Shown here piece by piece: positions 1 to 64,000 of a stretch of 64,000 nt of DNA (the first letter of the stretch is position 1; each line of letters begins with the position of its first letter). The translations under genes were made by a program, and so were the position numbers. Where the stretch lies: the NCBI GenBank assembly GCA_000146465.1, contig CP001944.1. One strand, written 5' to 3'. The notes under the pieces were generated by a model, which searched no databases, was not told where the DNA came from, and was given only the letters and a program-made list of their open reading frames with translations.

Positions 1-1
1 C

Positions 2-499
2 AAGGGTTGTGTTGAGCTTGTTTCAAAGAGAATTGGGGGAGTCAGTGGAGATGCTCGAAAGGTAAGGGATGTGATTGAGAGGGTTAAAGAAAGTGAGAGG
101 GGGAGTGAGGCAGGGATATTAGATGTGGACGATATTATGAGAAAAATGTATGTTCCTGTATACACCTACTACCTTCAAAACCTGTCTTCTTATCAAAAAA
201 CCATTATATTTCTGGTTAGCGGAAGCGAGCAGGACAGAATGAAAACCAATGAACTTTACGATGAGTTTGTCTCTTTCTGCAGAAGATCTGGAATGAAAGA
301 AGTGGGGTTTTTTGAGTACTTGGATCTCCTCGAGGTGTTAGTGGACTACGGGCTCCTTGGAGTTAGGAGCTTGGGGAAAGAGATTCAATGTATGGTTCTG
401 CGGGAGGAGGTTGAAAAGAGCCTTGGGTCGGACAAGGAGTATCTGGAAATAACCGGGAGGGCGGGGAGTAGAAGATGTTTTTTGAAGAACTCTGGTTAA
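2..499 (+). CDS. Orc1/Cdc6-like AAA+ replication initiator, C-terminal part (5' end cut by window edge)
   Basis: Reading frame is open from nt 2. 'GDARKVRDVIERV' (Cdc6/Orc1 lid motif) is followed by a winged-helix-like C-terminus; stop at 497-499. Confidence 0.45.
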   Translation, partial: KGCVELVSKRIGGVSGDARKVRDVIERVKESERGSEAGILDVDDIMRKMYVPVYTYYLQNLSSYQKTIIFLVSGSEQDRMKTNELYDEFVSFCRRSGMKEVGFFEYLDLLEVLVDYGLLGVRSLGKEIQCMVLREEVEKSLGSDKEYLEITGRAGSRRCFLKNSG

Positions 500-524
500 A
501 ATCCGAAGAGAGAAGACCCATCAA

Positions 525-1007
525 ATGGATCAAAAACTCAAGCACTTTCTTGACAACTCGAACTTCCGAAGAGACAGGAGAAACAAGAAAAAGAAAGTTG
601 AGACGTCTGGGGGAAAGAGAGAAGCAGGACAGGAGGAGATCTTGATGATTAAGAACGGGCAGATTGTTGTCAATGATGCAAACATGTATGTGGACACACA
701 TCGGGATGTGGAGATGGAGGTGATGGAAGACGACCGGATTGTGACATCCTCGACCTTTAGCAAGAAGAAAGGAGCACTAAGGTGGAGCAAAAAAGAGATA
801 GAGCTGTTTTATAAGGCGTTAGAAATCTGTGGGATTGAATTTTCATTAATAAGCTCCCTTTTTCCGAACAAGGAGAGAAAGCACATCAAAGCGAAGTACA
901 TAAAGGAAGCGAAGGTCAACCCCGAGAGGATCAACGAGGTACTGAACGAGTATAAAACATTTGATCAGGTGGCATACAACAAGCTCCGAAGCTATCTTCT
1001 TGAGTGA
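525..1007 (+). CDS. TFIIIB B-double-prime (Bdp1)-like SANT/Myb-domain protein
   Basis: 'RWSKKEIELFYKALEICGIEFSLISSLFPNKERKHIKAKYIKEAKVNP' matches the extended SANT domain of Bdp1; basic N-terminus; CCC motif before the ATG. Confidence 0.45.
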   Translation: MDQKLKHFLDNSNFRRDRRNKKKKVETSGGKREAGQEEILMIKNGQIVVNDANMYVDTHRDVEMEVMEDDRIVTSSTFSKKKGALRWSKKEIELFYKALEICGIEFSLISSLFPNKERKHIKAKYIKEAKVNPERINEVLNEYKTFDQVAYNKLRSYLLE

Positions 1008-1044
1008 AAAAGTTTAATAAATCTGTTCTATCCTCCTATAGGGT

Positions 1045-1734
1045 TTAGAGTAACTTATCCTTGGCAGTTGATGAGTGGATCTTTGCATTGATGATCCTGG
1101 AGATCTGAAGGAACAGCTTGTAATAAGCAAAGACAAGTAAGGTTGCAGCAGCAACCAAGGCCATTCTCATCGATATCGACATATATCCTAGAAAAGGGTA
1201 CACCCAGGAGTTGTTGAGTCTTTGGAAGTAATGGATTACCATAAAGTAGACAAACCCAAAGATGGCAAAGGTCCAGTAATGTCTTCTTGCTCCATAGATA
1301 TTGACGCCTACTTGATCTATCAGAAGGAGAATAAATGGGAACAGATGGATGGACATCTCCGATATTAGCGGAGTCCTAACACCTGCCATATAAAGATCCT
1401 TATTCTTGAGAAGTGTCGGATCTATGGCATTAAGTGTCCAGAATACTGTTGTCACTAGTCCCTCCAGAGGAAGAGTAATGGAAAGAAAGTCTCTGTACAC
1501 CTCTTTAATTCTTGAGGCTCCAAAATGTTTTACGCAGTAACTTAGAGACAACGTCATTATTGTCATGTAAAGACTTATCTGGGTGATATAAATGTGGCTT
1601 CTTCCAGCAAGCTTGTCGATGAACTTCACCCACTCCTTTGGCTGGGAGTAGTCTGTTGCCCCGTAGATACAAAGTACGAAGAGGATTATCTTGAAGATTT
1701 CCTTTGAAGCCAAAAGACGGCTAGAACTTTCCAT
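1045..1734 (-). CDS. AIG1/FAR-17a family multi-pass membrane protein, tandem copy 1
   Basis: 'HLFPFILLLID' and 'WVYPFLGY' resemble the conserved AIG1/ADTRP motifs (TVLPFILIE ... WVYPFLE). ORF-track start at 1779 is TTG; first ATG (MESSS...) is at 1734 and gives 229 aa. Confidence 0.6.
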   Translation of the reverse strand: MESSSRLLASKEIFKIILFVLCIYGATDYSQPKEWVKFIDKLAGRSHIYITQISLYMTIMTLSLSYCVKHFGASRIKEVYRDFLSITLPLEGLVTTVFWTLNAIDPTLLKNKDLYMAGVRTPLISEMSIHLFPFILLLIDQVGVNIYGARRHYWTFAIFGFVYFMVIHYFQRLNNSWVYPFLGYMSISMRMALVAAATLLVFAYYKLFLQISRIINAKIHSSTAKDKLL

Positions 1735-1836
1735 AAGATTATGTGGCTTTGAAGGATAAAAAGAATCTAGGAGTAACAAACTTTTAATGTATCAATGAAA
1801 TGAGGAGATGTGATAATCAATGGGTCCCCGACCAAT

Positions 1837-2526
1837 TCAAAAGGATCTATTATCCTCTTTCACTGGCTCATACTTCCCATGAACCAAATCGTTAACTCCA
1901 AGAAGGCCTAAGTAACATCCAGTACCGATAAGACATGCCATAAAAATGAAGAGTATCCTCCCAATAGTGTTCATTTTCTTGAAAATTGGATAGGGCCACT
2001 TGCCATCTACCGTGTAGAAGTACCAGGTTTCTAGGAAGTATAGAATGCCGAATCCAAATACAAAGGAAATGCATCTCTTCCGTTTTTTTAGCCTCACATC
2101 TATTTGGCATATCAGTAGGAGGAGAAGAGGAAACAAATGCTGGGAGAGCTCTGTTAATAAGCTTTCCTGGATTCCCTCACTATAAAGTTTCCTACTTTTC
2201 AGGAGAGTTGGGTTAATGAAGTACAAAATCCAAAACAGTAAGGTCACTATGCCCTCTAAGGAGAAGGAAAGAGCCAGCAAGTCTTTGTAAGTGGTTTCCA
2301 AACTCTTTCCGACTTTGGTTCTTGTGAGATACCCGATAACTGTTGTAATGATGGTTAAATACAGCGATAGTACAGTAAGGTATACAAATTTTCCCCCAGA
2401 AGTTCGATTTATAGACTGAACTACTTGTTCCGGTAAGGCATAGTCCAACGTCCCGTACACACAAAAGCCCAGAAGTGTTACTTTCAATATCTCTTTTAGC
2501 ATCCTTTTTATCTTTTCCTTTTCCAT
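1837..2526 (-). CDS. AIG1/FAR-17a family multi-pass membrane protein, tandem copy 2
   Basis: Paralogue of the previous gene, with conserved blocks 'TLLKSRKLY...HLFPLLLLLICQ' and 'WPYPIF'. ORF-track start at 2655 is TTG; the ATG at 2526 is preceded by 'cgtcccctt' and also gives 229 aa. Confidence 0.6.
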   Translation of the reverse strand: MEKEKIKRMLKEILKVTLLGFCVYGTLDYALPEQVVQSINRTSGGKFVYLTVLSLYLTIITTVIGYLTRTKVGKSLETTYKDLLALSFSLEGIVTLLFWILYFINPTLLKSRKLYSEGIQESLLTELSQHLFPLLLLLICQIDVRLKKRKRCISFVFGFGILYFLETWYFYTVDGKWPYPIFKKMNTIGRILFIFMACLIGTGCYLGLLGVNDLVHGKYEPVKEDNRSF

Positions 2527-2685
2527 AAGGGGACGTTGTAAAACTCGAAAAATAATTAAAGCAAAGAGGGTGTGGGGATCTTTTTGTTTTGAATTTTGGA
2601 AGAGGGCGAGTAGGGATTCCTTTGGAGAGATGTTGATGGGGCCCGGATAAAACAATAAAAAAGAAGCCCTTCCAAACCTCTGGAA

Positions 2686-3156
2686 ATGTTAAAGATCTAT
2701 GAGGATATAATCAATGAGGTTATATCCAGGCTTGAGCATGCCGAGGACGAGGCCAGCATTAGTAAGTCTGCTATCCATGAACTCCGAAACGAGTGGAGGG
2801 AAAGGCTTATTGAGTACACACAAGGGGAATGGGACGAGGACAGGATTGTTCAGAGAGGCGGAGAACAGGGATATCGGCACGTAAGGCCTTCAGAAGGGTC
2901 TGGAAGTGTTTTTGGGGGGAATCCCACGATGGAGAAGGAGCCTGGGATGTTTGAGGACTACGAGAGCTTGAGCGGATCGAGTGGAGACTCGGAGATAATA
3001 GGAAAGAAGGTTACCGCTGGGAACTGTATGGTCTGTCTGTATGTGAAGGTCAACATGTCAAAGGGGAAGTGGAAGTGTACATTTAAGCAGGGTTTTATCA
3101 GCATAGGGAAGATAGACTTTGTGTTTAACTCCGCCCAGGGGGAGCTTGAGTGGTGA
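2686..3156 (+). CDS. TOA1: Transcription factor TFIIA large subunit (Toa1-like)
   Basis: N-terminal 'YEDIINEVISRL...ELRNEWRERL' matches the TFIIA-L four-helix region, and C-terminal 'CMVCLYVKV...KGKWKCTFKQGFISIGKIDFVFNSAQGELEW' matches the TFIIA-L beta-barrel signature. 'cctctggaaATG' start motif. Confidence 0.65.
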   Translation: MLKIYEDIINEVISRLEHAEDEASISKSAIHELRNEWRERLIEYTQGEWDEDRIVQRGGEQGYRHVRPSEGSGSVFGGNPTMEKEPGMFEDYESLSGSSGDSEIIGKKVTAGNCMVCLYVKVNMSKGKWKCTFKQGFISIGKIDFVFNSAQGELEW

Positions 3157-3220
3157 AGAGATTTTATTTAATAAAGGATCCCTGTATATTTGGTAAACGT
3201 TTGAGAAGTTGGCAGGATAA

Positions 3221-3232
3221 GCCCTGGAAATG
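3221..3232 (+). promoter_or_regulatory. Start-proximal CCC motif 'gccctggaaATG' (FEN1)
   Basis: Exact 'CCCTGGAA' directly abutting the initiator ATG; one member of a recurring set (see findings). Confidence 0.55.
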
Positions 3233-4267
3233 GGGATCAAGCAGTTATCCAAGCTCCTGAAAGAGAATTGTGCGAAAGGAATTAAAGAAAGGCCTTTGGC
3301 ATACTACTCGTCGAAGAGAATAGCAATTGACGCTTCGATGTCGATGTACCAGTTTCTGATAGCTGTTAGATCTGATGGATCATCACTGGGAAACGAAGAC
3401 TCCCCAACATCGCATCTTGTAGGATTTTTCTACAGGACTATCCGGATGGTGGAGCTAGGAATAATACCTGTGTATGTATTTGATGGAGTACCTCCCGAGG
3501 TTAAGATGAAGGAGCTAGAGAAAAGAAGCGAAAGAAGAGCAGCAGCTGATAAAGAGTACAAAGAGGCGTCTGAAATGGGGGACAAGAAGCTTATGGAGAT
3601 GTACGACAAGAGAAAGACAAAGGTGACTGGGATGCATGTTGAGGAGTGCAAGAGACTTCTTGGGCTGATGGGGATACCGTTTGAAACAGCACCCAGCGAG
3701 GCAGAGGCATACTGTGCTTTCCTATGCAAGAAGAAGGCTGTGTACGGTGTTGCAACAGAGGACATGGATGCTCTGACATTTGGGTCACCTGTGGTGTTGA
3801 GAAACTTCAGTGGCTCCCAGAGCAGAAAGCTTCCTATTGTAGAATACAACCTCCCGGAGCTATTGGAAAGCCTTTCCTTGGAGCACGAAGAGTTTATTGA
3901 CTTGTGCATTCTCCTCGGATGTGATTACTGTGGCACATTGAAAGGAATAGGGCCTAAGAGAGCACTGGGGTTGATTAAAAAGCATGGGGGCATTGAGAAG
4001 ATTCTCCAGAGCGAGAATTTGGAGGTTCCCGACGGCTGGAGATATAGGGATGCCCAGAGGATATTTGGAAGTCTTCCGGAAATTGGAGATGCAAGAGAGT
4101 TTAATATTTCATGGGGGTCGATAGACAGAAATGGGATTGTGAGCTTCCTTGTTGAAGAGAAGGGATTTGACTTGGAAAGAGTCAACAGAGGGATTGAAAA
4201 GCTTGTGAACTCTCGAAAGAAAGGGGTCCAAGGGCGTCTAGATGGGTTCATAGCAAGGAGCAGGTGA
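3230..4267 (+). CDS. FEN1: Flap endonuclease 1
   Basis: 'MGIKQLSKLL...IAIDASMSMYQFLIAVR...TSHLVGFFYRTIRMVELGIIPVYVFDG' is near-canonical FEN1/Rad27. 'gccctggaaATG' start motif. Confidence 0.9.
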   Translation: MGIKQLSKLLKENCAKGIKERPLAYYSSKRIAIDASMSMYQFLIAVRSDGSSLGNEDSPTSHLVGFFYRTIRMVELGIIPVYVFDGVPPEVKMKELEKRSERRAAADKEYKEASEMGDKKLMEMYDKRKTKVTGMHVEECKRLLGLMGIPFETAPSEAEAYCAFLCKKKAVYGVATEDMDALTFGSPVVLRNFSGSQSRKLPIVEYNLPELLESLSLEHEEFIDLCILLGCDYCGTLKGIGPKRALGLIKKHGGIEKILQSENLEVPDGWRYRDAQRIFGSLPEIGDAREFNISWGSIDRNGIVSFLVEEKGFDLERVNRGIEKLVNSRKKGVQGRLDGFIARSR

Positions 4268-4281
4268 GTCTTCTATGGCAG

Positions 4282-5133
4282 TTACAGGTTTTTATACATC
4301 AAGTTCCTCAGATACAATGGCCTACAACCAGACACGTGCTTTTTGAAGCTGGACATATCCACAAGTAGAACACCCTCCCTGTCTATGAGACCGAAGTCAA
4401 GAATGTCAAGGAAGTAAAATAGGATTTCCATGTTAGTTACTCCCCTGAGCTCGTTGGCATCTGATGTAAAGGCCCGAAACTCTGGCACACAGCTGATATA
4501 CTTTATTCTTCTTTTGAATGCCATCATTGTAAGGGCCACATGGACAGGGTTCAGTAAGGAGTATAGAGTTTCTATGGAGTATTCTGGAATGGAGTACTTT
4601 TTCAAGACTATTTTCTTCAACAGAACTGAAATGCTTGGATCGATATTGTATTGTCTCTGGATTTCTTCTTCATTGTCTGTGGCGGCAAGTTGCATATGCA
4701 GAGTTCTGTATAGCTCAAAAGGAAGAAAACCTGTGAAAAATATCCGGTGATTGAATCTTGACTTGATACGCCTTTCCAGTCTGTCCAGAGAAGTGCACGA
4801 GTTCGATACAAGAAGCAGGCAGCAGGGATGGGTCCTGGTCTTTTCAAGATAATGGTATACGTGCAGCTGACGGGAAATGGGCATTTCTCCCTCTATATCA
4901 ATAAAAAAAACCTTTCCGTCGGGACTTTCGTCTTTTGGAGTGGTTGGGAGGACTTTAACCACTGTTCTGCTTATCTTTTCTGCATGGCTCTTCACCACCC
5001 CAACGATTGCTTGAAGTATTTCTTGGTCTGGCCCACACAGGAGAAGATGCTCCCCATTTTTGTCAATCAGACGTGTTATCTCGCAGATGGTTTCCTTGAA
5101 GCACTCTCCGACAATCTTTGCTGTGCCATACAT
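4282..5133 (-). CDS. Origin recognition complex subunit 4-like (degenerate Walker A)
   Basis: 'VFFIDIEGEM' and 'LLLVSNSCTSLDRLERRIKSRFNHRIFF' match the ORC4 sensor region ([30 protein letters not shown]). The expected GKT P-loop reads 'LLLCGPDQEIL'. Confidence 0.45.
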   Translation of the reverse strand: MYGTAKIVGECFKETICEITRLIDKNGEHLLLCGPDQEILQAIVGVVKSHAEKISRTVVKVLPTTPKDESPDGKVFFIDIEGEMPISRQLHVYHYLEKTRTHPCCLLLVSNSCTSLDRLERRIKSRFNHRIFFTGFLPFELYRTLHMQLAATDNEEEIQRQYNIDPSISVLLKKIVLKKYSIPEYSIETLYSLLNPVHVALTMMAFKRRIKYISCVPEFRAFTSDANELRGVTNMEILFYFLDILDFGLIDREGVLLVDMSSFKKHVSGCRPLYLRNLMYKNL

Positions 5134-5170
5134 CGGGGACGCAAAAAGAGTTGGTCTTGAACAGAAAAAA

Positions 5171-5242
5171 TGCTAGATCCCGGGTTCGAACCGGGGACAC
5201 CTAGATCTTCAGTCTAGTGCTCTTCCACTGAGCTAATCCAGC
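5171..5242 (-). tRNA. tRNA-Phe (GAA)
   Basis: The reverse complement folds as a cloverleaf: acceptor GCTGGAT/ATCTAGC, anticodon stem CTAGA/TCTAG with loop CTGAAGA (anticodon GAA), T-arm CCCGG-TTCGAAC-CCGGG. No intron. Confidence 0.9.
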
Positions 5243-5317
5243 TATAAAGTCCATCCCACCAATACTTCCAGACTCTGCCCCCACATAATCATCGTTCTGT
5301 TTACCTTGAGCCCAGGA

Positions 5318-7453
5318 ATGGATCACGATCCCAACAACGCCTCTTTAAGAGATCTCCTCTCTTCCCCACACACAGATCTTCTTCAGATAATGCAGTACAT
5401 GCATGAACATCCATCTGTAGGCGTCTGGCAATACATATGCAGTAGAATTAGACATTCCAGTCCCCAGATTCGATACCTTCCTCAGCTTGTCCATGTGTTT
5501 CTCTACAACAAAGATAGAATGTCTAGCAAGCCAATGCACGCTCTCCTTAGTCACTGGGCTGGAAAAGATAGGGAGTTTTGCTGTGCACTATACTTCCATC
5601 TGAGAAGCGCTCTTGAAAGCAACAGCGACATAAGATCTATATCTTGCTACTTTCTGATCTGCGACATATTCGAGACCGAAAGAAAGAGGATGTGCCGGAA
5701 CACAAGGATCCTGGAGCTGCAGTATAGATACAAGACAAAAACCGGTAGAACCCTTGGAACACTTGTTGCAAGAAAGGGATATCCTCCCCTTCGAGGAATC
5801 CTCCTGTTCTTTGTGAAAGCCGTGTCATGGATGGTTCATCCAAGACTCTTTAAGAGAATCCATGATTATGAAGAAATGTTCCTGGAAACAAGAGAGGTAT
5901 GTAACATCAATGTGAAAAGGGATTTAAGATTTGGGAATGCATTCGATGGCCCCGGAGTAAGCTCAAGCATCTCGTTTCTCGAGTCCCTAGTTGAGATCCC
6001 AAGTAGGTTGAAGAAGCTCCCTCGGCACTTAAGGCAAAGAGGACTAGACATGGAGATCAAGCTTCTAAACCATAACCTGCCTGCAAAGGTATCTCTTCCA
6101 TTCCATTCGGGAAGGTTTGTGCTGACTGCTAGAGTCGAGGAATCGTTTCTACTAGATTCGGCAGAAAACTCTCCTTTTCTCGTTGTATTTGAGACTGCAC
6201 TAGAAGTGCCAAGAAGAAGTTGTGCAAAAGAGGAGATCAAAGATGCATTGTTTTTGAAGCAACAGCTGGACGCAGTCAATGGGCTTTCCTCTCTAAGCGA
6301 GATAAATGTTGTTAAGGAGAATGTGATGACCTCTATAGAAAAGATTCTGATGACCGAAAGATACGAAAATACTTCTCTTGAGAACTCTCCAAACTTGGAG
6401 GCTTGGAGAAGTGATGAAGAAAAAATAGACAAACATCTAGATGACATTCATGTTCAGCAGAAGATTTCTAAGAATTCTGTTGATGCAGGAATGCTTTTTA
6501 TGAACCATAGATCGTACTCTGCAGGACAGTTAGCAGAAGGAAATAGCTCCTTTGGAAAGAGCGAGGAGGAAAAGAAGCTTGGAGGCTCGGCAAGCTATAG
6601 GCGCCATAGCGGATGGATACTTAAGAAAGCTGAACTTAGAAGAACCTCTTTGTTCAATGATGTTGCTGGATGGACGGCAGAGTCCGTGATTGTAAAGACA
6701 GGAAACTCTCTAAGACAGGAGCTAATGGCCCACCAGGTTCTTCAAGAAATGAAGAAAATCTGGAGAAAAGAGAATAGTCCTATTTGGGTCCAAGCTTATC
6801 AGATCTACCTTGTAAGTGACACTAGTGGAATAATAGAGACGGTGGTGGATGCTTTGTCAATACACAAGATCAAGAAAAAGATGATGTCGGAAAATAAGAA
6901 TTACTCTCTGAAGAACTACTTCACAGAGTCCTTCGAGCCAAACAGCGAAAAGTACAGGAGCTGCTTGCGAAACTTCCTCTACTCTCTTGTGGGATACTCC
7001 CTAGCCACATACATTCTACAGGTCAAGGACAGACATAACGGAAACATAATGATTGATGGGCAAGGGCATATCATCCATGTTGACTTTGGATTTATAATGG
7101 GAAATCATCCGGGTTTCTACTGTGTCGAAGCAGCGCCATTCAAATTCTCAAAAGAGTATCTTGAGCTCCTCGAGGGTCTGATGGATGAGTTCAAGGACCT
7201 GTTTCTTCAGGGGTACATGGCACTGAGAAAGCACAGCAGCAGTCTTTTCAGGATCATGGAGACGATGCCAGGAAGCTCTAGTGTAGAGTGCTTCAACAGG
7301 AGAGAGCTTCAAAACTTCAAGGATAGGTTTCGGATGGATCTCAACGAGGAGAGGGTTGAGGAACACGTGACATACTTGATAAATAAGAGCCTTAACAGTA
7401 TGGGAACGGGGCTGTACGATTCCTACCAATACTTTTCATATGGATATCTTTAG
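5318..7453 (+). CDS. Phosphatidylinositol 4-kinase (Pik1/PI4KB-like)
   Basis: C-terminal catalytic motifs 'ILQVKDRHNGNIMIDGQGHIIHVDFGFI' and 'APFKFSKEY' are present. The ORF-track start at 5306 is TTG; the ATG at 5318 is preceded by 'gcccagga'. Confidence 0.8.
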   Translation: MDHDPNNASLRDLLSSPHTDLLQIMQYMHEHPSVGVWQYICSRIRHSSPQIRYLPQLVHVFLYNKDRMSSKPMHALLSHWAGKDREFCCALYFHLRSALESNSDIRSISCYFLICDIFETERKRMCRNTRILELQYRYKTKTGRTLGTLVARKGYPPLRGILLFFVKAVSWMVHPRLFKRIHDYEEMFLETREVCNINVKRDLRFGNAFDGPGVSSSISFLESLVEIPSRLKKLPRHLRQRGLDMEIKLLNHNLPAKVSLPFHSGRFVLTARVEESFLLDSAENSPFLVVFETALEVPRRSCAKEEIKDALFLKQQLDAVNGLSSLSEINVVKENVMTSIEKILMTERYENTSLENSPNLEAWRSDEEKIDKHLDDIHVQQKISKNSVDAGMLFMNHRSYSAGQLAEGNSSFGKSEEEKKLGGSASYRRHSGWILKKAELRRTSLFNDVAGWTAESVIVKTGNSLRQELMAHQVLQEMKKIWRKENSPIWVQAYQIYLVSDTSGIIETVVDALSIHKIKKKMMSENKNYSLKNYFTESFEPNSEKYRSCLRNFLYSLVGYSLATYILQVKDRHNGNIMIDGQGHIIHVDFGFIMGNHPGFYCVEAAPFKFSKEYLELLEGLMDEFKDLFLQGYMALRKHSSSLFRIMETMPGSSSVECFNRRELQNFKDRFRMDLNEERVEEHVTYLINKSLNSMGTGLYDSYQYFSYGYL

Positions 7454-7494
7454 ACAAGGATTAAACAACTTTTTGGACGAAGGGGATCTTTATT

Positions 7495-8328
7495 ATGTTG
7501 CTTAGAAGAGTTCGGCTACCAAACAAGCCGCTGGTGATATTGTCTTGGAAGAACTCTGTATACATTGGAGATGCCCACGGAGTTGTGTATGAGATGAAGC
7601 ATCCGTATATTGCTCCAGTGGCCATATTCCAATCTCCAGGACCGGTATCTGCGTTGGATGGAGCAGAATGCCTGTACTATGGGAATTGGGATGGAGACAT
7701 AGGAATAGTTGGCGGAGGAAAGATTAATCTGGGAAACCATATGGTGAAGTGCATGGTTGTTCACGGAGACACAGTGTATGCCTCGGTGGGTTTGATGGTA
7801 TATGGTCTAAGTCTTGAATTGAAGATAAAGTGTTCTTACGAGGTTAAGCACAAGGTTTTGTGTATGACTTCCTTCCAAGGGTCGGTCTATTGTGGCATGG
7901 GAGTGTCATTTCTATCACGCATTCATAATGGGCTTGAGATTGTTGGAAGGAGTTTGCATGATACCTCGATCTTTTGCATTTCAGGAGAGTATACCGGATC
8001 TGCAGACGGAAAAGTCCTAAAGCAGGATTACGATGAATTAGAGAATGCTAAAGAGATCTACAGAGGGAAAAACTGGATCAGATCAATGTACAACCAGCAT
8101 TTATTTTCTGATGGAAGAGATGTAATGGGTGACATTGATGGTCTGAAGGGAAGCTTGGGGAGCGGAGTAAAGCTCATGTATTCTCATGAAGAAGATGTGG
8201 TGGGAGTGGTTAGAGTAGGAGGCATGATTATCTCGATTGGACTGGACTACTGCTGCACCATCCTTGAAGTGGAGCCAAGCCTCAGCATGGAGGAAGAAAA
8301 GGAACTAGCGGAGCTTATGAACGGATAG
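7495..8328 (+). CDS. Hypothetical protein, possibly beta-propeller-like
   Basis: Complete 277-aa ORF with a G/V-rich repetitive beta-strand character; no diagnostic motif recognised. Confidence 0.3.
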   Translation: MLLRRVRLPNKPLVILSWKNSVYIGDAHGVVYEMKHPYIAPVAIFQSPGPVSALDGAECLYYGNWDGDIGIVGGGKINLGNHMVKCMVVHGDTVYASVGLMVYGLSLELKIKCSYEVKHKVLCMTSFQGSVYCGMGVSFLSRIHNGLEIVGRSLHDTSIFCISGEYTGSADGKVLKQDYDELENAKEIYRGKNWIRSMYNQHLFSDGRDVMGDIDGLKGSLGSGVKLMYSHEEDVVGVVRVGGMIISIGLDYCCTILEVEPSLSMEEEKELAELMNG

Positions 8329-8407
8329 GGTGTTCTGTTTAACAGAATGTGGAAGCCTATTTGTTATGACAATGCTTAAGGCCTAGGAAGTCGTAAACAA
8401 AGCCAAA

Positions 8408-8662
8408 ATGTTTCTGCCTCCTGAAGCAAACACAAGGGAGAGAAGAAGATTTGATCTGGACGACCTCCGGGTTTACTATCTAATATGTGAGGAGCTTGGG
8501 ATAGCTGAGGAGGAGCACATCCAAAAATCTTTCTATTACCTTATGAAATGGGCAGGGCAAGATAAGTTTGATGGAGAGGTGGGGCTTCTTAGGAATTACA
8601 TAATGAAGATTAGAAAAGAAAAGCAAAATAAGCCTGGTGAGTGGAGCATGCTAAGGATGTAA
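8408..8662 (+). CDS. Hypothetical small protein (84 aa)
   Basis: ORF in an otherwise unexplained gap; no domain recognised. Confidence 0.25.
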   Translation: MFLPPEANTRERRRFDLDDLRVYYLICEELGIAEEEHIQKSFYYLMKWAGQDKFDGEVGLLRNYIMKIRKEKQNKPGEWSMLRM

Positions 8663-8755
8663 GAGAAGATGCTCCTTATACCCTAAATAAAAAAATCCAG
8701 ATGGCTTCAGTCCTCCTTTCGCCAATTTGATTCCCCAATACTATTTTATTTATCA

Positions 8756-9265
8756 CTATCCACGAGTCTGGTAGACCATCAACAAGGCACATGAGAGAAC
8801 AACAATTATAACAAACTCTATCATGCCGAACAGAATGATCAGGATCGGCAGAAAAGAAGGCTTTTCCGATAGAATTCTGAATCCTCGTTTTCCAAGGGCC
8901 GAGCAGACCTTCCCGGATATGGCTGCCGTCATCCCTACCATCATACATGCCGAGAAGTATGAAATGCTCTTTCCCATGTCTAGCTTTTCATCGATGTTGG
9001 TCGCGATGATTAAGGCAACAAGGAAGCTGCTGAAAAATATTGTTGATATCATTATCATGATAAAGTATGTGGGCCCGAGTATGGATCTATTCTGACTGCA
9101 TAGAATCGATGCTGCTCCCGAGGAAACCATGCCTTCGCATGCACCATAAACTGCAAGGGCTATCTCAATGGCAAGGCCCAAGGAGACAATCGAGAGAGCT
9201 GTATCACTGTCACTGCCTGCCTCCATCGGAATGATGGGTCCCACCAACAAAAACATCAAATTCAT
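8756..9265 (-). CDS. V-type ATPase proteolipid subunit c (16 kDa), divergent
   Basis: Four hydrophobic helices. 'AVYGACEGMVSSGAASIL' aligns with 'AAYGTAKSGVGI', and 'SEKPSFLPILIILFGMIEFVIIVV' with '[20 protein letters not shown]', keeping the conserved membrane-embedded Glu. An alternative start at 9226 has a CCC motif. Confidence 0.55.
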   Translation of the reverse strand: MNLMFLLVGPIIPMEAGSDSDTALSIVSLGLAIEIALAVYGACEGMVSSGAASILCSQNRSILGPTYFIMIMISTIFFSSFLVALIIATNIDEKLDMGKSISYFSACMMVGMTAAISGKVCSALGKRGFRILSEKPSFLPILIILFGMIEFVIIVVLSCALLMVYQTRG

Positions 9266-9297
9266 TCACTTTGAAAACAAGATCCCCGACGCTTTCA

Positions 9298-9906
9298 ATG
9301 GGGTTGCTTAAGTACCATGGGGTGACCGAGCTGTCGGGAAAGCCTGGATCTGGAAAGACTGCCATTGCCATCGAGGAGTCGAAGGAGTTTCCAACCATAT
9401 ATCTGACAACAACAGCGTTCTGCATAGAGAGATACAAGGGGTCGTCTAAAGAGGTGATGGATCGTGTGGTTATAAAGTACATCCCGACTATCGGGCATCT
9501 GGCATCTTTTGCTATGAACTCGATAGAGAGGATTGTTGTGGAAAGTAACACCAGGTTGATTATCATAGATAGCTTGGATCATCTTCTTGCCACAGAAGGC
9601 ATGGGGATGTCGCGGGGTGTTCTTTTTGGAATCATCAATAAGCTCAAAAGAGTGAGCCAAAAGCATTTGGTGAATATTTTGGTCGTTACATGTCACTACG
9701 GGACCTGGACTGTTGGGTCCTTTTGCATACCCAATCCTGTCCTTGGGCTTCAATGGATGTATATGGTGAACACGAAATACATTTGCAGCAGAAACGGAGA
9801 GAAAAGAACGCTTAAGCTTGTTCGTTCTCCTTTGGCAAGCTCTGGGACGTGGGAGTTTGAGATTGGGCCGTCTAGGGTATATATTGTGTCGGAAGCCTTT
9901 GAGTAA
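9298..9906 (+). CDS. RecA-fold ATPase, Rad51-paralogue-like
   Basis: Walker A 'ELSGKPGSGKTAIAIE' and Walker B-like 'RLIIIDSLD' in a ~200 aa protein. The ORF-track start at 9271 is TTG; the ATG at 9298 is preceded by 'gatccccgac'. Confidence 0.35.
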   Translation: MGLLKYHGVTELSGKPGSGKTAIAIEESKEFPTIYLTTTAFCIERYKGSSKEVMDRVVIKYIPTIGHLASFAMNSIERIVVESNTRLIIIDSLDHLLATEGMGMSRGVLFGIINKLKRVSQKHLVNILVVTCHYGTWTVGSFCIPNPVLGLQWMYMVNTKYICSRNGEKRTLKLVRSPLASSGTWEFEIGPSRVYIVSEAFE

Positions 9907-9962
9907 GGCCTATCTCACTGTCTCTAGTAAATATTTTATGCTTCTTAAACCGTTTATATTCC

Positions 9963-10334
9963 ATGACAGACAGAACAGGACCTCCTCTCAGGATCCTCTC
10001 GGATTCGCTCAGGAAGTTTAGATATATCTCTGGTGCCATGTTTTACGGCAGAAGGGAGGTGTCTCTCATAGAGGTTGCTGGAGTGTGTGTCCATAGAGAT
10101 GGGAAGCTTGCTCGGATGCTAGATTTCTGTGGAGAGGTCCTGATTGAAACAGGAGGCCAAGAGATCTTCTTGGACTTGGCGTATCTGTTGGTGTGTAGAG
10201 TGTACATGAAAGATGGAAGAATGAACTTGTGTTGCAAATCCGCAAGGAGGCTGGGAATTTTTGAAGAGATGTTCTTTTGGGCAGAGGCTTCTAACCTAAG
10301 AAGATCATTAAAATACAACCGAAACAGACATTGA
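9963..10334 (+). CDS. Hypothetical protein (123 aa), possible small OB-fold
   Basis: Complete ORF between well-supported genes; weak resemblance only. Confidence 0.2.
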   Translation: MTDRTGPPLRILSDSLRKFRYISGAMFYGRREVSLIEVAGVCVHRDGKLARMLDFCGEVLIETGGQEIFLDLAYLLVCRVYMKDGRMNLCCKSARRLGIFEEMFFWAEASNLRRSLKYNRNRH

Positions 10335-10343
10335 AATTTAATA

Positions 10344-10862
10344 TTAAAGATTGCTTGTCTTCAGGTCCTTTGAGACGTTGGAAACAATCTTGTTTTCAGG
10401 TTTTTCAAGTAGCTCCGGGTCCGAATACCCCATTTGGAGATGGACAGCATATTTGCTCCTGTCAAGAACCTCTTTACTGAATTCAATCTTGGATTTGGTG
10501 GCAAGAGCAGGCCCAATAAATGGCCCTTTAAATATCTTTTCCTTTTGCAACTGCCTGCTTAGTGCATAAAGACATATGACAACCTGTTTCAGATCCTTTG
10601 CTTCAAATAGGTCGTTGGTCTGAAATAGCTCGTATTCATTCATCTTGAGTTTTTTAAGTCCGTTAATAAACGAGCATATGTTTTCCCTTTGCACAAATAT
10701 TTGCTTGGACTCCTTATACTTGACATCGAGTTTTGAAACCTTATTAAGGAATCTGCAGAGCCTTACTCCATCCTTGAATAGGTCATGGAATGTCCCAGCT
10801 TCAAACTTCTCTCCAAGGACAGTCTGGATCCATAGTGTCACTTCCTCTTGTTGCTTATCCAT
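10344..10862 (-). CDS. Calponin-homology (CH) domain protein, transgelin/Scp1-like
   Basis: 'LWIQTVLGEKFEAGTFHDLFKDGVRLCRFLNKV...RENICSFINGLKKL...DLFEAKDLKQVVICLYALSRQ' is a canonical CH domain. 'gccctggaATG' start motif. Confidence 0.7.
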   Translation of the reverse strand: MDKQQEEVTLWIQTVLGEKFEAGTFHDLFKDGVRLCRFLNKVSKLDVKYKESKQIFVQRENICSFINGLKKLKMNEYELFQTNDLFEAKDLKQVVICLYALSRQLQKEKIFKGPFIGPALATKSKIEFSKEVLDRSKYAVHLQMGYSDPELLEKPENKIVSNVSKDLKTSNL

Positions 10863-10870
10863 TCCAGGGC
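10860..10870 (-). promoter_or_regulatory. Start-proximal CCC motif 'gccctggaATG' (CH-domain gene, minus strand)
   Basis: Reverse complement reads gccctggaATG. Confidence 0.5.
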
Positions 10871-10966
10871 ATCTGTTTTATGATTTACTTATCAAACCAG
10901 CATCAACAAAAATTAAGGTTCAATAATATAGCCATCCAAAAGGGGAATAATTGAGACATGGAGATT

Positions 10967-12520
10967 TTATTGGGTTGCTCCCTTGGGCTTCTGGATAAGG
11001 AAGTCTAAGAATACAATCATGGTTACCACTGTTACAATGGAGGTGACCAATGTACTAAAGAGAAGCGACAGAACAAAAATCCCTGTCACTGCCCATGAGG
11101 CTGTGCAAGTGGTTAGAAGGAGGAATAAGAAGATTGTCTTAATGGCTCCCATTCGGTCTCTATGGAGATTGACTTTCTTTCCTTCAAGATCTGTGGTAAG
11201 GATTTCATATGTAACTTGTAAGCTCCCATGGCAAAGTCTGTTTATGAAGTATCTCTGTAAACCTATTGCTGAATCTCTTAATGTGTCAATGGGCCTTTGC
11301 TTTCTTCTGGAAAGGAAATGGCTCTTCAGGGCAAACGATCCTGAGTATTGCATCGAGAGAGAGTTCCCATTTTTGTACCACAGGTACTTCATCTGGTCGT
11401 AGATATTCTCCTTATTTCCAATGTCGAAGTGGGAAAGTTGTTTGGAAAGAACATGCTCTCCAATGATGAACTGAGATATGTTTGTTCTGTCCAAGCAATC
11501 AATACAATTTGTACGAATAACACCATTTTGAGAACTTTCTGGCCCTTTGTATCCAAATAGGGAAAGAGTTTCGTCTACTAGACCCAGAAATCTCTCCTGA
11601 GTATCACCTTCGAAAATCCCTCCTTCCTCAAAGAAATTGAAGTGTACTCCCTTCTTGTTGTTTCCAAGCAATTCACTTTCATATGCATCGTGTAATTCTC
11701 CTTCGTATCCAGAGCTTCTTATGAGGTTCAGATATAAAACATCGCCATACTTGCTCCTCATTATGTCGTCGGCTAGGTGAAGTATTTTCCTATTGCTGAT
11801 AACTATCTTTGGATTGTATTCTCTCCCAAGAACATGCTTCCACATCAAAGGAATCGACCCTCGAACCTGTAGGTGCGATGTGGTCTTCTCCCCCTCATAA
11901 ACAATCTGCTCCGTCTCAACATAGTTCGAGACATATCCCGATGAATCCGATCCTCTGGAAAAGTATCTTGCTCCTGCTCTTCTCCAAGACCTTCTTGAAA
12001 TCAGTCTCAAACATACTGCTCCAACATCTATGGACCCAAAAAACCCCTGTATGCAGCTCAGAGAAAACAGAGATCCTTGATCTCCAACATGTTTTAGGAA
12101 CCTCTCAAGTGGCAGGGAGTTGAAGAGGAAATCCAAGTCGTCGTCCTTCTTTATACTTATCGACTTGTGAAGGGGATATGTGCTGAAATAAATCCCTGTA
12201 TTTCGGAGAAACTTTCTTACCTCTTTCATCTCACTTGAGAAGTTCTCTGTCTTCGACCTCTTTAGCCGAATGATTTCTACATCTTGGATCTCGTAGACAG
12301 CATGTTCATACATCATTCCTCTTAAAACAGCATCTACAACCAGAATGAGATAAGAGGACTTGGAAATCGTAACTATTCCATAAACTCCGTATGAGTGATA
12401 AACAGACTTTCCCGAGTCCATCTTTTGTCTCTTCAAGATCAGAGTTGTGTTCTTATCGATATTCTCGAGCATGATTTCCTCTGGAGAGGTAGAGACTTTC
12501 AAACTTGTTCCCATATTCAT
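10967..12520 (-). CDS. SAC1: Phosphoinositide phosphatase SAC1, with C-terminal transmembrane anchor
   Basis: Catalytic CX5R(T/S) motif 'RTNCIDCLDRTNISQ' and hydrophobic C-terminal helices. 'cccctggaATG' start motif. Confidence 0.85.
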   Translation of the reverse strand: MNMGTSLKVSTSPEEIMLENIDKNTTLILKRQKMDSGKSVYHSYGVYGIVTISKSSYLILVVDAVLRGMMYEHAVYEIQDVEIIRLKRSKTENFSSEMKEVRKFLRNTGIYFSTYPLHKSISIKKDDDLDFLFNSLPLERFLKHVGDQGSLFSLSCIQGFFGSIDVGAVCLRLISRRSWRRAGARYFSRGSDSSGYVSNYVETEQIVYEGEKTTSHLQVRGSIPLMWKHVLGREYNPKIVISNRKILHLADDIMRSKYGDVLYLNLIRSSGYEGELHDAYESELLGNNKKGVHFNFFEEGGIFEGDTQERFLGLVDETLSLFGYKGPESSQNGVIRTNCIDCLDRTNISQFIIGEHVLSKQLSHFDIGNKENIYDQMKYLWYKNGNSLSMQYSGSFALKSHFLSRRKQRPIDTLRDSAIGLQRYFINRLCHGSLQVTYEILTTDLEGKKVNLHRDRMGAIKTIFLFLLLTTCTASWAVTGIFVLSLLFSTLVTSIVTVVTMIVFLDFLIQKPKGATQ

Positions 12521-12529
12521 TCCAGGGGT
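12518..12529 (-). promoter_or_regulatory. Start-proximal CCC motif 'cccctggaATG' (SAC1, minus strand)
   Basis: Reverse complement reads gacccctggaATG. Confidence 0.5.
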
Positions 12530-12831
12530 CTTCAGGGTTGGGAAAATATTGATTATATGAAATAATGATTTATCTCATCATAGACCAAGAATTTTGAAAG
12601 TAGAGGAGATATGAAGCGAAAGGGTAGTATAAAGAACAAGAAAAAAAGAAAGGCGAAAATTATATCTTCTACAAGCAATGGCATGCAGTGTCCATTGGTC
12701 GATCCCATTATACAAGAGAGATAAGTAAGTCTCCTTGCAGCAGACCTAGCAGTTTCCTCTCCCTAATTAACTTGTTAAAGAAATATAATTTATCTTTCGG
12801 TCTCTTAAATAATTCGAAAATTGTTGGGGGT

Positions 12832-13515
12832 ATGGACAACTTTGGAGGCAACTTCTTTAATTCTTATAACAATAACTCTACCAGAGAGACAGAAGGAAGC
12901 CAATACTTTGATCCTTACTTTGTCAAGCATCGAAAAAGAACAACGAAAGCACAGCTCAAGGTTCTGGAGGAAACCTTCGAGACCAACATCCGGCCGGATG
13001 CAAACATGAGGAAGAAGCTTGGGGAAGAGCTAGGAATGACGCCTAGAAGTGTCCAAGTATGGTTCCAGAACAGAAGGGCAAAAATCAAAAAGCTCACACA
13101 GAAGAAGATGATGCAGCAAGAAAACACAGACAACACCAAGGGCCAGGAGACAGCCCATACACCAAGCCCATCAAAAGAAAGCAAATACAACGGCTATCAC
13201 CCATACATGCCCATCCAGGGACCTTTAGAAGAGTTCAATGTATATCCAAGAGATAACAGCATCTATAAACATGCAATACCGCAAGGAATGGGATCTCCGG
13301 TGATGTATGAGGGCTTTGGATACAGAGGGCATGAAGAATACGGATATCCCTATGTACAGAGATATGGAAACGGAGAGTACTATCAAATGCAATATCCGTA
13401 TGGGATGATGCAGGCTCAATGGCACCAACCTCCAGGATTCCGTGACGAAGATTACTATCGCTCTACTAGAAAACAGCAATATAGAGGAGGCGCACCCAAT
13501 CCTGAAAAGATGTAG
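12832..13515 (+). CDS. Homeobox protein (typical 60-aa homeodomain) with Y/Q/G-rich C-terminus
   Basis: 'KRTTKAQLKVLEETFETNIRPDANMRKKLGEELGMTPRSVQVWFQNRRAKIKK'. The ORF-track start at 12688 is GTG; the ATG at 12832 is preceded by 'ttgggggt'. Confidence 0.8.
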   Translation: MDNFGGNFFNSYNNNSTRETEGSQYFDPYFVKHRKRTTKAQLKVLEETFETNIRPDANMRKKLGEELGMTPRSVQVWFQNRRAKIKKLTQKKMMQQENTDNTKGQETAHTPSPSKESKYNGYHPYMPIQGPLEEFNVYPRDNSIYKHAIPQGMGSPVMYEGFGYRGHEEYGYPYVQRYGNGEYYQMQYPYGMMQAQWHQPPGFRDEDYYRSTRKQQYRGGAPNPEKM

Positions 13516-14030
13516 TCTTCGCTGGGGTATGTCCATAAATTCACGGCCTGCAAGAATTAGACTTGCCACAGAATTTTATATCTTTAATAATATTAAAACT
13601 TTAGGTAAATGCCTTGGTCTTGGTAAGACCATTTTTGCAATTTATCTACTTACATTTGTATTAATAAAAAGGAGAAATTCAGGAAGAAAACGAAATAAAG
13701 CGTAGAAGGCCCATTTAATACCAGGCATTACTTGTATCGGCATAGACATCCATGGGATCCGCTTTTTGAGCACTTGGAATCTTCTTTTCTGTCCGAATCC
13801 GAGCACCTACACTTTTCCATCTCTCCCGATGAGCAGGGGGGACATTTGCATGAGTTATCAACGCATTCACTGTTCTTACAAGTCTTATTTCCCTTCATAG
13901 AGCTTTGTTTTTTTGTCTATAAAAGCTTTCAGATGACCATTGAAACAACTCCAACTCATTTCGATAGCTGTCATTATGAATGGTGCCATCTGACAAATGA
14001 TTGTGGTCTTCCACTACACCCAAGCTCAGG

Positions 14031-15623
14031 TTAAAACCTATCCATTGGAGGATCAAAGAGAATGCTATCTTCGTGAGCCTCCCCTCTCCTTCTGAAATAA
14101 CGTATTCCAATAAAGATGAGATATGACAAGATGAAGATGGCAAGGAAAATGAATACAATTGTGATAACATCGCTAGGAAATCCCCAAAAGTGGAAAATAG
14201 ATCGTTGAGAACGGCTTCCACATTCCAAACGAGGTATCTTTAGCACATTGTATGATCCTCTGCTATTCCAGAATGAGTTCTGATTCAGATATCCCCAGAT
14301 TTGAGAGAATGTAGCTCTTGGAGATGTTTCTAGGAAAAGAGCAATCGAGCTTGCAACTATTGCTGCCGATAGGCTAGTCCCTGCAGCACTGTTTTCTCGA
14401 AGAACCTCCTCTCCCAGTGCAAATATCCTCACACAATCTCCATGATTTGAGAATTTGGATACTCCAGCATACTTGTTTACAGACCCGACGTTGATGACTG
14501 ACTTCGAGCTTCCAGGAGAGTAATTGCAGGACTGGTCGTGGAGATTTCCAGCGGGTGTGACAACTACCATTCCTCGACTAGATATATGGTCGACAACAGC
14601 GTTTAAAGCCTCGGAATAAGGCCCGGAAACCCCAAAAACAAGAATCCCTGGCCCTCCTTTGCTTTCAAGGCTTTCTAATCCGTAAATCATGTCAGAAAGC
14701 ATAACCTTTCCATCGCACCCGACTACATCAAGGACATTCAGATGACTGTCCTTGGCAAATCCAGTATCTCTTCCCACCAGAAGAGAGGCCATCGTGTCTC
14801 CGTGCGTGTTGCATGATTCGAGACGTCCACTTAGATTGCAGACGTTGTTTACAGGTTTGACTGTTGTATCCAGGAGAAATATGCTTACTCCCTTTCCAGT
14901 ATGATAATATTCGTAGAACCCAAAAAAACTTGCCATCATTCTTTTGATCTGAAGTACTCGGAAGATCCAGTTGTCATAAAAGTAGTTGTTGAAGATGATA
15001 TTTTCATAATACTTCATCAGATACATGTAGTTTGGAATGCTATTCTGAAATGCAGACACACCGTATATCTTGTCTTCCTCTATATGCATGCCAATCCCAC
15101 TACCTTTTTTCATCACATTCTCATTGTTTGAGCAAAAGGACACACCTGTAACATTCTTAGTATATTGTCTCTTGATCTTCCCGTTCTGTCCCTCTACAAA
15201 GGCAGAGATGTTTGACAGGTCTCCATCATGTACGTCCTTCGTCAAGATATAACACCTCTCCCTTCCAAAAGTGTAATTGTCGTTGCCTTTACATTGAGTA
15301 TCGTCCAGGTTACTACCTGTCTTTATCTGTCCCTCATATCGGGCTACAGAGGGAATCTGAGCATCTTTCCTGGGCTCTTCAACTTCTACCACAACCTCCT
15401 TGACCACAGTTCGAACTTCAGTCTGTACCTCTATAGAGGGTATGTCTGTAGGATTTCCCGCTTCGTATGAGTCTTTGTTTCCTTGAAAAAGAATTCCAGG
15501 TGGGTTTTCCTCCTGACCTTCTTGGATAGACTTCTCCAGTCCTATAATCTCACCTGTACTCACATCTTCACTACCCCACACCCTTTGTGATACTATTAGA
15601 ACCATAATTCCCATTAGAAACAT
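14031..15623 (-). CDS. Subtilisin-like serine protease (S8) with signal peptide and C-terminal membrane anchor
   Basis: Catalytic triad contexts 'FLLDTTV' (Asp), 'NTHGDTMAS' (His) and 'GTSLSAAIVAS' (Ser). Hydrophobic N-terminus; one TM helix near the C-terminus followed by a basic tail. Confidence 0.8.
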   Translation of the reverse strand: MFLMGIMVLIVSQRVWGSEDVSTGEIIGLEKSIQEGQEENPPGILFQGNKDSYEAGNPTDIPSIEVQTEVRTVVKEVVVEVEEPRKDAQIPSVARYEGQIKTGSNLDDTQCKGNDNYTFGRERCYILTKDVHDGDLSNISAFVEGQNGKIKRQYTKNVTGVSFCSNNENVMKKGSGIGMHIEEDKIYGVSAFQNSIPNYMYLMKYYENIIFNNYFYDNWIFRVLQIKRMMASFFGFYEYYHTGKGVSIFLLDTTVKPVNNVCNLSGRLESCNTHGDTMASLLVGRDTGFAKDSHLNVLDVVGCDGKVMLSDMIYGLESLESKGGPGILVFGVSGPYSEALNAVVDHISSRGMVVVTPAGNLHDQSCNYSPGSSKSVINVGSVNKYAGVSKFSNHGDCVRIFALGEEVLRENSAAGTSLSAAIVASSIALFLETSPRATFSQIWGYLNQNSFWNSRGSYNVLKIPRLECGSRSQRSIFHFWGFPSDVITIVFIFLAIFILSYLIFIGIRYFRRRGEAHEDSILFDPPMDRF

Positions 15624-15769
15624 CTACTTCTCCTTCACATCGGGCAGAAAGTAAATCCTTGTTCCCAAAGATATGATACCCATGTTTCACTTTCCATCTG
15701 CAGTAGAACTCAACAAATGAAATCAGCCGACAATCGTCTTTGTTACATAAACAACCCATAAAATAGACT

Positions 15770-16306
15770 TTAATGGTTATTCATCTTTTTTTTCCATTCA
15801 ACAGGACATATCTCCCCATTTTCGTCGTTGAAGGTGATAGCATCAATTAAACGGAGGATCTCGCTAACCGACCTTCCAACTGCATGGTAATTGATGCTTA
15901 GGTGTTTAACATCCAGATCCTTGGAGAGTATTACCGTGCCTCGCATGGGGTGTCCGTTCTCCTCATCAAACATCTCAAACTGATTGCAGAGTTCCCTCTT
16001 CATATCCCATATCATTGGCCATGAAACACCTAGGATCCCGCCATTTTCCCTTGATATTGAGGCCCATGCACGATGTGAGTAGACCGAGTCGCAGGAAACA
16101 AACAGAACTAAGGCATTCCTTTTGAGAAACTCCTCTTTGAGATCGCAAAATCTGTTGACCTCTGTAGGACATACAAAGGTGAAATCTAAAGGGTAAAAAA
16201 CAATCACAACATATTTCCCTCTGTAGTCTTCAAGAGAAATCTCCTTGATTTCTCCATCAACCAGTGCCTTGTATTTGTTACTAGTAAGAACTTTAGGAAA
16301 TTTCAT
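15770..16306 (-). CDS. 2-Cys peroxiredoxin (thioredoxin peroxidase)
   Basis: 'VVIVFYPLDFTFVCPTE' peroxidatic-Cys motif and 'GEICPVEW' resolving-Cys motif. The start was moved to ATG 16306 (MKFPKV...), which removes overlap with the upstream gene; 'caaccctaATG'. Confidence 0.85.
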   Translation of the reverse strand: MKFPKVLTSNKYKALVDGEIKEISLEDYRGKYVVIVFYPLDFTFVCPTEVNRFCDLKEEFLKRNALVLFVSCDSVYSHRAWASISRENGGILGVSWPMIWDMKRELCNQFEMFDEENGHPMRGTVILSKDLDVKHLSINYHAVGRSVSEILRLIDAITFNDENGEICPVEWKKKMNNH

Positions 16307-16379
16307 TAGGGTTGAGTTAATCTTTCTACAAATATAGGGGAAGACATTCCATATCTGGATCATTAAGAGACCTAATCCA

Positions 16380-16799
16380 TTAGGCCTTTGGATACCATTC
16401 ATTGTTTAATAGCTCTTCCAGCTCATACAATTCGTTGCAGAAGAAGCCTTTCTCTCTTGCAAGATTAAGAAGCTTCCTAGCCTTTACAAAGTTTTCTTTT
16501 TCCATGATGTTTCTTCTTGCCATGATGAACACCGACTCCTTGTACTCCAGCAGCTTGTATCTTTCCATGTTCAACTCAATCTCCTCGAGAGTCTTTTTAA
16601 TAGCATAGTTGGATATCAGATATCCCGATGCCCTTTTGTACAACCCAAGATTCACATCATGCTTCACTCTATACTTTAGAAATGAACCTATGTCTAGCGT
16701 CTTAAGGGCTTTGGTGTATTCCAAGAGAATCATACCTTTCTCATGGTCCTCGGACTTCCTAATGACTTTGTTATCTATCGAGTTTATTGCCTCGAACAT
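16380..16799 (-). CDS. Hypothetical helical protein (139 aa)
   Basis: The ORF-track start at 16877 is GTG; the ATG at 16799 has a CCC-rich upstream. All-alpha TPR-like character, no TM helix. Confidence 0.3.
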   Translation of the reverse strand: MFEAINSIDNKVIRKSEDHEKGMILLEYTKALKTLDIGSFLKYRVKHDVNLGLYKRASGYLISNYAIKKTLEEIELNMERYKLLEYKESVFIMARRNIMEKENFVKARKLLNLAREKGFFCNELYELEELLNNEWYPKA

Positions 16800-16928
16800 T
16801 TCAAGAAAGAGTGGGGTGCGAGGGCCTTTGGTGTGTGAGTTTAGTCTTTGTAACGTCAATTTGATATATACACCCACGACTTAATTCTCAAGGAGACTGC
16901 TTAATGGAAAAATTTGTGCCCTTGCCAA

Positions 16929-18080
16929 ATGAGCTGCAGGAAGTTCAACGCACCGAGACATGGATCTTTGCAGTTCTGCCCAAGGAAAAGATCGAAGACA
17001 ATCAGGCCGTCTGTAGGGGCGTTTCCGGCTGACGATATCTCCCAGCCTGTGCATCTGACTGGATTTATGGGGTACAAGGCAGGGATGACACATGTGATAA
17101 GGACTAAGACCCAGGTTGCAAAGAACAAGCAACTTTCTAGGGAGGTGATGGATGCAGTGACTGTGGTTGAAGCACCGCCGATGGTTGTGTATGGGATTGT
17201 GGGATATGAGAGGACTGTGACTGGACTGCACAGACTCCCGATTGTCACGGCATCCTATGTGAACGATGGAGTTCTCCGCAGGATGTTTGGTAACAAGTAC
17301 ATGGAGAAGGAGGCGGCGGCCCAGTTCTGCCGAGGAGAAGTGACGGAGTCCCGGGTTGAAGAGATCAAGAAGAGGGCAGAGTGTGTGCGAGTGCTTGTTC
17401 AGACACAGCCGGAGATGGTGAAGACACTTGGGCTGAAGAAAGCACACATCGCGGAGATACAGTTGAATGGAGGAAGCATCTGCGAGAAGGTTGAGTGGGC
17501 TCTGGAGAGGCTTGAGAAGGAGATCCAGATTGCAGAGGTGTTTGGAGAGAATGAGAACATCGATGTGATTGGGGTGACGAAGGGAAAGGGATTCCAAGGA
17601 ACAGTGAAGAGGTTTGGAGTACGAAAGCAGCCGCGCAAGTCTCGAAAGGGGATCCGAAAGGTTGCATGCATTGGAGCATGGCATCCGAGCCGTGTGATGT
17701 ACTCTGTTGCACGAGCAGGGCAGATGGGGTTCCATAGAAGAACAGAGAAGAACAAGAGGGTGTACATGATTGGAAATGGAAGCACCAAGATCAAGACTGA
17801 GTTTGACCTAACCGAGAAGGCGATTTCGCCGATGGGAGGATTCCCTCACTATGGAGAAGTGAAGAACGACTTCATCATGGTGAAGGGGGCGGTTGTCGGG
17901 CCACGGAAGAGGGTTGTGACGCTTCGAAAGAGTCTTACACAGCAGAGGCCGAGCGAGGAGCTTGTGATCAAGTTTGTCGACACATCGTCGAAGATAGGAC
18001 ATGGGCGGTTCCAGACAAGTGCAGAGAAGAAGGCATTCTACGGAGCAAAGAAGGCAGAAACAGTCGCCGAAGTCCATTAA
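16929..18080 (+). CDS. RPL3: 60S ribosomal protein L3 (uL3)
   Basis: '[21 protein letters not shown]...[18 protein letters not shown]' is canonical uL3. The ATG at 16929 is preceded by 'gcccttgccaa'; the ORF-track start at 16914 is TTG. Confidence 0.95.
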
Positions 18081-18201
18081 ACTCTTCAATATTATATATG
18101 TCCTTACTTTAGATGACTCTGATTTGTATTTCCATTCTAATTGGCTTGGGAAATATTCGCCTTTTCTTTTGATTATTTATTCATATTTTTAACCGCTGAA
18201 T

Positions 18202-19182
18202 ATGATAAGCTCAATCGGCTTTCTTCCTGGTGGAGTTTCAATAGAGAGACTCAAGGAGTTTGTGTATGACGAGGACATCCATCGAGCATTGGACTATCTT
18301 GGAATTCCGGTTGTCGACAAGTCGAAAATGGCTTGCGACGATGACATCGACGAGTCGGAGGAGATAGTAGAAAACGACATTATAGTCTTCTGCACTCCAA
18401 ACGAGGATGATGTGAGTTTCTTGCAGTTTTATGTACAGAACAGAGAATGCACAAACATTTTCCTCCACCACGACACATATGTGTTCAGCACTATTTGCGA
18501 TTCTACCCAAGCCGTCATTGGAGGAGAGACGTATGTTGCACTGGCCACATTTGAGAAGGACATTATGGTGTTTGATCCATTTGTGAGAAACCCGGTGCTT
18601 CCTCAAGTTCTTCTTAAAGGACATGAGGAAGCAGTTCTGTCAATAGAGTGTTCCAATGGAGTGCTCTTTAGTGGAGGTCTTGATTCAACGATTATTGAAT
18701 GGGATACTGAAAAGGCTCTTCCCAAAAATAGAATACAGGCCATGGGACCTGTGAATAAGCTTGGAACCTTGAATTCATCGGTGATTTATTCTGTGGAAAA
18801 CTCTCTGTATTGGACAGATAGAGAGATTAGGTTTGATGGAGAAGTTGAAAGAATAAGGATTATGGATAATAAAATGCTTGTATCGGACTCCACAGGGATC
18901 TTGAGACATTATGACCTAAGAAATGTATCTGATCCGGTTATGGAGAAGAGAATCCACGAAGACTCTATTACAGGAATCGATGTGCTTGGAAGTAATGTGT
19001 ATACAGGATCTCTGGACGGAAGCATAAAGATTGTAAGCCTTGAAACGTTTGATGTTATGAACAGTGAAGACGTCGAAGAGAAGATATTTTCTCTAAAGGT
19101 GCATGAAGACGGGTTTTATGTGTATGGAGGAGAGAAGAACGAGCCCGAGCTTAGATACATCGACTGCTCTAAAGACGAGTGA
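18202..19182 (+). CDS. WD40-repeat protein
   Basis: Repeated 'GH...V.S......L.SGG.D..I..WD'-type blades (e.g. 'VLSIECSNGVLFSGGLDSTIIEWD'); no specific orthologue assigned. Confidence 0.5.
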   Translation: MISSIGFLPGGVSIERLKEFVYDEDIHRALDYLGIPVVDKSKMACDDDIDESEEIVENDIIVFCTPNEDDVSFLQFYVQNRECTNIFLHHDTYVFSTICDSTQAVIGGETYVALATFEKDIMVFDPFVRNPVLPQVLLKGHEEAVLSIECSNGVLFSGGLDSTIIEWDTEKALPKNRIQAMGPVNKLGTLNSSVIYSVENSLYWTDREIRFDGEVERIRIMDNKMLVSDSTGILRHYDLRNVSDPVMEKRIHEDSITGIDVLGSNVYTGSLDGSIKIVSLETFDVMNSEDVEEKIFSLKVHEDGFYVYGGEKNEPELRYIDCSKDE

Positions 19183-19241
19183 TTTCCAATAAATCATCTT
19201 AACAGATGTTTAGTAGAGATTTTGAAAGTTATTAGCTTGGA

Positions 19242-19253
19242 TCCCTGGAAATG
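19242..19253 (+). promoter_or_regulatory. Start-proximal CCC motif 'tccctggaaATG' (NCS6/CTU1)
   Basis: Same 8-mer directly 5' of the ATG. Confidence 0.55.
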
Positions 19254-20201
19254 GCATGCACAAGATGTGGGGTGTCCCAAGCCATAGTCATCCGGCCTAA
19301 GGATAAGAGTAAAGTCTGCAAGGCATGTTTTTTCAATGGTTTTGAGGAGGATGTCCATGAAACAATAACATCCTCAAAGATGTTCAAAGAAGGAGACAAG
19401 ATTGGAATCGGGGTGAGTGGGGGAAAAGACAGTACGGTGCTGGCCTATGTATTGGACCTTCTCAACAAAAGGCATAAGTATGGGATAGAGCTTATACTAC
19501 TCAGTGTAGATGAAGGAATAGCAGGATACAGAGACCACTCCATCGAAACGGTATGCAAGAACAGCAAAAGCTTTGGATTGAAGCTTAGGATAGTGTCATT
19601 TGAAGAGATATTTGGAGTGACGATGGATGGGATTGCTCATAAAACAGGGAAGAGAGGAAATTGCACATACTGTGGGGTGTTCCGTAGGCAGGCTCTAGAA
19701 GAGGCGGCAAGGGAAATGGGAGTAGATATGATAGCAACAGGACACAATGCAGATGACATGGCCGAAACAGTTCTGCTTAATGTAATTCGAGGAGACATTT
19801 CCAGGCTTGGAAGATGCACTCGGGAAAAGACAAAAGAGCAGAAAAATGGAGACGGAAAAGTGATATCGCTTTCGAGACTCAAGCCGTTTAAGCACATTTA
19901 TCAGAAGGAGATAGTTCTTTATGCATTTTACAAAAAGCTGGAATATTTTTCAACGGAATGCACATATTCTTTTGGAGCATCTCGGGGAGACCTCAGAATG
20001 CTGGTGAAGCAGCTGGAAAGGGAAGATCCGAGAGTGATACTGGAAGTGATAAGAAGTGGGGATCTGCTTCAGCAGAAGGAGTGCATGGACAGAACACCTG
20101 GAGAGTGTGTGATGTGCGGGCATTCGACATCCTCCGGGGATACCATATGCAACGGATGTACTCTGATCAAGAGATTGGGTAATACAAAACCTAACTATTG
20201 A
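19251..20201 (+). CDS. NCS6: Cytoplasmic tRNA 2-thiolation protein 1 (Ncs6/CTU1)
   Basis: N-terminal Zn-ribbon 'CTRCGVSQAIVIRPKDKSKVCKACFF', PP-loop 'GVSGGKDSTVLAYVL', 'CTYCGVFRRQALEEAA' and a C-terminal Cys cluster. 'tccctggaaATG' start motif. Confidence 0.85.
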   Translation: MACTRCGVSQAIVIRPKDKSKVCKACFFNGFEEDVHETITSSKMFKEGDKIGIGVSGGKDSTVLAYVLDLLNKRHKYGIELILLSVDEGIAGYRDHSIETVCKNSKSFGLKLRIVSFEEIFGVTMDGIAHKTGKRGNCTYCGVFRRQALEEAAREMGVDMIATGHNADDMAETVLLNVIRGDISRLGRCTREKTKEQKNGDGKVISLSRLKPFKHIYQKEIVLYAFYKKLEYFSTECTYSFGASRGDLRMLVKQLEREDPRVILEVIRSGDLLQQKECMDRTPGECVMCGHSTSSGDTICNGCTLIKRLGNTKPNY

Positions 20202-21040
20202 GGTTTACTTGAACAGGCTGCTTTTCTATCGAGATCCTTTTCAAGAAGCCAGACTGATATGTGGGAGACCCAATACACAAATGTGACAATACAACTATAT
20301 ACACAAAATATTCTGACGTCTGGAAGAAACGTCATGATAGACACAAAGACATATACCAAGGCTGTTGCCCACGTGCTCCTATGAATTCCAAGGCGTTCAA
20401 TGTGATTTAATAGGATTATGTATCCCATGAATGTTGAACACAGAAGATTGAAGACCGAGGATGGCTCATTGAACCTCGACGAAAGAAGGATGAATCCTAG
20501 GAAATAGGATGTCAAGCCAAGTATTTGGTTGCTTGATGTTCTCTTTGGTATGTTTATACTTTCTTCAAGAGAAAGAGGAGTCTCTTCATCTTTCACTTCG
20601 ATAGGAGATCCTGTATTATATATGGATGCGGACACAGAGTCTATAATGAAGAATAACTGTGTTATTGTGAAATATACATATAGCGTAGTGGGATGTATTT
20701 CAAGGGTTAGAGTTCTTATTAAAGGAGATAACAAGTATGCAAATGTTAGAAGCATGAAGTTTGGCTTTAGATTGATTCCTGTGTCTTCTCTATTCTCTAA
20801 AAAGTTTTCTATAAATGTGGAAATGAAAGAGAACCATGACGACTTTGGCATCCCAGGCTTATCCTCCAGCATCATAACCTTGAAAAGAGAGAGGGATAGC
20901 ATTACTATGGATATTCTAATGACCATTCTATTTATGTCTTCGTAGATCTCATTCACACCTCTCCTCTTGCACACCTGATGAACTTCCATGTAGTTTATTG
21001 GGTATTCCTGCTGTAAATACAGACATCTCTTCCAAAGCAT
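20195..21040 (-). CDS. Hypothetical multi-pass membrane protein
   Basis: 281-aa ORF with about 6 hydrophobic helices; no motif recognised. Its 3' end overlaps the CTU1 stop by a few nt. Confidence 0.35.
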   Translation of the reverse strand: MLWKRCLYLQQEYPINYMEVHQVCKRRGVNEIYEDINRMVIRISIVMLSLSLFKVMMLEDKPGMPKSSWFSFISTFIENFLENREDTGINLKPNFMLLTFAYLLSPLIRTLTLEIHPTTLYVYFTITQLFFIIDSVSASIYNTGSPIEVKDEETPLSLEESINIPKRTSSNQILGLTSYFLGFILLSSRFNEPSSVFNLLCSTFMGYIILLNHIERLGIHRSTWATALVYVFVSIMTFLPDVRIFCVYSCIVTFVYWVSHISVWLLEKDLDRKAACSSKPQ

Positions 21041-21108
21041 TCAAATACCCTTCAGAACCACCAAGAATTTAACTTTGTTCTTTTATTTTATGTGCATAGA
21101 TAGATCCT

Positions 21109-21336
21109 TTATGGATTAAGTTTTATGCATCTCGACAGATGCTGCGTAAACTTGGCTGCCATCACCTGTTTCCGGCAAGATGGGCATTTTAGCCTTGGAA
21201 CTGAGGTACAAGGCACCGTTGCATAGTTTCCAGGCTTTCTTATATATTTCTGTGTGCATCTTTCCTCCACCACCTTTAGGAGGTATTTCTCAAGAACATA
21301 GCGAAATACAGACTCCATGATTTCCCCGTTCTTCAT
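21109..21336 (-). CDS. Sgf11-like zinc-finger protein (SAGA deubiquitinase module)
   Basis: C-terminal 'CPSCRKQVMAAKFTQHLSRC' has the Sgf11-type C-x2-C-x11-H-x3-C spacing (yeast 'CENCGRDVSANRLAAHLQRC'); short helical N-terminus. Confidence 0.4.
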   Translation of the reverse strand: MKNGEIMESVFRYVLEKYLLKVVEERCTQKYIRKPGNYATVPCTSVPRLKCPSCRKQVMAAKFTQHLSRCIKLNP

Positions 21337-21359
21337 AAACAAAAAACAATCTCCCCCTC

Positions 21360-23879
<2,520 letters not shown>

Positions 23880-23925
23880 CAAGGGATTTTAGAGTTGTAT
23901 TTTGGGGACTCCAAACCCATAAAAA

Positions 23926-25056
23926 ATGGTTTTTGAATCCGATCTTCCAGAAGCAACTCTGGAGCGCTACTCCAGGCAGATCATTGTCCCGGGAATACAT
24001 GTGAAAGGACAGAAGAGCCTTGGAAGCTCGGGAGTATTAGTGGTAGGATGCGGAGGATTGGGGTCTCCGGCCATCCTGTATTTGTTATCGTGTGGAATAG
24101 GGAGAATAGGACTGGTGGATTTTGATAAGGTTGAGATCCACAATTTACAGAGACAGGTTATATACACCGAGGCAGATGTATCTCAGTACAAGGTCACGGC
24201 TGCGTTATCCTTTGTCAAAAGAGCGAATTCTTTGATTAAGGCTGTGGGGTACAACGAGTTTCTGGGAAGGGAGAATGTCGAAAGAATTGTTGCCCCGTAT
24301 GATATTGTTCTGGATTGCACAGACAGCATATGCACAAGATATCTTTTGAGTGACTGTTGCCAGGCTCTTTCCAAAAGTCTTATCTGTGGATCGGTTCTCA
24401 GATGGGAGGGGCAGTTGTACAAGCTTACTCCAGATGGTCCCTGCTATAGATGCCTGTTTCCAGACATGAGGGAAAGAACCCTTACATGTGAGGATGCAGG
24501 TGTTGTGGGGCCGATTTGTGGAATTATTGGATCTCTTCAGGCTTTGGAAGCAATCAAAACGATTATGGGAAATACCGAGCCTAAGATGACAATCTATAAC
24601 GGTATAACATCAAACTTTGTAGACTCCAAGCTTAGGAGTTCAAGGAATGACTGCATTGTTTGTTCAAGAAAATGTATCCCAGAAGACCTCTACTTTCCCA
24701 CAGCTAAGTGTACGGCCGTCTCTGATGACAAGGCAACGAATCAGAATGTGGAGACAATTAACTGGGAAGACATTTTGAATAATCTCGACTCCTATCTTCT
24801 TATAGACGTTAGGCCACCAATACAACACGAGATGTTCAGGATAAAAGGTTCTGTGAGCATTCCGCTTGCGGATCTACCAGATAAGATTGGAGATATCGAG
24901 GCGTCTGGAAAAAAGATAGGAGTTGTATGCAAAAGAGGAATATCGTCTCGAAAGGGAGCTTGGATACTGAATATGAATGGGATTGAGGCCTTTTCTGTTA
25001 ATGGAGGAGTCGACAGGCTCAAAAGTCTCCTGAGAAAAACAGGAGCTGGTCCTTGA
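23926..25056 (+). CDS. UBA4: URM1-activating enzyme Uba4/MOCS3 (E1-like adenylyltransferase plus rhodanese domain)
   Basis: 'ERYSRQIIVPGIHVKGQKSLGSSGVLVVGCGGLGSP...VDFDKVEIHNLQRQ' ThiF/MoeB fold, CxxC pair 'CYRC', and a C-terminal rhodanese 'VCKRGISSRKGAWIL'. Confidence 0.85.
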   Translation: MVFESDLPEATLERYSRQIIVPGIHVKGQKSLGSSGVLVVGCGGLGSPAILYLLSCGIGRIGLVDFDKVEIHNLQRQVIYTEADVSQYKVTAALSFVKRANSLIKAVGYNEFLGRENVERIVAPYDIVLDCTDSICTRYLLSDCCQALSKSLICGSVLRWEGQLYKLTPDGPCYRCLFPDMRERTLTCEDAGVVGPICGIIGSLQALEAIKTIMGNTEPKMTIYNGITSNFVDSKLRSSRNDCIVCSRKCIPEDLYFPTAKCTAVSDDKATNQNVETINWEDILNNLDSYLLIDVRPPIQHEMFRIKGSVSIPLADLPDKIGDIEASGKKIGVVCKRGISSRKGAWILNMNGIEAFSVNGGVDRLKSLLRKTGAGP

Positions 25057-25087
25057 ATAATTTTTTCCAAAAGTCAAGTCCATACAG

Positions 25088-25588
25088 ATGTCGGGGAAGT
25101 CTTTAAAGGAAGTTCTGAACTTGGAGATCTTTAGAGATAAGAAGATATGTGTAGATGAGGTTCTCCCTCAGAATGTGGATTTTCTTATTGTTGATCTTTC
25201 GGATGCCTTGGGACTCTCTATATCTGCATTCAGCGAAGAGACAGATCACTACAGAAAGATTGCAAAAAGCCGCAATAAACAAGTTTCTGTAAATTCGGCC
25301 TATGATGGAGATTGCATGGAGCCAGACATCATGGATGATGTATGGAGTGCAATGAACATATGGGGAATAGATGGATGTGGGAAAATTCAAGTATATAGGT
25401 CAGGGACCTGCAAGAAGTCGGACTGGTACAAATACGATATCGTCATTAGGGTTCAGCCACTGGATAGTGGAATATCCACCGACATTGATGGAAAGATTCT
25501 AATTTTTGGAAGGGGGAGAAAGTATCTTGAGCTTAGATACAAGATATTAAGAGACAGAGTTGACTATTACACTCAACAGTTTGAATAG
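25088..25588 (+). CDS. Hypothetical protein (166 aa)
   Basis: Complete ORF with a compact flanking context; no motif recognised. Confidence 0.3.
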   Translation: MSGKSLKEVLNLEIFRDKKICVDEVLPQNVDFLIVDLSDALGLSISAFSEETDHYRKIAKSRNKQVSVNSAYDGDCMEPDIMDDVWSAMNIWGIDGCGKIQVYRSGTCKKSDWYKYDIVIRVQPLDSGISTDIDGKILIFGRGRKYLELRYKILRDRVDYYTQQFE

Positions 25589-25674
25589 GCAATAAAAATC
25601 CCAAGATTTCTATTTGTTTATAGGAATATAATTTTCATCAAGCAAAAGCTTCTGGAGGAAAGGGGAAAGCAGCA

Positions 25675-25747
25675 GCCCCTGTAGTGTAGTGGTTATCACG
25701 CATCCTTTACACGGATGAGGTCCTTGGTTCGATCCCGAGCGGGGGCA
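25675..25747 (+). tRNA. tRNA-Val (UAC)
   Basis: Acceptor GCCCCTG/CGGGGGC, 'GTAGTGTAGTGGTTATCACG' D-arm, anticodon stem CATCC/GGATG with loop TTTACAC (anticodon TAC), T-arm CTTGG-TTCGATC-CCGAG. No intron. Confidence 0.85.
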
Positions 25748-25797
25748 TTTTTCTACTGTAGATGAAGAAAGAACTTCTTTTTAAGAGGATTTCCTTG

Positions 25798-26733
25798 TCA
25801 GAAAATGATATAATTTCTCTTTTTTCCTTCTAGCATATTTATCACCACAGATAGTTCATAATATGCATACCAAATAAACAATATTATTAGCACAACAGAT
25901 ATGGCTATGTTGCACGAACTAGCAAACTCGTCGGAGATCTCCAGTTCCCTTCGAAAAAAGGGATAAATCCTTTTGGTAAGTTCTAAAAGGTAGAACATGA
26001 TCATGATATAAAAAAAAGGAGTAAGGACTAATGCTATAGCAAAATTAACGGGCTTTGGGAAGTTTAGAAGATTTTCTACAATGTCCTGATTTTCGTGGGA
26101 GACAACTACGTTAACCACCCAGCATCCCATAACCTCTGCAAGTATCTCAATAAATGTAATACTTTCTATATTCTCCAGAAGACTCCAAGCCGAAGAAAAG
26201 AAATATTGTGCTTTTACAAAACGAATAACATGCTCTGGCCCCAGATTATCTTTCATCTTTTTTTCGTTTTTACCTTTCAAGAGAATCACTAGAATAGAGA
26301 CCCGAACAATAAGCATCAAAACTTTCCGGAGGTCAATGGTCTTCATCTTAAACACACTAATAACACTTTTGAAGAAGAATCCAAGAGTGATGTTTGCGAA
26401 TATAAGAAGTGTATAAATAATACAGAAAGCCTTTCTAATCTCTAGTACCATTTTGACTTCTTCTATTTTTTTGGCCTGCTTCTCTATGTTACTCCAAACT
26501 AACCCGAACTCTAGAAACCTCTTGAAAGGCCATAGAATATATCGGCTTGGAGGAAAAATCCTATAGATTGCATTAAAGATAAAGTCCCACCGAATTAATC
26601 CTAATATAACGATCACTATGCAAGTCCACGTAAGCCAGAAAAAAGTCCAGAATACTCCCCTTTCTCTTTTTTTTGAATATCTGTCTTTCCTTTTAGTACC
26701 ATCTACATCCTGAGACTTTTTTAAAGTGTCCAT
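25798..26733 (-). CDS. Hypothetical multi-pass membrane protein
   Basis: The ORF-track start at 26745 is TTG and the ATG is at 26733. K/F/I-rich with 7 or more hydrophobic segments and a charged N-terminus. Confidence 0.35.
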   Translation of the reverse strand: MDTLKKSQDVDGTKRKDRYSKKRERGVFWTFFWLTWTCIVIVILGLIRWDFIFNAIYRIFPPSRYILWPFKRFLEFGLVWSNIEKQAKKIEEVKMVLEIRKAFCIIYTLLIFANITLGFFFKSVISVFKMKTIDLRKVLMLIVRVSILVILLKGKNEKKMKDNLGPEHVIRFVKAQYFFSSAWSLLENIESITFIEILAEVMGCWVVNVVVSHENQDIVENLLNFPKPVNFAIALVLTPFFYIMIMFYLLELTKRIYPFFRRELEISDEFASSCNIAISVVLIILFIWYAYYELSVVINMLEGKKRNYIIF

Positions 26734-26916
26734 TACAAATATCAAGGCACTGTCTTTTTTTGAGTATTTGCATCTGGCTCCCTGGAAAGTAATTGCATAA
26801 AACTGATGAATATTGAAACAAAACCGATTAGTTAATTACAGATTTAAAGGAGAAATAGAAAATGACATCCAAAGAGGAATACATTTACTAAGATGTTATC
26901 TATCTTATAATCTTCC

Positions 26917-27777
26917 TTATCTAAAACGAAAGGACAAAAACCTAGAAGATAAAAAAGGTTTCTGGCCTAATTCTTTTGCCATATCTATACCCTTCTCGAA
27001 CACGAAAAAGCTCAACAAAAAAAGGATCAATCCACAAGCTACAGTAAGAATCTTCCTTGGGAGTTTAAAGTTCTTCAAGAGCTTTTTCTCAAACTTCATA
27101 AAGATTCCTATGATTATCATAACAAAGAATGATATGAAGAAGACTGGAAATACCACTTCCAGGGCCTTAAGTATATCTTTCTTTGCACTTACATCGGGAA
27201 TCCCACGGCTAATAAAGTCAATAGCAATTTTCAAAAGTGATTGAAATTTTTGAAACTGTTTTTCTTCTATAATGGTAACAGTCTTTGTCAATATCCCTCC
27301 GCTTAGAATAGCTGTAATTGAACCCGATTCAAAGTCCTCGGAAAGTATTTGAGACAAGAACAGGACGTAAGATATAAGGATTGCTGATCCTGTCTTTTCT
27401 GAAGTCATTTGAAATTTCTTAGATCTCCATTCTTGGATTACAAACATCATTAAAACTAGATCTACTAATGCCTTTGCACATTGTAGAATTTCTAATTTTC
27501 TAAAATCTTCGGAGGAGGAGTCCCAAACCTTATACATCAGAATTGTATAGGCCATTTTAATGCACGGAAGTGCCATAGATACATTAGATATTATTCGAAA
27601 CACCATCTTTTTAGTTGAGGTCTGGAGAGGGAAGACTTCAAGGAATTGGATTAATATATACGCCATAATAGTTATGTAGAAAAGGAATACTATTTTCTGT
27701 ATCTTTTCCTTGTTACTGGGCCTAATCAGAAATCTATCCTCCTCCTCGCCATCTTTTACATCGATGATGGAGTTCAT
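26917..27777 (-). CDS. Hypothetical multi-pass membrane protein
   Basis: 286-aa ORF with an acidic N-terminus followed by multiple TM helices. Same overall architecture as its neighbour, so possibly a distant tandem paralogue. Confidence 0.35.
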   Translation of the reverse strand: MNSIIDVKDGEEEDRFLIRPSNKEKIQKIVFLFYITIMAYILIQFLEVFPLQTSTKKMVFRIISNVSMALPCIKMAYTILMYKVWDSSSEDFRKLEILQCAKALVDLVLMMFVIQEWRSKKFQMTSEKTGSAILISYVLFLSQILSEDFESGSITAILSGGILTKTVTIIEEKQFQKFQSLLKIAIDFISRGIPDVSAKKDILKALEVVFPVFFISFFVMIIIGIFMKFEKKLLKNFKLPRKILTVACGLILFLLSFFVFEKGIDMAKELGQKPFLSSRFLSFRFR

Positions 27778-27909
27778 ATGCCTCCTAAAGCTAAATTATT
27801 TATATAAAATCCACCAATAAAGTCACCAATCATGCTAGGCCAGTCCAAAATCAGAGAATAAGCTAAGATTCTTTGTTTGTTGAAATTGTTTGGTGAGCAG
27901 AGCCCTTTA

Positions 27910-29157
27910 ATGAACGGGCAGAAGCAAGAGAACATCATTGAGGAAAAGGATGTGGGATTTATCCTAAGCTATGGAAGAAACTATTACGCCGAAGGAATAA
28001 TGGAAAAGGAAGCAGAGATAAGGAGGTTATTTGAACAGGTGAGCCTGAAGCTTGGGACTAAAGAGGTGGAGACGGGTCTTGCACCTCCGATGTGCTGGGA
28101 TCTTCTTGGAGATAGAAATAGAATTCAGAGCGAGCCCAATCTCCAGGTTGCCAGGGTTTGCAAGGTGCTTGAGGGATACCAGGAGCCAAGATACATGATA
28201 GGAATTAAGATGATAGCCAAGTTTATTGTTGGAAAAGGAAAGCGTGTGGATGCTAGCCTTATACAAGAGGGGATGAGAGTTGGGGTTGATAGAAACAAAT
28301 ACCAAATTATCCTACCTTTGCCTCGGAAAATAGATGCATCTGTGACTCTGATGCAAGTTGAGGAAAGACCCGACGTCACCTATAATGACATTGGGGGATG
28401 TAAGGAGGAGATTGAGAAGATAAGAGAGGTTGTTGAGGCACCTCTTCTGAACCCCGAGAGGTTTATTGCGCTAGGGATCGACCCTCCCAAGGGGGTTCTT
28501 TTATATGGCCCCCCTGGAACTGGAAAGACTCTTTTGGCAAGAGCTGTAGCCAACAGAACAAATGCATGTTTCATAAGAGTCATAGGATCGGAGCTTGTAC
28601 AGAAGTATGTTGGAGAGGGGGCAAGAATGGTTAGAGAGATATTTGCTATGGCGAAGGGAAAGAAGGCTTGTATTATTTTCTTTGACGAGGTTGATGCATT
28701 TGGAGGAACGAGGTTTGATGACGACGATGACAATGAGGTTCAAAGAACAATGCTTGAACTAATCAACCAGTTGGACGGGTTTGACCCACGAGGAAACATA
28801 AAGGTTCTGATGGCAACAAACAGGCCAGACACCCTCGATCCAGCACTTCTCAGGCCTGGAAGACTGGACAGGAAAGTCGAGTTTGGGCTGCCAGACCTTG
28901 AGGGAAGAACATCTATTCTGAAGATCCATGCAAAGACGATGAGCGTCGACAAGGACATCCGCTTTGATTTGATTGCAAGACTCTGTAACAACGCAACAGG
29001 TGCAGAGCTGAGGAGTGTCTGTACAGAGGCAGGGATGTTTGCCATAAGAGAAAGAAGGAAGATTGCAACTGAAGCAGACTTTCTGAAGGCTGTTGATAAA
29101 GTCATCAAGGGATACGCAAAGTTCTCCTCTACCCCAAGATATCTGACCTATAACTAA
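27910..29157 (+). CDS. RPT1: 26S proteasome regulatory ATPase subunit Rpt1 (PSMC2 orthologue)
   Basis: Near-identical to PSMC2 over the AAA domain: '[25 protein letters not shown]', '[48 protein letters not shown]' and the C-terminus '[11 protein letters not shown]'. The start was set to ATG 27910 ('agccctttaATG'). Confidence 0.95.
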
Positions 29158-29211
29158 AGCAATAAACATGTTATGTCCTGTGTACCTTTCTTGAACCACA
29201 TAAATCTTTGA

Positions 29212-31800
29212 ATGGATAGTAGTTTTGGATTTGGAAGCCCTGGAATGGATGGAAATGTTTTGGGGGTTCTAGGAATACCATTAGAGCTTGTTTTTGAGGA
29301 AGGGTTAGATGCTGAGAAGCAAGCAAGTGTGATTCGTAGAGTAGAAGAAAAGACATGCTTCCGCCTCAAAAGGGAAATGGACATAGACATCTTGATATCT
29401 GAAGTGGCAAATGACGAGACTTCAACCATGGAGACCTTAAAGAGTTATCTAGGAAAGGGTCTTTTTGGAGGGAAGTTTGGTTTTCTGGATGCAGTTAGTG
29501 TGATTGTATGCTCTGAAAAGATTAGTGTTGACGAGATGTCCAAGCATTATGTGCCAATTGATGAGATCATGGGGGAAGAGGTTGAGGAGGTGTTTAGAAG
29601 AATTGCAGACCTTGAGGGAAGGAAACGGATCGAAAGACAGGCCAACCGATGGAGCTTGAAGTCTTTGAAGGACATTTTCAAGAGCAATCCCGACGAAGAC
29701 AAAAGGTTTGCTGATGGGCTCTTTGTTTTGGAAAGATACAAGGAGGCCTATAGAATATACTCAAGATACAATGGAGTTGACGAATTTTCATGTTATTGTA
29801 TCGAAATGTCTATCTACTGCCTGATTTTGTCAAAGAAATCGGTTCCATCAAGTATAGTAAATAGCCTTGGGATGTTCGGGAGTGAGAAGGTATGTCTAGT
29901 TAGGATAACGAGTATAGCCATAGGCTTTTCGGACATTCTTGCCTTAGAGATGTTGGCTCTACTTCAGGAAAAATCGCTTTTTAAGGCTCTTGCCCAGGAA
30001 AGCTTGGCTCAGGTCTTAGATGGGAAGAAGTACCATAGAAAGAAGATAGAAATGTGGTTTAACTCGAGTTTAGAATTCCGAGAGATGAAATATATCGGCC
30101 GATCGATAAGATGCTGCGAATGTTATCTTGACCTTAGCAACTTCAACTTTATTAATGGAATCTTACCTGAACTTGAGAGAAATATATTGCTCTCTCCCAA
30201 TAGATATATTAAGGAAACTCTTGAGTTAATGAAGGGAAACTGCAGTCCTGGCTTGGAGGATGGAGTAATAGAGAAAAGTAAGGAAGAAATAGTCATATGG
30301 AGAGAATATCAAGGATCGATGTGCAATTTTCAAGGAGTTGCGAATGTTGTGGAATCGATTTTTGTGCAATTCAAGGGAAGAGGCCTTGTAAGTATCTTGC
30401 AGAAGGGAGAAGAGACTCCAAAAACCTACTGGACAAATCAAAAGGTTACCTTTGATGGGCCAGGAGAGTTTATTATCGAGGATATTACTTTTAATGCCTG
30501 GGAAGTTGAGTACAAAGTGAAGCTTGGAATTCCAATTGATATTAGAGAGGATACACCCTTTATGCATGTGGAAATGAAAGACGTCCATGAAGTTCTGTGC
30601 GGGGAATTATACTTTCTTTCTTGCAAGATAGTTAGAAACCATAATTCAAGAGTCAAGATTCTCTTTGATAACAGAGAGTTCACAACTAGTAGCAATATGT
30701 TTGGCTTTGAGATGGTATTTCAGGCCGTAGGCGTCTATAGTTGTAGAATAATCTTGGAAGCTGAAGGAGTCATTACATACAAAGATGTAATGTTTACAGT
30801 TATTCCGTCTTTTTCGATAGATACTTTTAACTACAAGTATTGTCTTCCTCTGGTATTTCTGAAGATCGAGAGCCATATTGAAGAGAATTCAAGAGTAAGA
30901 TCCTGTTTGGCACTTAGCAAGGATCTTGAGGTTTCTGGTCTGGACACTACTACTGGGTCATTTTATTCCTACAAGGAATATGCCATTGAGTATTTCAGAA
31001 AAAACATTGTTGGTGTAGGAAGTGGAGATCTTGGACAGACTCTTGGAGTTGAGAAGGAGAAGCCGATACTACCAGAAAATCTCCAGAAGCTGCTACATGG
31101 TATGGACAAATCTCCACCAGTGACATCTGATCTACTTTTCAGCGACCTGATTCCTGTAATGGAAAAGAAGATGATTATACCAGGAGAAGGAACCTACTCC
31201 TTTTGCACCTTCCTCCAGGGGAAAAAACCTCTAAGAGAACTCCTGAGCCCAAGGGCTAAAGAACCTGACAAAGTATCAAAGAGAGAAACCAACGAAGTAA
31301 TCCTATACAGTTTGAAGAATGAAAGCTTAGGGACGATTTTTGATGGATCCTTAGAAGAACAACCAGGAAAAATATCTATGAGAATAGAGATTGAAATACC
31401 ACCTAAAAGAGTGTGTGTGTTTGTGGTTAAAGGGATATTCGAGGCCCTGTTCTCTCCAGAGGGTTTATCTGATGAGGGAATAATCAAACCTATCTGTCCA
31501 TTTGTCTACATAACACATTTCTCACCAGCACGGTTGAAGGAACCTACAATAATATACTTATGTGTCAGCAATTACTATGAGCAACATGTTCTGGATGTGG
31601 AGATTTCGTCTCCTACCATAGCCATATGTAGCTCAGATTCCAAATTCAGAGTTGAAAAACTTTCGTTCTCCCTTTTCGAGGTCCGATCTGCATTCAAAAA
31701 GAGAAAGAAATATGAAGAAAGCGACATCAAAATTAGTATAAAGGTTGAAAACGAGGAGATTGATCATGAATGTTTGGTAGAGCTTCCACTTGTTTCATGA
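29212..31800 (+). CDS. Large hypothetical protein (862 aa), weakly TRAPPC8/Trs85-like at the N-terminus
   Basis: Long uninterrupted ORF. 'RFADGLFVLERYKEAYRIYS' loosely resembles the Trs85 'LADL.F..RDYELAL..Y' block; otherwise there are no recognised domains. Confidence 0.4.
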   Translation: MDSSFGFGSPGMDGNVLGVLGIPLELVFEEGLDAEKQASVIRRVEEKTCFRLKREMDIDILISEVANDETSTMETLKSYLGKGLFGGKFGFLDAVSVIVCSEKISVDEMSKHYVPIDEIMGEEVEEVFRRIADLEGRKRIERQANRWSLKSLKDIFKSNPDEDKRFADGLFVLERYKEAYRIYSRYNGVDEFSCYCIEMSIYCLILSKKSVPSSIVNSLGMFGSEKVCLVRITSIAIGFSDILALEMLALLQEKSLFKALAQESLAQVLDGKKYHRKKIEMWFNSSLEFREMKYIGRSIRCCECYLDLSNFNFINGILPELERNILLSPNRYIKETLELMKGNCSPGLEDGVIEKSKEEIVIWREYQGSMCNFQGVANVVESIFVQFKGRGLVSILQKGEETPKTYWTNQKVTFDGPGEFIIEDITFNAWEVEYKVKLGIPIDIREDTPFMHVEMKDVHEVLCGELYFLSCKIVRNHNSRVKILFDNREFTTSSNMFGFEMVFQAVGVYSCRIILEAEGVITYKDVMFTVIPSFSIDTFNYKYCLPLVFLKIESHIEENSRVRSCLALSKDLEVSGLDTTTGSFYSYKEYAIEYFRKNIVGVGSGDLGQTLGVEKEKPILPENLQKLLHGMDKSPPVTSDLLFSDLIPVMEKKMIIPGEGTYSFCTFLQGKKPLRELLSPRAKEPDKVSKRETNEVILYSLKNESLGTIFDGSLEEQPGKISMRIEIEIPPKRVCVFVVKGIFEALFSPEGLSDEGIIKPICPFVYITHFSPARLKEPTIIYLCVSNYYEQHVLDVEISSPTIAICSSDSKFRVEKLSFSLFEVRSAFKKRKKYEESDIKISIKVENEEIDHECLVELPLVS

Positions 31801-31836
31801 TATTTAGGAATAGCTTCTTAATAAAAACAGAAGAGA

Positions 31837-31848
31837 ACCCTGGAAATG
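31837..31848 (+). promoter_or_regulatory. Start-proximal CCC motif 'accctggaaATG' (NMT)
   Basis: Same 8-mer directly 5' of the ATG. Confidence 0.55.
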
Positions 31849-32913
31849 GAGGAGAAACATAAATTCTGGAATACACAGCCCGTTGGCAAAAATGGATTGG
31901 GAATTATATCTAACGAAAGATCTGTATCTCTGGAGAAGCCAAAGCTTCCTGGGGGATTTCGGCTTGAAGAACTAGAAAGTATTGAGGAATTAGCCAGGTT
32001 TCTTGAGGAAAATTATGTAGAAGATGTCCATTCAGGACATATGCTTAAATACTCTAAAGATTTCTTGGAATGGGTAATTGGGAGTGATGAGGCAAGAAAG
32101 AAATATTCTGTTGTACTCCGATTGTGCGGACGGATGGTAGGATTTATATTTGCTCAGGAACATTGGATAGTTATCCGGGAACAGAAGAACCGTGTGGTTG
32201 GAGTGAACTTTTTATGTGTTTCGCAGGAAATGCGCGGGAGGGGATTAGCACCCATACTTATAAAGGAAGTTACAAGACAAGCAAATGTGGATGGGATCTT
32301 CCAAGGAGTGTTTACAAACGGAATAGAACTATTTTTCAATATTTCTCACGGGAGATATTACCACCGGCCTCTGAATGGAGAGAATCTGTTCATGAGTGGG
32401 TTTAGCGACCGGATTATAAAGTCCCGAAAGACTCATGTGAGAGAAGGAACAAGGGTAGCAGAGGAAAAAGACATGGTGGACATAGAAAAGCTGTATCTGC
32501 AAGAGAGTGAAAAACACATGTTCTATGAAGAAATAAGATCTTCGAATATATCATCTACATTTAAAACTGTGAAGAATGTGATACATACATATGTCCATGA
32601 AAGCGGTGGAAAGATTGACGGGTTTGGATCGTTCTTTATAATTGACACTATTGAAAAAAAGTCCAAAAGAAAAGTCCAAGGAGGATATCTGTACTACAGA
32701 GGAGGAAGGGATATCAAAGAAATGGTTGAGGATCTTATATATTTCGCAGAAAAAGAGGGATGCGATGTATTCACTTGCCTCGATACAATGGGAAACTCCT
32801 CATTCCTGGCAGACCTAGGGTTTTTTCCTGGAAGTGGAGAAATCCGATATTATCTGTACAATTGGAGCACTCGGGAAGTACCGAAAGATAAGGTCTTCTT
32901 TATTCTTCCATGA
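31846..32913 (+). CDS. NMT1: Glycylpeptide N-tetradecanoyltransferase (N-myristoyltransferase)
   Basis: 'HKFWNTQPV' N-terminal signature and a GNAT-fold duplication. 'accctggaaATG' start motif. Confidence 0.85.
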   Translation: MEEKHKFWNTQPVGKNGLGIISNERSVSLEKPKLPGGFRLEELESIEELARFLEENYVEDVHSGHMLKYSKDFLEWVIGSDEARKKYSVVLRLCGRMVGFIFAQEHWIVIREQKNRVVGVNFLCVSQEMRGRGLAPILIKEVTRQANVDGIFQGVFTNGIELFFNISHGRYYHRPLNGENLFMSGFSDRIIKSRKTHVREGTRVAEEKDMVDIEKLYLQESEKHMFYEEIRSSNISSTFKTVKNVIHTYVHESGGKIDGFGSFFIIDTIEKKSKRKVQGGYLYYRGGRDIKEMVEDLIYFAEKEGCDVFTCLDTMGNSSFLADLGFFPGSGEIRYYLYNWSTREVPKDKVFFILP

Positions 32914-33001
32914 GTACTGTGAAAGAGATAAGTAAAGAAAATGACTTCATAAAATCTTTTAAGATGGTTTAGAAATATTTGGCGTGTTTTCTTGAGGCCC
33001 A

Positions 33002-33919
33002 ATGAAGCTAGTGACTCACAATGAGAGGTTTCACTACGATGAAATTCTCGCATCCTGTGTGCTTCTTCGTATATATCCGGATGCTGAAGTGATAAGAACA
33101 AGAGATGACTCGATCATTTCTCAGGGAGACATCGTTTACGATGTCGGAAGGGTGTTTGATCCTCAGTCAGGAAGATTTGACCATCACCAAAGAACATTTT
33201 CCGAAACATTTTCCCCAAAATACAGGACTAAGCTTAGCAGTAGTGGACTCATATTCAAATATTTCCATAAGAAGCTCTTGGCCTTGTACGGAGTGGAGGA
33301 GTCGTGCAGAATATACGAGCTTGTGGTAGACAAAATATATTCGGAATTCTTTCTTTACGCCGATGCCATAGACAACGGGATTGATATATACGGGGAAATA
33401 AGGCCTCGAAGTATTGCCGACTTGGTAAGTCTGTTTAATTCTGACGAGCCAAACGAGGACTTGGAAAATCAGAGGTTCCTTGAGGCGCTAAAGATTGTAG
33501 ATAAAGATCTAGACAATTACTTAAAGAGAATCAGAACATGGATTGACAGCTATGAATACGTGGAAAGTAAAATAAAAGAAACCAACGGCCCAATTCTTGT
33601 ACTTGACAAGCACTATAGCACTGACCTGGTTTTGGAAATTGAAGGTAGCCATCAAAAAGATTTCAAGTTCATGGTATTTCCTTTGAGAAATGCTTACAGA
33701 GTAATGGCAATACCTAAATGCAAAGGGTCATTCGAGACAAAAAACCCTCTGAAGAAGGAATGGCGCGGGCTAGTAAACGAGGACTTAGTGCGGGTATCTG
33801 GAATTGAAGGTTGCACTTTTGTCCATTCTTCAGGGTTTATGGGGATTAACAGTTCTCTTGAAAATGCCTTGAAAATGTGTTCGGAGTCTCTTCCAAACAA
33901 CAGAAATCTAAATCAATAA
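33002..33919 (+). CDS. MYG1/UPF0160 family metal-dependent hydrolase
   Basis: 'LVTHNERFHYDEILASCVLLRIYPDAEVIRTRD...GDIVYDVGRVFDPQSGRFDHHQR' matches the MYG1 'THSGSFHADEALA...IRTRD...YDHHQR' pattern. Confidence 0.8.
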   Translation: MKLVTHNERFHYDEILASCVLLRIYPDAEVIRTRDDSIISQGDIVYDVGRVFDPQSGRFDHHQRTFSETFSPKYRTKLSSSGLIFKYFHKKLLALYGVEESCRIYELVVDKIYSEFFLYADAIDNGIDIYGEIRPRSIADLVSLFNSDEPNEDLENQRFLEALKIVDKDLDNYLKRIRTWIDSYEYVESKIKETNGPILVLDKHYSTDLVLEIEGSHQKDFKFMVFPLRNAYRVMAIPKCKGSFETKNPLKKEWRGLVNEDLVRVSGIEGCTFVHSSGFMGINSSLENALKMCSESLPNNRNLNQ

Positions 33920-33943
33920 AACAACAATTTATTCAATACGAAC

Positions 33944-35188
33944 TCATGGATCTTCCTTTGAATCGAACGTTTCGTAGTCGTCGGAGTCTTCTCCTTCTTT
34001 TTTCTTGGACAGCTCTTCGTCGTCGCTCTCATCACTTATAAAAGATGGCGGAATGTCGATCATTTGTACCGACGGCGCATGAGATATTCCTCGAAGATTC
34101 TCATACACCGATGCTATAATGCTATCCAGACTTTCTCTGGTGTTCTGATTAGCTATATTTGATGTAGGGACATCTATCTTATATGTTGGAGCATAATAGT
34201 CAAAGTACTCATTGTAGGGTATCTCTTTTGGAATATCCACATCCAGAACAACACTTGTCCCATAAGCCCATGCTTTTGAGACATTCCCGATAGTGTATCC
34301 TCCACCGCCGAGGAGAATAAGAGGGATATTAAAGCTCTGCACAAACTTGATACATCTAGAATGTCCCAGGTGCGAAAGATTGAAGCATCCTAATTTATCT
34401 CCAGAAAGTGAGTCTGCTCCCGACTGGAGTACAATTGCATTCGGCCTATAAACTTCTATAACCTTACTAACAACCGGCTTGAAAATGCTAAAGTAACTTT
34501 CGTCGTCAATTCCATCTTTTAGAGGAACATTGACAGAATAACCTCTTCCCTTTGCTAACCCAATGTCCGAGACCATTCCGGTTCCTGGGAAGTAGTCTCC
34601 ATACTTGTGAAAGGAAACAGTCATCACTCTGTCTGTGGTATAGAATGCCTCCTCAACCCCGTCTCCATGATGCACGTCTATATCTATGTATAGAACCCTC
34701 TTGTTATACTTCAGAAGCTCAAGAATTCCTAGAACTATGTCATTTACATAACAAAACCCCGAAGCTTCGCTTCTCTTGGCATGGTGCAATCCCCCAGCCC
34801 AGTTGATTGCAACGTCGTATTTCCCAGAGCTAATCTTCTGAGCCGCATAAATGCTTCCTCCTGCAGTAAGTTTGCAGTAATCATAAAGCCCTGGAAACAC
34901 AGGGCAGTCATCTCTAATGTTGAACTTGTGAAGGTCTTTAATCATTTCCTCCATGTTTTCACTGGAAACACTTGAAAGGAAGTTTATATAATCCACTGAA
35001 TGGAAGTTTGTTAGGTTTTCATATGATGCCTGAAATGGCCTGAGGATATCCATGTACTTGTAAAGTTCATATCCAACAAGAAGAGTATGTGTCATCTTTA
35101 CTCTCAGAGGTTTCATAGGATGTCCCATTGCATAGCTGAAGTTCCCTATTTCGGGATCGTAAAAGTATACCACTCTCTTACTACTCAT
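33944..35188 (-). CDS. RPD3: Class I histone deacetylase (Rpd3/HDAC1-like)
   Basis: '[33 protein letters not shown]...', '[14 protein letters not shown]' and an acidic C-terminal tail. 'aaccccggATG' start motif. Confidence 0.95.
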
Positions 35189-35267
35189 CCGGGGTTAAAA
35201 ATTTCGGTATCAAATATCATAGGTGTACTTTCAGGCCTTCGGATCTTATAGGATATGGTTTCCTCCA

Positions 35268-36311
35268 TTATCTATAGCTAAACTTCAGGAGCCCACAAAT
35301 TCCTCCCATCTCCTTCAGCTTCTCCCCAGAGAAATGTGCAACAGGGACAATAGATATCTTGCAGTTCATCCCTTGGATCTCTCGGCAGAACAATTCCATC
35401 TCTCTTCTTTTCTCAACATCATTAGGCCTCATTTTTTCATCGGTGATCATGAGCCGGTCTAGGGCTCCGTAGTCCATTGCTTCCCTAATACTTTCCATTC
35501 CGATGCAGACCAGGTCAGACCCTTTTGCGAACTTGACAAAAAAGTTGTCCACCTCCCTTAGATCGTCAATATACTGAACTCCCTGAAAAGTCTTGGAGAG
35601 ATCTTTGTCTGTGAGTATTGTATTGATGACCTTTGAATTAGAGCATCCTCTGCATTCAGGAGGGACCTTAACCACACAGAAGCTGCTCTGTATCTTCTTT
35701 AACTCCTTCGAGTTCACCACAGCCTTGTAAAACTCGTTTCTTATCTCGAATGCACTTGCAACCACAAATAGACTTATCTTATCAGCATACTTCTCCAATG
35801 TCTTAATGACATTGGTAAATTTCTTGTTTTTCATCTCCTGCTTTAATACTATACTAATTTTACTACGGGTTACTATAGACACAACACATTCTTTTTCGTA
35901 AAACACTACAAAAGCTGTTTCAAGCTGGGGCTTTGCAGCCTCTTTGAGTAATCTTATAGACATCTCCTGCCATTCGTCTTTTTCCAATGAAAAAGGCTGC
36001 CCAAGAGTTATATCTATCGTATGGTACGACCCAAGCTTGACATATTCATTAATTAGAACGGTCTTTCCCTTAAGATATATGGTAGAGCTTTCCAAGTCCA
36101 CATTTATGGCTTCCACTTTTATTTTTAGTGTGAGTGTTACTCTATGCTGCGTCTTTCCATCAATTTGGATTTTACGTGTTGTCACCGACGTCACCATATC
36201 ACCCACTTCTATGACAGAACTTAGAGTGTATATGTCTTCTTGATGCTCTGGAGTCATTTTTATGCTTCCTGATCTGCATTTTTGGTCTATTTTATTCTTC
36301 TCGAGCTTCAT
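35268..36311 (-). CDS. DOM34: Pelota/Dom34 (no-go decay ribosome rescue factor)
   Basis: 'MKLEKNKIDQKCRSGSIKMTPEHQEDIYTLSSVIEVGDMV' matches the Pelota N-domain and has an eRF1-like central and C-terminal region. 'gccctggaaATG' start motif. Confidence 0.8.
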   Translation of the reverse strand: MKLEKNKIDQKCRSGSIKMTPEHQEDIYTLSSVIEVGDMVTSVTTRKIQIDGKTQHRVTLTLKIKVEAINVDLESSTIYLKGKTVLINEYVKLGSYHTIDITLGQPFSLEKDEWQEMSIRLLKEAAKPQLETAFVVFYEKECVVSIVTRSKISIVLKQEMKNKKFTNVIKTLEKYADKISLFVVASAFEIRNEFYKAVVNSKELKKIQSSFCVVKVPPECRGCSNSKVINTILTDKDLSKTFQGVQYIDDLREVDNFFVKFAKGSDLVCIGMESIREAMDYGALDRLMITDEKMRPNDVEKRREMELFCREIQGMNCKISIVPVAHFSGEKLKEMGGICGLLKFSYR

Positions 36312-36320
36312 TTCCAGGGC
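36309..36320 (-). promoter_or_regulatory. Start-proximal CCC motif 'gccctggaaATG' (Pelota, minus strand)
   Basis: Reverse complement of 36309-36320 reads gccctggaaATG. Confidence 0.55.
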
Positions 36321-36419
36321 CGTTTGCCTCGCATTTGATAAGGAATTCGGCCTGTTTTAAAACACCCGTCATTTGAATTCTGCTACAAAGGAATAAGTTA
36401 GATTATTGATTTCCCAGAC

Positions 36420-37220
36420 ATGAACAAAGAACTCGAAGACGTAGTTTCCTCTATAAAGTCCAAACTCCAAGCACTAACGAGCAACAAAAAGGGAGACTCG
36501 GGGACAGTGCTTATAATAGGAGGAAGCAGACTCTACACAGGGGCACCTTACTTTGTCTCTTTAGCAGCGTTCTATACTGGATGTGAGCTAGTATATGTAT
36601 TCTCCGAGGAAGAGTCCATCATTCCTTTGAAAATATTGCTCCCCGAATCTATAGTTTGTGGCATTGAGTATCAGGAGTGGCTCCTTGAAAAGGTTTCTGC
36701 GTGTGTAATTGGCCCTGGACTTGGGAGGCCATCGGAGGAAACACAAGAAGAAATAAGAAAGATACTACTACACCTAAGCCGAAGAAATGTTCCTGTGGTT
36801 GTAGATGGAGATGGAATAAGGTTGGCGGAGAAACTTGGAATCGAAAATTTTGGAACTGTCATCATTACACCCAACATCAACGAGCGAAAACATGTCGAAA
36901 AGATTGAAAAAAGATTTTTCTATGTTCTGAAAGGCTCTACCGATGTGATCTTGTGGTCAGGTAGGGAAATAAAAATCGAAGACGAAGGATGTCCAAAGAG
37001 AATAGGAGGACAGGGAGACATCCTAGCAGGCACTATAGCATCACTTGTTTCAAAGTGTAAGGCACCTGCTATGGAGATAGATGTACTTGGATCTATATTA
37101 CTTGGATGTATGATGGTTAGAAAAGCAGGAAGACTTGCATATCAAAAGTACAAGAGAGGTTTAATAACCAGAGATATACTGGAAGAGCTCAAAACCATCT
37201 TTAAAATTGAGTTTGAGTAA
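36420..37220 (+). CDS. ATP-dependent NAD(P)H-hydrate dehydratase (CARKD/YjeF C-terminal domain)
   Basis: 'KKGDSGTVLIIGGSRLYTGAPYFVSLAAFYTGCELVYVF' and 'GGQGDILAGTIAS' are carbohydrate-kinase-like NNR dehydratase motifs. Confidence 0.75.
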   Translation: MNKELEDVVSSIKSKLQALTSNKKGDSGTVLIIGGSRLYTGAPYFVSLAAFYTGCELVYVFSEEESIIPLKILLPESIVCGIEYQEWLLEKVSACVIGPGLGRPSEETQEEIRKILLHLSRRNVPVVVDGDGIRLAEKLGIENFGTVIITPNINERKHVEKIEKRFFYVLKGSTDVILWSGREIKIEDEGCPKRIGGQGDILAGTIASLVSKCKAPAMEIDVLGSILLGCMMVRKAGRLAYQKYKRGLITRDILEELKTIFKIEFE

Positions 37221-37608
37221 TTATCTATGGGCCTTTCTTCAAACGAAGGGCTTCTCCCTTAGTAAGCTATTTGTTGTTCGAATAATAGTACTAGATTAGA
37301 TATTATATGATCAAAATATATTACAATTATAAGGTATGAAAATATTTTAGATCTAAATTTTTCCATATAGCGATTTCAAAATAGATTATTTTCTAAGTGC
37401 AATAAATTGAAAATATCATGGCCACAAGTTATACAGGGATGATATATTGAACAGAATTGTCCTTAATTTCCAGGGTATAATAGTCATCTTATTTATTCTG
37501 GTCATTAATATAGTATTACTTTTAAATATATCAACAGTGTTTGACATATATTGAAAAGGTGCATTAATTCAACATAAAACGTTAAAAGAGGATTCAAACA
37601 ACTTAAAA
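37221..37608. promoter_or_regulatory. Unusually long AT-rich intergenic tract upstream of a minimal homeobox gene
   Basis: About 390 bp without a credible ORF, strongly AT-rich with many short A/T runs, whereas most spacers in this window are under 60 bp. Confidence 0.3.
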
Positions 37609-37893
37609 ATGAAAGGAAGATACAAGTTGAGCAAAAAGTCAAGATTATCGAGGGCTCAAAGAGATTTTCTTAATGCTTACTTCGAAATGAATCCAAATCC
37701 AAATGCTCAGGAGAGGGAATCCATTGCATCCCAATCGCTGATATCCAAAGAAAAGGTTAGAAACTGGTTTCAAAACAGAAGATCCAAAGAAAGAGGAGAC
37801 GATAAGGTATCTTCTTGTCTGAGCATTTCCGATGCAAATTTTACCGAAACCGGAGTTCATCCGATGTCAAATGACCTTTATATTCGGAGGTAG
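37609..37893 (+). CDS. Minimal homeobox protein (94 aa; little more than a homeodomain)
   Basis: 'KLSKKSRLSRAQRDFLNAYFEMNPNPNAQERESIASQSLISKEKVRNWFQNRRSKER', with L16, F20, W48, F49, N51 and R53 all in register. Confidence 0.75.
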   Translation: MKGRYKLSKKSRLSRAQRDFLNAYFEMNPNPNAQERESIASQSLISKEKVRNWFQNRRSKERGDDKVSSCLSISDANFTETGVHPMSNDLYIRR

Positions 37894-38024
37894 CTTGATA
37901 GATCATGTCTGTATGAGGTTGTGTTTCAATAAATATTGGTTTATTTGTTTTCTGGAGAAGGCTTTCGTCTTAAATACCGGTGAGAAATTTCGCAAGCAGC
38001 CAAGTAAGTAATAGTGGGCTGTTC

Positions 38025-39566
38025 TTATTTGGGCTTTCCGGCGGGAGTAAGCGAAACATGTGTCCGAGAGTCTATTCTTTTTATCAAGGATTCGGCCAGG
38101 TCTCCGATCCTAACGTTTCTCATAAGTGCAGACTTCACTTCGTTTTCACACAGAATTTTGTTCTCAACAAGATACATTACTCCATCCTCCAATCCTTCAA
38201 AAGAATCCACTCTTTCCAAGGAATACTTTATCTCCTTAGGAATGTTGTATTTGATCGACATCAGGAAATATGCCTCCATCACATTTTGATCATACATAGA
38301 TGCCTTCTTGAGGCTAATAAGACCGTTCTTGATGTCCTGGAGCTGGATTCTGCACATGGCTAGGTTCCTCAGAAATACTGCATTTCTTTGATCATCGGCC
38401 ACCAGTCTTTCATATACTACTTCTGCTTCCGAAAACCTTTTGGCAGATGTAAGAGCAGATGCATATAAAAACTGTATTTCAGTATTCCATGGGACTATTT
38501 CAAGCGCCTTTTTAAAAGAAATTATTGCTTTTTCGGTGTCTCCGGCTTTAAGAAAGTAAACTCCTTTTGCTCTTAATGGTTCGTACGAGTGGTATATGCT
38601 GAGAGCCCTATCAAAATAATTCTCCTCTCCGGTTATGATCCCAAGAATTATGTTCATATTGCACAGTCTCACCTTTGACTCGTGGCTTGTGGGATCACCG
38701 ATACTTCTTACTTCCTCGAGAGCCCTTTCTACAGCCTCATCATTTCTATTAAGTTTTACTAGACAATTGATGATCTTTGTATTACACCTATATTTCTGAA
38801 AGTATACAAGAGCTTTTGAATATGCAGAGCAGTTGTAATAGGCATCACCTAGAAGCTTTTCCCACTCACTATGAAACACAAATGGGATTTCAAATATTGA
38901 GTCTGTTATTCTTTCATGGGTAAACTCCAAGTCGTATGGTTCTAGATTGAGCATCATGAGGTAATAGTGTGCTGTCATCTTCACTACTTCGCTTTTTTCA
39001 TTCCATGGAAACAGCACTCTGTCTATGTACGCTTGGACTTTCAACCTTCTGAGATCCGGGCAAATTTCCGTATTAAAGACCCTTATCATTTCCACCAAAA
39101 GTATAGACTGTTCTCCCACGCTTAGGCTCGGAACAATTTCGTTTTCAAACTTGTATTTTTCGGTGCTATAGACATGTTTCTTTTCGTTGCTTGTGCCATT
39201 ACATCTCACAATCAGTATGGAATTTCCATAAGCCCCTTCATTTGTAGGGACACATCCAACCAGTTCGTACCGGAAACCATACATAGAAAGATCAATTTTC
39301 TCGTATTCTTTAAACGACAGCATCATGCATGCTCTTTCCAAACCGCTCAATTCCCTAGGTATACAAAACGGCTGGGGATCCTTGAGACATAAGTTCATCA
39401 TATAGTTCAAGCGGCTCTTCTCAATTTCATTGGCTGGTTTAGCATTCTGCAGGAGATCTAGAAGTACAATTCCACTCTTGAAAGCTCCGGAATTCTCTAG
39501 ACTCGGCATTTCCGAACAGTAGGCCGAAAATACATTTGATGCAATAAACGTCCTTAAATCTTCCAT
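38025..39566 (-). CDS. TPR-repeat protein (possibly an APC/C TPR subunit)
   Basis: C-terminal tandem TPRs, e.g. 'EKAIISFKKALEIVPWNTEIQFLYASAL...AEVVYERLV'. The ORF-track start at 39614 is TTG; the ATG at 39566 is preceded by 'catccccgatatcta'. Confidence 0.5.
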   Translation of the reverse strand: MEDLRTFIASNVFSAYCSEMPSLENSGAFKSGIVLLDLLQNAKPANEIEKSRLNYMMNLCLKDPQPFCIPRELSGLERACMMLSFKEYEKIDLSMYGFRYELVGCVPTNEGAYGNSILIVRCNGTSNEKKHVYSTEKYKFENEIVPSLSVGEQSILLVEMIRVFNTEICPDLRRLKVQAYIDRVLFPWNEKSEVVKMTAHYYLMMLNLEPYDLEFTHERITDSIFEIPFVFHSEWEKLLGDAYYNCSAYSKALVYFQKYRCNTKIINCLVKLNRNDEAVERALEEVRSIGDPTSHESKVRLCNMNIILGIITGEENYFDRALSIYHSYEPLRAKGVYFLKAGDTEKAIISFKKALEIVPWNTEIQFLYASALTSAKRFSEAEVVYERLVADDQRNAVFLRNLAMCRIQLQDIKNGLISLKKASMYDQNVMEAYFLMSIKYNIPKEIKYSLERVDSFEGLEDGVMYLVENKILCENEVKSALMRNVRIGDLAESLIKRIDSRTHVSLTPAGKPK

Positions 39567-39636
39567 TAGATATCGGGGATGAAAAGACGTACAAAATAGA
39601 CATAAAGAGTCCAAAGCCCATATTTAATTCTAGGTC

Positions 39637-41673
39637 TTACTGGAAAGAGACGTCGGGCTCGTCAAGGAGAGAGAGAAGTTGTTTGATTGACATGGGCTCT
39701 TCGTAACATATGTCGGAGAAGCAAGGATTCTGATTGCATAAGATCTCATAATCGGGAAACCCAATTTTTTCAACTTCATATGAAGACTGGAAACATTCAT
39801 AGATACCACATTCCTTCATGACCTCAATCGAGCTTGTAGTACCAAACACAAACATCTTCTTTTTGCTCTCTTCCTTGATGAATATCTTCAGTGCTTGCAA
39901 TACGGCGTTACTAAACCTAGGTCCTATGTTTACAAAGTCAATAAGTCCTTCAATATCGTCCAGGATTACTATGGCCTCTTCAGACTTATATGCATCCATA
40001 AACTTCCCTTTTATATAGTTCACCTTCTCGTACTCGCTTAGTCCTATGATGTCTCTTGGCGAAATAATCTTTATAAACGGAAACATCGAAGATCTTGCTG
40101 CTTTCACAGCTAGCGTTGTTTTACCTGTTCCTGGAAATCCATGGAACAGCAGAGAAGATGTGGAGTAAAGATTTGTCTTTCTTAGCTTTTGAAGGAGATT
40201 CTTGCCATGTTCGATTCCCTGGGTGAATATAGGAGTCTCGTAAAAGGTCTTTTCGAATCTGTAGAAATCCTGCTCGTTTATCCCGAAGGAAGGCTTAACC
40301 TCATCGAGTGCTTGAATAAAGTCATTCATATAGACCTTGATATTCTTGTCTCCGACAACACTCATTCTTTCTTTATCGTCCTTCTCTCCATGGACCTTTC
40401 TCTCCAAAGCAAAGGAGACAGCACTCTTTACAACTGCTGTTATCTCCGCTCCTGTATAGTTTTTCGAAAGTTTGGCTATTTTGTTTAAGTCAACGCTTTT
40501 GTCCAGGTAGTCGTGGCTTTCCATCGTTTTTGTATGTATCCTAAAGATTTCAATTCTGGATTCTTCGTCAGGAAGGGAAATCTCCAGATGAATCTCAAAT
40601 CTCCCTGGCCTGAGTAGAGCCTCGTCAATCAGGTCCAGCCTATTAGTCATCCCGATAACCAGGATGTTTTCTATCGACTCCACTCCATCCATCTTACTAA
40701 GAAGTTGATTGACTACTTGGTCTCCAACTCCTGCTCCACTGCTGTTTCCTCTTCTTCTACAGATCGCGTCAATCTCATCGAATATTATGATATGAAGATT
40801 GCTGTCCTCCTTCTTTACTTTCCATTCCTCTTCAGCATCCTTAAACAAGTTCCTAATGTTTTCTTCGCTCTGCCCAACATATTTGTTGAGAATTTCCGGG
40901 CCATTTACTATCTTTGGTGGCCTGGCATTGAGAAGAGATCCAAGTTTCCTTGCAATTAATGTCTTTCCTGTCCCTGGAGGCCCGTACAGGATTATTCCCT
41001 TTACATGAGGTATTCCAAACTTTTTGATCACATCTGAGTCAAATGCCCTTTGTACAAATGCTCTCCTGAACATCTTTCCAAACTCCTGCTTTAGTCCTCC
41101 AATCCCAAGAGATTCAAAGTTGAAGTTTGGATCCAACAGCATGTTTTCTCTAGAGTTGTTTGACAAAACCAGCCTCTCCGAGACAGAGTTGATAAAAACT
41201 TCCGTGTTCTTCAGAAGAATTCCATACCTCTTATCCAGAGCAGTGAACATCTCCCGAACAAACACCTTAAATCCTAGGTCTCCAATGTACAAGTAAAACT
41301 TTTGATCGATGTTAAATGGAAAGGATACATAAATGTTCTTGAACTTCTCAACAAGCTCTTTTGCATCGAGATCAACCTTTTCCAGATTGATGATCTCTAT
41401 GTCGAGCTTTAAGAGAGAGATTGGATCGCATTCAACAACATTCAGGTGTTTGACACTTATCTCATCTTTCCCAACACTTTTGTTTAGAAATTCCCTTTGA
41501 ATCTTGCTCAGCTGGGCATTGCATCCATCGGTAAAGTCAAACTTAAAGGCATACTTACTGTCCACCAATATAAACTCTGAAGGATCTAGCCCAGATGTCC
41601 TTGGGATGTATATCTTATTTATTTTTCCCCTTTCCACCTGTTCAATCTTGATGCTCCCTACAACATATTTCAT
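39637..41673 (-). CDS. SEC18: Vesicle-fusing ATPase NSF/Sec18
   Basis: N-domain plus two AAA modules: D1 '[52 protein letters not shown]' (near-identical to NSF) and D2 'LLFHGFPGTGKTTLA'. Confidence 0.9.
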   Translation of the reverse strand: MKYVVGSIKIEQVERGKINKIYIPRTSGLDPSEFILVDSKYAFKFDFTDGCNAQLSKIQREFLNKSVGKDEISVKHLNVVECDPISLLKLDIEIINLEKVDLDAKELVEKFKNIYVSFPFNIDQKFYLYIGDLGFKVFVREMFTALDKRYGILLKNTEVFINSVSERLVLSNNSRENMLLDPNFNFESLGIGGLKQEFGKMFRRAFVQRAFDSDVIKKFGIPHVKGIILYGPPGTGKTLIARKLGSLLNARPPKIVNGPEILNKYVGQSEENIRNLFKDAEEEWKVKKEDSNLHIIIFDEIDAICRRRGNSSGAGVGDQVVNQLLSKMDGVESIENILVIGMTNRLDLIDEALLRPGRFEIHLEISLPDEESRIEIFRIHTKTMESHDYLDKSVDLNKIAKLSKNYTGAEITAVVKSAVSFALERKVHGEKDDKERMSVVGDKNIKVYMNDFIQALDEVKPSFGINEQDFYRFEKTFYETPIFTQGIEHGKNLLQKLRKTNLYSTSSLLFHGFPGTGKTTLAVKAARSSMFPFIKIISPRDIIGLSEYEKVNYIKGKFMDAYKSEEAIVILDDIEGLIDFVNIGPRFSNAVLQALKIFIKEESKKKMFVFGTTSSIEVMKECGIYECFQSSYEVEKIGFPDYEILCNQNPCFSDICYEEPMSIKQLLSLLDEPDVSFQ

Positions 41674-41736
41674 ACAATAGGGTCTGCCTCTCTCTGTTTA
41701 CAAAACAGCTTACAACATTGGCTTATTTCTCGGAAG

Positions 41737-43611
41737 TTAAAGATACAGAAAAATCAGGAAGGCCGGGCCCCCGATTAGAGTTAATAGAAACAGGATATCC
41801 ATTCCGTCCTTGCCATCGCATATTCCCTCTAATGCACATACACACCATTTTGGAGGCATCTCAGACCGGTTCTGCGGCCCTGCCTCTGTAATTTCCCGAA
41901 TAGATTCAACTACGGAGTCCTTGTCAGCACTCAACCAAAACAGAAAGGCTCTTTCGTTAACATAAATATCCACCATGTCTTTTCGCTCCGAAAACTCTAA
42001 CAGACCTGTAATGTTTTCCAAGAGCCTGCTCATCATCTTTATGTAGCTAAAAAACATACCTTTCTCAACCTTTCTTTTCGTCAAGTGATCGAAGTCGTCA
42101 TACACAAATAATATCTTGTTAAATAAGTTTGAGAACACAGACATCTTTGCATTAACTCTTGTGTCCATCATGGATTTGACGTACAGCCTTAAAATCTCTG
42201 CGATATATTCACTCTCTTTCAAGATAGCCCCTAGCTGGCTTTCAAGACCATTAGCCTTGGATACTACTTCAAGCCTTGTAACTCCTCCAATGTGCGTTGA
42301 CGTGAAGCTACATCCTTTGATAGACCCTGACTTGCAGCTTCTATCAAGCATTTGTCCATTGAGAAGGAACGGAACACTTGATAGAGTCACTACTATAAGG
42401 CCCACAGACACAATAGGCTTTAGAATGGAAGTGATGGCTTCAAGCCTTGCCAGGGCTGCAAGAAATAAAACCAGGCAGAGAACCATCTGGACTCCAAGAA
42501 AAAACATTATTTTGTTTTCGTATCGGATTACTGGACGTATGTCTCCGCCACCAGTGTTTTCGCTGTCTTGATAATTCCTTGCTAGCGTCGAAAGGTAGTT
42601 TAGAATCTCCTGGCTGGCCCTAGCATTTGGAAGATTAGAAAAATATTTCTTGATTTCCATCCTTAGCTCGTTTAAAGATATATTCAAATACCTTGTAGAA
42701 GCATTGAATTCAACCATTTCATCTTCAATTTTCTCTGCTTCCTTCATAAATAACTTAAACACGTTAGTAAACTCCTCTAGGATTCTCTCTACTTGTATTT
42801 CAATGTTCCTTAGATTCAAGACATGCCTCTTCAAATTTTCATCATTTTCTGCCTTGAACTGGAAAATTTTCATAAGATTCCCAAGAAAGACTTTTCTCTT
42901 TTCGCCATTTCCGGCATTTCTATTAATTGTTGACTGTCCTTGAGCCTTGAACACCATGGAAACCTGGTGGCCTCCCCCGGAAACACCTTCCGAGTAAGTC
43001 CTTTCTTTTACCGAAGATTTTTTTTCTACAGGAATGCTAGGACTTTTCCTCTCCAGAGTCGCAAGAGTGGTTTTTTTTCTGATATCTCGTCCCTTAGTGC
43101 TAGGATTTTCCTCTTTCTGTCTTTCTTCTTCTGTCCCAAGATTTTTATACAAAGCCAGATGAGATGCTGTAGATTCCTTTTCAGAGTGTCCCGTAAGGCT
43201 TATGTGAGAGAGAAGATTAGAAAGATGGCTCCTTTCAAAGGAATCCCTGAACTTAACTCGCCAAGGATTTCCCCATGCACTCCAGAACCATGTACTGGAA
43301 TTTGAGTTGGGCAGGGATTTACCAAGCATTCTATTAGCCTCTATGACCTTTTGCAGATTGTACGAGCAGAATATAAGGAGAAACCCAATGGTGTATAAAA
43401 GAACATTACCTCCATCTCTAGAGCTCCTGAAGAATATCAAAGCAAGGCCAAAGCACGTTATCAACAGTAGGAGAAACAGGTATATATCAAACCTTAAATT
43501 TGTTTTTGTCTCTTGAATGAACAACCGGAATGGGGATTGCTGAGGCGGCCTTAGCAAGGGTTCTTTAAGTATAAGAAGCCTTAGCCTAGATGCTAGAAAC
43601 ATTTCTCCCAT
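41737..43611 (-). CDS. Hypothetical membrane protein with a long coiled-coil region (624 aa)
   Basis: N-terminal TM helices, a central charged/coiled-coil segment and several C-terminal TM helices; no family recognised. Confidence 0.4.
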   Translation of the reverse strand: MGEMFLASRLRLLILKEPLLRPPQQSPFRLFIQETKTNLRFDIYLFLLLLITCFGLALIFFRSSRDGGNVLLYTIGFLLIFCSYNLQKVIEANRMLGKSLPNSNSSTWFWSAWGNPWRVKFRDSFERSHLSNLLSHISLTGHSEKESTASHLALYKNLGTEEERQKEENPSTKGRDIRKKTTLATLERKSPSIPVEKKSSVKERTYSEGVSGGGHQVSMVFKAQGQSTINRNAGNGEKRKVFLGNLMKIFQFKAENDENLKRHVLNLRNIEIQVERILEEFTNVFKLFMKEAEKIEDEMVEFNASTRYLNISLNELRMEIKKYFSNLPNARASQEILNYLSTLARNYQDSENTGGGDIRPVIRYENKIMFFLGVQMVLCLVLFLAALARLEAITSILKPIVSVGLIVVTLSSVPFLLNGQMLDRSCKSGSIKGCSFTSTHIGGVTRLEVVSKANGLESQLGAILKESEYIAEILRLYVKSMMDTRVNAKMSVFSNLFNKILFVYDDFDHLTKRKVEKGMFFSYIKMMSRLLENITGLLEFSERKDMVDIYVNERAFLFWLSADKDSVVESIREITEAGPQNRSEMPPKWCVCALEGICDGKDGMDILFLLTLIGGPAFLIFLYL

Positions 43612-43727
43612 CAGAACACATAGTTTTATCCTTCTCCTGAAGCACCTGTTTCATGAATCCGGTTGTATCATATCCCATCTAAGTCTTTCCAATTTTTAAG
43701 AATAAAAGAAAGGAAAACAAGAGGGGT

Positions 43728-44333
43728 ATGGACTCCGAATGTAAATACCTATTCAAGATAATCTTGATTGGGAATAGTGGAGTTGGAAAAACCTGCCTCA
43801 TGAAGAGATACACGGACGAGACATATAGCTTTACTCAATCCAGCACAATAGGTGTTGATTTCAAAATAAAGTCTCTTGAGGTTGAGGGGGAGAGAGTGAA
43901 GCTTCAGATATGGGATACGGCAGGACAGGAAAGATTCAGAGCAATTATATCCAATTATTATCGAGGAGCACATGGGATTATAATAGTGTTTGATATGGGA
44001 AGTAAGGAGTCGTTTAATAATCTCGGAGATTGGCTAAGTGAGGTTAGAAAGAATACAAATGAAAATGTTGAGATAATTATTCTGGGAAATAAGGTCGATG
44101 ATAAGGAAAAAATTGTGATTACTGAAGAAGAAATAGAAAGGTTTCTGGGGGAAAACAACATTGAAAAGTCGTCGTTTTATATGACAAGTGCAAAGGATAA
44201 CATTTGTGTCAACGATAGCTTTGAATATCTAACGAGAAAACTTATTGATAAATACAAGAAAATAGGTTTTGGCACTGGAAAGGAGTCTTTCAAGCTTAAT
44301 GTAGGAGATCCAAAAAAAACTTGTTGCCTGTGA
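43728..44333 (+). CDS. Rab-family small GTPase
   Basis: 'LFKIILIGNSGVGKTCL', 'TIGVDF', 'WDTAGQERFRAI', 'GNKVD' and a C-terminal 'CCL' prenylation site. Confidence 0.85.
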   Translation: MDSECKYLFKIILIGNSGVGKTCLMKRYTDETYSFTQSSTIGVDFKIKSLEVEGERVKLQIWDTAGQERFRAIISNYYRGAHGIIIVFDMGSKESFNNLGDWLSEVRKNTNENVEIIILGNKVDDKEKIVITEEEIERFLGENNIEKSSFYMTSAKDNICVNDSFEYLTRKLIDKYKKIGFGTGKESFKLNVGDPKKTCCL

Positions 44334-44354
44334 TTTAATTGATTAAAGCTCTTT

Positions 44355-45737
44355 TCAATTCACATTCCTCGAAGTTTTTATTCTTCTTAGATAATTGATG
44401 ATCTCCTCAGGTTCTGACGTTCTATTAAGGAGTTGATATACAACACTTTCCTCAATGTAGAATCCTGTATCGGACTTTGGGATTCCTAGAGTTTCAGCCA
44501 GACACCTTGTATCTATGATAGGCTTGACGAGATAGCACTCTCCAATTTCTTGTTGTATAATGCTGTACACAACTCTTAGTCCATCCTCATACTTTTCATG
44601 ATTGTCTTCAATGTATTCAATTGCAGAATATATCACTAACGATTCATACCATGTCTCCCCCATAAATCTCACTATCCTAATTAAGTCTTCATCTCCTATC
44701 TTCTTCATATCATATCCAGACAGAAAAACAAGACTCTCCTCGATCTTGTTTATCGTTTTGACAAATCTCCTAGAAGATGGAAGTGAAATCTTCATGATAT
44801 AAGCATTTGAGAACAGCAGACTTTTCCCATTTGGAACAGTCGATCTGCTAAAGAAGCATAACACAGTGTATAGATTTAAAATCTCCCTTCTGTATGTCCT
44901 TCCCCACAAATTTGTGATCTTTTCTACAGTCTCGCAAAACATTAGACCTTTTTCGTAAGGTGTCTCCCTTTCCACAGGTGGCTTAAACACAGGACTTACA
45001 TATCCTCTTCTAACTATCTCCAGGAGCCCGTACTGCCCTCTTGGATAGTGGAGAATTTTAAATATCTCTATGTGAATTCTTTCGTTGGAAACCTTCTTTC
45101 CAAGCGCTCTTTTGATTCTCTCGTCCATCAACGCCTCTTCGATCTTCCCGTCGATTTTGAATCCAAGCTTAGAATGAAATCTGAAGATTCTCACAAGCCT
45201 TAGAGGGTCATCAAAGAGGGTTGTCCTTGGATCTAGAGGTGTTATTAGAAGCTTGTTCTTTATGTCATCAATACCCCTCCCGGTGTAGTCTTCAACTTCC
45301 TTGGTAAACAGATTGTAGAATAGCGAGTTTATGGTTAGGTCTCTACGGAAAGCATCTTCCTGAGGAGTTCCCGGATTCACATTGGGAATCCTCGTTTCAG
45401 AATATGTTTCGTTCCTTAGATTTACAAAGTCAACACAGAATCCATTTATCCTTACAACTGCTGTTTCAAGATGCTTGGACTTTTCAGGGTTGTCCTTTAT
45501 CACATGGACTTCTGTGAGTTTCTGGCCTGTCGAGGATTTCATTAGTCCTGCTGCAAACTTGTATCCGCTAATATTTTCCAACGCTATATCCATGTCGAAG
45601 CTGGGATGGCCCATTATCTTATCTCTAACCCATCCTCCTGCAACTCTTGGAGTTACATTTCCAAACTCTTTGGCATGACTTCTTATTAGGTTGAAGATAT
45701 CCTCCTCGGCTTCTGTGCAATTTATCTGGACGCCCAT
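44355..45737 (-). CDS. CCA1: CCA tRNA nucleotidyltransferase
   Basis: 'PRVAGGWVRDKIMGHPSFDMDIALE' is the class II nucleotidyltransferase head motif; 'RDLTINSLFYNL'. Confidence 0.85.
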   Translation of the reverse strand: MGVQINCTEAEEDIFNLIRSHAKEFGNVTPRVAGGWVRDKIMGHPSFDMDIALENISGYKFAAGLMKSSTGQKLTEVHVIKDNPEKSKHLETAVVRINGFCVDFVNLRNETYSETRIPNVNPGTPQEDAFRRDLTINSLFYNLFTKEVEDYTGRGIDDIKNKLLITPLDPRTTLFDDPLRLVRIFRFHSKLGFKIDGKIEEALMDERIKRALGKKVSNERIHIEIFKILHYPRGQYGLLEIVRRGYVSPVFKPPVERETPYEKGLMFCETVEKITNLWGRTYRREILNLYTVLCFFSRSTVPNGKSLLFSNAYIMKISLPSSRRFVKTINKIEESLVFLSGYDMKKIGDEDLIRIVRFMGETWYESLVIYSAIEYIEDNHEKYEDGLRVVYSIIQQEIGECYLVKPIIDTRCLAETLGIPKSDTGFYIEESVVYQLLNRTSEPEEIINYLRRIKTSRNVN

Positions 45738-45819
45738 GAGGGACCAAACAAAACACCTTAAATACAGATCGACCTCGCTTCGAGAGAAACAAAGATCAAA
45801 AAGTCATGAGAGCCAACCA

Positions 45820-46728
45820 CTACAATCCAAGCCCCAATCTTCCTTCTTGGGACTCTTCAAACTTAATAAAGAAGAGAATTAGAAAGTAGATACTTAGGTG
45901 GAATAGCGTATCTTCGGCCCTCCAAATCCGCTCGAGTCCCGTAAAGCTCCTTAAGATGATAAAATAGATATAGTTTGATATCTTGGTTGTATTATATGCA
46001 ACTATCCCAAACCTCTGTATATAGTATGCGCTCAAGACCCTGAGTAGAAGAGAGGTGATCAAAAGAAGAATTGATTTGGAGGTGTTTTTTTCTATAAACA
46101 CATGGATATCATTGTATCTCAATCCAGAGTCGACCAATATAATAAACGAATATATCCAGATGTAAAATGAGCTTGCCAGGAGAAACTTTGGTAGTCCGCT
46201 TCGATTTGTCATACAAACCGTCATGAAGTCTGAAGAAACACTAAAGATTACATAAAGTGACAGGTAAATGATTCCAAAGAGAACGTCGAAGAATCCGTCA
46301 TTGCTATATTGAACAGATTTATACACATTCATTAGAACTACCAGAACAAAACTGAAATTCCTTAAGATATTCTCCTTAGCTGTTCTTGACAGCATGAACA
46401 TAAGCAGCACAGATAATGGATAGCATAGGCCCCTTGCAGCCATTGCTGTTTTCAAAGACGTCATTCCTGCGCCTCGATACCAAGAAGAATACTCTCCAAA
46501 TGCAAATAGTCCGAGCGGAAGATATTCTGGTTGTATTTGGACGGCTTCTTTGAAAGTGGTGTTTTTAATTGCAAACGGAACGGACATCATTAAAACAATG
46601 AGAGACGACAGAAAATTTTCTATGGTAAGTATCACCATAAAATGGGCCTCCAGATGGTCTGAGGATAAATATAGCTGGAGAGCCCCCAAGAGAGACAGAA
46701 TCTCTCCGATGTAGAGTTTCTTTTTCAT
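45820..46728 (-). CDS. Multi-pass membrane protein, possibly SLC35/TPT-like transporter
   Basis: 302 aa with about 8-10 hydrophobic helices. The size and topology resemble nucleotide-sugar/triose-phosphate transporters, but no diagnostic motif is confirmed. 'ccctttgccaaATG'. Confidence 0.35.
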   Translation of the reverse strand: MKKKLYIGEILSLLGALQLYLSSDHLEAHFMVILTIENFLSSLIVLMMSVPFAIKNTTFKEAVQIQPEYLPLGLFAFGEYSSWYRGAGMTSLKTAMAARGLCYPLSVLLMFMLSRTAKENILRNFSFVLVVLMNVYKSVQYSNDGFFDVLFGIIYLSLYVIFSVSSDFMTVCMTNRSGLPKFLLASSFYIWIYSFIILVDSGLRYNDIHVFIEKNTSKSILLLITSLLLRVLSAYYIQRFGIVAYNTTKISNYIYFIILRSFTGLERIWRAEDTLFHLSIYFLILFFIKFEESQEGRLGLGL

Positions 46729-47149
46729 TTGGCAAAGGGGTGAAGTTTGAATTTATGGATGAAGAAAAGGGGTGTTCTCCCGGATAGAGGAAAAACTTGT
46801 AGAGAGATAAGATATTGTTCCTAGGCAGAGAAGTGTCTAGGCATCACAATACATAGATGTTAATAACATCCTCGAAAAAAAGATTTTCAGGTGACACCGC
46901 GGAATACCTAAAAAGGAGATTTTATTGTGTATACGCCACAATAGAAAATAAATTGGATCAATTCTATATTAATCTGATAAAAAAGGGTATATTTAAAATA
47001 AATAGGGTATAAGTTTCATGGATTGTTTTAAGGAAAATCTTTAGAACGGATCTAACTATGTTATTTGTCGACCCAATTTTATCAATCAAATTCGAAACAA
47101 CAAACCTCCCTTCGATTTGGTTATAAAAGACTCAAAAATTTACCCCAAA

Positions 47150-47584
47150 ATGGCTAGAACAAAACAATCCGCTAGGAAAACAACAGGAGGAAAAGCCCCA
47201 CGCAAGCAGCTGTCTGCCAAGTCCGCCCGTAAGGCTGTGGCCCCCGCCTCAGGTGGTGGGGCCAAGAAGTCCAGGTACAGACCTGGATCTGTGGCCTTGA
47301 AGGAAATCAGGAGATACCAGAAGAGTACAGACTTCTTGATCCGAAGACTTCCTTTCCAGAGGGCTTGCCGTTCTGTGGTTAAGGAGTGTAGTAATACTAC
47401 AGACATAAGATTCCAGGGCCCGGCTCTTGGCTCAATTCAAGAGGCCTTGGAGGCCTATCTTGTTAGTTTGTTTGAAGATGCTATGCTCTGTGCATGCCAT
47501 GCAAAGAGAGTCACTGTATTTCCAAAAGACATAAGCCTTGTTCTGAAACTCAGAAGCAGACACGTCAAATCCATCAGTGATTAA
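47150..47584 (+). CDS. Histone H3 (divergent)
   Basis: Canonical tail '[28 protein letters not shown]' and '[30 protein letters not shown]'. A 2-aa insertion in loop 1 ('[13 protein letters not shown]') and a longer C-terminus. The ATG at 47150 is preceded by 'accccaaa'. Confidence 0.85.
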
Positions 47585-47686
47585 AATCTTCACTTTAGTT
47601 CTCAGGTTTCTAGAGGATACCTTCTGTCTATACCGAGTTTATTAGAATATCTCATTGTTCCCTACCCTTAGCTCCTGATTTTTTCC

Positions 47687-48172
47687 ATGTACATTAAGGT
47701 TAGTGGTATCAACAAGATGATCAATAGATATGACTTGAATAAGGTATTTACATTTACCAGGCCTATATACAAAACAATAGAGCATTCTCCAGATGTTCGG
47801 TTCTACTTCTATAGTACTCTGCATGAGATTGCAATGGCAGAGAAACTCAATAAAAGAAGTTTAATTGAGTGCTTGGAGGTGAGCTTTATCAAAAACCCAC
47901 TAAAGGAGAAGTCCTGTTTATCAATTTCCTCCTCCAGATCTTCCTGTTGCTTATACACTGTATGCGACAGAGATGTTTCTATAGATATGATTGAAAGGCT
48001 TTTCGGACTACCTGCCCGATGCTACTTTAGATGGGGAGAGTTCAAGGAGATATACATAATTGAGTTTAAAGAAGCTGTGGAGATAAAGAAGGCAGACTTT
48101 ACAAAATATGTATTTGCTTTCGAGGACTATATAGACTATGTAATAGAGAACGGCCTTTTCGACCAGGAGTGA
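47687..48172 (+). CDS. Hypothetical protein (161 aa)
   Basis: Complete ORF; no motif recognised. Confidence 0.3.
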   Translation: MYIKVSGINKMINRYDLNKVFTFTRPIYKTIEHSPDVRFYFYSTLHEIAMAEKLNKRSLIECLEVSFIKNPLKEKSCLSISSSRSSCCLYTVCDRDVSIDMIERLFGLPARCYFRWGEFKEIYIIEFKEAVEIKKADFTKYVFAFEDYIDYVIENGLFDQE

Positions 48173-48225
48173 GGAAATAGGAATTTCTCAAAAGGGGGAG
48201 GAATATCTCCCTGACAAAAGTAAGA

Positions 48226-48537
48226 ATGGAGAACCAATGCCATATCTTTCCTTTTTTTATTCCTGAGGTTTCCAAAGTGAAGGTAGAGTATTTTGACCTG
48301 AATGAAGATACAGGTACTATAAGAGGGATTTTTTGTGTTAAGAAAAAGTTAGAAATGGACATTGACGTGTTTATTTGCAACAAAATAGTTACGGATCCTT
48401 TCTTTTTTTGGGAACCAGCCTGCTCGGGGTCCGTATTTGAAAAAGGTCTAGAGCTTGTGAGGAGAGGCCTAGGATTTCCCAAAGAGGATAGAAAAGGGCC
48501 CACCCTCGAGAAAATGATCACAAAGGTGAAAAAGTAA
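48226..48537 (+). CDS. Hypothetical protein (103 aa)
   Basis: Complete ORF; no motif recognised. Confidence 0.3.
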   Translation: MENQCHIFPFFIPEVSKVKVEYFDLNEDTGTIRGIFCVKKKLEMDIDVFICNKIVTDPFFFWEPACSGSVFEKGLELVRRGLGFPKEDRKGPTLEKMITKVKK

Positions 48538-48620
48538 ACACCCAATCCGTAGAGCATTCTTGTTTTTTATCTTCAATTTACAAGAAATATGTTGCAGCAA
48601 AATTTTTACCCCATCGAGTA

Positions 48621-49214
48621 ATGCATTTTACATCTGCCATGAAGCGTGTCAGGCTTCCATCGTCTGCCGTTGCCGTCCGGAAGGAACCTAGATCCAAAAA
48701 CATCTACCTCCGTGCTCTTTCAGACTTCTATACCAAGGTGGCCGATAATACATCTGTCCTGGCAATCAAGAAGATCTCTAAGAGATTGAAGATGTCGAAG
48801 TCAGACAGACGGCCGGTCAAAATTTCGAAAATCGTTAGCGAGATAGGAGAATCCAAAGATAAGGTTGCTGTCATTGTTGCAAAAGTCCTTGATGATGATA
48901 GGATTATGGAGATTCCTCCCCTTAAGATTATTGCTCTCCAATGGTCAAAAGGAGTGAAGGAGAAGATTGAAAGATATGGAGGAAGCATAGGAACTCTTGA
49001 CCAGCTTTTTGAAGTTTGTCCAAACATGGATGATATACATCTTATTTCCTCCTCCAAGTTTGCTAGAAGGTCTGCTAAGTTCTGGGGTCCTGCTCCGGGA
49101 GAAAAGGGATCTACTACTTATCCAAGGGCAAACCAGAAGTGCCATAACCGTGAGAAGCGTGTCATGATGAAGGGAAGAAAGGCGCCGCAATCCAAAAGGA
49201 CAAGTGAAGAATAA
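48621..49214 (+). CDS. RPL18: 60S ribosomal protein L18 (eL18)
   Basis: 'NIYLRALSDFYTKVADNTSVLAIKK...VAVIVAKVLDDDRIMEIPPLKIIALQWSKGVKEKIERYGGSIGTLDQL...FWGPAPG' is collinear with eL18. 'accccatcgagtaATG'. Confidence 0.6.
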   Translation: MHFTSAMKRVRLPSSAVAVRKEPRSKNIYLRALSDFYTKVADNTSVLAIKKISKRLKMSKSDRRPVKISKIVSEIGESKDKVAVIVAKVLDDDRIMEIPPLKIIALQWSKGVKEKIERYGGSIGTLDQLFEVCPNMDDIHLISSSKFARRSAKFWGPAPGEKGSTTYPRANQKCHNREKRVMMKGRKAPQSKRTSEE

Positions 49215-49254
49215 AATGGTCTAAGTTTTACTAATATATCTCTGTTGGGAAGAT

Positions 49255-49596
49255 CTATTTGTCTGGAGCTGGCAATCTCAAAAAATCTTCTATCTCTATA
49301 AAGCATGAACAAAATTCGCATTCCACCCTGGAATTCTCTTCATTGAGTACTTTGTATTTTCCTCCACACCTGCACACAATAGACCCGATGTCGTCTCTGT
49401 TACAAACAAAATAAGGAACCTCCTCATATTCTTCTCCTCTTTCATATTTCTCGTAAGATTCTCTTAACTTTATATACTCGTTTATATCTCCCTTGCTTCT
49501 GTCTGGATGTATCAGGAGTAATCTCTTCAAATACTTCATTCGGACTTCTTCTTTTGAAGCTCCTTTCTTAACACCCAGCAAACTGAAAATAGACAT
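49255..49596 (-). CDS. DPH4: Diphthamide biosynthesis protein 4 (DnaJ domain plus CSL-type zinc finger)
   Basis: J-domain 'KEEVRMKYLKRLLLIHPDR' followed by a CSL finger 'IVCRCGGKYKV...VECEFCSCFIEI'. Confidence 0.7.
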   Translation of the reverse strand: MSIFSLLGVKKGASKEEVRMKYLKRLLLIHPDRSKGDINEYIKLRESYEKYERGEEYEEVPYFVCNRDDIGSIVCRCGGKYKVLNEENSRVECEFCSCFIEIEDFLRLPAPDK

Positions 49597-49778
49597 TAAG
49601 GGATACAGAGTTTGTTAAATAACGTAAAGACCCGGGGGTTGGTAAATTCAAGAGACACAGCAAAGACCTAGGAAATTCTAAAACGGCTACACCAGTGTTT
49701 TATAGATGGCCAATGGTCGAAGCCGAAAATGAAACATTGTTTTAGAAACTTCTTAAAAACAGATGGTAAGGTTACATC

Positions 49779-50177
49779 ATGCTTATTCTCTCACTGTTAA
49801 TGAGCGTTGGTGCATACTATCTACCGCCTACAAGGCATGCATTCATAATCTCTGCTAGAACACTGCCACCATATCGCCTAGATTCATTCCCATTTACACA
49901 GGTGGGGCCCTACAAGACATCTGGAGATCCCATCATATTTGCAAGACCATCTAGAGTTGATAAAGAGACATCTACGGAAGGGAACGAGAAAAGTGTGTCT
50001 GGAGAGAAGAAGGAAGAGTCTAAGAAAGGCCTTTCTAATATTATATTTGGAAGCACTGTGTGCAGATTCTTCTTCTACACGGCGATGGCAGTTATAATAT
50101 TCTTCATAGGGTATCAAACGAGAAAAAGCCACGAGGGAGGGTCCTACGTAAGACTTCCTACAACATCAAATAACTAA
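49779..50177 (+). CDS. Hypothetical small membrane protein
   Basis: N-terminal signal/TM segment and a C-terminal TM helix 'FFFYTAMAVIIFFIGY'. Confidence 0.3.
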   Translation: MLILSLLMSVGAYYLPPTRHAFIISARTLPPYRLDSFPFTQVGPYKTSGDPIIFARPSRVDKETSTEGNEKSVSGEKKEESKKGLSNIIFGSTVCRFFFYTAMAVIIFFIGYQTRKSHEGGSYVRLPTTSNN

Positions 50178-50304
50178 TAAAAAGCCTAAGAAATCGTTTT
50201 TGTATTGTGTAAATACGATGTGGGATTTAGTAGAAGAAACAAGAGACACTTTTACAAAGCTTAATTTGGTTCCATCCTTTAATGTAAGACTCTACTACAT
50301 CCTT

Positions 50305-50667
50305 TTAGTTGATGTTGTTTTTTCTGTTCAACTCTTCTGTCTCTTCCTTTGTCAAGAACCTACCTGAGGGAGCTCTCAGCCTTTTCATAGCATGTTTATG
50401 TCTACTTTCATGCAAATAGTTTCTCTTGTTTGTTATCATAAGTGTATCTAGGATGTCTCTTCTTGACTTTCTTTTCTTAATCCAGTTGAGCTGCTTGGCA
50501 TTGACATAAAGAGGCTGAAAAGGTTGATCGCTGAACGGAAAAGAATAGTCATAAGCACCGTAGTTGCTTTTATCTGGATATCCTACATCTCTTAGTTGCT
50601 CGTCTTCAAAGCTGATGTCACCGTATCGGGTGTTTGGGCCCTGGTCCATAATGTCTCTGTGCTGCAT
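50305..50667 (-). CDS. HAP2: CCAAT-binding factor subunit NF-YA/Hap2
   Basis: 'QPLYVNAKQLNWIKKRKSRRDIL...RNYLHESRHKHAMKRLRAPSGRFL' is the canonical NF-YA subunit-interaction and DNA-binding core. Confidence 0.85.
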   Translation of the reverse strand: MQHRDIMDQGPNTRYGDISFEDEQLRDVGYPDKSNYGAYDYSFPFSDQPFQPLYVNAKQLNWIKKRKSRRDILDTLMITNKRNYLHESRHKHAMKRLRAPSGRFLTKEETEELNRKNNIN

Positions 50668-50855
50668 ACAACATCTATTCCGTCAAAACTTTTGTAAATC
50701 TTCCTCCTGACTTGTTTCAGGATGTTTGTTTCTTCCACCAATTGCATGGTGAGTTGGGATCGTTCGAGATGGCATCTCTACTCATCAACAATATATGCAA
50801 AGCTCAAAATAACTTTGGGATTTCTAGTCCAGTAAGGTTTGTAATAAGGTTCGTC

Positions 50856-51965
50856 TTATCTAATCTTTATTTCATCATCCCTCTCCCCATCCAACTCCCA
50901 AAAGTTTATGTTAGAATCAGAAGATCCAGATACAAAGTACTTTTCATCGTCGGAACAGGAAAAGTGGATCACTCTGTTCTTATGCCCCAAGAAGTATCTT
51001 TCTACCTTGAAAGAGGACATCTGTGACAGTCTGATGTCATCTTTTGAGTATCCGTGTGTACTCAGGATCTTGTTGGACTTCAACCATCTTAGATTACAAA
51101 TTTGAGAGCCATAGTCTACAGATCTTATCAAACACGAGCTTGATCTACTCGAGTTTACGAGATTCATGTCCCATAGCTTGATTGTTTTGTCTGCAGTTCC
51201 TCCACCAGACACCAACAGGTTTGGGGAAAGAGGGGACCAACTTATGGCCTTCACTGCGGCCTTGTGGCTGGAACATTGTTTAAGAGGATGGGATAAGTTC
51301 CTGTAATCATAAATATAAAGTCTATTGTCGTTCCCGCCGGATGCAAGAAACCTAAGGTCCTTGCTTATGCTTAATCCACAGACCTCCTGACGATGGTGTA
51401 GAATGGTTGCCACAGCCTTCTCCGAGCGAAGATCTGTTATCTTTATTTTTCTATCTCTGCTTCCAGTTATAATGTTTGCATTTTCCGACTCGATTACACC
51501 TATTCTTGATCTGTGGAATGAATACCTGGTTATCTTTAGAGAGGCTATATCAACATTCAACATGACACCGATAGAAGTCCCAAGGGCAACAGTGCTAGTG
51601 GTTGGGTTATATTTCACAGATGTTATTCCAAGACTGCTAAGATTACAAATCTGCAATGTCTTCGAGGAAAAGAAGTTGTGAACAAACAAACAGTTGTCTG
51701 CAGTGAAAAATACATTTTCTCCTGACCAGTCAATTAGACTGCTATAGAAGTCGTCGGGAAGGGATTTAACCTTCAATTGTCTATATGGCTGAATGATTAT
51801 TCTTGGCCCAAGGTTTTGGCTTCCAACAGTACTTAAATACGGAATTTCGCCCATGGAACAGGCAAACCTTGCCTCATACATTTCCTCTTTAGTTCCAAGA
51901 TCATAGAAGTTTCTTTGTGCATATCTGGAAGTAGTTTCCTTTTTGTTTATTAGGAATCTGTCCAT
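50856..51965 (-). CDS. CDC20: APC/C activator Cdc20/Cdh1 (Fizzy family WD40)
   Basis: 'LPDDFYSSLIDWS', 'SGGNDNRLYIYD', 'HKAAVKAISWSP...LLVSGGGTADKTIKLWD', 'THGYSKDDIRL' and 'GHKNRVIHFSCSDDEKYFVSGSSDSNINFWE' follow the Cdc20 blade pattern. Confidence 0.8.
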   Translation of the reverse strand: MDRFLINKKETTSRYAQRNFYDLGTKEEMYEARFACSMGEIPYLSTVGSQNLGPRIIIQPYRQLKVKSLPDDFYSSLIDWSGENVFFTADNCLFVHNFFSSKTLQICNLSSLGITSVKYNPTTSTVALGTSIGVMLNVDIASLKITRYSFHRSRIGVIESENANIITGSRDRKIKITDLRSEKAVATILHHRQEVCGLSISKDLRFLASGGNDNRLYIYDYRNLSHPLKQCSSHKAAVKAISWSPLSPNLLVSGGGTADKTIKLWDMNLVNSSRSSSCLIRSVDYGSQICNLRWLKSNKILSTHGYSKDDIRLSQMSSFKVERYFLGHKNRVIHFSCSDDEKYFVSGSSDSNINFWELDGERDDEIKIR

Positions 51966-52111
51966 CTATGTTTGTTTATGAAGACTTCCTCTCTCAGATA
52001 ATTTTTGGTGTGTTATTTGATCAAATAGAAATCAAGATGCTTTAGCATAATGAAAGAGATAATTTATCAAGTCCAGTAGTTTCAAACACAGAATCTAATA
52101 GAAGCTCCAGA

Positions 52112-55100
52112 CTATCCTAGAACTTGGAATCTTTCCAGCAGATCCTTAGTATCCATCGTTTCTATATCCGCGTTTTGCTGGGAGACTAGGCTGTTTGCAA
52201 CAAACATTTTAAACGACTGGAGGTTCATAACCTTTTCCTCTAAGGTGTTTTTAGCTATGAGTCTAAAAACATTCACAGTTCTTTTCTGACCTATTCTGTG
52301 AGCTCTATCCATGGCTTGGAGATCATTAAAGGGGTTCCAATCGTGCTCATACATCACAACAGTATCTGCTCCAGTAAGGTTAAGACCTAACCCTCCGACT
52401 TGCGTGGTGAGAAACAATATCTGGGTTGTACCCGTGTTGAACTCCTCAGCAATCTTAGCTCTAGTCGAGCTAGGTACGGATCCGTCTAGTCTTGAGTACT
52501 TGAATTTATACTTCTCCATGATGTCCTTTATAACAAAATCTATGCTGGATTTGAACTGAAAAAAAATAAGTATTTTGCTTCTTAAATCTTCTCCTCCGCA
52601 AAGGGAAATTATATCTTCAAGTGCTTTGACCTTACAAGACACTTCACTAGAATCCTTGAAGTGGCTCATATGGGAAACCGCAAGCAAAAGATCTCTTGTC
52701 CTTTTGAACCCGACGTTCTTCTGGTCTATCTTTCCATACTCCAGGTCTACATCTTCAAGTTTCTCCTTGCCCCCTCTTTCATTAATCTCACGATATAGCT
52801 TTTCCTGGGCAGGCCCAAGGTCAACAATTATGTCACGAATTATCTTTGGAGGAAGGTCTTTCAGTACATCGATCTTCAATCTGCGGAGAATAAATGGAAG
52901 AACTTTTTTGTGAAGAAGGTTAAGTTTTTCCTGAGTTTTTTCTATTTCAGTATCAGACATCTTTACATTCAACGACCCATACTCTTTTTCGGAACCAATG
53001 TAATTGGGCATTAGGAAGTTGAAAAGGGATACCAGATCCTCTACACTGTTATGCACTGGAGTTCCTGTCAGAACTATCTTTCGAGAGCACTTTATCATAT
53101 TCATTCTTGAGTATAGAATTGTGTGTTTGTTCCTAAGAACATGCCCTTCATCAACTACAACGTAAAACCAATCCTTCTCAATAAAGCTTAAATAGTCATT
53201 CCTAAATGTTTCATAGGAAGATATCAAGATTCCATATTCTCCTCGGTTTTCTCTCCTGTAAATCTCTGCAGTTACGAAGGGGAAAAACTTCTTAACTTCG
53301 GCTTTCCAATGCCCAGTAAGGCTTGAAGGACAGATTACTAAGATCTTCTTCTTTGTCTTATAAATCTCGGAGCAAAGGAAAGTCAACACCTGCAAGGTCT
53401 TTCCCAGACCCATGTCATCCGCAAGAATTCCGTTGAGACTGAATGAATGGAGAAAATTCAACCATCTTACCCCCTCTATCTGGTAGTCTCTAAGTTTGAC
53501 TAGTATTGGGCATTTTATATGATACTCTGGGATCTTCCTTACATCAAGTAGCGAGTCAAGGGATTTTTTCTCATTTTCAATCACCTCAAGTAGATCCTTA
53601 GATATCTTCTCGTTTGTTCTAAACCCAAGAGTTGGAATAATCTTTGAAAATAGTCTTGAGGATGTCTTCCGATTTACATCACTTGAGATGTTTTTAAGAA
53701 GTGGCCTGACAAACAAAGGATTGAAAGAATGATCCCCGTTCATCAAGACAGCATCAAGAAGCTCAACATCTAGATTTTCAAGTGCCTTCCTCACAAACTT
53801 CTCATTGAACTCCAGAGATTTCATAAATCCATTGATTACTGTGATATTTCTCTCCTGAAGTGCATCATCAAATATAAACGCTATCTTTTGAATCTGCGAG
53901 GCTTTTGTGTATATATGAACAGTTTTTGAGAAGAAGTCCAGTCTGTTTTCCAGGCTTCCAACCTGCAAAAAGAAGGGATGATCAAGAAATCTACCATCAA
54001 ACCCCTCAAAGAACCGAAGAAACCCGTTCCTTCCTGAAGACAATCTTTCATATGCAACCTGGAGAAAATTGTCGACAGAAATCTTCTTTGCATCATAGTA
54101 CTCCACTATCATTTTAGAGAACAGATCCAGGAACTGGATGCAGGTCTCAACTTCAAATAGGGCTGGTGCATTGCAAAGACTAGGAAATTCAATAGATGCT
54201 ATCATCCTAACATAGTCTATATATAAAGGATCCACCATTGGATGGATTGAATGGATCTCGGGGTTACTAAGTTTTTTCTTAAACTCTTTCTGAGGTGCCA
54301 TTCTGAGATCCTTGCATTTGCCAAAGTAATCTCCTAACTCTTCTATACTTCCAGACATCGGAGTCCCACCTTTATGAAGTTCCTGGGCAGACCTATATAA
54401 TGCAAGAAAAGTTCTGTCTATCATAGTCTCATTGCCAGTCTGCAAATCTGGAAATTCATTCTTCATAATGCATTCAAATAGAAGACATCTGTTCTTTAGT
54501 ATCTCATCCTTTCCTATTACATTTATCCCACTCTTTGTGAAATAGAGGTCTTCGTAGGAAACAAAATCGTCTTCTCTGTAAGGCTCATACAGACTTCCCC
54601 CAATGACGTTCATGAAATGAATAATCAAGTTTCTTGGAAGGTCCTTGCGTTTCTTGAGAATCTTAATTGCTAACTTTCTTATCTCTTCCTTTTCCTCTAT
54701 TAGAACCACTTCTGCCACAAGGAAGTCGATCGACTCTTCAGAGAGATTTTCTACCATATTCAAAATACTGGTCCTGACCTCAGGAACCGGAGAAGTAAAA
54801 CACGGGAATATATCTTTCAGCCTTTCTGGAGGAATGGAGAACTCTGGATTTTCCCGATATATCTTGGTCAGGAGAGAAAGATTGGATGTTTTTGAGACCG
54901 AAATAACCTCTTCCGATTCAATGTTTTGCCAGCACTTGTCAAGGACTGTATCAATTCCGTCTATTATTGAGAAGTGGCAGAGAAGCTCTGCACTGAGCAG
55001 CTTTATGTCTTCGTCCGGGCTACTTAGAAGGGATACAAGCTTCTTGCAAAGCCCATTCTTGTCTTCAACAAACTCCTTCAAATATCCAAGTGCTATAAGT

Positions 55101-55885
55101 CCCGAAAACTGGACTTGCCAGTCTTCATTGTCCAAAAATCTAAGCAGTTGCTCTATTATGTCATTTGGCCCTATTAAAGGATATATATATGACAGAAGAT
55201 ATGCAGCTGCATCTCTTACCGGTGCTACAGTTCTATCTTCCACAAAGTCATTGAATTTATCTGTGACAAGAATTTCATATATCTTTGAAAAGAGCTTAGA
55301 GTCAATTCTTATTTGAATTTCTCCTTCTCTTTTGTCTATTTCCGAAAACATTGCTGCAAATGCAAGAAATGCTCCATGTCTCTTATACCACTCATAACTC
55401 AGTAGATTATCACTTATTTGTTCAAAAAAGTCAAACACATTTTCAATCGGTTTCTCTTCCACCTTCTGTCTTTTGATGGTTTCCCCGCTTCCTGCCTTGA
55501 AGTCGATGTCGCTCAGGAAGTTTGTCTCCACATGCTCCAGCTTTGCTATCTTCTTAATCATTCTCTTCTGCTCCTGGACAGATGGTGCTTGTACATTGAA
55601 TTGCTCTCCTGTCGATCCCAAATATATGCTAGTGCCTTTCTTGTACTCAATCTTGAAATTAGTCACAAGCTTAAACTGGAACATCAGAGACTTGAGAATC
55701 CGGGCCCCATTTTTTCTATCCTCACTCCCCTGCCCACACAAGAGCCTGTATGTTTGCTTAAGAATATAAGGAGTGAAATCAACATACTCTTTTATTTGAG
55801 AAACCAGCTCATCCGTAGTATATTCCTTCAGAACTTTTGACTGGGCTGTGTTCAGTGTTGTGAAGAACTTTTCCAACCTATTCAT
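52112..55885 (-). CDS. MOT1: TBP-associated Snf2-family ATPase Mot1/BTAF1
   Basis: N-terminal HEAT repeats, then a Snf2 ATPase: 'LRDYQIEGVRWLNFLHSFSLNGILADDMGLGKTLQ', 'VVVDEGHVLRN', 'DWNPFNDLQAMDRAHRIGQKR'. 'accccaggaagtATG'. Confidence 0.9.
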   Translation of the reverse strand: MNRLEKFFTTLNTAQSKVLKEYTTDELVSQIKEYVDFTPYILKQTYRLLCGQGSEDRKNGARILKSLMFQFKLVTNFKIEYKKGTSIYLGSTGEQFNVQAPSVQEQKRMIKKIAKLEHVETNFLSDIDFKAGSGETIKRQKVEEKPIENVFDFFEQISDNLLSYEWYKRHGAFLAFAAMFSEIDKREGEIQIRIDSKLFSKIYEILVTDKFNDFVEDRTVAPVRDAAAYLLSYIYPLIGPNDIIEQLLRFLDNEDWQVQFSGLIALGYLKEFVEDKNGLCKKLVSLLSSPDEDIKLLSAELLCHFSIIDGIDTVLDKCWQNIESEEVISVSKTSNLSLLTKIYRENPEFSIPPERLKDIFPCFTSPVPEVRTSILNMVENLSEESIDFLVAEVVLIEEKEEIRKLAIKILKKRKDLPRNLIIHFMNVIGGSLYEPYREDDFVSYEDLYFTKSGINVIGKDEILKNRCLLFECIMKNEFPDLQTGNETMIDRTFLALYRSAQELHKGGTPMSGSIEELGDYFGKCKDLRMAPQKEFKKKLSNPEIHSIHPMVDPLYIDYVRMIASIEFPSLCNAPALFEVETCIQFLDLFSKMIVEYYDAKKISVDNFLQVAYERLSSGRNGFLRFFEGFDGRFLDHPFFLQVGSLENRLDFFSKTVHIYTKASQIQKIAFIFDDALQERNITVINGFMKSLEFNEKFVRKALENLDVELLDAVLMNGDHSFNPLFVRPLLKNISSDVNRKTSSRLFSKIIPTLGFRTNEKISKDLLEVIENEKKSLDSLLDVRKIPEYHIKCPILVKLRDYQIEGVRWLNFLHSFSLNGILADDMGLGKTLQVLTFLCSEIYKTKKKILVICPSSLTGHWKAEVKKFFPFVTAEIYRRENRGEYGILISSYETFRNDYLSFIEKDWFYVVVDEGHVLRNKHTILYSRMNMIKCSRKIVLTGTPVHNSVEDLVSLFNFLMPNYIGSEKEYGSLNVKMSDTEIEKTQEKLNLLHKKVLPFILRRLKIDVLKDLPPKIIRDIIVDLGPAQEKLYREINERGGKEKLEDVDLEYGKIDQKNVGFKRTRDLLLAVSHMSHFKDSSEVSCKVKALEDIISLCGGEDLRSKILIFFQFKSSIDFVIKDIMEKYKFKYSRLDGSVPSSTRAKIAEEFNTGTTQILFLTTQVGGLGLNLTGADTVVMYEHDWNPFNDLQAMDRAHRIGQKRTVNVFRLIAKNTLEEKVMNLQSFKMFVANSLVSQQNADIETMDTKDLLERFQVLG

Positions 55886-56184
55886 ACTTCCTGGGGTTAA
55901 TGAAATGCTTTGTATTTATATTTTCACGCTACAGCATAAACTAGATAGTCTGCATTCTTCAATGGTCATGAAATCCATTTATTCCTTTGCTTAAGACAAT
56001 AATCGTCCTTGTGACTTATTAGGTAGATTCCTTTTCACCTTGGGAAACCACACCAAGATCAATGTACAATATCCTGCCAAATACCTTTAGAATCTTAGCC
56101 CGAAGCAATTGGAGCATTTTCATCCGATTCAAAAAATAACTGGTAATTTCAAAACATAAAATAAAGTAATTTCTTTTGTTGAAA

Positions 56185-56460
56185 ATGGCAAAGAAAGAGG
56201 TTGTTAAACACGATTTTGATATTGAATATCCATTTTGGGATGACATAGACAAAGATAAAATTCAATTCAAAAAGTTGGAGAATGGATACTCAATAAGCTA
56301 TGGCGATGAGAAAGAACATGAGAATGAAAATAGAAGAGAGTATAGGTCACGGTCTATATCCTTCTCGCAAACTTATGGAGGAAGAAAGGTGAAGGATGCA
56401 AACATGGAGATTGAGGGAGGAAAAATAAAAGTAAAGGGAAGGTTTTGTGACGAAAAATAA
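56185..56460 (+). CDS. Hypothetical small charged protein
   Basis: The ORF-track start at 56176 is TTG and the ATG is at 56185. K/E-rich with no motif; could be spurious. Confidence 0.2.
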   Translation: MAKKEVVKHDFDIEYPFWDDIDKDKIQFKKLENGYSISYGDEKEHENENRREYRSRSISFSQTYGGRKVKDANMEIEGGKIKVKGRFCDEK

Positions 56461-56466
56461 AAGCAT

Positions 56467-57459
56467 TTACTGGTATTTTATCTTATATAGAATGATTGCT
56501 GTTAGAACCAGAGTAAGTACAATAAAACTTCTCAGAGTATTAATTAATGGATAGAACCATACTTCTGCCTTATGCCACAGCTCAGGGGGCAAGGAGGAAC
56601 TTTCGACCTTCTTTTTACAATATGGGCAGAAGGGTTTTTTTCCAAGGAGGCACCATCCCTTAATGCAGTCTTCATGGAAAGAATGGGTGCATACTAATGT
56701 ATGTATCTTTTCACTGCCATTAAATGATTTTGTGCAAATCATGCAGAGAGAGTTATTATTTCCTTTTCCAGGTACCCCTTCTTTGCTATAAAACCCTGTG
56801 GAAATGGCCACAGTCTCGCTTAAAAAGAAAATAACCTCTCTGCTTAGAAGCCCGAAATACAGGAAGAACAGCAAAATGGAAAGAGAATATCCAAGGTTCT
56901 TCGGGTTCAGATAGAAAAATATGAAGGTAAGGGATTGCCCCAGAAGGATTCCTAAATTTGAAATGATGAACAACGTTTTAAACACGCCGTAAATGTCCCT
57001 CATCACATCTTTTCCAAGAGATCCCTTCAATACTCTAACCGTGTTGAAAAGTATAAAGCCGGAGAATCCTAGCCAGCAGAGGGGAAGAAAGTAGGACTGA
57101 ATGTAAAGAAAAAAACCAGGGGGAAACAACAGAAGGATGAAAAAAACACAGAAATCATGGCTCTTCTTGTTGATCCCCTTCCAGACAGCAAAGAATGTTT
57201 GGATGACAAGTGCATACACGGCTATTACTGCCATTTTCTGTAAAACATCTCCAAGAGTGGGCTGTCTTTCTATTATTATCACCTGCCTTACAGGCCTGTA
57301 CTCCCCAGCAATTCTATATTGGCTTGAATAGGCCACATTTTCAGAGTCATCAAAAAAAGACTCACTTTCGTACTTGGGGACTCTATTATTCTTGGAGTCT
57401 TTACTTTCTTTTTTCTCGGCTGCATGGCTTAACTTCTCGTTATTTTCTTCTTGGCTCAT
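56467..57459 (-). CDS. Membrane-anchored RING-H2 E3 ubiquitin ligase (RNF121-like architecture)
   Basis: Several TM helices, then 'CMICTKSF...HTLVCTHSFHEDCIKGWCLLGKKPFCPYCKK' (C3H2C3 RING). 'gtgccctaaATG'. Confidence 0.65.
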   Translation of the reverse strand: MSQEENNEKLSHAAEKKESKDSKNNRVPKYESESFFDDSENVAYSSQYRIAGEYRPVRQVIIIERQPTLGDVLQKMAVIAVYALVIQTFFAVWKGINKKSHDFCVFFILLLFPPGFFLYIQSYFLPLCWLGFSGFILFNTVRVLKGSLGKDVMRDIYGVFKTLFIISNLGILLGQSLTFIFFYLNPKNLGYSLSILLFFLYFGLLSREVIFFLSETVAISTGFYSKEGVPGKGNNNSLCMICTKSFNGSEKIHTLVCTHSFHEDCIKGWCLLGKKPFCPYCKKKVESSSLPPELWHKAEVWFYPLINTLRSFIVLTLVLTAIILYKIKYQ

Positions 57460-57578
57460 TTAGGGCACCAACAAATTGGTTTACATATCATAGAATTTAA
57501 TCGACCCGAAACAACAAAAATCAAAGTAGGTATGCGCTTATATGTCTTTAATTACTAGAATTTATGGGGAGGCTTTCT

Positions 57579-58247
57579 TTAATCTTTTCCGAGAAGCTTG
57601 CTGAGAGAACAGCGTATTGCTTCTGTTACCTTGTCTATCCTCTCGTTTGTTACGCTTAGATTCTTTGGAAATAAATGGCTAATATCACGAAGATAGACCG
57701 GTTTTGGGGTGCTGAACTTTTTGAGGTTGCAAAGACGATTCAGCAAAAAGACGAGATTCTCATGTCTTTCCTCCATGTTCAGGCATTCTTGAATGTACTG
57801 GAGAATGTTCTCCAGGATATTGTCATAATCGTATATAGCCTCCTTCAGCTCAGATATCTCACATATCATTATACCTTCCTTTCTTTCAAGTTCCCTTAGA
57901 TGAGCTATTCTCTTGTCCCTCCATCTTTTGGCTGCAATCCGATTTCTTTCTTTTTTCCATATGCTTTTTATCCTTTCCTGATCAGACTGCCTTATAGAAG
58001 ACTCAAAGATGTCCATTGGATGGCAGAATTGGTTTTCCTGCTCGGCGATATACCTATATTTTTCCTGATGAATTGGAATCCTATTCTCCAAAAAACTTGG
58101 CCCAAAGAAGTAGTACGGATGTATGTAAGGCTGATTTCCATCAATAATGGGCTTGGAATCGTATATCCCATGTGTACTTTTTGGATACTCGTTTTCATAA
58201 TTGATATTCTTTTCTCTGCTTTCCATGAAATGGTCAATCTCTCTCAT
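57579..58247 (-). CDS. bZIP-like transcription factor
   Basis: Basic region 'ERNRIAAKRWRDKRIAHLRELE' fits N-x2-AA-x-R-x-R, followed by a heptad-rich zipper. Confidence 0.45.
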   Translation of the reverse strand: MREIDHFMESREKNINYENEYPKSTHGIYDSKPIIDGNQPYIHPYYFFGPSFLENRIPIHQEKYRYIAEQENQFCHPMDIFESSIRQSDQERIKSIWKKERNRIAAKRWRDKRIAHLRELERKEGIMICEISELKEAIYDYDNILENILQYIQECLNMEERHENLVFLLNRLCNLKKFSTPKPVYLRDISHLFPKNLSVTNERIDKVTEAIRCSLSKLLGKD

Positions 58248-58624
58248 CTATTCCATATAAGCGGGTGATGGACTGAAATGCTTTAATTTTAATTACTTCA
58301 GCCAATTAATTGCTTAATTTGTCTTTTGCCATAAGGTTCAGGTTGAAAGCAAAAGGATCTCTTCCTTTCTGTGATGGAAAAGAACCTGAATTCTGGAATT
58401 TCAAAGACTTGCCTATTCTGGGACCAAAATAATCAATCCCCCTATTCATGATAAATTAGTATTTCCCACCCCTAGGGAGATGTCTGAAAGTATGACATGG
58501 AAGGAGTTTGTGGAAAATAGGAGAGTTCAAGCCTCCAATCTGCTTCTCACCCACGGTTTTATGATTGAGTCGTGTCAAAATCATCCATTTAAAACAAAAA
58601 TTATAATCTTAAACAAACAACATA

Positions 58625-59164
58625 ATGGAAACGATCAAATGTGTTCTTGTGGGAGATCCATCGGTGGGGAAAAGCTGGTTAATAAGCACATTTATAACAG
58701 GTAGGAATCCAGAAGGTTATATCCCGACTCTTTTCAACAACTACAGCAAGGTTGTTAGTACTGGAGATAAAAAGTACAACATGACGCTGTGGGATACAGC
58801 TGGAAGCGAAGAATACAACAAACTGAGGAGCTTGTCTTTTCAGGAAACAGATGTTTTTCTGGTATGTTACGCTGTTAATAACATCCTCTCGTTTCACAAT
58901 ACCAGGAGATGGATAGAAGAGCTTGCTGAGTACGATGTCCCGATGATCTTGTGTGGTACCAAGTGTGATATAATCGACGGGAACATTGTAGACCGAAACC
59001 TTCCGATAAAGTTAAGCAAGGAGTACAAACTATATGGATTCATGGAATGCTCTTCCATAGAGCTAATAAATGTAAAAAGGGTCTTTGATGTAGCTCTAGA
59101 GGCAGCATTGAAGCCTCGTAAAAGCAAGTTTCGATCGATCTGGTTCTGCTGTAAGTGTGGATAG
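58625..59164 (+). CDS. Atypical Rho-family GTPase (Rnd-like; predicted GTPase-deficient)
   Basis: Rho-type 'KCVLVGD', 'YIPTLFNNY', 'LCGTKCD'. The catalytic Gln is replaced ('WDTAGSEEY') and the G12-equivalent residue reads 'GDPSVGKS'. C-terminal 'CCKCG'. Confidence 0.8.
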   Translation: METIKCVLVGDPSVGKSWLISTFITGRNPEGYIPTLFNNYSKVVSTGDKKYNMTLWDTAGSEEYNKLRSLSFQETDVFLVCYAVNNILSFHNTRRWIEELAEYDVPMILCGTKCDIIDGNIVDRNLPIKLSKEYKLYGFMECSSIELINVKRVFDVALEAALKPRKSKFRSIWFCCKCG

Positions 59165-59264
59165 ATGTGGTAAGTGTCCAAATAAATATTTTTATAGTAC
59201 TCTAGAAAACACAACATATGCTTTCCGATGTGCTGAAATATCCCTGGAATTAGCCCTTTCAGGG

Positions 59265-59744
59265 ATGAGAAGAAGACAAAGAAGACAAAGCTCAAATATA
59301 TTCCACATGCTCACAAAGAACCAGATAGTTGAACTTAGAGAGGCTTTTAACTTCATGGATGTTAACAGTGACACATTTGTTGATAGAGCGGATCTAGAGA
59401 GCTTTCTGGAGTCAATAGGAGCACCTTTTTCAAGCGAGGAAATTGATGAGATGATGGCCGAGGGAGGAGACAGCATGACATATATGTTATTTCTGACAAT
59501 GATAGGAGAAAGGCTTAGCTGCACTGATACAGAAAAGAACATCTTTAATGCTTTAAAGGAGTTTGATGACAATGGGGATGGGACAATCGATGAAAAGCTG
59601 CTAAGGACATGGCTTACAGAAAAGGGAGACCAAATGGCAAGGGAAGATGTTGACTTGCTCCTAAGGGGTTGTGCAGAAAACGGAAGGGTGGATTGCAGAA
59701 GCCTGGCAACAAAAATAAAGTACGGAGAAATCATCACTGAATAA
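59265..59744 (+). CDS. Myosin regulatory light chain (EF-hand)
   Basis: 'SNIFHMLTKNQIVELREAFNFMDVNSDTFVDRADLESFLESIG...YMLFLTMIGERLSCTDTE' is collinear with MLC2. The start was set to ATG 59265 ('gccctttcagggATG'); the ORF-track start at 59157 would overlap the Rho gene. Confidence 0.75.
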   Translation: MRRRQRRQSSNIFHMLTKNQIVELREAFNFMDVNSDTFVDRADLESFLESIGAPFSSEEIDEMMAEGGDSMTYMLFLTMIGERLSCTDTEKNIFNALKEFDDNGDGTIDEKLLRTWLTEKGDQMAREDVDLLLRGCAENGRVDCRSLATKIKYGEIITE

Positions 59745-59807
59745 ACATTTTTCTCTTGTAATTTCCGTCCATAAAGAAAGAGATTGAAAATAAATCAATT
59801 TACTTTA

Positions 59808-60449
59808 TCACCAAGGATTTCGAGGGAAGGTCTCCTGAACCTTGTCTAGCTCATTCAGTATGACCGTCTGCTTCTGTCGTTCCTGTAGTGCGTTGTCCAC
59901 GTCTCTTAGGATCTTCTCCCCCATTCCCCTTAAATCCTCCAAAAAATCAATCACCTCTCCTTTGTTCTGTATGACAGCAAGCTTTTCTTTTTTCTCCAAA
60001 GGTAGATACGTCCTATATATGCGGTCTAAGAGAGTACACTTTCCCTCTTCTTTTTTGAGGCGGTTATAAACTCCACCAAAGATCTTTCTGTATATTTGCA
60101 GGCATCCATCTATTTTTGACTTAAGCTTCTCTGACCTCATTCTTAGTCCACCTATTTTTTTCCGCAGGAAGTCATACGAGTCATTAATTCTTCTACATGC
60201 ATCCATCTGGAGAGACTTCCTATGCTCGATTTCATCTCCTTTCAATAGTACAGGCATCATAGTTGGATCACTTGTCAGGGAAATGTTCCATAGAGTCTCT
60301 GGAAAGTCCAAAGGACGTGCGAACGGCCCATCAACCTTGTTGTAGAACACATATTTGAACTTATAGTTTTGGGATGATGGATCATAGCTCTTTTCGATGT
60401 TATCTATTAAGGTTAAGAGCTCCTGGTCTTTCTGCATCTTATATTCCAT
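59808..60449 (-). CDS. Hypothetical coiled-coil protein
   Basis: The ORF-track start at 60545 is TTG; the ATG at 60449 has a CCC motif. Predicted helical with no motif. Confidence 0.35.
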   Translation of the reverse strand: MEYKMQKDQELLTLIDNIEKSYDPSSQNYKFKYVFYNKVDGPFARPLDFPETLWNISLTSDPTMMPVLLKGDEIEHRKSLQMDACRRINDSYDFLRKKIGGLRMRSEKLKSKIDGCLQIYRKIFGGVYNRLKKEEGKCTLLDRIYRTYLPLEKKEKLAVIQNKGEVIDFLEDLRGMGEKILRDVDNALQERQKQTVILNELDKVQETFPRNPW

Positions 60450-60523
60450 GGGCTCTTCTGGCCGGAAGGGTTTAATAAAGAAACTTGTACAATAAATTTT
60501 AGTTTGTTTTTTTAACAGTGAAG

Positions 60524-61876
60524 ATGAAGTTAGAAAAGTCTGCAATCATGAGAAAAAAAAGACAAGGATACAGTGAATTCATCGTTGATGACACAAATTG
60601 GAATGGCCAAAGAACAATGCTGATAAAGTTGCATTCCATATATCAGATGTATCGGAGTGCGGGAGTGATTGGTGATGTACCGCCAGACATGCCTTCCAAA
60701 TCATTGTTAAAAGCATCAAGAGGAACCATTGCAGCTGGGTACAAGCTCCACCTCGTTAAGATGGCTCTTATTGATGAACGTCCATTCAAGTTCAACTTCG
60801 AATCTAGACGGTACTATTTCAAGAATGTAAATATCGTATTTCTTCTCGGAATGATCAAAAATAAGCCCGAGCTTGTTTACTCAATGCTTAGCAATGGTTT
60901 CCCTAACAACATCAACTCCTCGATTTTTGGAAGCCCGATGTTTCCAACCTACTTCCACCTCGCCTGTGCAATGCATCATAACATATTGTCTGTTTTCCTA
61001 AAGTTCTCTCCAAGCTACTCTCTATGCTGGAATGGTCTTACTCCACAAATGATTGCATCGTTTAGTGGAAAATCTTTGGAATCTAAACAACCTTTTAATT
61101 TTGTCTCAATGAAGCAGTATTTACTGTTGAATTCATTTAGAGGATTCAAGATTACCGAGACAGATGAAAAACCTATCTTCCTAATAGATTTTCTGTGCAT
61201 GGAAAACGACATGGAGGAAGCCAGAAGAGTACTCAACAGAAATCCAGAGCTGTCTAGAGTCAGTAAGATATGCTATCTAGCTCAAGATAACATAGAATGG
61301 ATTATGTTCTTAAGCAGGTACCAAACATCGGTGCATCAGGAGTTCAATGGAATCTCTCCCCTTCATATAAGCTCGATAAATGGAAATTTCGAGGGGCTCG
61401 TTGCACTTGTGGCGTTAGGAAGCTACATAAACTCTAGGGATCGTCAGGGAAATACACCAATGCATTACTGCGCAATGATGCAGCACTTCCGATGTCTGGA
61501 GTTGCTCATCAGGCTCGGGGGAAATATGAACATGGTAAACAGGGAAGGAATCAGCACAGAGGATATTTTAATTAGCCAAGGAAAAGTCTTTGATATTAAA
61601 GAGGTAGATCTAGAACTCCCAGAGGCCTTGTTCCAAACTCTGGGAGATTCAGTCGAATTCAGACATCATCTATCAATAATTGATAGGATCAAGTATAATT
61701 GTAACCACACCATCGTCAAAAAAAATAGATTCACAATAACATCATTGTTGAACTTGCCGCATAAGATTGATTACACAGAAGATTTGATTCAAAAGGTTCA
61801 AGGTGTTAAGGACACAAGGAGAGATAGCTATTCGCCTCGCCAGTCATTACAAATATTCTTGAAGAACATTCAATAA
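60524..61876 (+). CDS. Ankyrin-repeat protein
   Basis: 'GISPLHISSINGNFEGLVALVALGSYINSRDRQGNTPMHYCAMMQHFRCLELLIRLGGNMNMVNREGIS' contains consecutive ANK repeats. The ORF-track start at 60518 is GTG. Confidence 0.7.
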   Translation: MKLEKSAIMRKKRQGYSEFIVDDTNWNGQRTMLIKLHSIYQMYRSAGVIGDVPPDMPSKSLLKASRGTIAAGYKLHLVKMALIDERPFKFNFESRRYYFKNVNIVFLLGMIKNKPELVYSMLSNGFPNNINSSIFGSPMFPTYFHLACAMHHNILSVFLKFSPSYSLCWNGLTPQMIASFSGKSLESKQPFNFVSMKQYLLLNSFRGFKITETDEKPIFLIDFLCMENDMEEARRVLNRNPELSRVSKICYLAQDNIEWIMFLSRYQTSVHQEFNGISPLHISSINGNFEGLVALVALGSYINSRDRQGNTPMHYCAMMQHFRCLELLIRLGGNMNMVNREGISTEDILISQGKVFDIKEVDLELPEALFQTLGDSVEFRHHLSIIDRIKYNCNHTIVKKNRFTITSLLNLPHKIDYTEDLIQKVQGVKDTRRDSYSPRQSLQIFLKNIQ

Positions 61877-61898
61877 GACAATGTATTCGAAACCCTGA

Positions 61899-62351
61899 AT
61901 GGAGGGATATGGGAGCTGCAGAGTTGTTATTGGAAACGAAGCAAGAATGATTCCAGAGGAGGAAAGAGTAATCCCAGAACTCACCCACGAATGGAAGGCC
62001 TATGTTAAGGCATCCCCAGAAATAGTAAAAAGGGTTGAATTCAAATTGCATGACTCATTTAGCAATAGGTTGGTGAATGCAGAATATCCATTCGAAGTTG
62101 TAGAAAGAGGATGGGGAGAGTTTAGCATTCAAATTAAGATTTTTTTGTTTAACGGAGAAAAAATAATGACTAGCCATTTTCTACAACTCCATGGAGACTC
62201 CGATGTGGTAATAAGCGAAAGAGTCGATGAGATTGTATTCAAAGGCGAAAGTAGCCCGGATACTCCCTTGGATGAGGAAGAGGAAGAATATGAGAGGATA
62301 GAAACAAGTATTTTGGGAATGCTTGAAAAGTTTAAAGAAATTAATGAATGA
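61899..62351 (+). CDS. YEATS-domain protein (Yaf9/Taf14-like)
   Basis: 'THEWKAYVKASPEIVKRVEFKLHDSFSNRLVNAEYPFEVVERGWGEFSIQIKIFLFNGE' is the YEATS fold signature. 'aaaccctgaATG'. Confidence 0.65.
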   Translation: MEGYGSCRVVIGNEARMIPEEERVIPELTHEWKAYVKASPEIVKRVEFKLHDSFSNRLVNAEYPFEVVERGWGEFSIQIKIFLFNGEKIMTSHFLQLHGDSDVVISERVDEIVFKGESSPDTPLDEEEEEYERIETSILGMLEKFKEINE

Positions 62352-62742
62352 AGAAATCGCCAGAACAGACAAATGGCTTAGGATGCAGAAATATATTTGG
62401 CAAGAGTTGTATTTGCAATACTAATAAATGAGAGATTTTGTAGGAAATTTGTATTATTAAACTACTTGAAAGTTAATCCCAGATCTCAGATACCTAGCTA
62501 AAATTCCCCAAATAACACGGTTCTAGAAAGCATCCAAATGTCAACAATATTTTTCTAATACTTGCCGCTCAGTATAGAAAATTCAATTCCAGAATGGCAC
62601 TGAACTCGTATTGAATCATTTAACTTCATAAGGAATTAGAGTTCTCAGTGTAGTCCTATAGAAATCAACAGTTACTTTCCAAAAAAAAGGATCACAAAGG
62701 AATTAGGCTTCCTGTCATTTTTCCATCAATGCTTAGATTACG

Positions 62743-63177
62743 ATGGTAAATCAGATTCTCTTTAAGACATCATATGAGAAGTTACTTCAGCCAATCAGAA
62801 AGTTTTCTAAAAGTATAAAAGTAAAGCGGCTTGAGTCTTCAATGGGTGAAACTTCAAAGAAAGACTGCAACCACTCCACAAACTCCCAGTGCGAGGCTTG
62901 TTGCGAGAAAAATAAAGCCTGCGAGGCCAAGGATAAAACAAAAGGTAGCGTTAATGAGGCTAAAGATAAAACAAAAGAAACTGTTCAGGAGACTAAAGAC
63001 AAGACAAGGAATGCAGCAGAAAACGTCAAGGATAAGGTAGACAATAAGGACAAGAACGAGGTATACGATAATATTAAGGAAAAGGGAAGCGAAGCATGGG
63101 ATAAAACAAAAGAAGTCGCAAAGAATATGAAGGAGGGATTTAAAGATCTTGCCAACAACGATAAGCAGAAGAAATGA
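62743..63177 (+). CDS. Lys/Asp-rich tandem-repeat hydrophilin (LEA/CsbD-like KDKTK repeats) with Cys-rich N-terminal segment
   Basis: Repeats 'AKDKTKGSVNE / AKDKTKETVQE / TKDKTRNAAEN / VKDKVDN... / WDKTKEVAKN', preceded by 'CNHSTNSQCEACCEKNKAC'. An alternative start at 62842 (MGETSKK...) gives 111 aa. Confidence 0.5.
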   Translation: MVNQILFKTSYEKLLQPIRKFSKSIKVKRLESSMGETSKKDCNHSTNSQCEACCEKNKACEAKDKTKGSVNEAKDKTKETVQETKDKTRNAAENVKDKVDNKDKNEVYDNIKEKGSEAWDKTKEVAKNMKEGFKDLANNDKQKK

Positions 63178-63471
63178 ATTAAACATCTTAGCTTATTTTT
63201 ATTCTTAAACACTATTATCCTTTCTTTATCTTTCCGGAAAAAGCTTCGGCCTGCTTACTCTTAACTTTCTAAGACTTGGAAGAGAAGAGACTGGAATAAA
63301 AATGCATCAGCATACTACATTTCAGACTTCCCGAAGCGACCCAAGGTTGCGACTGCTTGAATGGAAGTTTATATTAAGATAGGGGCCTCTTTATGGCCAA
63401 TTTCATTATATAAAATACAACTGATTTTTGGCTTAAAACAACAATGACATAGGCAAGGGCTTTCATAGAGT

Positions 63472-64000
63472 ATGAGAAAAGAAGCAGAGAAAGACCAAAA
63501 TGGAGTGAATGGTCCTGAGTCCTCGAAACTCAACGAAAAGCTGATGTCGGGGGGACGTCTTTTCCGTGTGTGCCTGACTGGAGGCCCATGCGGGGGAAAA
63601 ACGACACTCCAGATCTCGGTAGCAGACATGTTTGAAAACATGGGATGGCATGTGTTTCGATCTCCAGAAGCAGCCACTATTCTCCTAGGAGGAGGAATTA
63701 ACCTGATAAAGAGAACTCCTCTCCAACAGAAGATATTCCAAACAGGTGTTCTAAAGGTAACACTTCAAATCGAAGACGCTTACAATAACTTGGCTAGAGA
63801 CATTGCAGAAAATGGAGGAGATGCAGTTGTGATTTATGATAGAGGAACAATGGATGGATCTGCATATGTAACTAAAAATGATTGGGAAGAAATCTGCCAA
63901 GAAGTAGGAATGTCGGAAGTTGGACTCCGGGATGCACGGTATGACTGTGTGATTCATCTTGTGAGTGCAGCAGACGGAGCTGAAAAGCACTACGGGAATG
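63472..64000 (+). CDS. P-loop NTPase/kinase-like protein, 3' end beyond window
   Basis: Frame is open to the window edge. Walker A 'RVCLTGGPCGGKTTL' and a Walker B-like 'AVVIYDRGTMDGSAYV'. Not in the ORF track because no stop is reached. Confidence 0.45.
   Translation, partial: MRKEAEKDQNGVNGPESSKLNEKLMSGGRLFRVCLTGGPCGGKTTLQISVADMFENMGWHVFRSPEAATILLGGGINLIKRTPLQQKIFQTGVLKVTLQIEDAYNNLARDIAENGGDAVVIYDRGTMDGSAYVTKNDWEEICQEVGMSEVGLRDARYDCVIHLVSAADGAEKHYGN

Follow-up and report, generated by a model that had tools for sequence, protein, structure and literature searches.

The window, which is the whole 64-kb stretch of DNA analysed here, belongs to a 217-kb contig of Encephalitozoon intestinalis ATCC 50506, which the locus tags assign to chromosome III, and carries two genes of the Far-17a/AIG1 family, Eint_030940 and Eint_030950, side by side on the minus strand (Table 1). 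The six-frame list of open reading frames gives adjoining minus-strand frames with first-TTG limits at 1045-1779 and 1837-2655, whereas counting from the first ATG yields 690 nt for each gene. The resulting translations match ADM11238.1 (Eint_030940) and ADM11239.1 (Eint_030950) exactly, and UniRef names both proteins "FAR-17a/AIG1-like protein". An earlier note on this DNA had described adjacent 229-aa paralogues on the minus strand, which is what we find, except that the end it gave for the pair, 2655, is the limit of an open reading frame and not a gene boundary, the start codon lying at 2526. We refer to Eint_030940 as copy A and to Eint_030950 as copy B.

The 102-bp spacer between the two genes must contain the 3′ end signals of copy B as well as the promoter and 5′ end of copy A, and it is too short to hold the relic of a third (middle) copy; a tblastn search found no further PF04750-type copy in the 64-kb window. 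Copy A and the Myb_DNA-bind_7 gene are convergent, and because their stop codons are only 37 bp apart (1008-1044), their 3′ ends probably overlap or abut. On the other side, a divergent spacer of 159 bp separates the ATG of copy B from that of the TFIIA gene. Both of these spacers are typical of Encephalitozoon compaction. Further along, a 283-aa open reading frame adjoining FEN1 has no Pfam match at E<=0.001, and the same slot in Ordospora and in the Logan loci L002 and L003 is occupied by syntenic frames of 276-296 aa, likewise without a Pfam match; the frame encodes a predicted protein that is conserved.

Table 1. Features in the part of the window that surrounds the Far-17a/AIG1 gene pair
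Feature	Position	Strand	Remark
Cdc6 C-terminal domain	71-499		window neighbour
Myb_DNA-bind_7	525-1007	+	window neighbour
Eint_030940 CDS	1045-1734	-	A paralogue, Far-17a/AIG1 family; 229 aa + stop
His130 of Eint_030940	1345-1347	-	codon CAT; predicted general base, TM4 kink
Glu91 of Eint_030940	1462-1464		TM3, L-E-G motif
Thr51 of Eint_030940	1582-1584	-	codon ACC; predicted acyl-accepting nucleophile, TM2 start
Intergenic spacer Eint_030950/Eint_030940	1735-1836	-	102 bp
Eint_030950 CDS	1837-2526	-	B paralogue, Far-17a/AIG1 family; 229 aa + stop
His130 of Eint_030950	2137-2139	-	codon CAT; predicted general base
Glu91 of Eint_030950	2254-2256		TM3, L-E-G motif
Thr51 of Eint_030950	2374-2376	-	codon ACT; predicted nucleophile
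TFIIA	2686-3156		window neighbour; ATG at 2686
FEN1/XPG	3230-4267		window neighbour
283-aa open reading frame	4282-5133	-	no Pfam match at E<=0.001

Because the two proteins share 34% identity over 226 aa (BLASTP, E=6e-45) while their genes show no similarity at the nucleotide level (best blastn E = 0.2), they are true but old paralogues. A recent duplication or gene conversion is ruled out by the same values and by the presence of both lineages in Ordospora, in agreement with the earlier description of the pair as clearly diverged. The identical length of the two proteins, to which that description had also drawn attention, is correct as a count; it is not a meaningful feature and is coincidental, because A-lineage orthologues measure 226-237 aa and those of the B lineage 222-268 aa.

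Both proteins match the Pfam family PF04750 (Far-17a_AIG1) far above its gathering cut-off of 24.5 bits, copy A with 91.3 bits (E=7.7e-26, residues 15-210) and copy B with 141 bits (E=4.7e-41, residues 14-212), and the matches span the full length of the model (profile positions 3-205 of 206). A profile built from microsporidian sequences only was likewise aligned to human AIG1 by hhalign with a probability of 97.5% (E=6.7e-12). The AIG1/ADTRP-like sequence blocks reported before for both genes could all be located in the translations, HLFPFILLLID and WVYPFLGY in Eint_030940 and HLFPLLLLLICQ and WPYPIF in Eint_030950. Neither protein matches PF14808, the TMEM164 family, even at E<=10, and both carry Thr rather than Cys at the nucleophile position, so that the pair is related to TMEM164 at the superfamily level only. 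Because both proteins are already catalogued in UniRef as FAR-17a/AIG1-like and because the family and its mechanism are known, the assignment as such is not new; the minor new details are a variable array of two to three copies, asymmetric rates of evolution, a difference in the register of His and Pro and a conserved Glu in TM3.

The human members AIG1 (Q9NVV5, 238 aa) and ADTRP (Q96IZ2, 230 aa) are Thr/His FAHFA hydrolases of similar length to the E. intestinalis proteins. They share with them the PF04750 domain, a six-TM core, a Thr at the start of TM2, a His in TM4, an FW motif in TM3 and a W-x-Y-P motif before TM6, although identity is only 19-21% and the E. intestinalis pair has no androgen or TFPI context. 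In fungi, Saccharomyces cerevisiae YHR140W (P38842) is a member of the AIG1 family with a Thr/His dyad (Reed et al., bioRxiv 10.1101/2022.07.06.498872). We liken it to the E. intestinalis pair by this description, and it is likewise uncharacterised. We take YHR140W to be single copy in yeast, with no tandem pair.

The catalytic residues of the human enzymes are T43/H134 in AIG1 and T47/H131 in ADTRP (PMC8123165), and these positions agree with the human sequences that we used, which are NP_057192.2 and NP_116133.1, respectively (exact look-up). Thr51 of both E. intestinalis proteins falls into the column of AIG1 T43 and ADTRP T47 in MAFFT, in a broad-family HMM (HMMER) and in hhalign, and thus the catalytic Thr, which the earlier note had proposed to check against AIG1 and ADTRP, is conserved in both copies by every alignment method. 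It is invariant in the 18 sequences aligned with MAFFT, the two human ones included. In a broad family alignment of 140 sequences, which combines the 16 orthologues with 124 representatives drawn from 1.84 billion scanned proteins, the column holds Thr in 135.

The His that was to be checked in the same way is also conserved in both copies, with a caveat concerning its register. His130 is invariant in all 16 aligned orthologues, and in the broad alignment its column contains His in 139 of 140 sequences. The broad-family HMM aligned it with AIG1 H134 and ADTRP H131, whereas MAFFT and hhalign, which anchor on the Pro, placed H130 two residues off human H134. The spacing is H-x-x-P in microsporidia and nearly all representatives and H-x-x-x-x-P in vertebrate AIG1/ADTRP, and because the vertebrate stretch from the catalytic His to the conserved Pro of TM4 is thus two residues longer (HTTVLP compared to HLFP), standard aligners mis-register the His. 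Pairwise phmmer comparisons of AIG1 with the HxxP-type members P0183 and P0167 aligned the His residues (NHSIHTLP of P0183 against NHGMHTTVLP of AIG1), and the AIG1-like representative P0093 keeps the His and has no Pro. The equivalence of H130 and H134 therefore depends on accepting a two-residue indel at the TM4 helix break, which is plausible at residues ~129-132 of the predicted models. With that indel granted, we conclude from the sequence comparison that both copies retain the predicted Thr/His dyad. The earlier interpretation is thus supported, in that neither outcome named as refuting it, the lack of a significant PF04750 match or the loss of the catalytic residues from both copies, was observed.

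Another conserved position is the TM3 Glu of the L-E-G motif, E91. The broad alignment has Glu here in 111 of 140 sequences, and so does every microsporidian A, B or middle copy, whereas the human enzymes carry Gly (AIG1) or Ser (ADTRP). Outside vertebrates, E91 might serve as a third residue of the active site.

AlphaFold2 models built from the 16-sequence alignment are confident for both proteins (pLDDT 88.8 and pTM 0.85; pLDDT 87.4 and pTM 0.83). They place helices at residues ~2-26, 50-67, 72-104, 123-141, 150-174 and 187-217, giving both proteins a predicted six-transmembrane helical core. These helix patterns match in the two models; the earlier note had claimed the same predicted topology for the pair. 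A helix break lies at residues 129-131 in the model of Eint_030940 and at residues 130-132 in that of Eint_030950.

The predicted folds resemble that of TMEM164 (PDB 9lw1), which was the sole strong solved match of both models. Foldseek returned no significant match, a PDB sequence search with the single protein and with a 44-sequence profile returned no match, and there appears to be no AIG1/ADTRP structure in the PDB. TMEM164 is a human C20:4 PC-dependent ether-lipid acyltransferase that belongs to Pfam PF14808 and not to PF04750, is only 10-11% identical to the E. intestinalis proteins and has no sequence-level match to them. It differs further in its Cys nucleophile, seven TM helices, dimeric state and reported metal site (PMC12830759), and it needs E106 and G155 near the active site. 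TMEM164 and AIG1/ADTRP have been united in the "ATGY" superfamily, in which the nucleophile on TM2 is variable and the His on TM4 is invariant (bioRxiv 10.1101/2022.07.06.498872). An acyl-Cys123 intermediate was captured by cryo-EM of TMEM164 (PMC12830759), which speaks for covalent acyl-enzyme catalysis by proteins of this fold; because transacylases share this fold, the microsporidian chemistry could be that of a hydrolase or a transacylase.

Both copies have orthologues in E. cuniculi, E. hellem and Ordospora colligata, and copy B also has one in E. romaleae; the orthologous pairs of Encephalitozoon and Ordospora are 50-72% identical to those of E. intestinalis and differ in length. Several further assemblies also contain orthologues. 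At the 50-70% identity typical of orthologues, synonymous sites would be saturated. The gene order in Ordospora and in Logan locus L003 is TFIIA, B, A, Myb and Cdc6-like, and the neighbours of the pair in the window follow that order. Another locus, L008:3290-5382 (Logan SRR29713750), contains three full-length tandem PF04750 genes of 220, 215 and 226 aa, all three with the conserved Thr and His, and L002:2763-4696 (Logan DRR353006) contains B, a 111-aa C-terminal fragment of the middle copy, and A. A gene for an M24 peptidase adjoins the array in L008 and L002 and is not found there in E. intestinalis or Ordospora. The pair therefore looks like the remnant of a tandem array of two to three copies that varies between relatives: the earlier note was right that both copies were kept, but the L008 and L002 arrays show that this is no singular retained duplicate.

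Vairimorpha apis, Hamiltosporidium tvaerminnensis and Pancytospora philotis have just one such gene at the examined loci, and tblastn detected no relic of a second copy in the flanks of the V. apis (at E<=1) and Pancytospora genes. A 14-3-3 gene lies near the single genes of V. apis and Hamiltosporidium and is also a neighbour of the array in Ordospora and L003. P. philotis had surfaced in the homologue search with profile A4, which gave 9 matches with 8000 candidates scored. Its PF04750 gene lies in a segment that occurs twice on contig JALRLY010000255.1 (38761-47501 and 50343-59083), ~11.6 kb apart and with matching called genes, and one of the segments abuts a gag-pol retrotransposon ORF (RVT_1, rve); the repetition could stem from a segmental duplication or be an artefact of the assembly. 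In H. tvaerminnensis, direct translation of the called range of 686 nt (4001-4686 in both L009 and L010) does not give the 220-aa protein, which points to a gene model with an intron or a frameshift.

A bootstrapped NJ tree recovered the A clade, one fragment sequence included, with 77% and the B clade with 83%, and joined the middle copy of L008 to B as its sister (54%); all array copies grouped together to the exclusion of V. apis with only 38%. The dating by phylogeny that had been proposed for the pair thus puts the duplication, as judged from the sequences, before the split of Encephalitozoon and Ordospora, with both lineages and the tandem order present in Ordospora. Most simply, the arrays can be explained by one or two tandem duplications within the Encephalitozoon/Ordospora lineage and a later loss of the middle copy. 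Because the deep nodes of the tree are weak (the 77, 83 and 38% given above), the duplication may alternatively be older and have been followed by loss in Vairimorpha.

Across the A and B lineages, 36 alignment positions are identical and conserved, among them T51, T58, E91, F98, W99, H130, P133, Y163, Y179 and R190. Eight positions are fixed differently between A and B (H47/F, M57/L, S65/G, P89/S, P122/S, H152/C, V201/G and S212/N), and comparison with outgroups points to derived residues in either copy, such as H47 and S65 in copy A or S89 and C152 in copy B. In each of the 21 species pairs compared, conservation is lower for B than for A (0.52 compared to 0.64 between E. intestinalis and E. 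hellem, for example); B is thus the faster-evolving copy and A the slower one. The eight fixed differences and the asymmetry of rates fit functional divergence with both copies under selection, although they do not prove it. Sub-functionalisation of A and B would be a plausible reading; what the comparison shows is the retention of both copies, the eight lineage-fixed differences and the asymmetric rates.

Family membership, the conserved dyad, the common fold and the age of the duplication, all of which come from this analysis, form the basis on which we regard Eint_030940 and Eint_030950 as probably two old, functional six-TM Thr/His ester hydrolases of the AIG1/ADTRP (PF04750) type. From there we infer the catalytic activity, the substrate and the sub-functionalisation of the pair, with the mechanism taken by homology from AIG1/ADTRP and from the solved acyl-enzyme structure of TMEM164. 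The active site would lie within the membrane, in a cavity that opens to the bilayer. There, His130 of TM4 would activate Thr51 at the start of TM2, and Thr51 would attack an ester bond in a membrane lipid; the acyl-Thr intermediate formed in this way would be resolved by water in a hydrolase or by a lipid acceptor in a transacylase. The pair would have arisen by tandem duplication in the Encephalitozoon/Ordospora lineage, and purifying selection would have kept both surviving copies, with A the slower and nearer to the ancestral state and B the faster. The two may partially divide their labour on host-derived lipids, differing in substrates, compartments or life stages. FAHFAs are not known to occur in microsporidia. 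FAHFA hydrolysis has been demonstrated for the vertebrate enzymes only (PMC8123165). Literature searches for AIG1 in microsporidia found only unrelated Entamoeba AIG1 GTPases, those for FAR-17a in Encephalitozoon found only a generic HMM-library paper, and no publication on the biochemistry, expression or localisation of a microsporidian or fungal (yeast) member of the family was found.

The competing explanation to be taken most seriously, which we nevertheless consider unlikely, sees in both proteins CoA-independent transacylases or acyltransferases of the kind of TMEM164 or GPC1, which would use an acyl-Thr intermediate to shuttle acyl chains between host-scavenged phospholipids and lysolipids. 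Such an activity would suit a parasite that is not known to synthesise fatty acids de novo, but the sequences belong to PF04750 with a Thr nucleophile and not to PF14808 or PF10998 with Cys, and no acceptor-binding feature was identified in them. Moreover, all PF04750 members with measured activity are hydrolases (PMC8123165). In a bolder version, to which we give little credence, A and B would not be redundant hydrolases but would together form, as its two subunits, a heterodimeric Thr/His(/Glu) transacylase for the remodelling of phospholipids scavenged from the host. If this were true, it would parallel the TMEM164 dimer and constitute a parasite-specific lipid-remodelling step, and H47(A)/F47(B) and H152(A)/C152(B), fixed differences that lie close to the nucleophile or at a site that was ancestrally His, would tune donor as opposed to acceptor specificity.

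The lower conservation of B in all species pairs, together with the reduction of the middle copy in L002 to its C-terminal half, which shows that array copies can decay, could also be read to mean that only one copy works and that the other, most likely Eint_030950, is decaying or non-catalytic and persists by chance or because it serves as a regulatory or structural partner. We find this very improbable: all nine B-lineage sequences examined keep T51, H130, E91, P133, Y179 and a full-length ORF, and B outscores A on the Pfam model by 141 to 91 bits. Because decay in L002 has left just a truncated half, unlike the intact pair, two intact copies argue for selection. That both proteins are non-enzymes, membrane proteins with a structural or transport role that share the AIG1 fold, is hardly credible even though measured activity has been reported for no non-vertebrate member, because the catalytic residues of AIG1/ADTRP are the most conserved positions of the family (T in 135 and H in 139 of the 140 sequences), a pattern that is hard to explain without catalysis.

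As a genome feature, the gene pair of E. intestinalis is an ordinary member of its family and has already been annotated automatically. Microsporidia have lost fatty-acid synthesis and most of their lipid metabolism and use host lipids. The presence of two (in relatives three) predicted-active AIG1-type intramembrane enzymes in a genome of ~2.3 Mb suggests that the turnover or remodelling of ester lipids matters to the parasite, and a compact parasite with diverged paralogues would offer a tidy system for finding the substrate of the non-vertebrate branch of the family, YHR140W included.

Follow-up and report, generated by a model that had tools for sequence, protein, structure and literature searches.

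Unrelated genes on one stretch of a microsporidian chromosome carry nearly the same short word directly before their start codons, which raises the question of whether this word is an element of its own or the local form of a signal that is already known. The stretch, 64,000 nt of Encephalitozoon intestinalis chromosome III, is referred to in its entirety as the window; E. intestinalis is a eukaryote with a genome among the smallest known. We consider it probable (roughly 0.78) that the sites belong to the start-proximal "CCC-like" core-promoter signal of microsporidia, in the shape that it takes in E. intestinalis. The string CCCTGGA(A)-ATG is largely ordinary: among local versions of this already described CCC signal it is the most complete.

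Genes, start codons and controls

The start set of the window comprises 63 starts, curated via external gene calls and ortholog lengths, and the comparison set comprises the 2,451 other ATGs. A non-circular alternative, the first ATG of the longest ORF, gave 65 starts and 2449 others. Shuffles were dinucleotide-preserving (n = 100). With 31 genes outside the window, 94 E. intestinalis genes were covered in total. Orthologs were compared at the syntenic loci of E. cuniculi, E. hellem, E. romaleae, the species of SRR21633403 and Ordospora, and a position-wise conservation profile was built from 26 ortholog sets.

CCCTGGA(A)-ATG in the window

The original prediction was that a motif fused to ATG recurs at unrelated genes. 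All eight instances that it cited were found in their places, and a ninth, Eint_031240, had been overlooked. These nine sites and those of two further genes are as follows.

2677-2688, plus strand: TFIIA large-subunit gene (TFIIA-L), CCTCTGGAA-ATG, one-mismatch copy
3222-3232, plus strand: FEN1, (G)CCCTGGAA-ATG
5311-5320, plus strand: PI4-kinase (PI4K), (G)CCCAGGA-ATG
10860-10869, minus strand: CH-domain gene, (G)CCCTGGA-ATG
12518-12537, minus strand: SAC1, distal CCCTGAAGA box, then proximal CCCCTGGA-ATG (proximal copy 12518-12528)
19243-19253, plus strand: CTU1/NCS6-type PP-loop gene, (T)CCCTGGAA-ATG
29238-29247, plus strand: Eint_031240 (851 aa), GCCCTGGA-ATG, i.e. (G)CCCTGGA-ATG, at the annotated start (ATG 29245)
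31838-31848, plus strand: N-myristoyltransferase (NMT), (A)CCCTGGAA-ATG
36309-36319, minus strand: Pelota, (G)CCCTGGAA-ATG
55883-55896, minus strand: Mot1-like SNF2 ATPase, CCCCAGGAAGT-ATG, a looser relative of the motif with a longer spacer
59242-59267, plus strand: EF-hand gene, CCCTGGAATTAG CCCTTTCAGGG-ATG, with CCCTGGAA from -23 and a second CCC box from -11

The 851-aa protein of Eint_031240 has no Pfam match, and Pfam support is absent for the "ORC4" label that had been given to 4282-5133. The base before CCC in the eight fused copies is G or A in six, T in CTU1 and C in SAC1; position -3 is G in 9/9 copies and +4 is G in 6/9.

The string CCCTGGA(A)ATG is present at 7/63 curated starts and at 0/2451 other ATGs of the window (Fisher p = 4e-12). 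Counting in the PI4K form, CCCAGGAATG, brings the fused motif to 8/63 starts, again versus 0/2451 (CC[CT][TA]GGA(A)ATG; p = 1e-13), with TFIIA-L as a further one-mismatch copy. The longest-ORF rule leads to the same outcome (7/65 versus 1/2449), the lone "other" ATG being 29245 of Eint_031240, located within the longest ORF, 11 codons past the first in-frame ATG at 29212. With <=1 mismatch, CCCTGGAAATG has 9 sites in the window versus 1.7 ± 1.35 in shuffled sequence, and 0/100 shuffles reach 9. Both comparisons, with internal ATGs and with shuffles, had been suggested as checks, and in the window both bear out the motif. The heptamer CCCTGGA occurs at 20 sites (8.9 ± 3.2 in shuffles), 10 of them intergenic, the intergenic share of the window being 12.5%. 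In a de novo k-mer scan, the best words of each length were CCC (corrected p = 1e-18), CCCT, GCCCT, CCCTGG and CCCTGGA, on the sense strand only; CCCTGGA has p = 2e-4 after correction for all 7-mers.

TGGA follows CCC at 7/36 CCC-bearing starts, versus 0.5 expected under independent position preferences, and a consensus of independent positions therefore under-predicts the fused form. No fused copy lies beyond the initial 36 kb of the window (0/25 starts there versus 8/38 before; p = 0.018). Outside the window, a further fused copy was found at 1/31 E. intestinalis genes (3%), on another chromosome (L013 4832-4842), and the same duplicated block occurs again on a further chromosome (L014).

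The core had also been described as palindrome-like, but this has no bearing on a motif that is used strictly on the sense strand: CCCTGG is present at 7/63 starts of the window, the reverse words CCAGGG and TCCAGG at 0/63. TTCCWGGAA has 4 occurrences versus 1.55 expected, which is not significant. A palindromic, two-strand recognition site of the CCWGG type was rejected on both counts.

The general CCC box and the upstream AT-rich region

CCC is found within -15..-1 at 35/63 starts (56%) versus 8.7% of 2451 other ATGs (p = 3e-20), and RCCCY within -16..-1 at 18/63 starts versus 1.8% of other ATGs (p = 9e-16). GGG, which had also been named as a run near the start codon, is unenriched overall (6/63 versus 10%); 14-3-3, GPI2 and the homeobox gene each have a GGG box that is kept in orthologs. 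The C frequency at starts is maximal at -7..-5, and the spacer from CCC to ATG is mostly 1-5 nt.

Further upstream, the AT content at -29..-24 of ATG is 0.73-0.89 versus a background of 0.6, a peak over all 63 starts that is sharper with ATG as the anchor than with CCC. TAAA is present within -38..-16 at 26/63 starts versus 9.8% (p = 1.5e-10), and the AT-rich region before the CCC box is conserved in orthologs. The box of NMT serves as an example.

31814-31825, plus strand: AT-rich (TATA-like) box of NMT, CTTCTTAATAAA, at -32..-21

Around the start codon itself, position -1 is A at 51% of starts versus 28% of other ATGs, and the purine content at -4..-1 is 0.50-0.64. After ATG, +4 is A/G in 80% and +5 is A in 57% of the 63 starts, which equals the published E. 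cuniculi values.

Conservation among orthologs

E. cuniculi, E. hellem, E. romaleae and the species of SRR21633403 have the CCC box at an unchanged offset, whereas the TGGA(A) tail varies; the tail is therefore not a conserved gene-specific element. The extended CCCTGGAA core, predicted to be unusually well conserved, recurs within the window, but orthologs keep the CCC box only. FEN1 reads CCCTGGAA also in E. hellem and the species of SRR21633403, CCCTCGAA in E. cuniculi and CCCTTCTA in E. romaleae. The orthologs of PI4-kinase read CCCAGGGA, CCCAAGGA and CCCAAAGA; those of the CH-domain gene CCCCGGG, CCCTGAG, CCCCGAG and CCCTGTG; those of NMT CCCTAGAA, CCCTACAA and CCCTAAGA; and those of Pelota CCCCAGGCAA, CCCCAGGCA, CCCCAAGCA and CCCCGCCA. 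In SAC1 the distal box is common to the orthologs and the proximal CCCCTGGA-ATG is found in E. intestinalis only; in TFIIA-L the conserved CCC box is the distal GCCCTT at ~-19. Sister species read otherwise at CH, NMT, Pelota, SAC1 and TFIIA-L and in part at PI4K, thus in five or six genes out of nine, possibly through parallel gains in one lineage.

Over the same ortholog set, fused copies number 8/39 in E. intestinalis, 0/40 in E. cuniculi, 1/42 in E. hellem, 0/41 in E. romaleae, 2/34 in the species of SRR21633403 and 0/20 in Ordospora. The conservation profile of the 26 ortholog sets is bimodal (0.79 at -26..-24, 0.62 at -19 and 0.83 at -7/-6), and the values at -4..-1, 0.73-0.77, are the lowest of the proximal block.

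In E. cuniculi, the string is fused to ATG at 15 genes, ~1% of genes (CCCTGGA-ATG at 11, CCCTGGAA-ATG at 4), and CCCTGGA is the most frequent 7-mer tested (38, versus 31 for CCCTTGA and 29 for CCCTGAA). The 11% of window starts that carry the fused string represent a ~10-fold excess over this figure (p of about 1e-5). The shorter GGA(A)ATG is found at 5-9% of starts per Encephalitozoon sister species, 14% in E. intestinalis, 0/20 in Ordospora and 3% of other window ATGs. The commonest bases after CCC in the sister species are T (0.48), G (0.40), G (0.28) and A (0.27).

A candidate two-part start signal

A CCC-like (RCCCY) or GGG-like signal near microsporidian start codons was described by Cornman et al. 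2009 (PMC2685015) and Peyretaillade et al. 2009 (PMC2803860). These signals come after A/T-rich stretches of TATA or AAATTT type, and the 5'UTRs of six E. cuniculi genes are <7 nt by RACE (PMC2803860). The sites of the window resemble the published signal in having a sense C triplet between a 5' purine and a 3' pyrimidine, ~3-10 nt from ATG and preceded by an A/T-rich stretch, present in most genes, conserved across species and a guide to the choice of ATG. The original assignment of the sites to this transcription-associated type is supported; position, RCCCY flanks, A/T-rich stretch and ortholog conservation were all reproduced here. They differ in that the published descriptions (PMC2685015, PMC2803860, PMC10815200) give only the triplet and its immediate flanks, with no special mention of CCCTGGA(A)-ATG.

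The arrangement is also reminiscent of RNA polymerase II promoters with TATA and Inr elements, with an AT-rich box at a fixed distance of 24-29 nt from the presumed start, a second short element at that start, and a T-G or C-A step after CCC that corresponds to the usual pyrimidine-purine start dinucleotide. The sequence differs from metazoan (YYANWYY) or yeast initiators, and a transcription start site within the element is here putative.

In the proposed signal, RCCCY would be read on the sense strand 3-10 nt ahead of ATG, within a two-part architecture of a TATA-like AT-rich box 24-29 nt upstream of ATG and a CCC box just before it. RNA polymerase II would initiate in the last few bases before ATG and yield almost leaderless mRNAs; the CCC element would abut the start codon because leaders are nearly absent. 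The AT box at -29..-24 fits a presumptive TATA-like box combined with near-leaderless transcripts, and we infer the role in transcription initiation and the transcript start positions from the E. cuniculi RACE data and the AT-box spacing. After its CCC, CCCTGGA(A)ATG has at each position the base that the genus prefers most (T, G, G, A), and the string ends in a GGA(A)-ATG context that is mildly preferred at starts of all Encephalitozoon species examined. Taken together, these two features make the string a probable "full consensus" version of one signal and no separate element.

Somewhat more tentatively, the core-promoter or start context of E. intestinalis may have shifted towards a discrete 7-8-mer, CCCTGGA(A), fused to ATG, a possibility to which we give a little less than even odds; it draws on just 94 genes, and the 31 of them outside the window yielded one copy (3%). 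Such a shift, if true, would suggest that the basal initiation machinery, or else translation on leaderless mRNAs, has come to prefer a different sequence. Should the excess over E. cuniculi be tenfold across the whole genome as well, it would exemplify drift of the core-promoter consensus between very close, extremely reduced genomes.

Alternative explanations

One alternative is a role at the mRNA level: the GGA(A) tail, or even the entire 8-mer, could be a Kozak- or TISU-like context that aids ribosomes in starting on leaders of a few nt, the CCC box being a separate promoter part; we regard this as unlikely. TISU, SAASATGGCGGC, acts on leaders of ~12 nt. Likenesses to the Kozak and TISU contexts are the location directly before ATG, the purine at -3 and G at +4 in most copies, and leaders of a few nt; the E. 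intestinalis tail differs from them in being poorly conserved between species, and its transcription is hypothetical. The G at -3 in all nine copies and at +4 in six is consistent with an mRNA-level role, as are the excess of A at -1 and the enrichment of GGA(A)-ATG at starts in each of four sister species even without an adjoining CCC. SAC1 and TFIIA-L, in which (C)CTGGA(A) adjoins ATG and the conserved CCC box lies 10-20 nt further upstream, give hints that the tail may have a value of its own, e.g. in translation. However, -4..-1 is the least conserved stretch of the proximal block, with purines at only 0.50-0.64, and at leaders of 1-6 nt TGGAA may be partly or wholly untranscribed. For microsporidia, published work describes just the bias at +4/+5 and no Kozak-type context ahead of the ATG (PMC10815200).

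It is quite improbable that CCCTGGAA is the site of a specific transcription factor with co-regulated carrier genes. Such a site would account for the recurrence of the 7-mer as a unit (7 versus 0.5 expected), and SAC1 and PI4-kinase share PI4P as a target. The functions of the carriers are nevertheless unrelated (FEN1, CTU1, NMT, Pelota, CH-domain protein, SAC1, PI4K, TFIIA-L and two of unknown function), the tail is not kept at orthologs (0-2 fused copies in the same ~40 genes per sister species), and the motif is always sense-strand, joined to ATG, and sits exactly where the general CCC box does.

Chance or base composition, by which a short word would precede several ATGs in a compact genome, might be suspected from the post hoc choice of the extended word, the location of all copies in one half of the window and the out-of-sample rate of just 1/31, but is refuted for the window by the shuffles and the non-start ATGs and is hardly credible given the corrected k-mer result and the same ATG-fused string at L013 and at the 15 E. 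cuniculi genes.

Choice of the start codon

In microsporidian genomes, with leaders nearly absent and ORF-based starts often wrong, start calling relies chiefly on the CCC signal. It served, with GGG, to correct 18% of E. cuniculi starts (PMC2803860), and the CCC-like signal is incorporated in the MicroAnnot annotation workflow (PMC10815200). Start prediction in E. intestinalis could gain in precision from a species-specific position matrix that takes in both the AT box at -29..-24 and the full CCCTGGA(A)-ATG, a small advance.

The expectation that the motif marks true starts is supported by four genes: in each, orthologs back a start at a downstream ATG, and that ATG carries a CCC box.

ATG 9226: ATP-synthase-C-like
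ATG 16306: Prx
ATG 22570: Cmk
ATG 29245: hyp851 (Eint_031240)

The accompanying remark that a dozen ORF-track starts are TTG or GTG codons, with the motif at the first downstream ATG, arose because bacterial start codons had been applied to a eukaryote. It is correct solely for a plain CCC: among 18 such genes, the extended motif is present in one (PI4K), and the first ATG carries a plain CCC in 11.

An extended CCC word at start codons

The window has the compactness usual for microsporidian DNA, with ~1 gene/kb. Its PI4-kinase matches the Encephalitozoon intestinalis ATCC 50506 protein at 100% identity, its FEN1 protein is present in assembly GCA_051312795.1, and a gene close to its right end maps to chromosome CP075160.1 of GCA_024399295.1; locus tags such as Eint_031240 assign it to chromosome III. 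The original prediction held that an extended word, CCCTGGA(A) directly abutting the ATG, precedes at least eight unrelated gene starts within it. The eight sites cited were all recovered in place, among them those of FEN1 and PI4-kinase.

3230-4267, FEN1
5171-5242, minus strand, tRNA-Phe(GAA), in the gap of 184 nt immediately 5′ of the PI4-kinase motif
5318-7453, PI4-kinase

With at most one mismatch, CCCTGGAAATG is found at 9 sites, as compared with 1.7 ± 1.35 in dinucleotide-preserving shuffles of the window, and CCCTGGA at 20 sites versus 8.9 ± 3.2 expected; the intergenic share of the window is 12.5%, yet it holds half of these 20 sites. Under a non-circular rule that takes as start the first ATG in each of the longest ORFs that do not overlap (65 starts, 2449 other ATGs), CC[CT][TA]GGA(A)ATG is present at 7/65 starts and at 1/2449 other ATGs (p = 4e-11). 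That one other ATG is at 29245, 11 codons inside an ORF of 862 codons; as the annotated start of the 851-aa Eint_031240, it constitutes a ninth instance that had been overlooked: all orthologs of Eint_031240 begin at this motif-bearing ATG (29245, plus strand), whereas the longest ORF begins at 29212.

A set of 63 starts was curated by means of outside gene calls and the lengths of orthologs, and compared with 2451 other ATGs; 7 starts and none of the other ATGs have the exact CCCTGGA(A)ATG (p = 4e-12). The plain triplet CCC lies within 15 nt upstream of 56% of curated starts versus 8.7% of other ATGs (p = 3e-20), and RCCCY upstream of 29% versus 1.8%. A prior-free k-mer scan of the window ranked CCC, CCCT, GCCCT, CCCTGG, and CCCTGGA at the top of their respective lengths, and the enrichment of CCCTGGA survives correction for all 7-mers (2e-4). 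The recurrence of the extended word at starts is confirmed and statistically solid. A palindrome-like core was not borne out, as words in the reverse orientation are absent at starts; in the k-mer scan, reverse-complement words never precede any of the 63 curated starts. The palindromic, STAT-like TTCCWGGAA was set aside, its 4 sites (1.55 expected) being all coding and not significant.

Relation to the known microsporidian signal

The extended-word sites belong to the published start-proximal CCC-like signal of microsporidia and are in that sense already known. In Encephalitozoon cuniculi, 5′UTRs are <7 nt by RACE on six genes, nearly every gene has a CCC-like or, rarely, a GGG-like signal after an A/T-rich stretch, and 18% of start codons were corrected using these signals (Peyretaillade et al., PMC2803860). 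The CCC-like signal is incorporated in the MicroAnnot annotation workflow (PMC10815200) and has been noted in Trachipleistophora and Nematocida too. The window reproduces the published properties, in agreement with the identity originally proposed, including the base bias after the ATG of curated starts (A/G at +4 and A at +5). A literature search for the word CCCTGGAA returned unrelated papers only.

As a marker of true starts the CCC box performs well: in four genes (ATP-synthase-C-like, Prx, Cmk, and Eint_031240), orthologs support a start at a downstream ATG, and that ATG carries a CCC box. Where the ORF track begins at TTG or GTG, the first ATG had been said to carry the motif; this holds for the plain CCC box in 11/18 cases, whereas the extended word is found there in PI4K only. 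GGG-like signals, also proposed, are not enriched near starts in the window as a class, despite which the GGG boxes of 14-3-3, GPI2, and the homeobox gene are kept in orthologs. The gene names attached to the prediction were borne out by Pfam with the exception of “ORC4” (4282-5133, minus strand), which is without Pfam support. The ORC/Cdc6-like AAA gene lies instead at the left edge of the window, which truncates it, its C-terminal part occupying 137-499 (plus strand).

Upstream architecture

The region upstream of the 63 curated starts comprises two conserved parts, an AT-rich box and the CCC box. AT content reaches 0.73-0.89 at -29 to -24 from the ATG, against a background of 0.6, and TAAA is found at -38 to -16 in 26/63 starts versus 9.8% (p = 1.5e-10). 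Aligning the starts on the ATG gives a sharper peak of the AT-rich box than aligning them on the CCC. The TAAA-type box, exemplified by the one before NMT, is kept in orthologs and together with the CCC box gives rise to a bimodal conservation profile; over 26 ortholog sets, this profile peaks at 0.79 at -26 to -24 and at 0.83 at -7/-6, with a trough of 0.62 at -19 and values of 0.73-0.77 at -4 to -1, the GGA(A) positions.

31814-31825, AT-rich box before NMT

This arrangement suggests that a TATA-like box 24-29 nt upstream would direct polymerase II to initiate in the few bases that precede the ATG, in agreement with the <7 nt leaders measured in E. cuniculi. The CCC box would then lie just upstream of, or span, the start point, a position in which it resembles an initiator. 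The first transcribed base is probably at the pyrimidine-purine step after CCC (T-G; C-A in PI4K), and GGA(A) may constitute all or part of the leader.

Comparison with orthologous genes

Window positions ~1-41,700 were compared with syntenic regions of E. cuniculi (L003, L008), E. hellem (L004, L010), E. romaleae (L005, L009), the Encephalitozoon-like assembly SRR21633403 (L006, L011), and Ordospora colligata (L007). The position of the CCC box is kept at orthologous genes and the tail is variable, contrary to the description of the extended core as unusually well conserved.

Words before the ATG in E. intestinalis and in orthologs
FEN1: CCCTGGAA; orthologs CCCTCGAA, CCCTGGAA, CCCTTCTA, CCCTGGAA
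NMT: CCCTGGAA; orthologs CCCTAGAA, CCCTACAA, CCCTACAA, CCCTAAGA
Pelota: CCCTGGAA; orthologs CCCCAGGCAA, CCCCAGGCA, CCCCAAGCA, CCCCGCCA
CH-domain gene: CCCTGGA; orthologs CCCCGGG, CCCTGAG, CCCTGAG, CCCCGAG

SAC1 (12518-12537, minus strand) and TFIIA-L (2654-2688, plus strand) have a distal CCC box common to the other species and, in E. intestinalis only, a further (C)CTGGA(A) abutting the ATG. Counted over the same genes, fused copies number 8/39 in E. intestinalis, 0/40 in E. cuniculi, 1/42 in E. hellem, 0/41 in E. romaleae, 2/34 in the SRR21633403 organism, and 0/20 in Ordospora. Because fused copies are rare in the sister species and conservation is lower at -4 to -1, the alignments indicate that the tail is not a conserved gene-specific site. 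A regulon was rejected, as the carriers are functionally unrelated and the word is not conserved in orthologs.

The PI4-kinase of the SRR21633403 organism is 70% identical, and its gene order is that of E. intestinalis over both compared regions; in distance, the organism appears to lie between the four named species and Ordospora.

Source and frequency of the tail

Among the sister species, the four positions that follow the last CCC most often hold T (0.48), G (0.40), G (0.28), and A (0.27), in that order, which makes TGGA the genus consensus when each position is taken by itself. GGA(A)-ATG occurs at 5-9% of starts in each of four Encephalitozoon sister species, at 0/20 in Ordospora, and at 3% of non-start ATGs in the window. 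In a supplementary table that lists the upstream signals of every E. cuniculi gene, CCCT occurs 785, CCCTG 242, CCCTGG 75, CCCTGGA 38, and CCCTGGAA 11 times; comparison words are CCCTTGA (31), CCCTGAA (29), CCCAGGA (13), CCCTCGA (10), and CCCCGAA (9). Fused to the ATG are 11 copies of CCCTGGA and 4 of CCCTGGAA (~1,600 entries without a corrected start). The same word therefore occurs in E. cuniculi, as the commonest form tested, yet at ~1% of genes.

The window rate of 7/63 is ~10× that of E. cuniculi (binomial 2e-6; Fisher 9e-6), and lies far above the 0.5 full words that independent position preferences predict among 36 CCC-bearing starts. A small, partly subtelomeric sample of 31 further E. 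intestinalis genes was taken from the left (L001) and right (L012) flanks and from two other chromosomes (L013, L014) reached through a subtelomeric DUF3654 paralog. One of the 31 (3%), a 266-aa ORF at L013 4840-5640, has the exact GCCCTGGAAATGG, a rate that is compatible with that of the window (p = 0.26) as well as with that of E. cuniculi (p = 0.25). Within the window, fused copies are confined to the first 36 kb (8/38 versus 0/25; p = 0.018). A lineage-specific rise of the full word in E. intestinalis is plausible and, with 94 genes sampled, not established; that CCCTGGA(A)-ATG is much more frequent here than in relatives is a modest, unproven possibility.

Orphan sites and other features

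The remaining CCCTGGA sites considered were treated as chance. Those at 13220 (minus), 47418 (minus), and 49326 (plus) are antisense in coding sequence, and that at 26780 (plus) is intergenic with no ORF behind it. This last site, an orphan CCCTGGAA, is on the strand opposite the ORF at 25798-26733 (minus), which encodes 311 aa from its first ATG; its orthologs have 370-396 aa (557 in the SRR21633403 organism), and their N-termini and upstream regions fail to align. The site at 37475 (minus), around which no fitting ORF or Rfam family was found, is inside a strongly conserved non-coding block in which the word itself is not conserved.

37290-37608, plus strand, conserved non-coding region between the carbohydrate-kinase gene (36420-37220) and the homeobox gene (37609-37893)

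About 170 nt upstream of this small homeobox gene, which is without a CCC box, are nearly invariant in five Encephalitozoon-type species, exceeding the neighbouring coding sequence, and contain several TAAT cores. Neither an Rfam match nor supporting covariation was obtained for the block, and it has no convincing ORF; it could be a cis-regulatory region, perhaps for homeodomain autoregulation.

25675-25747, plus strand, tRNA-Val(TAC)
59265-59744, plus strand, EF-hand gene, 159 aa

At 59192-59744, ORFs on opposite strands overlap; the called gene is the shorter, EF-hand one, which carries CCC boxes, and the 180-aa antisense ORF, the longer of the two, is probably spurious. From 63472 onward the window enters the subtelomeric DUF2463/DUF3654/DUF1609 families (compare L012 13478-21353), and L013 and L014 share a near-identical duplicated block from ~4250 that includes L29, an LSM protein, and Maf1.
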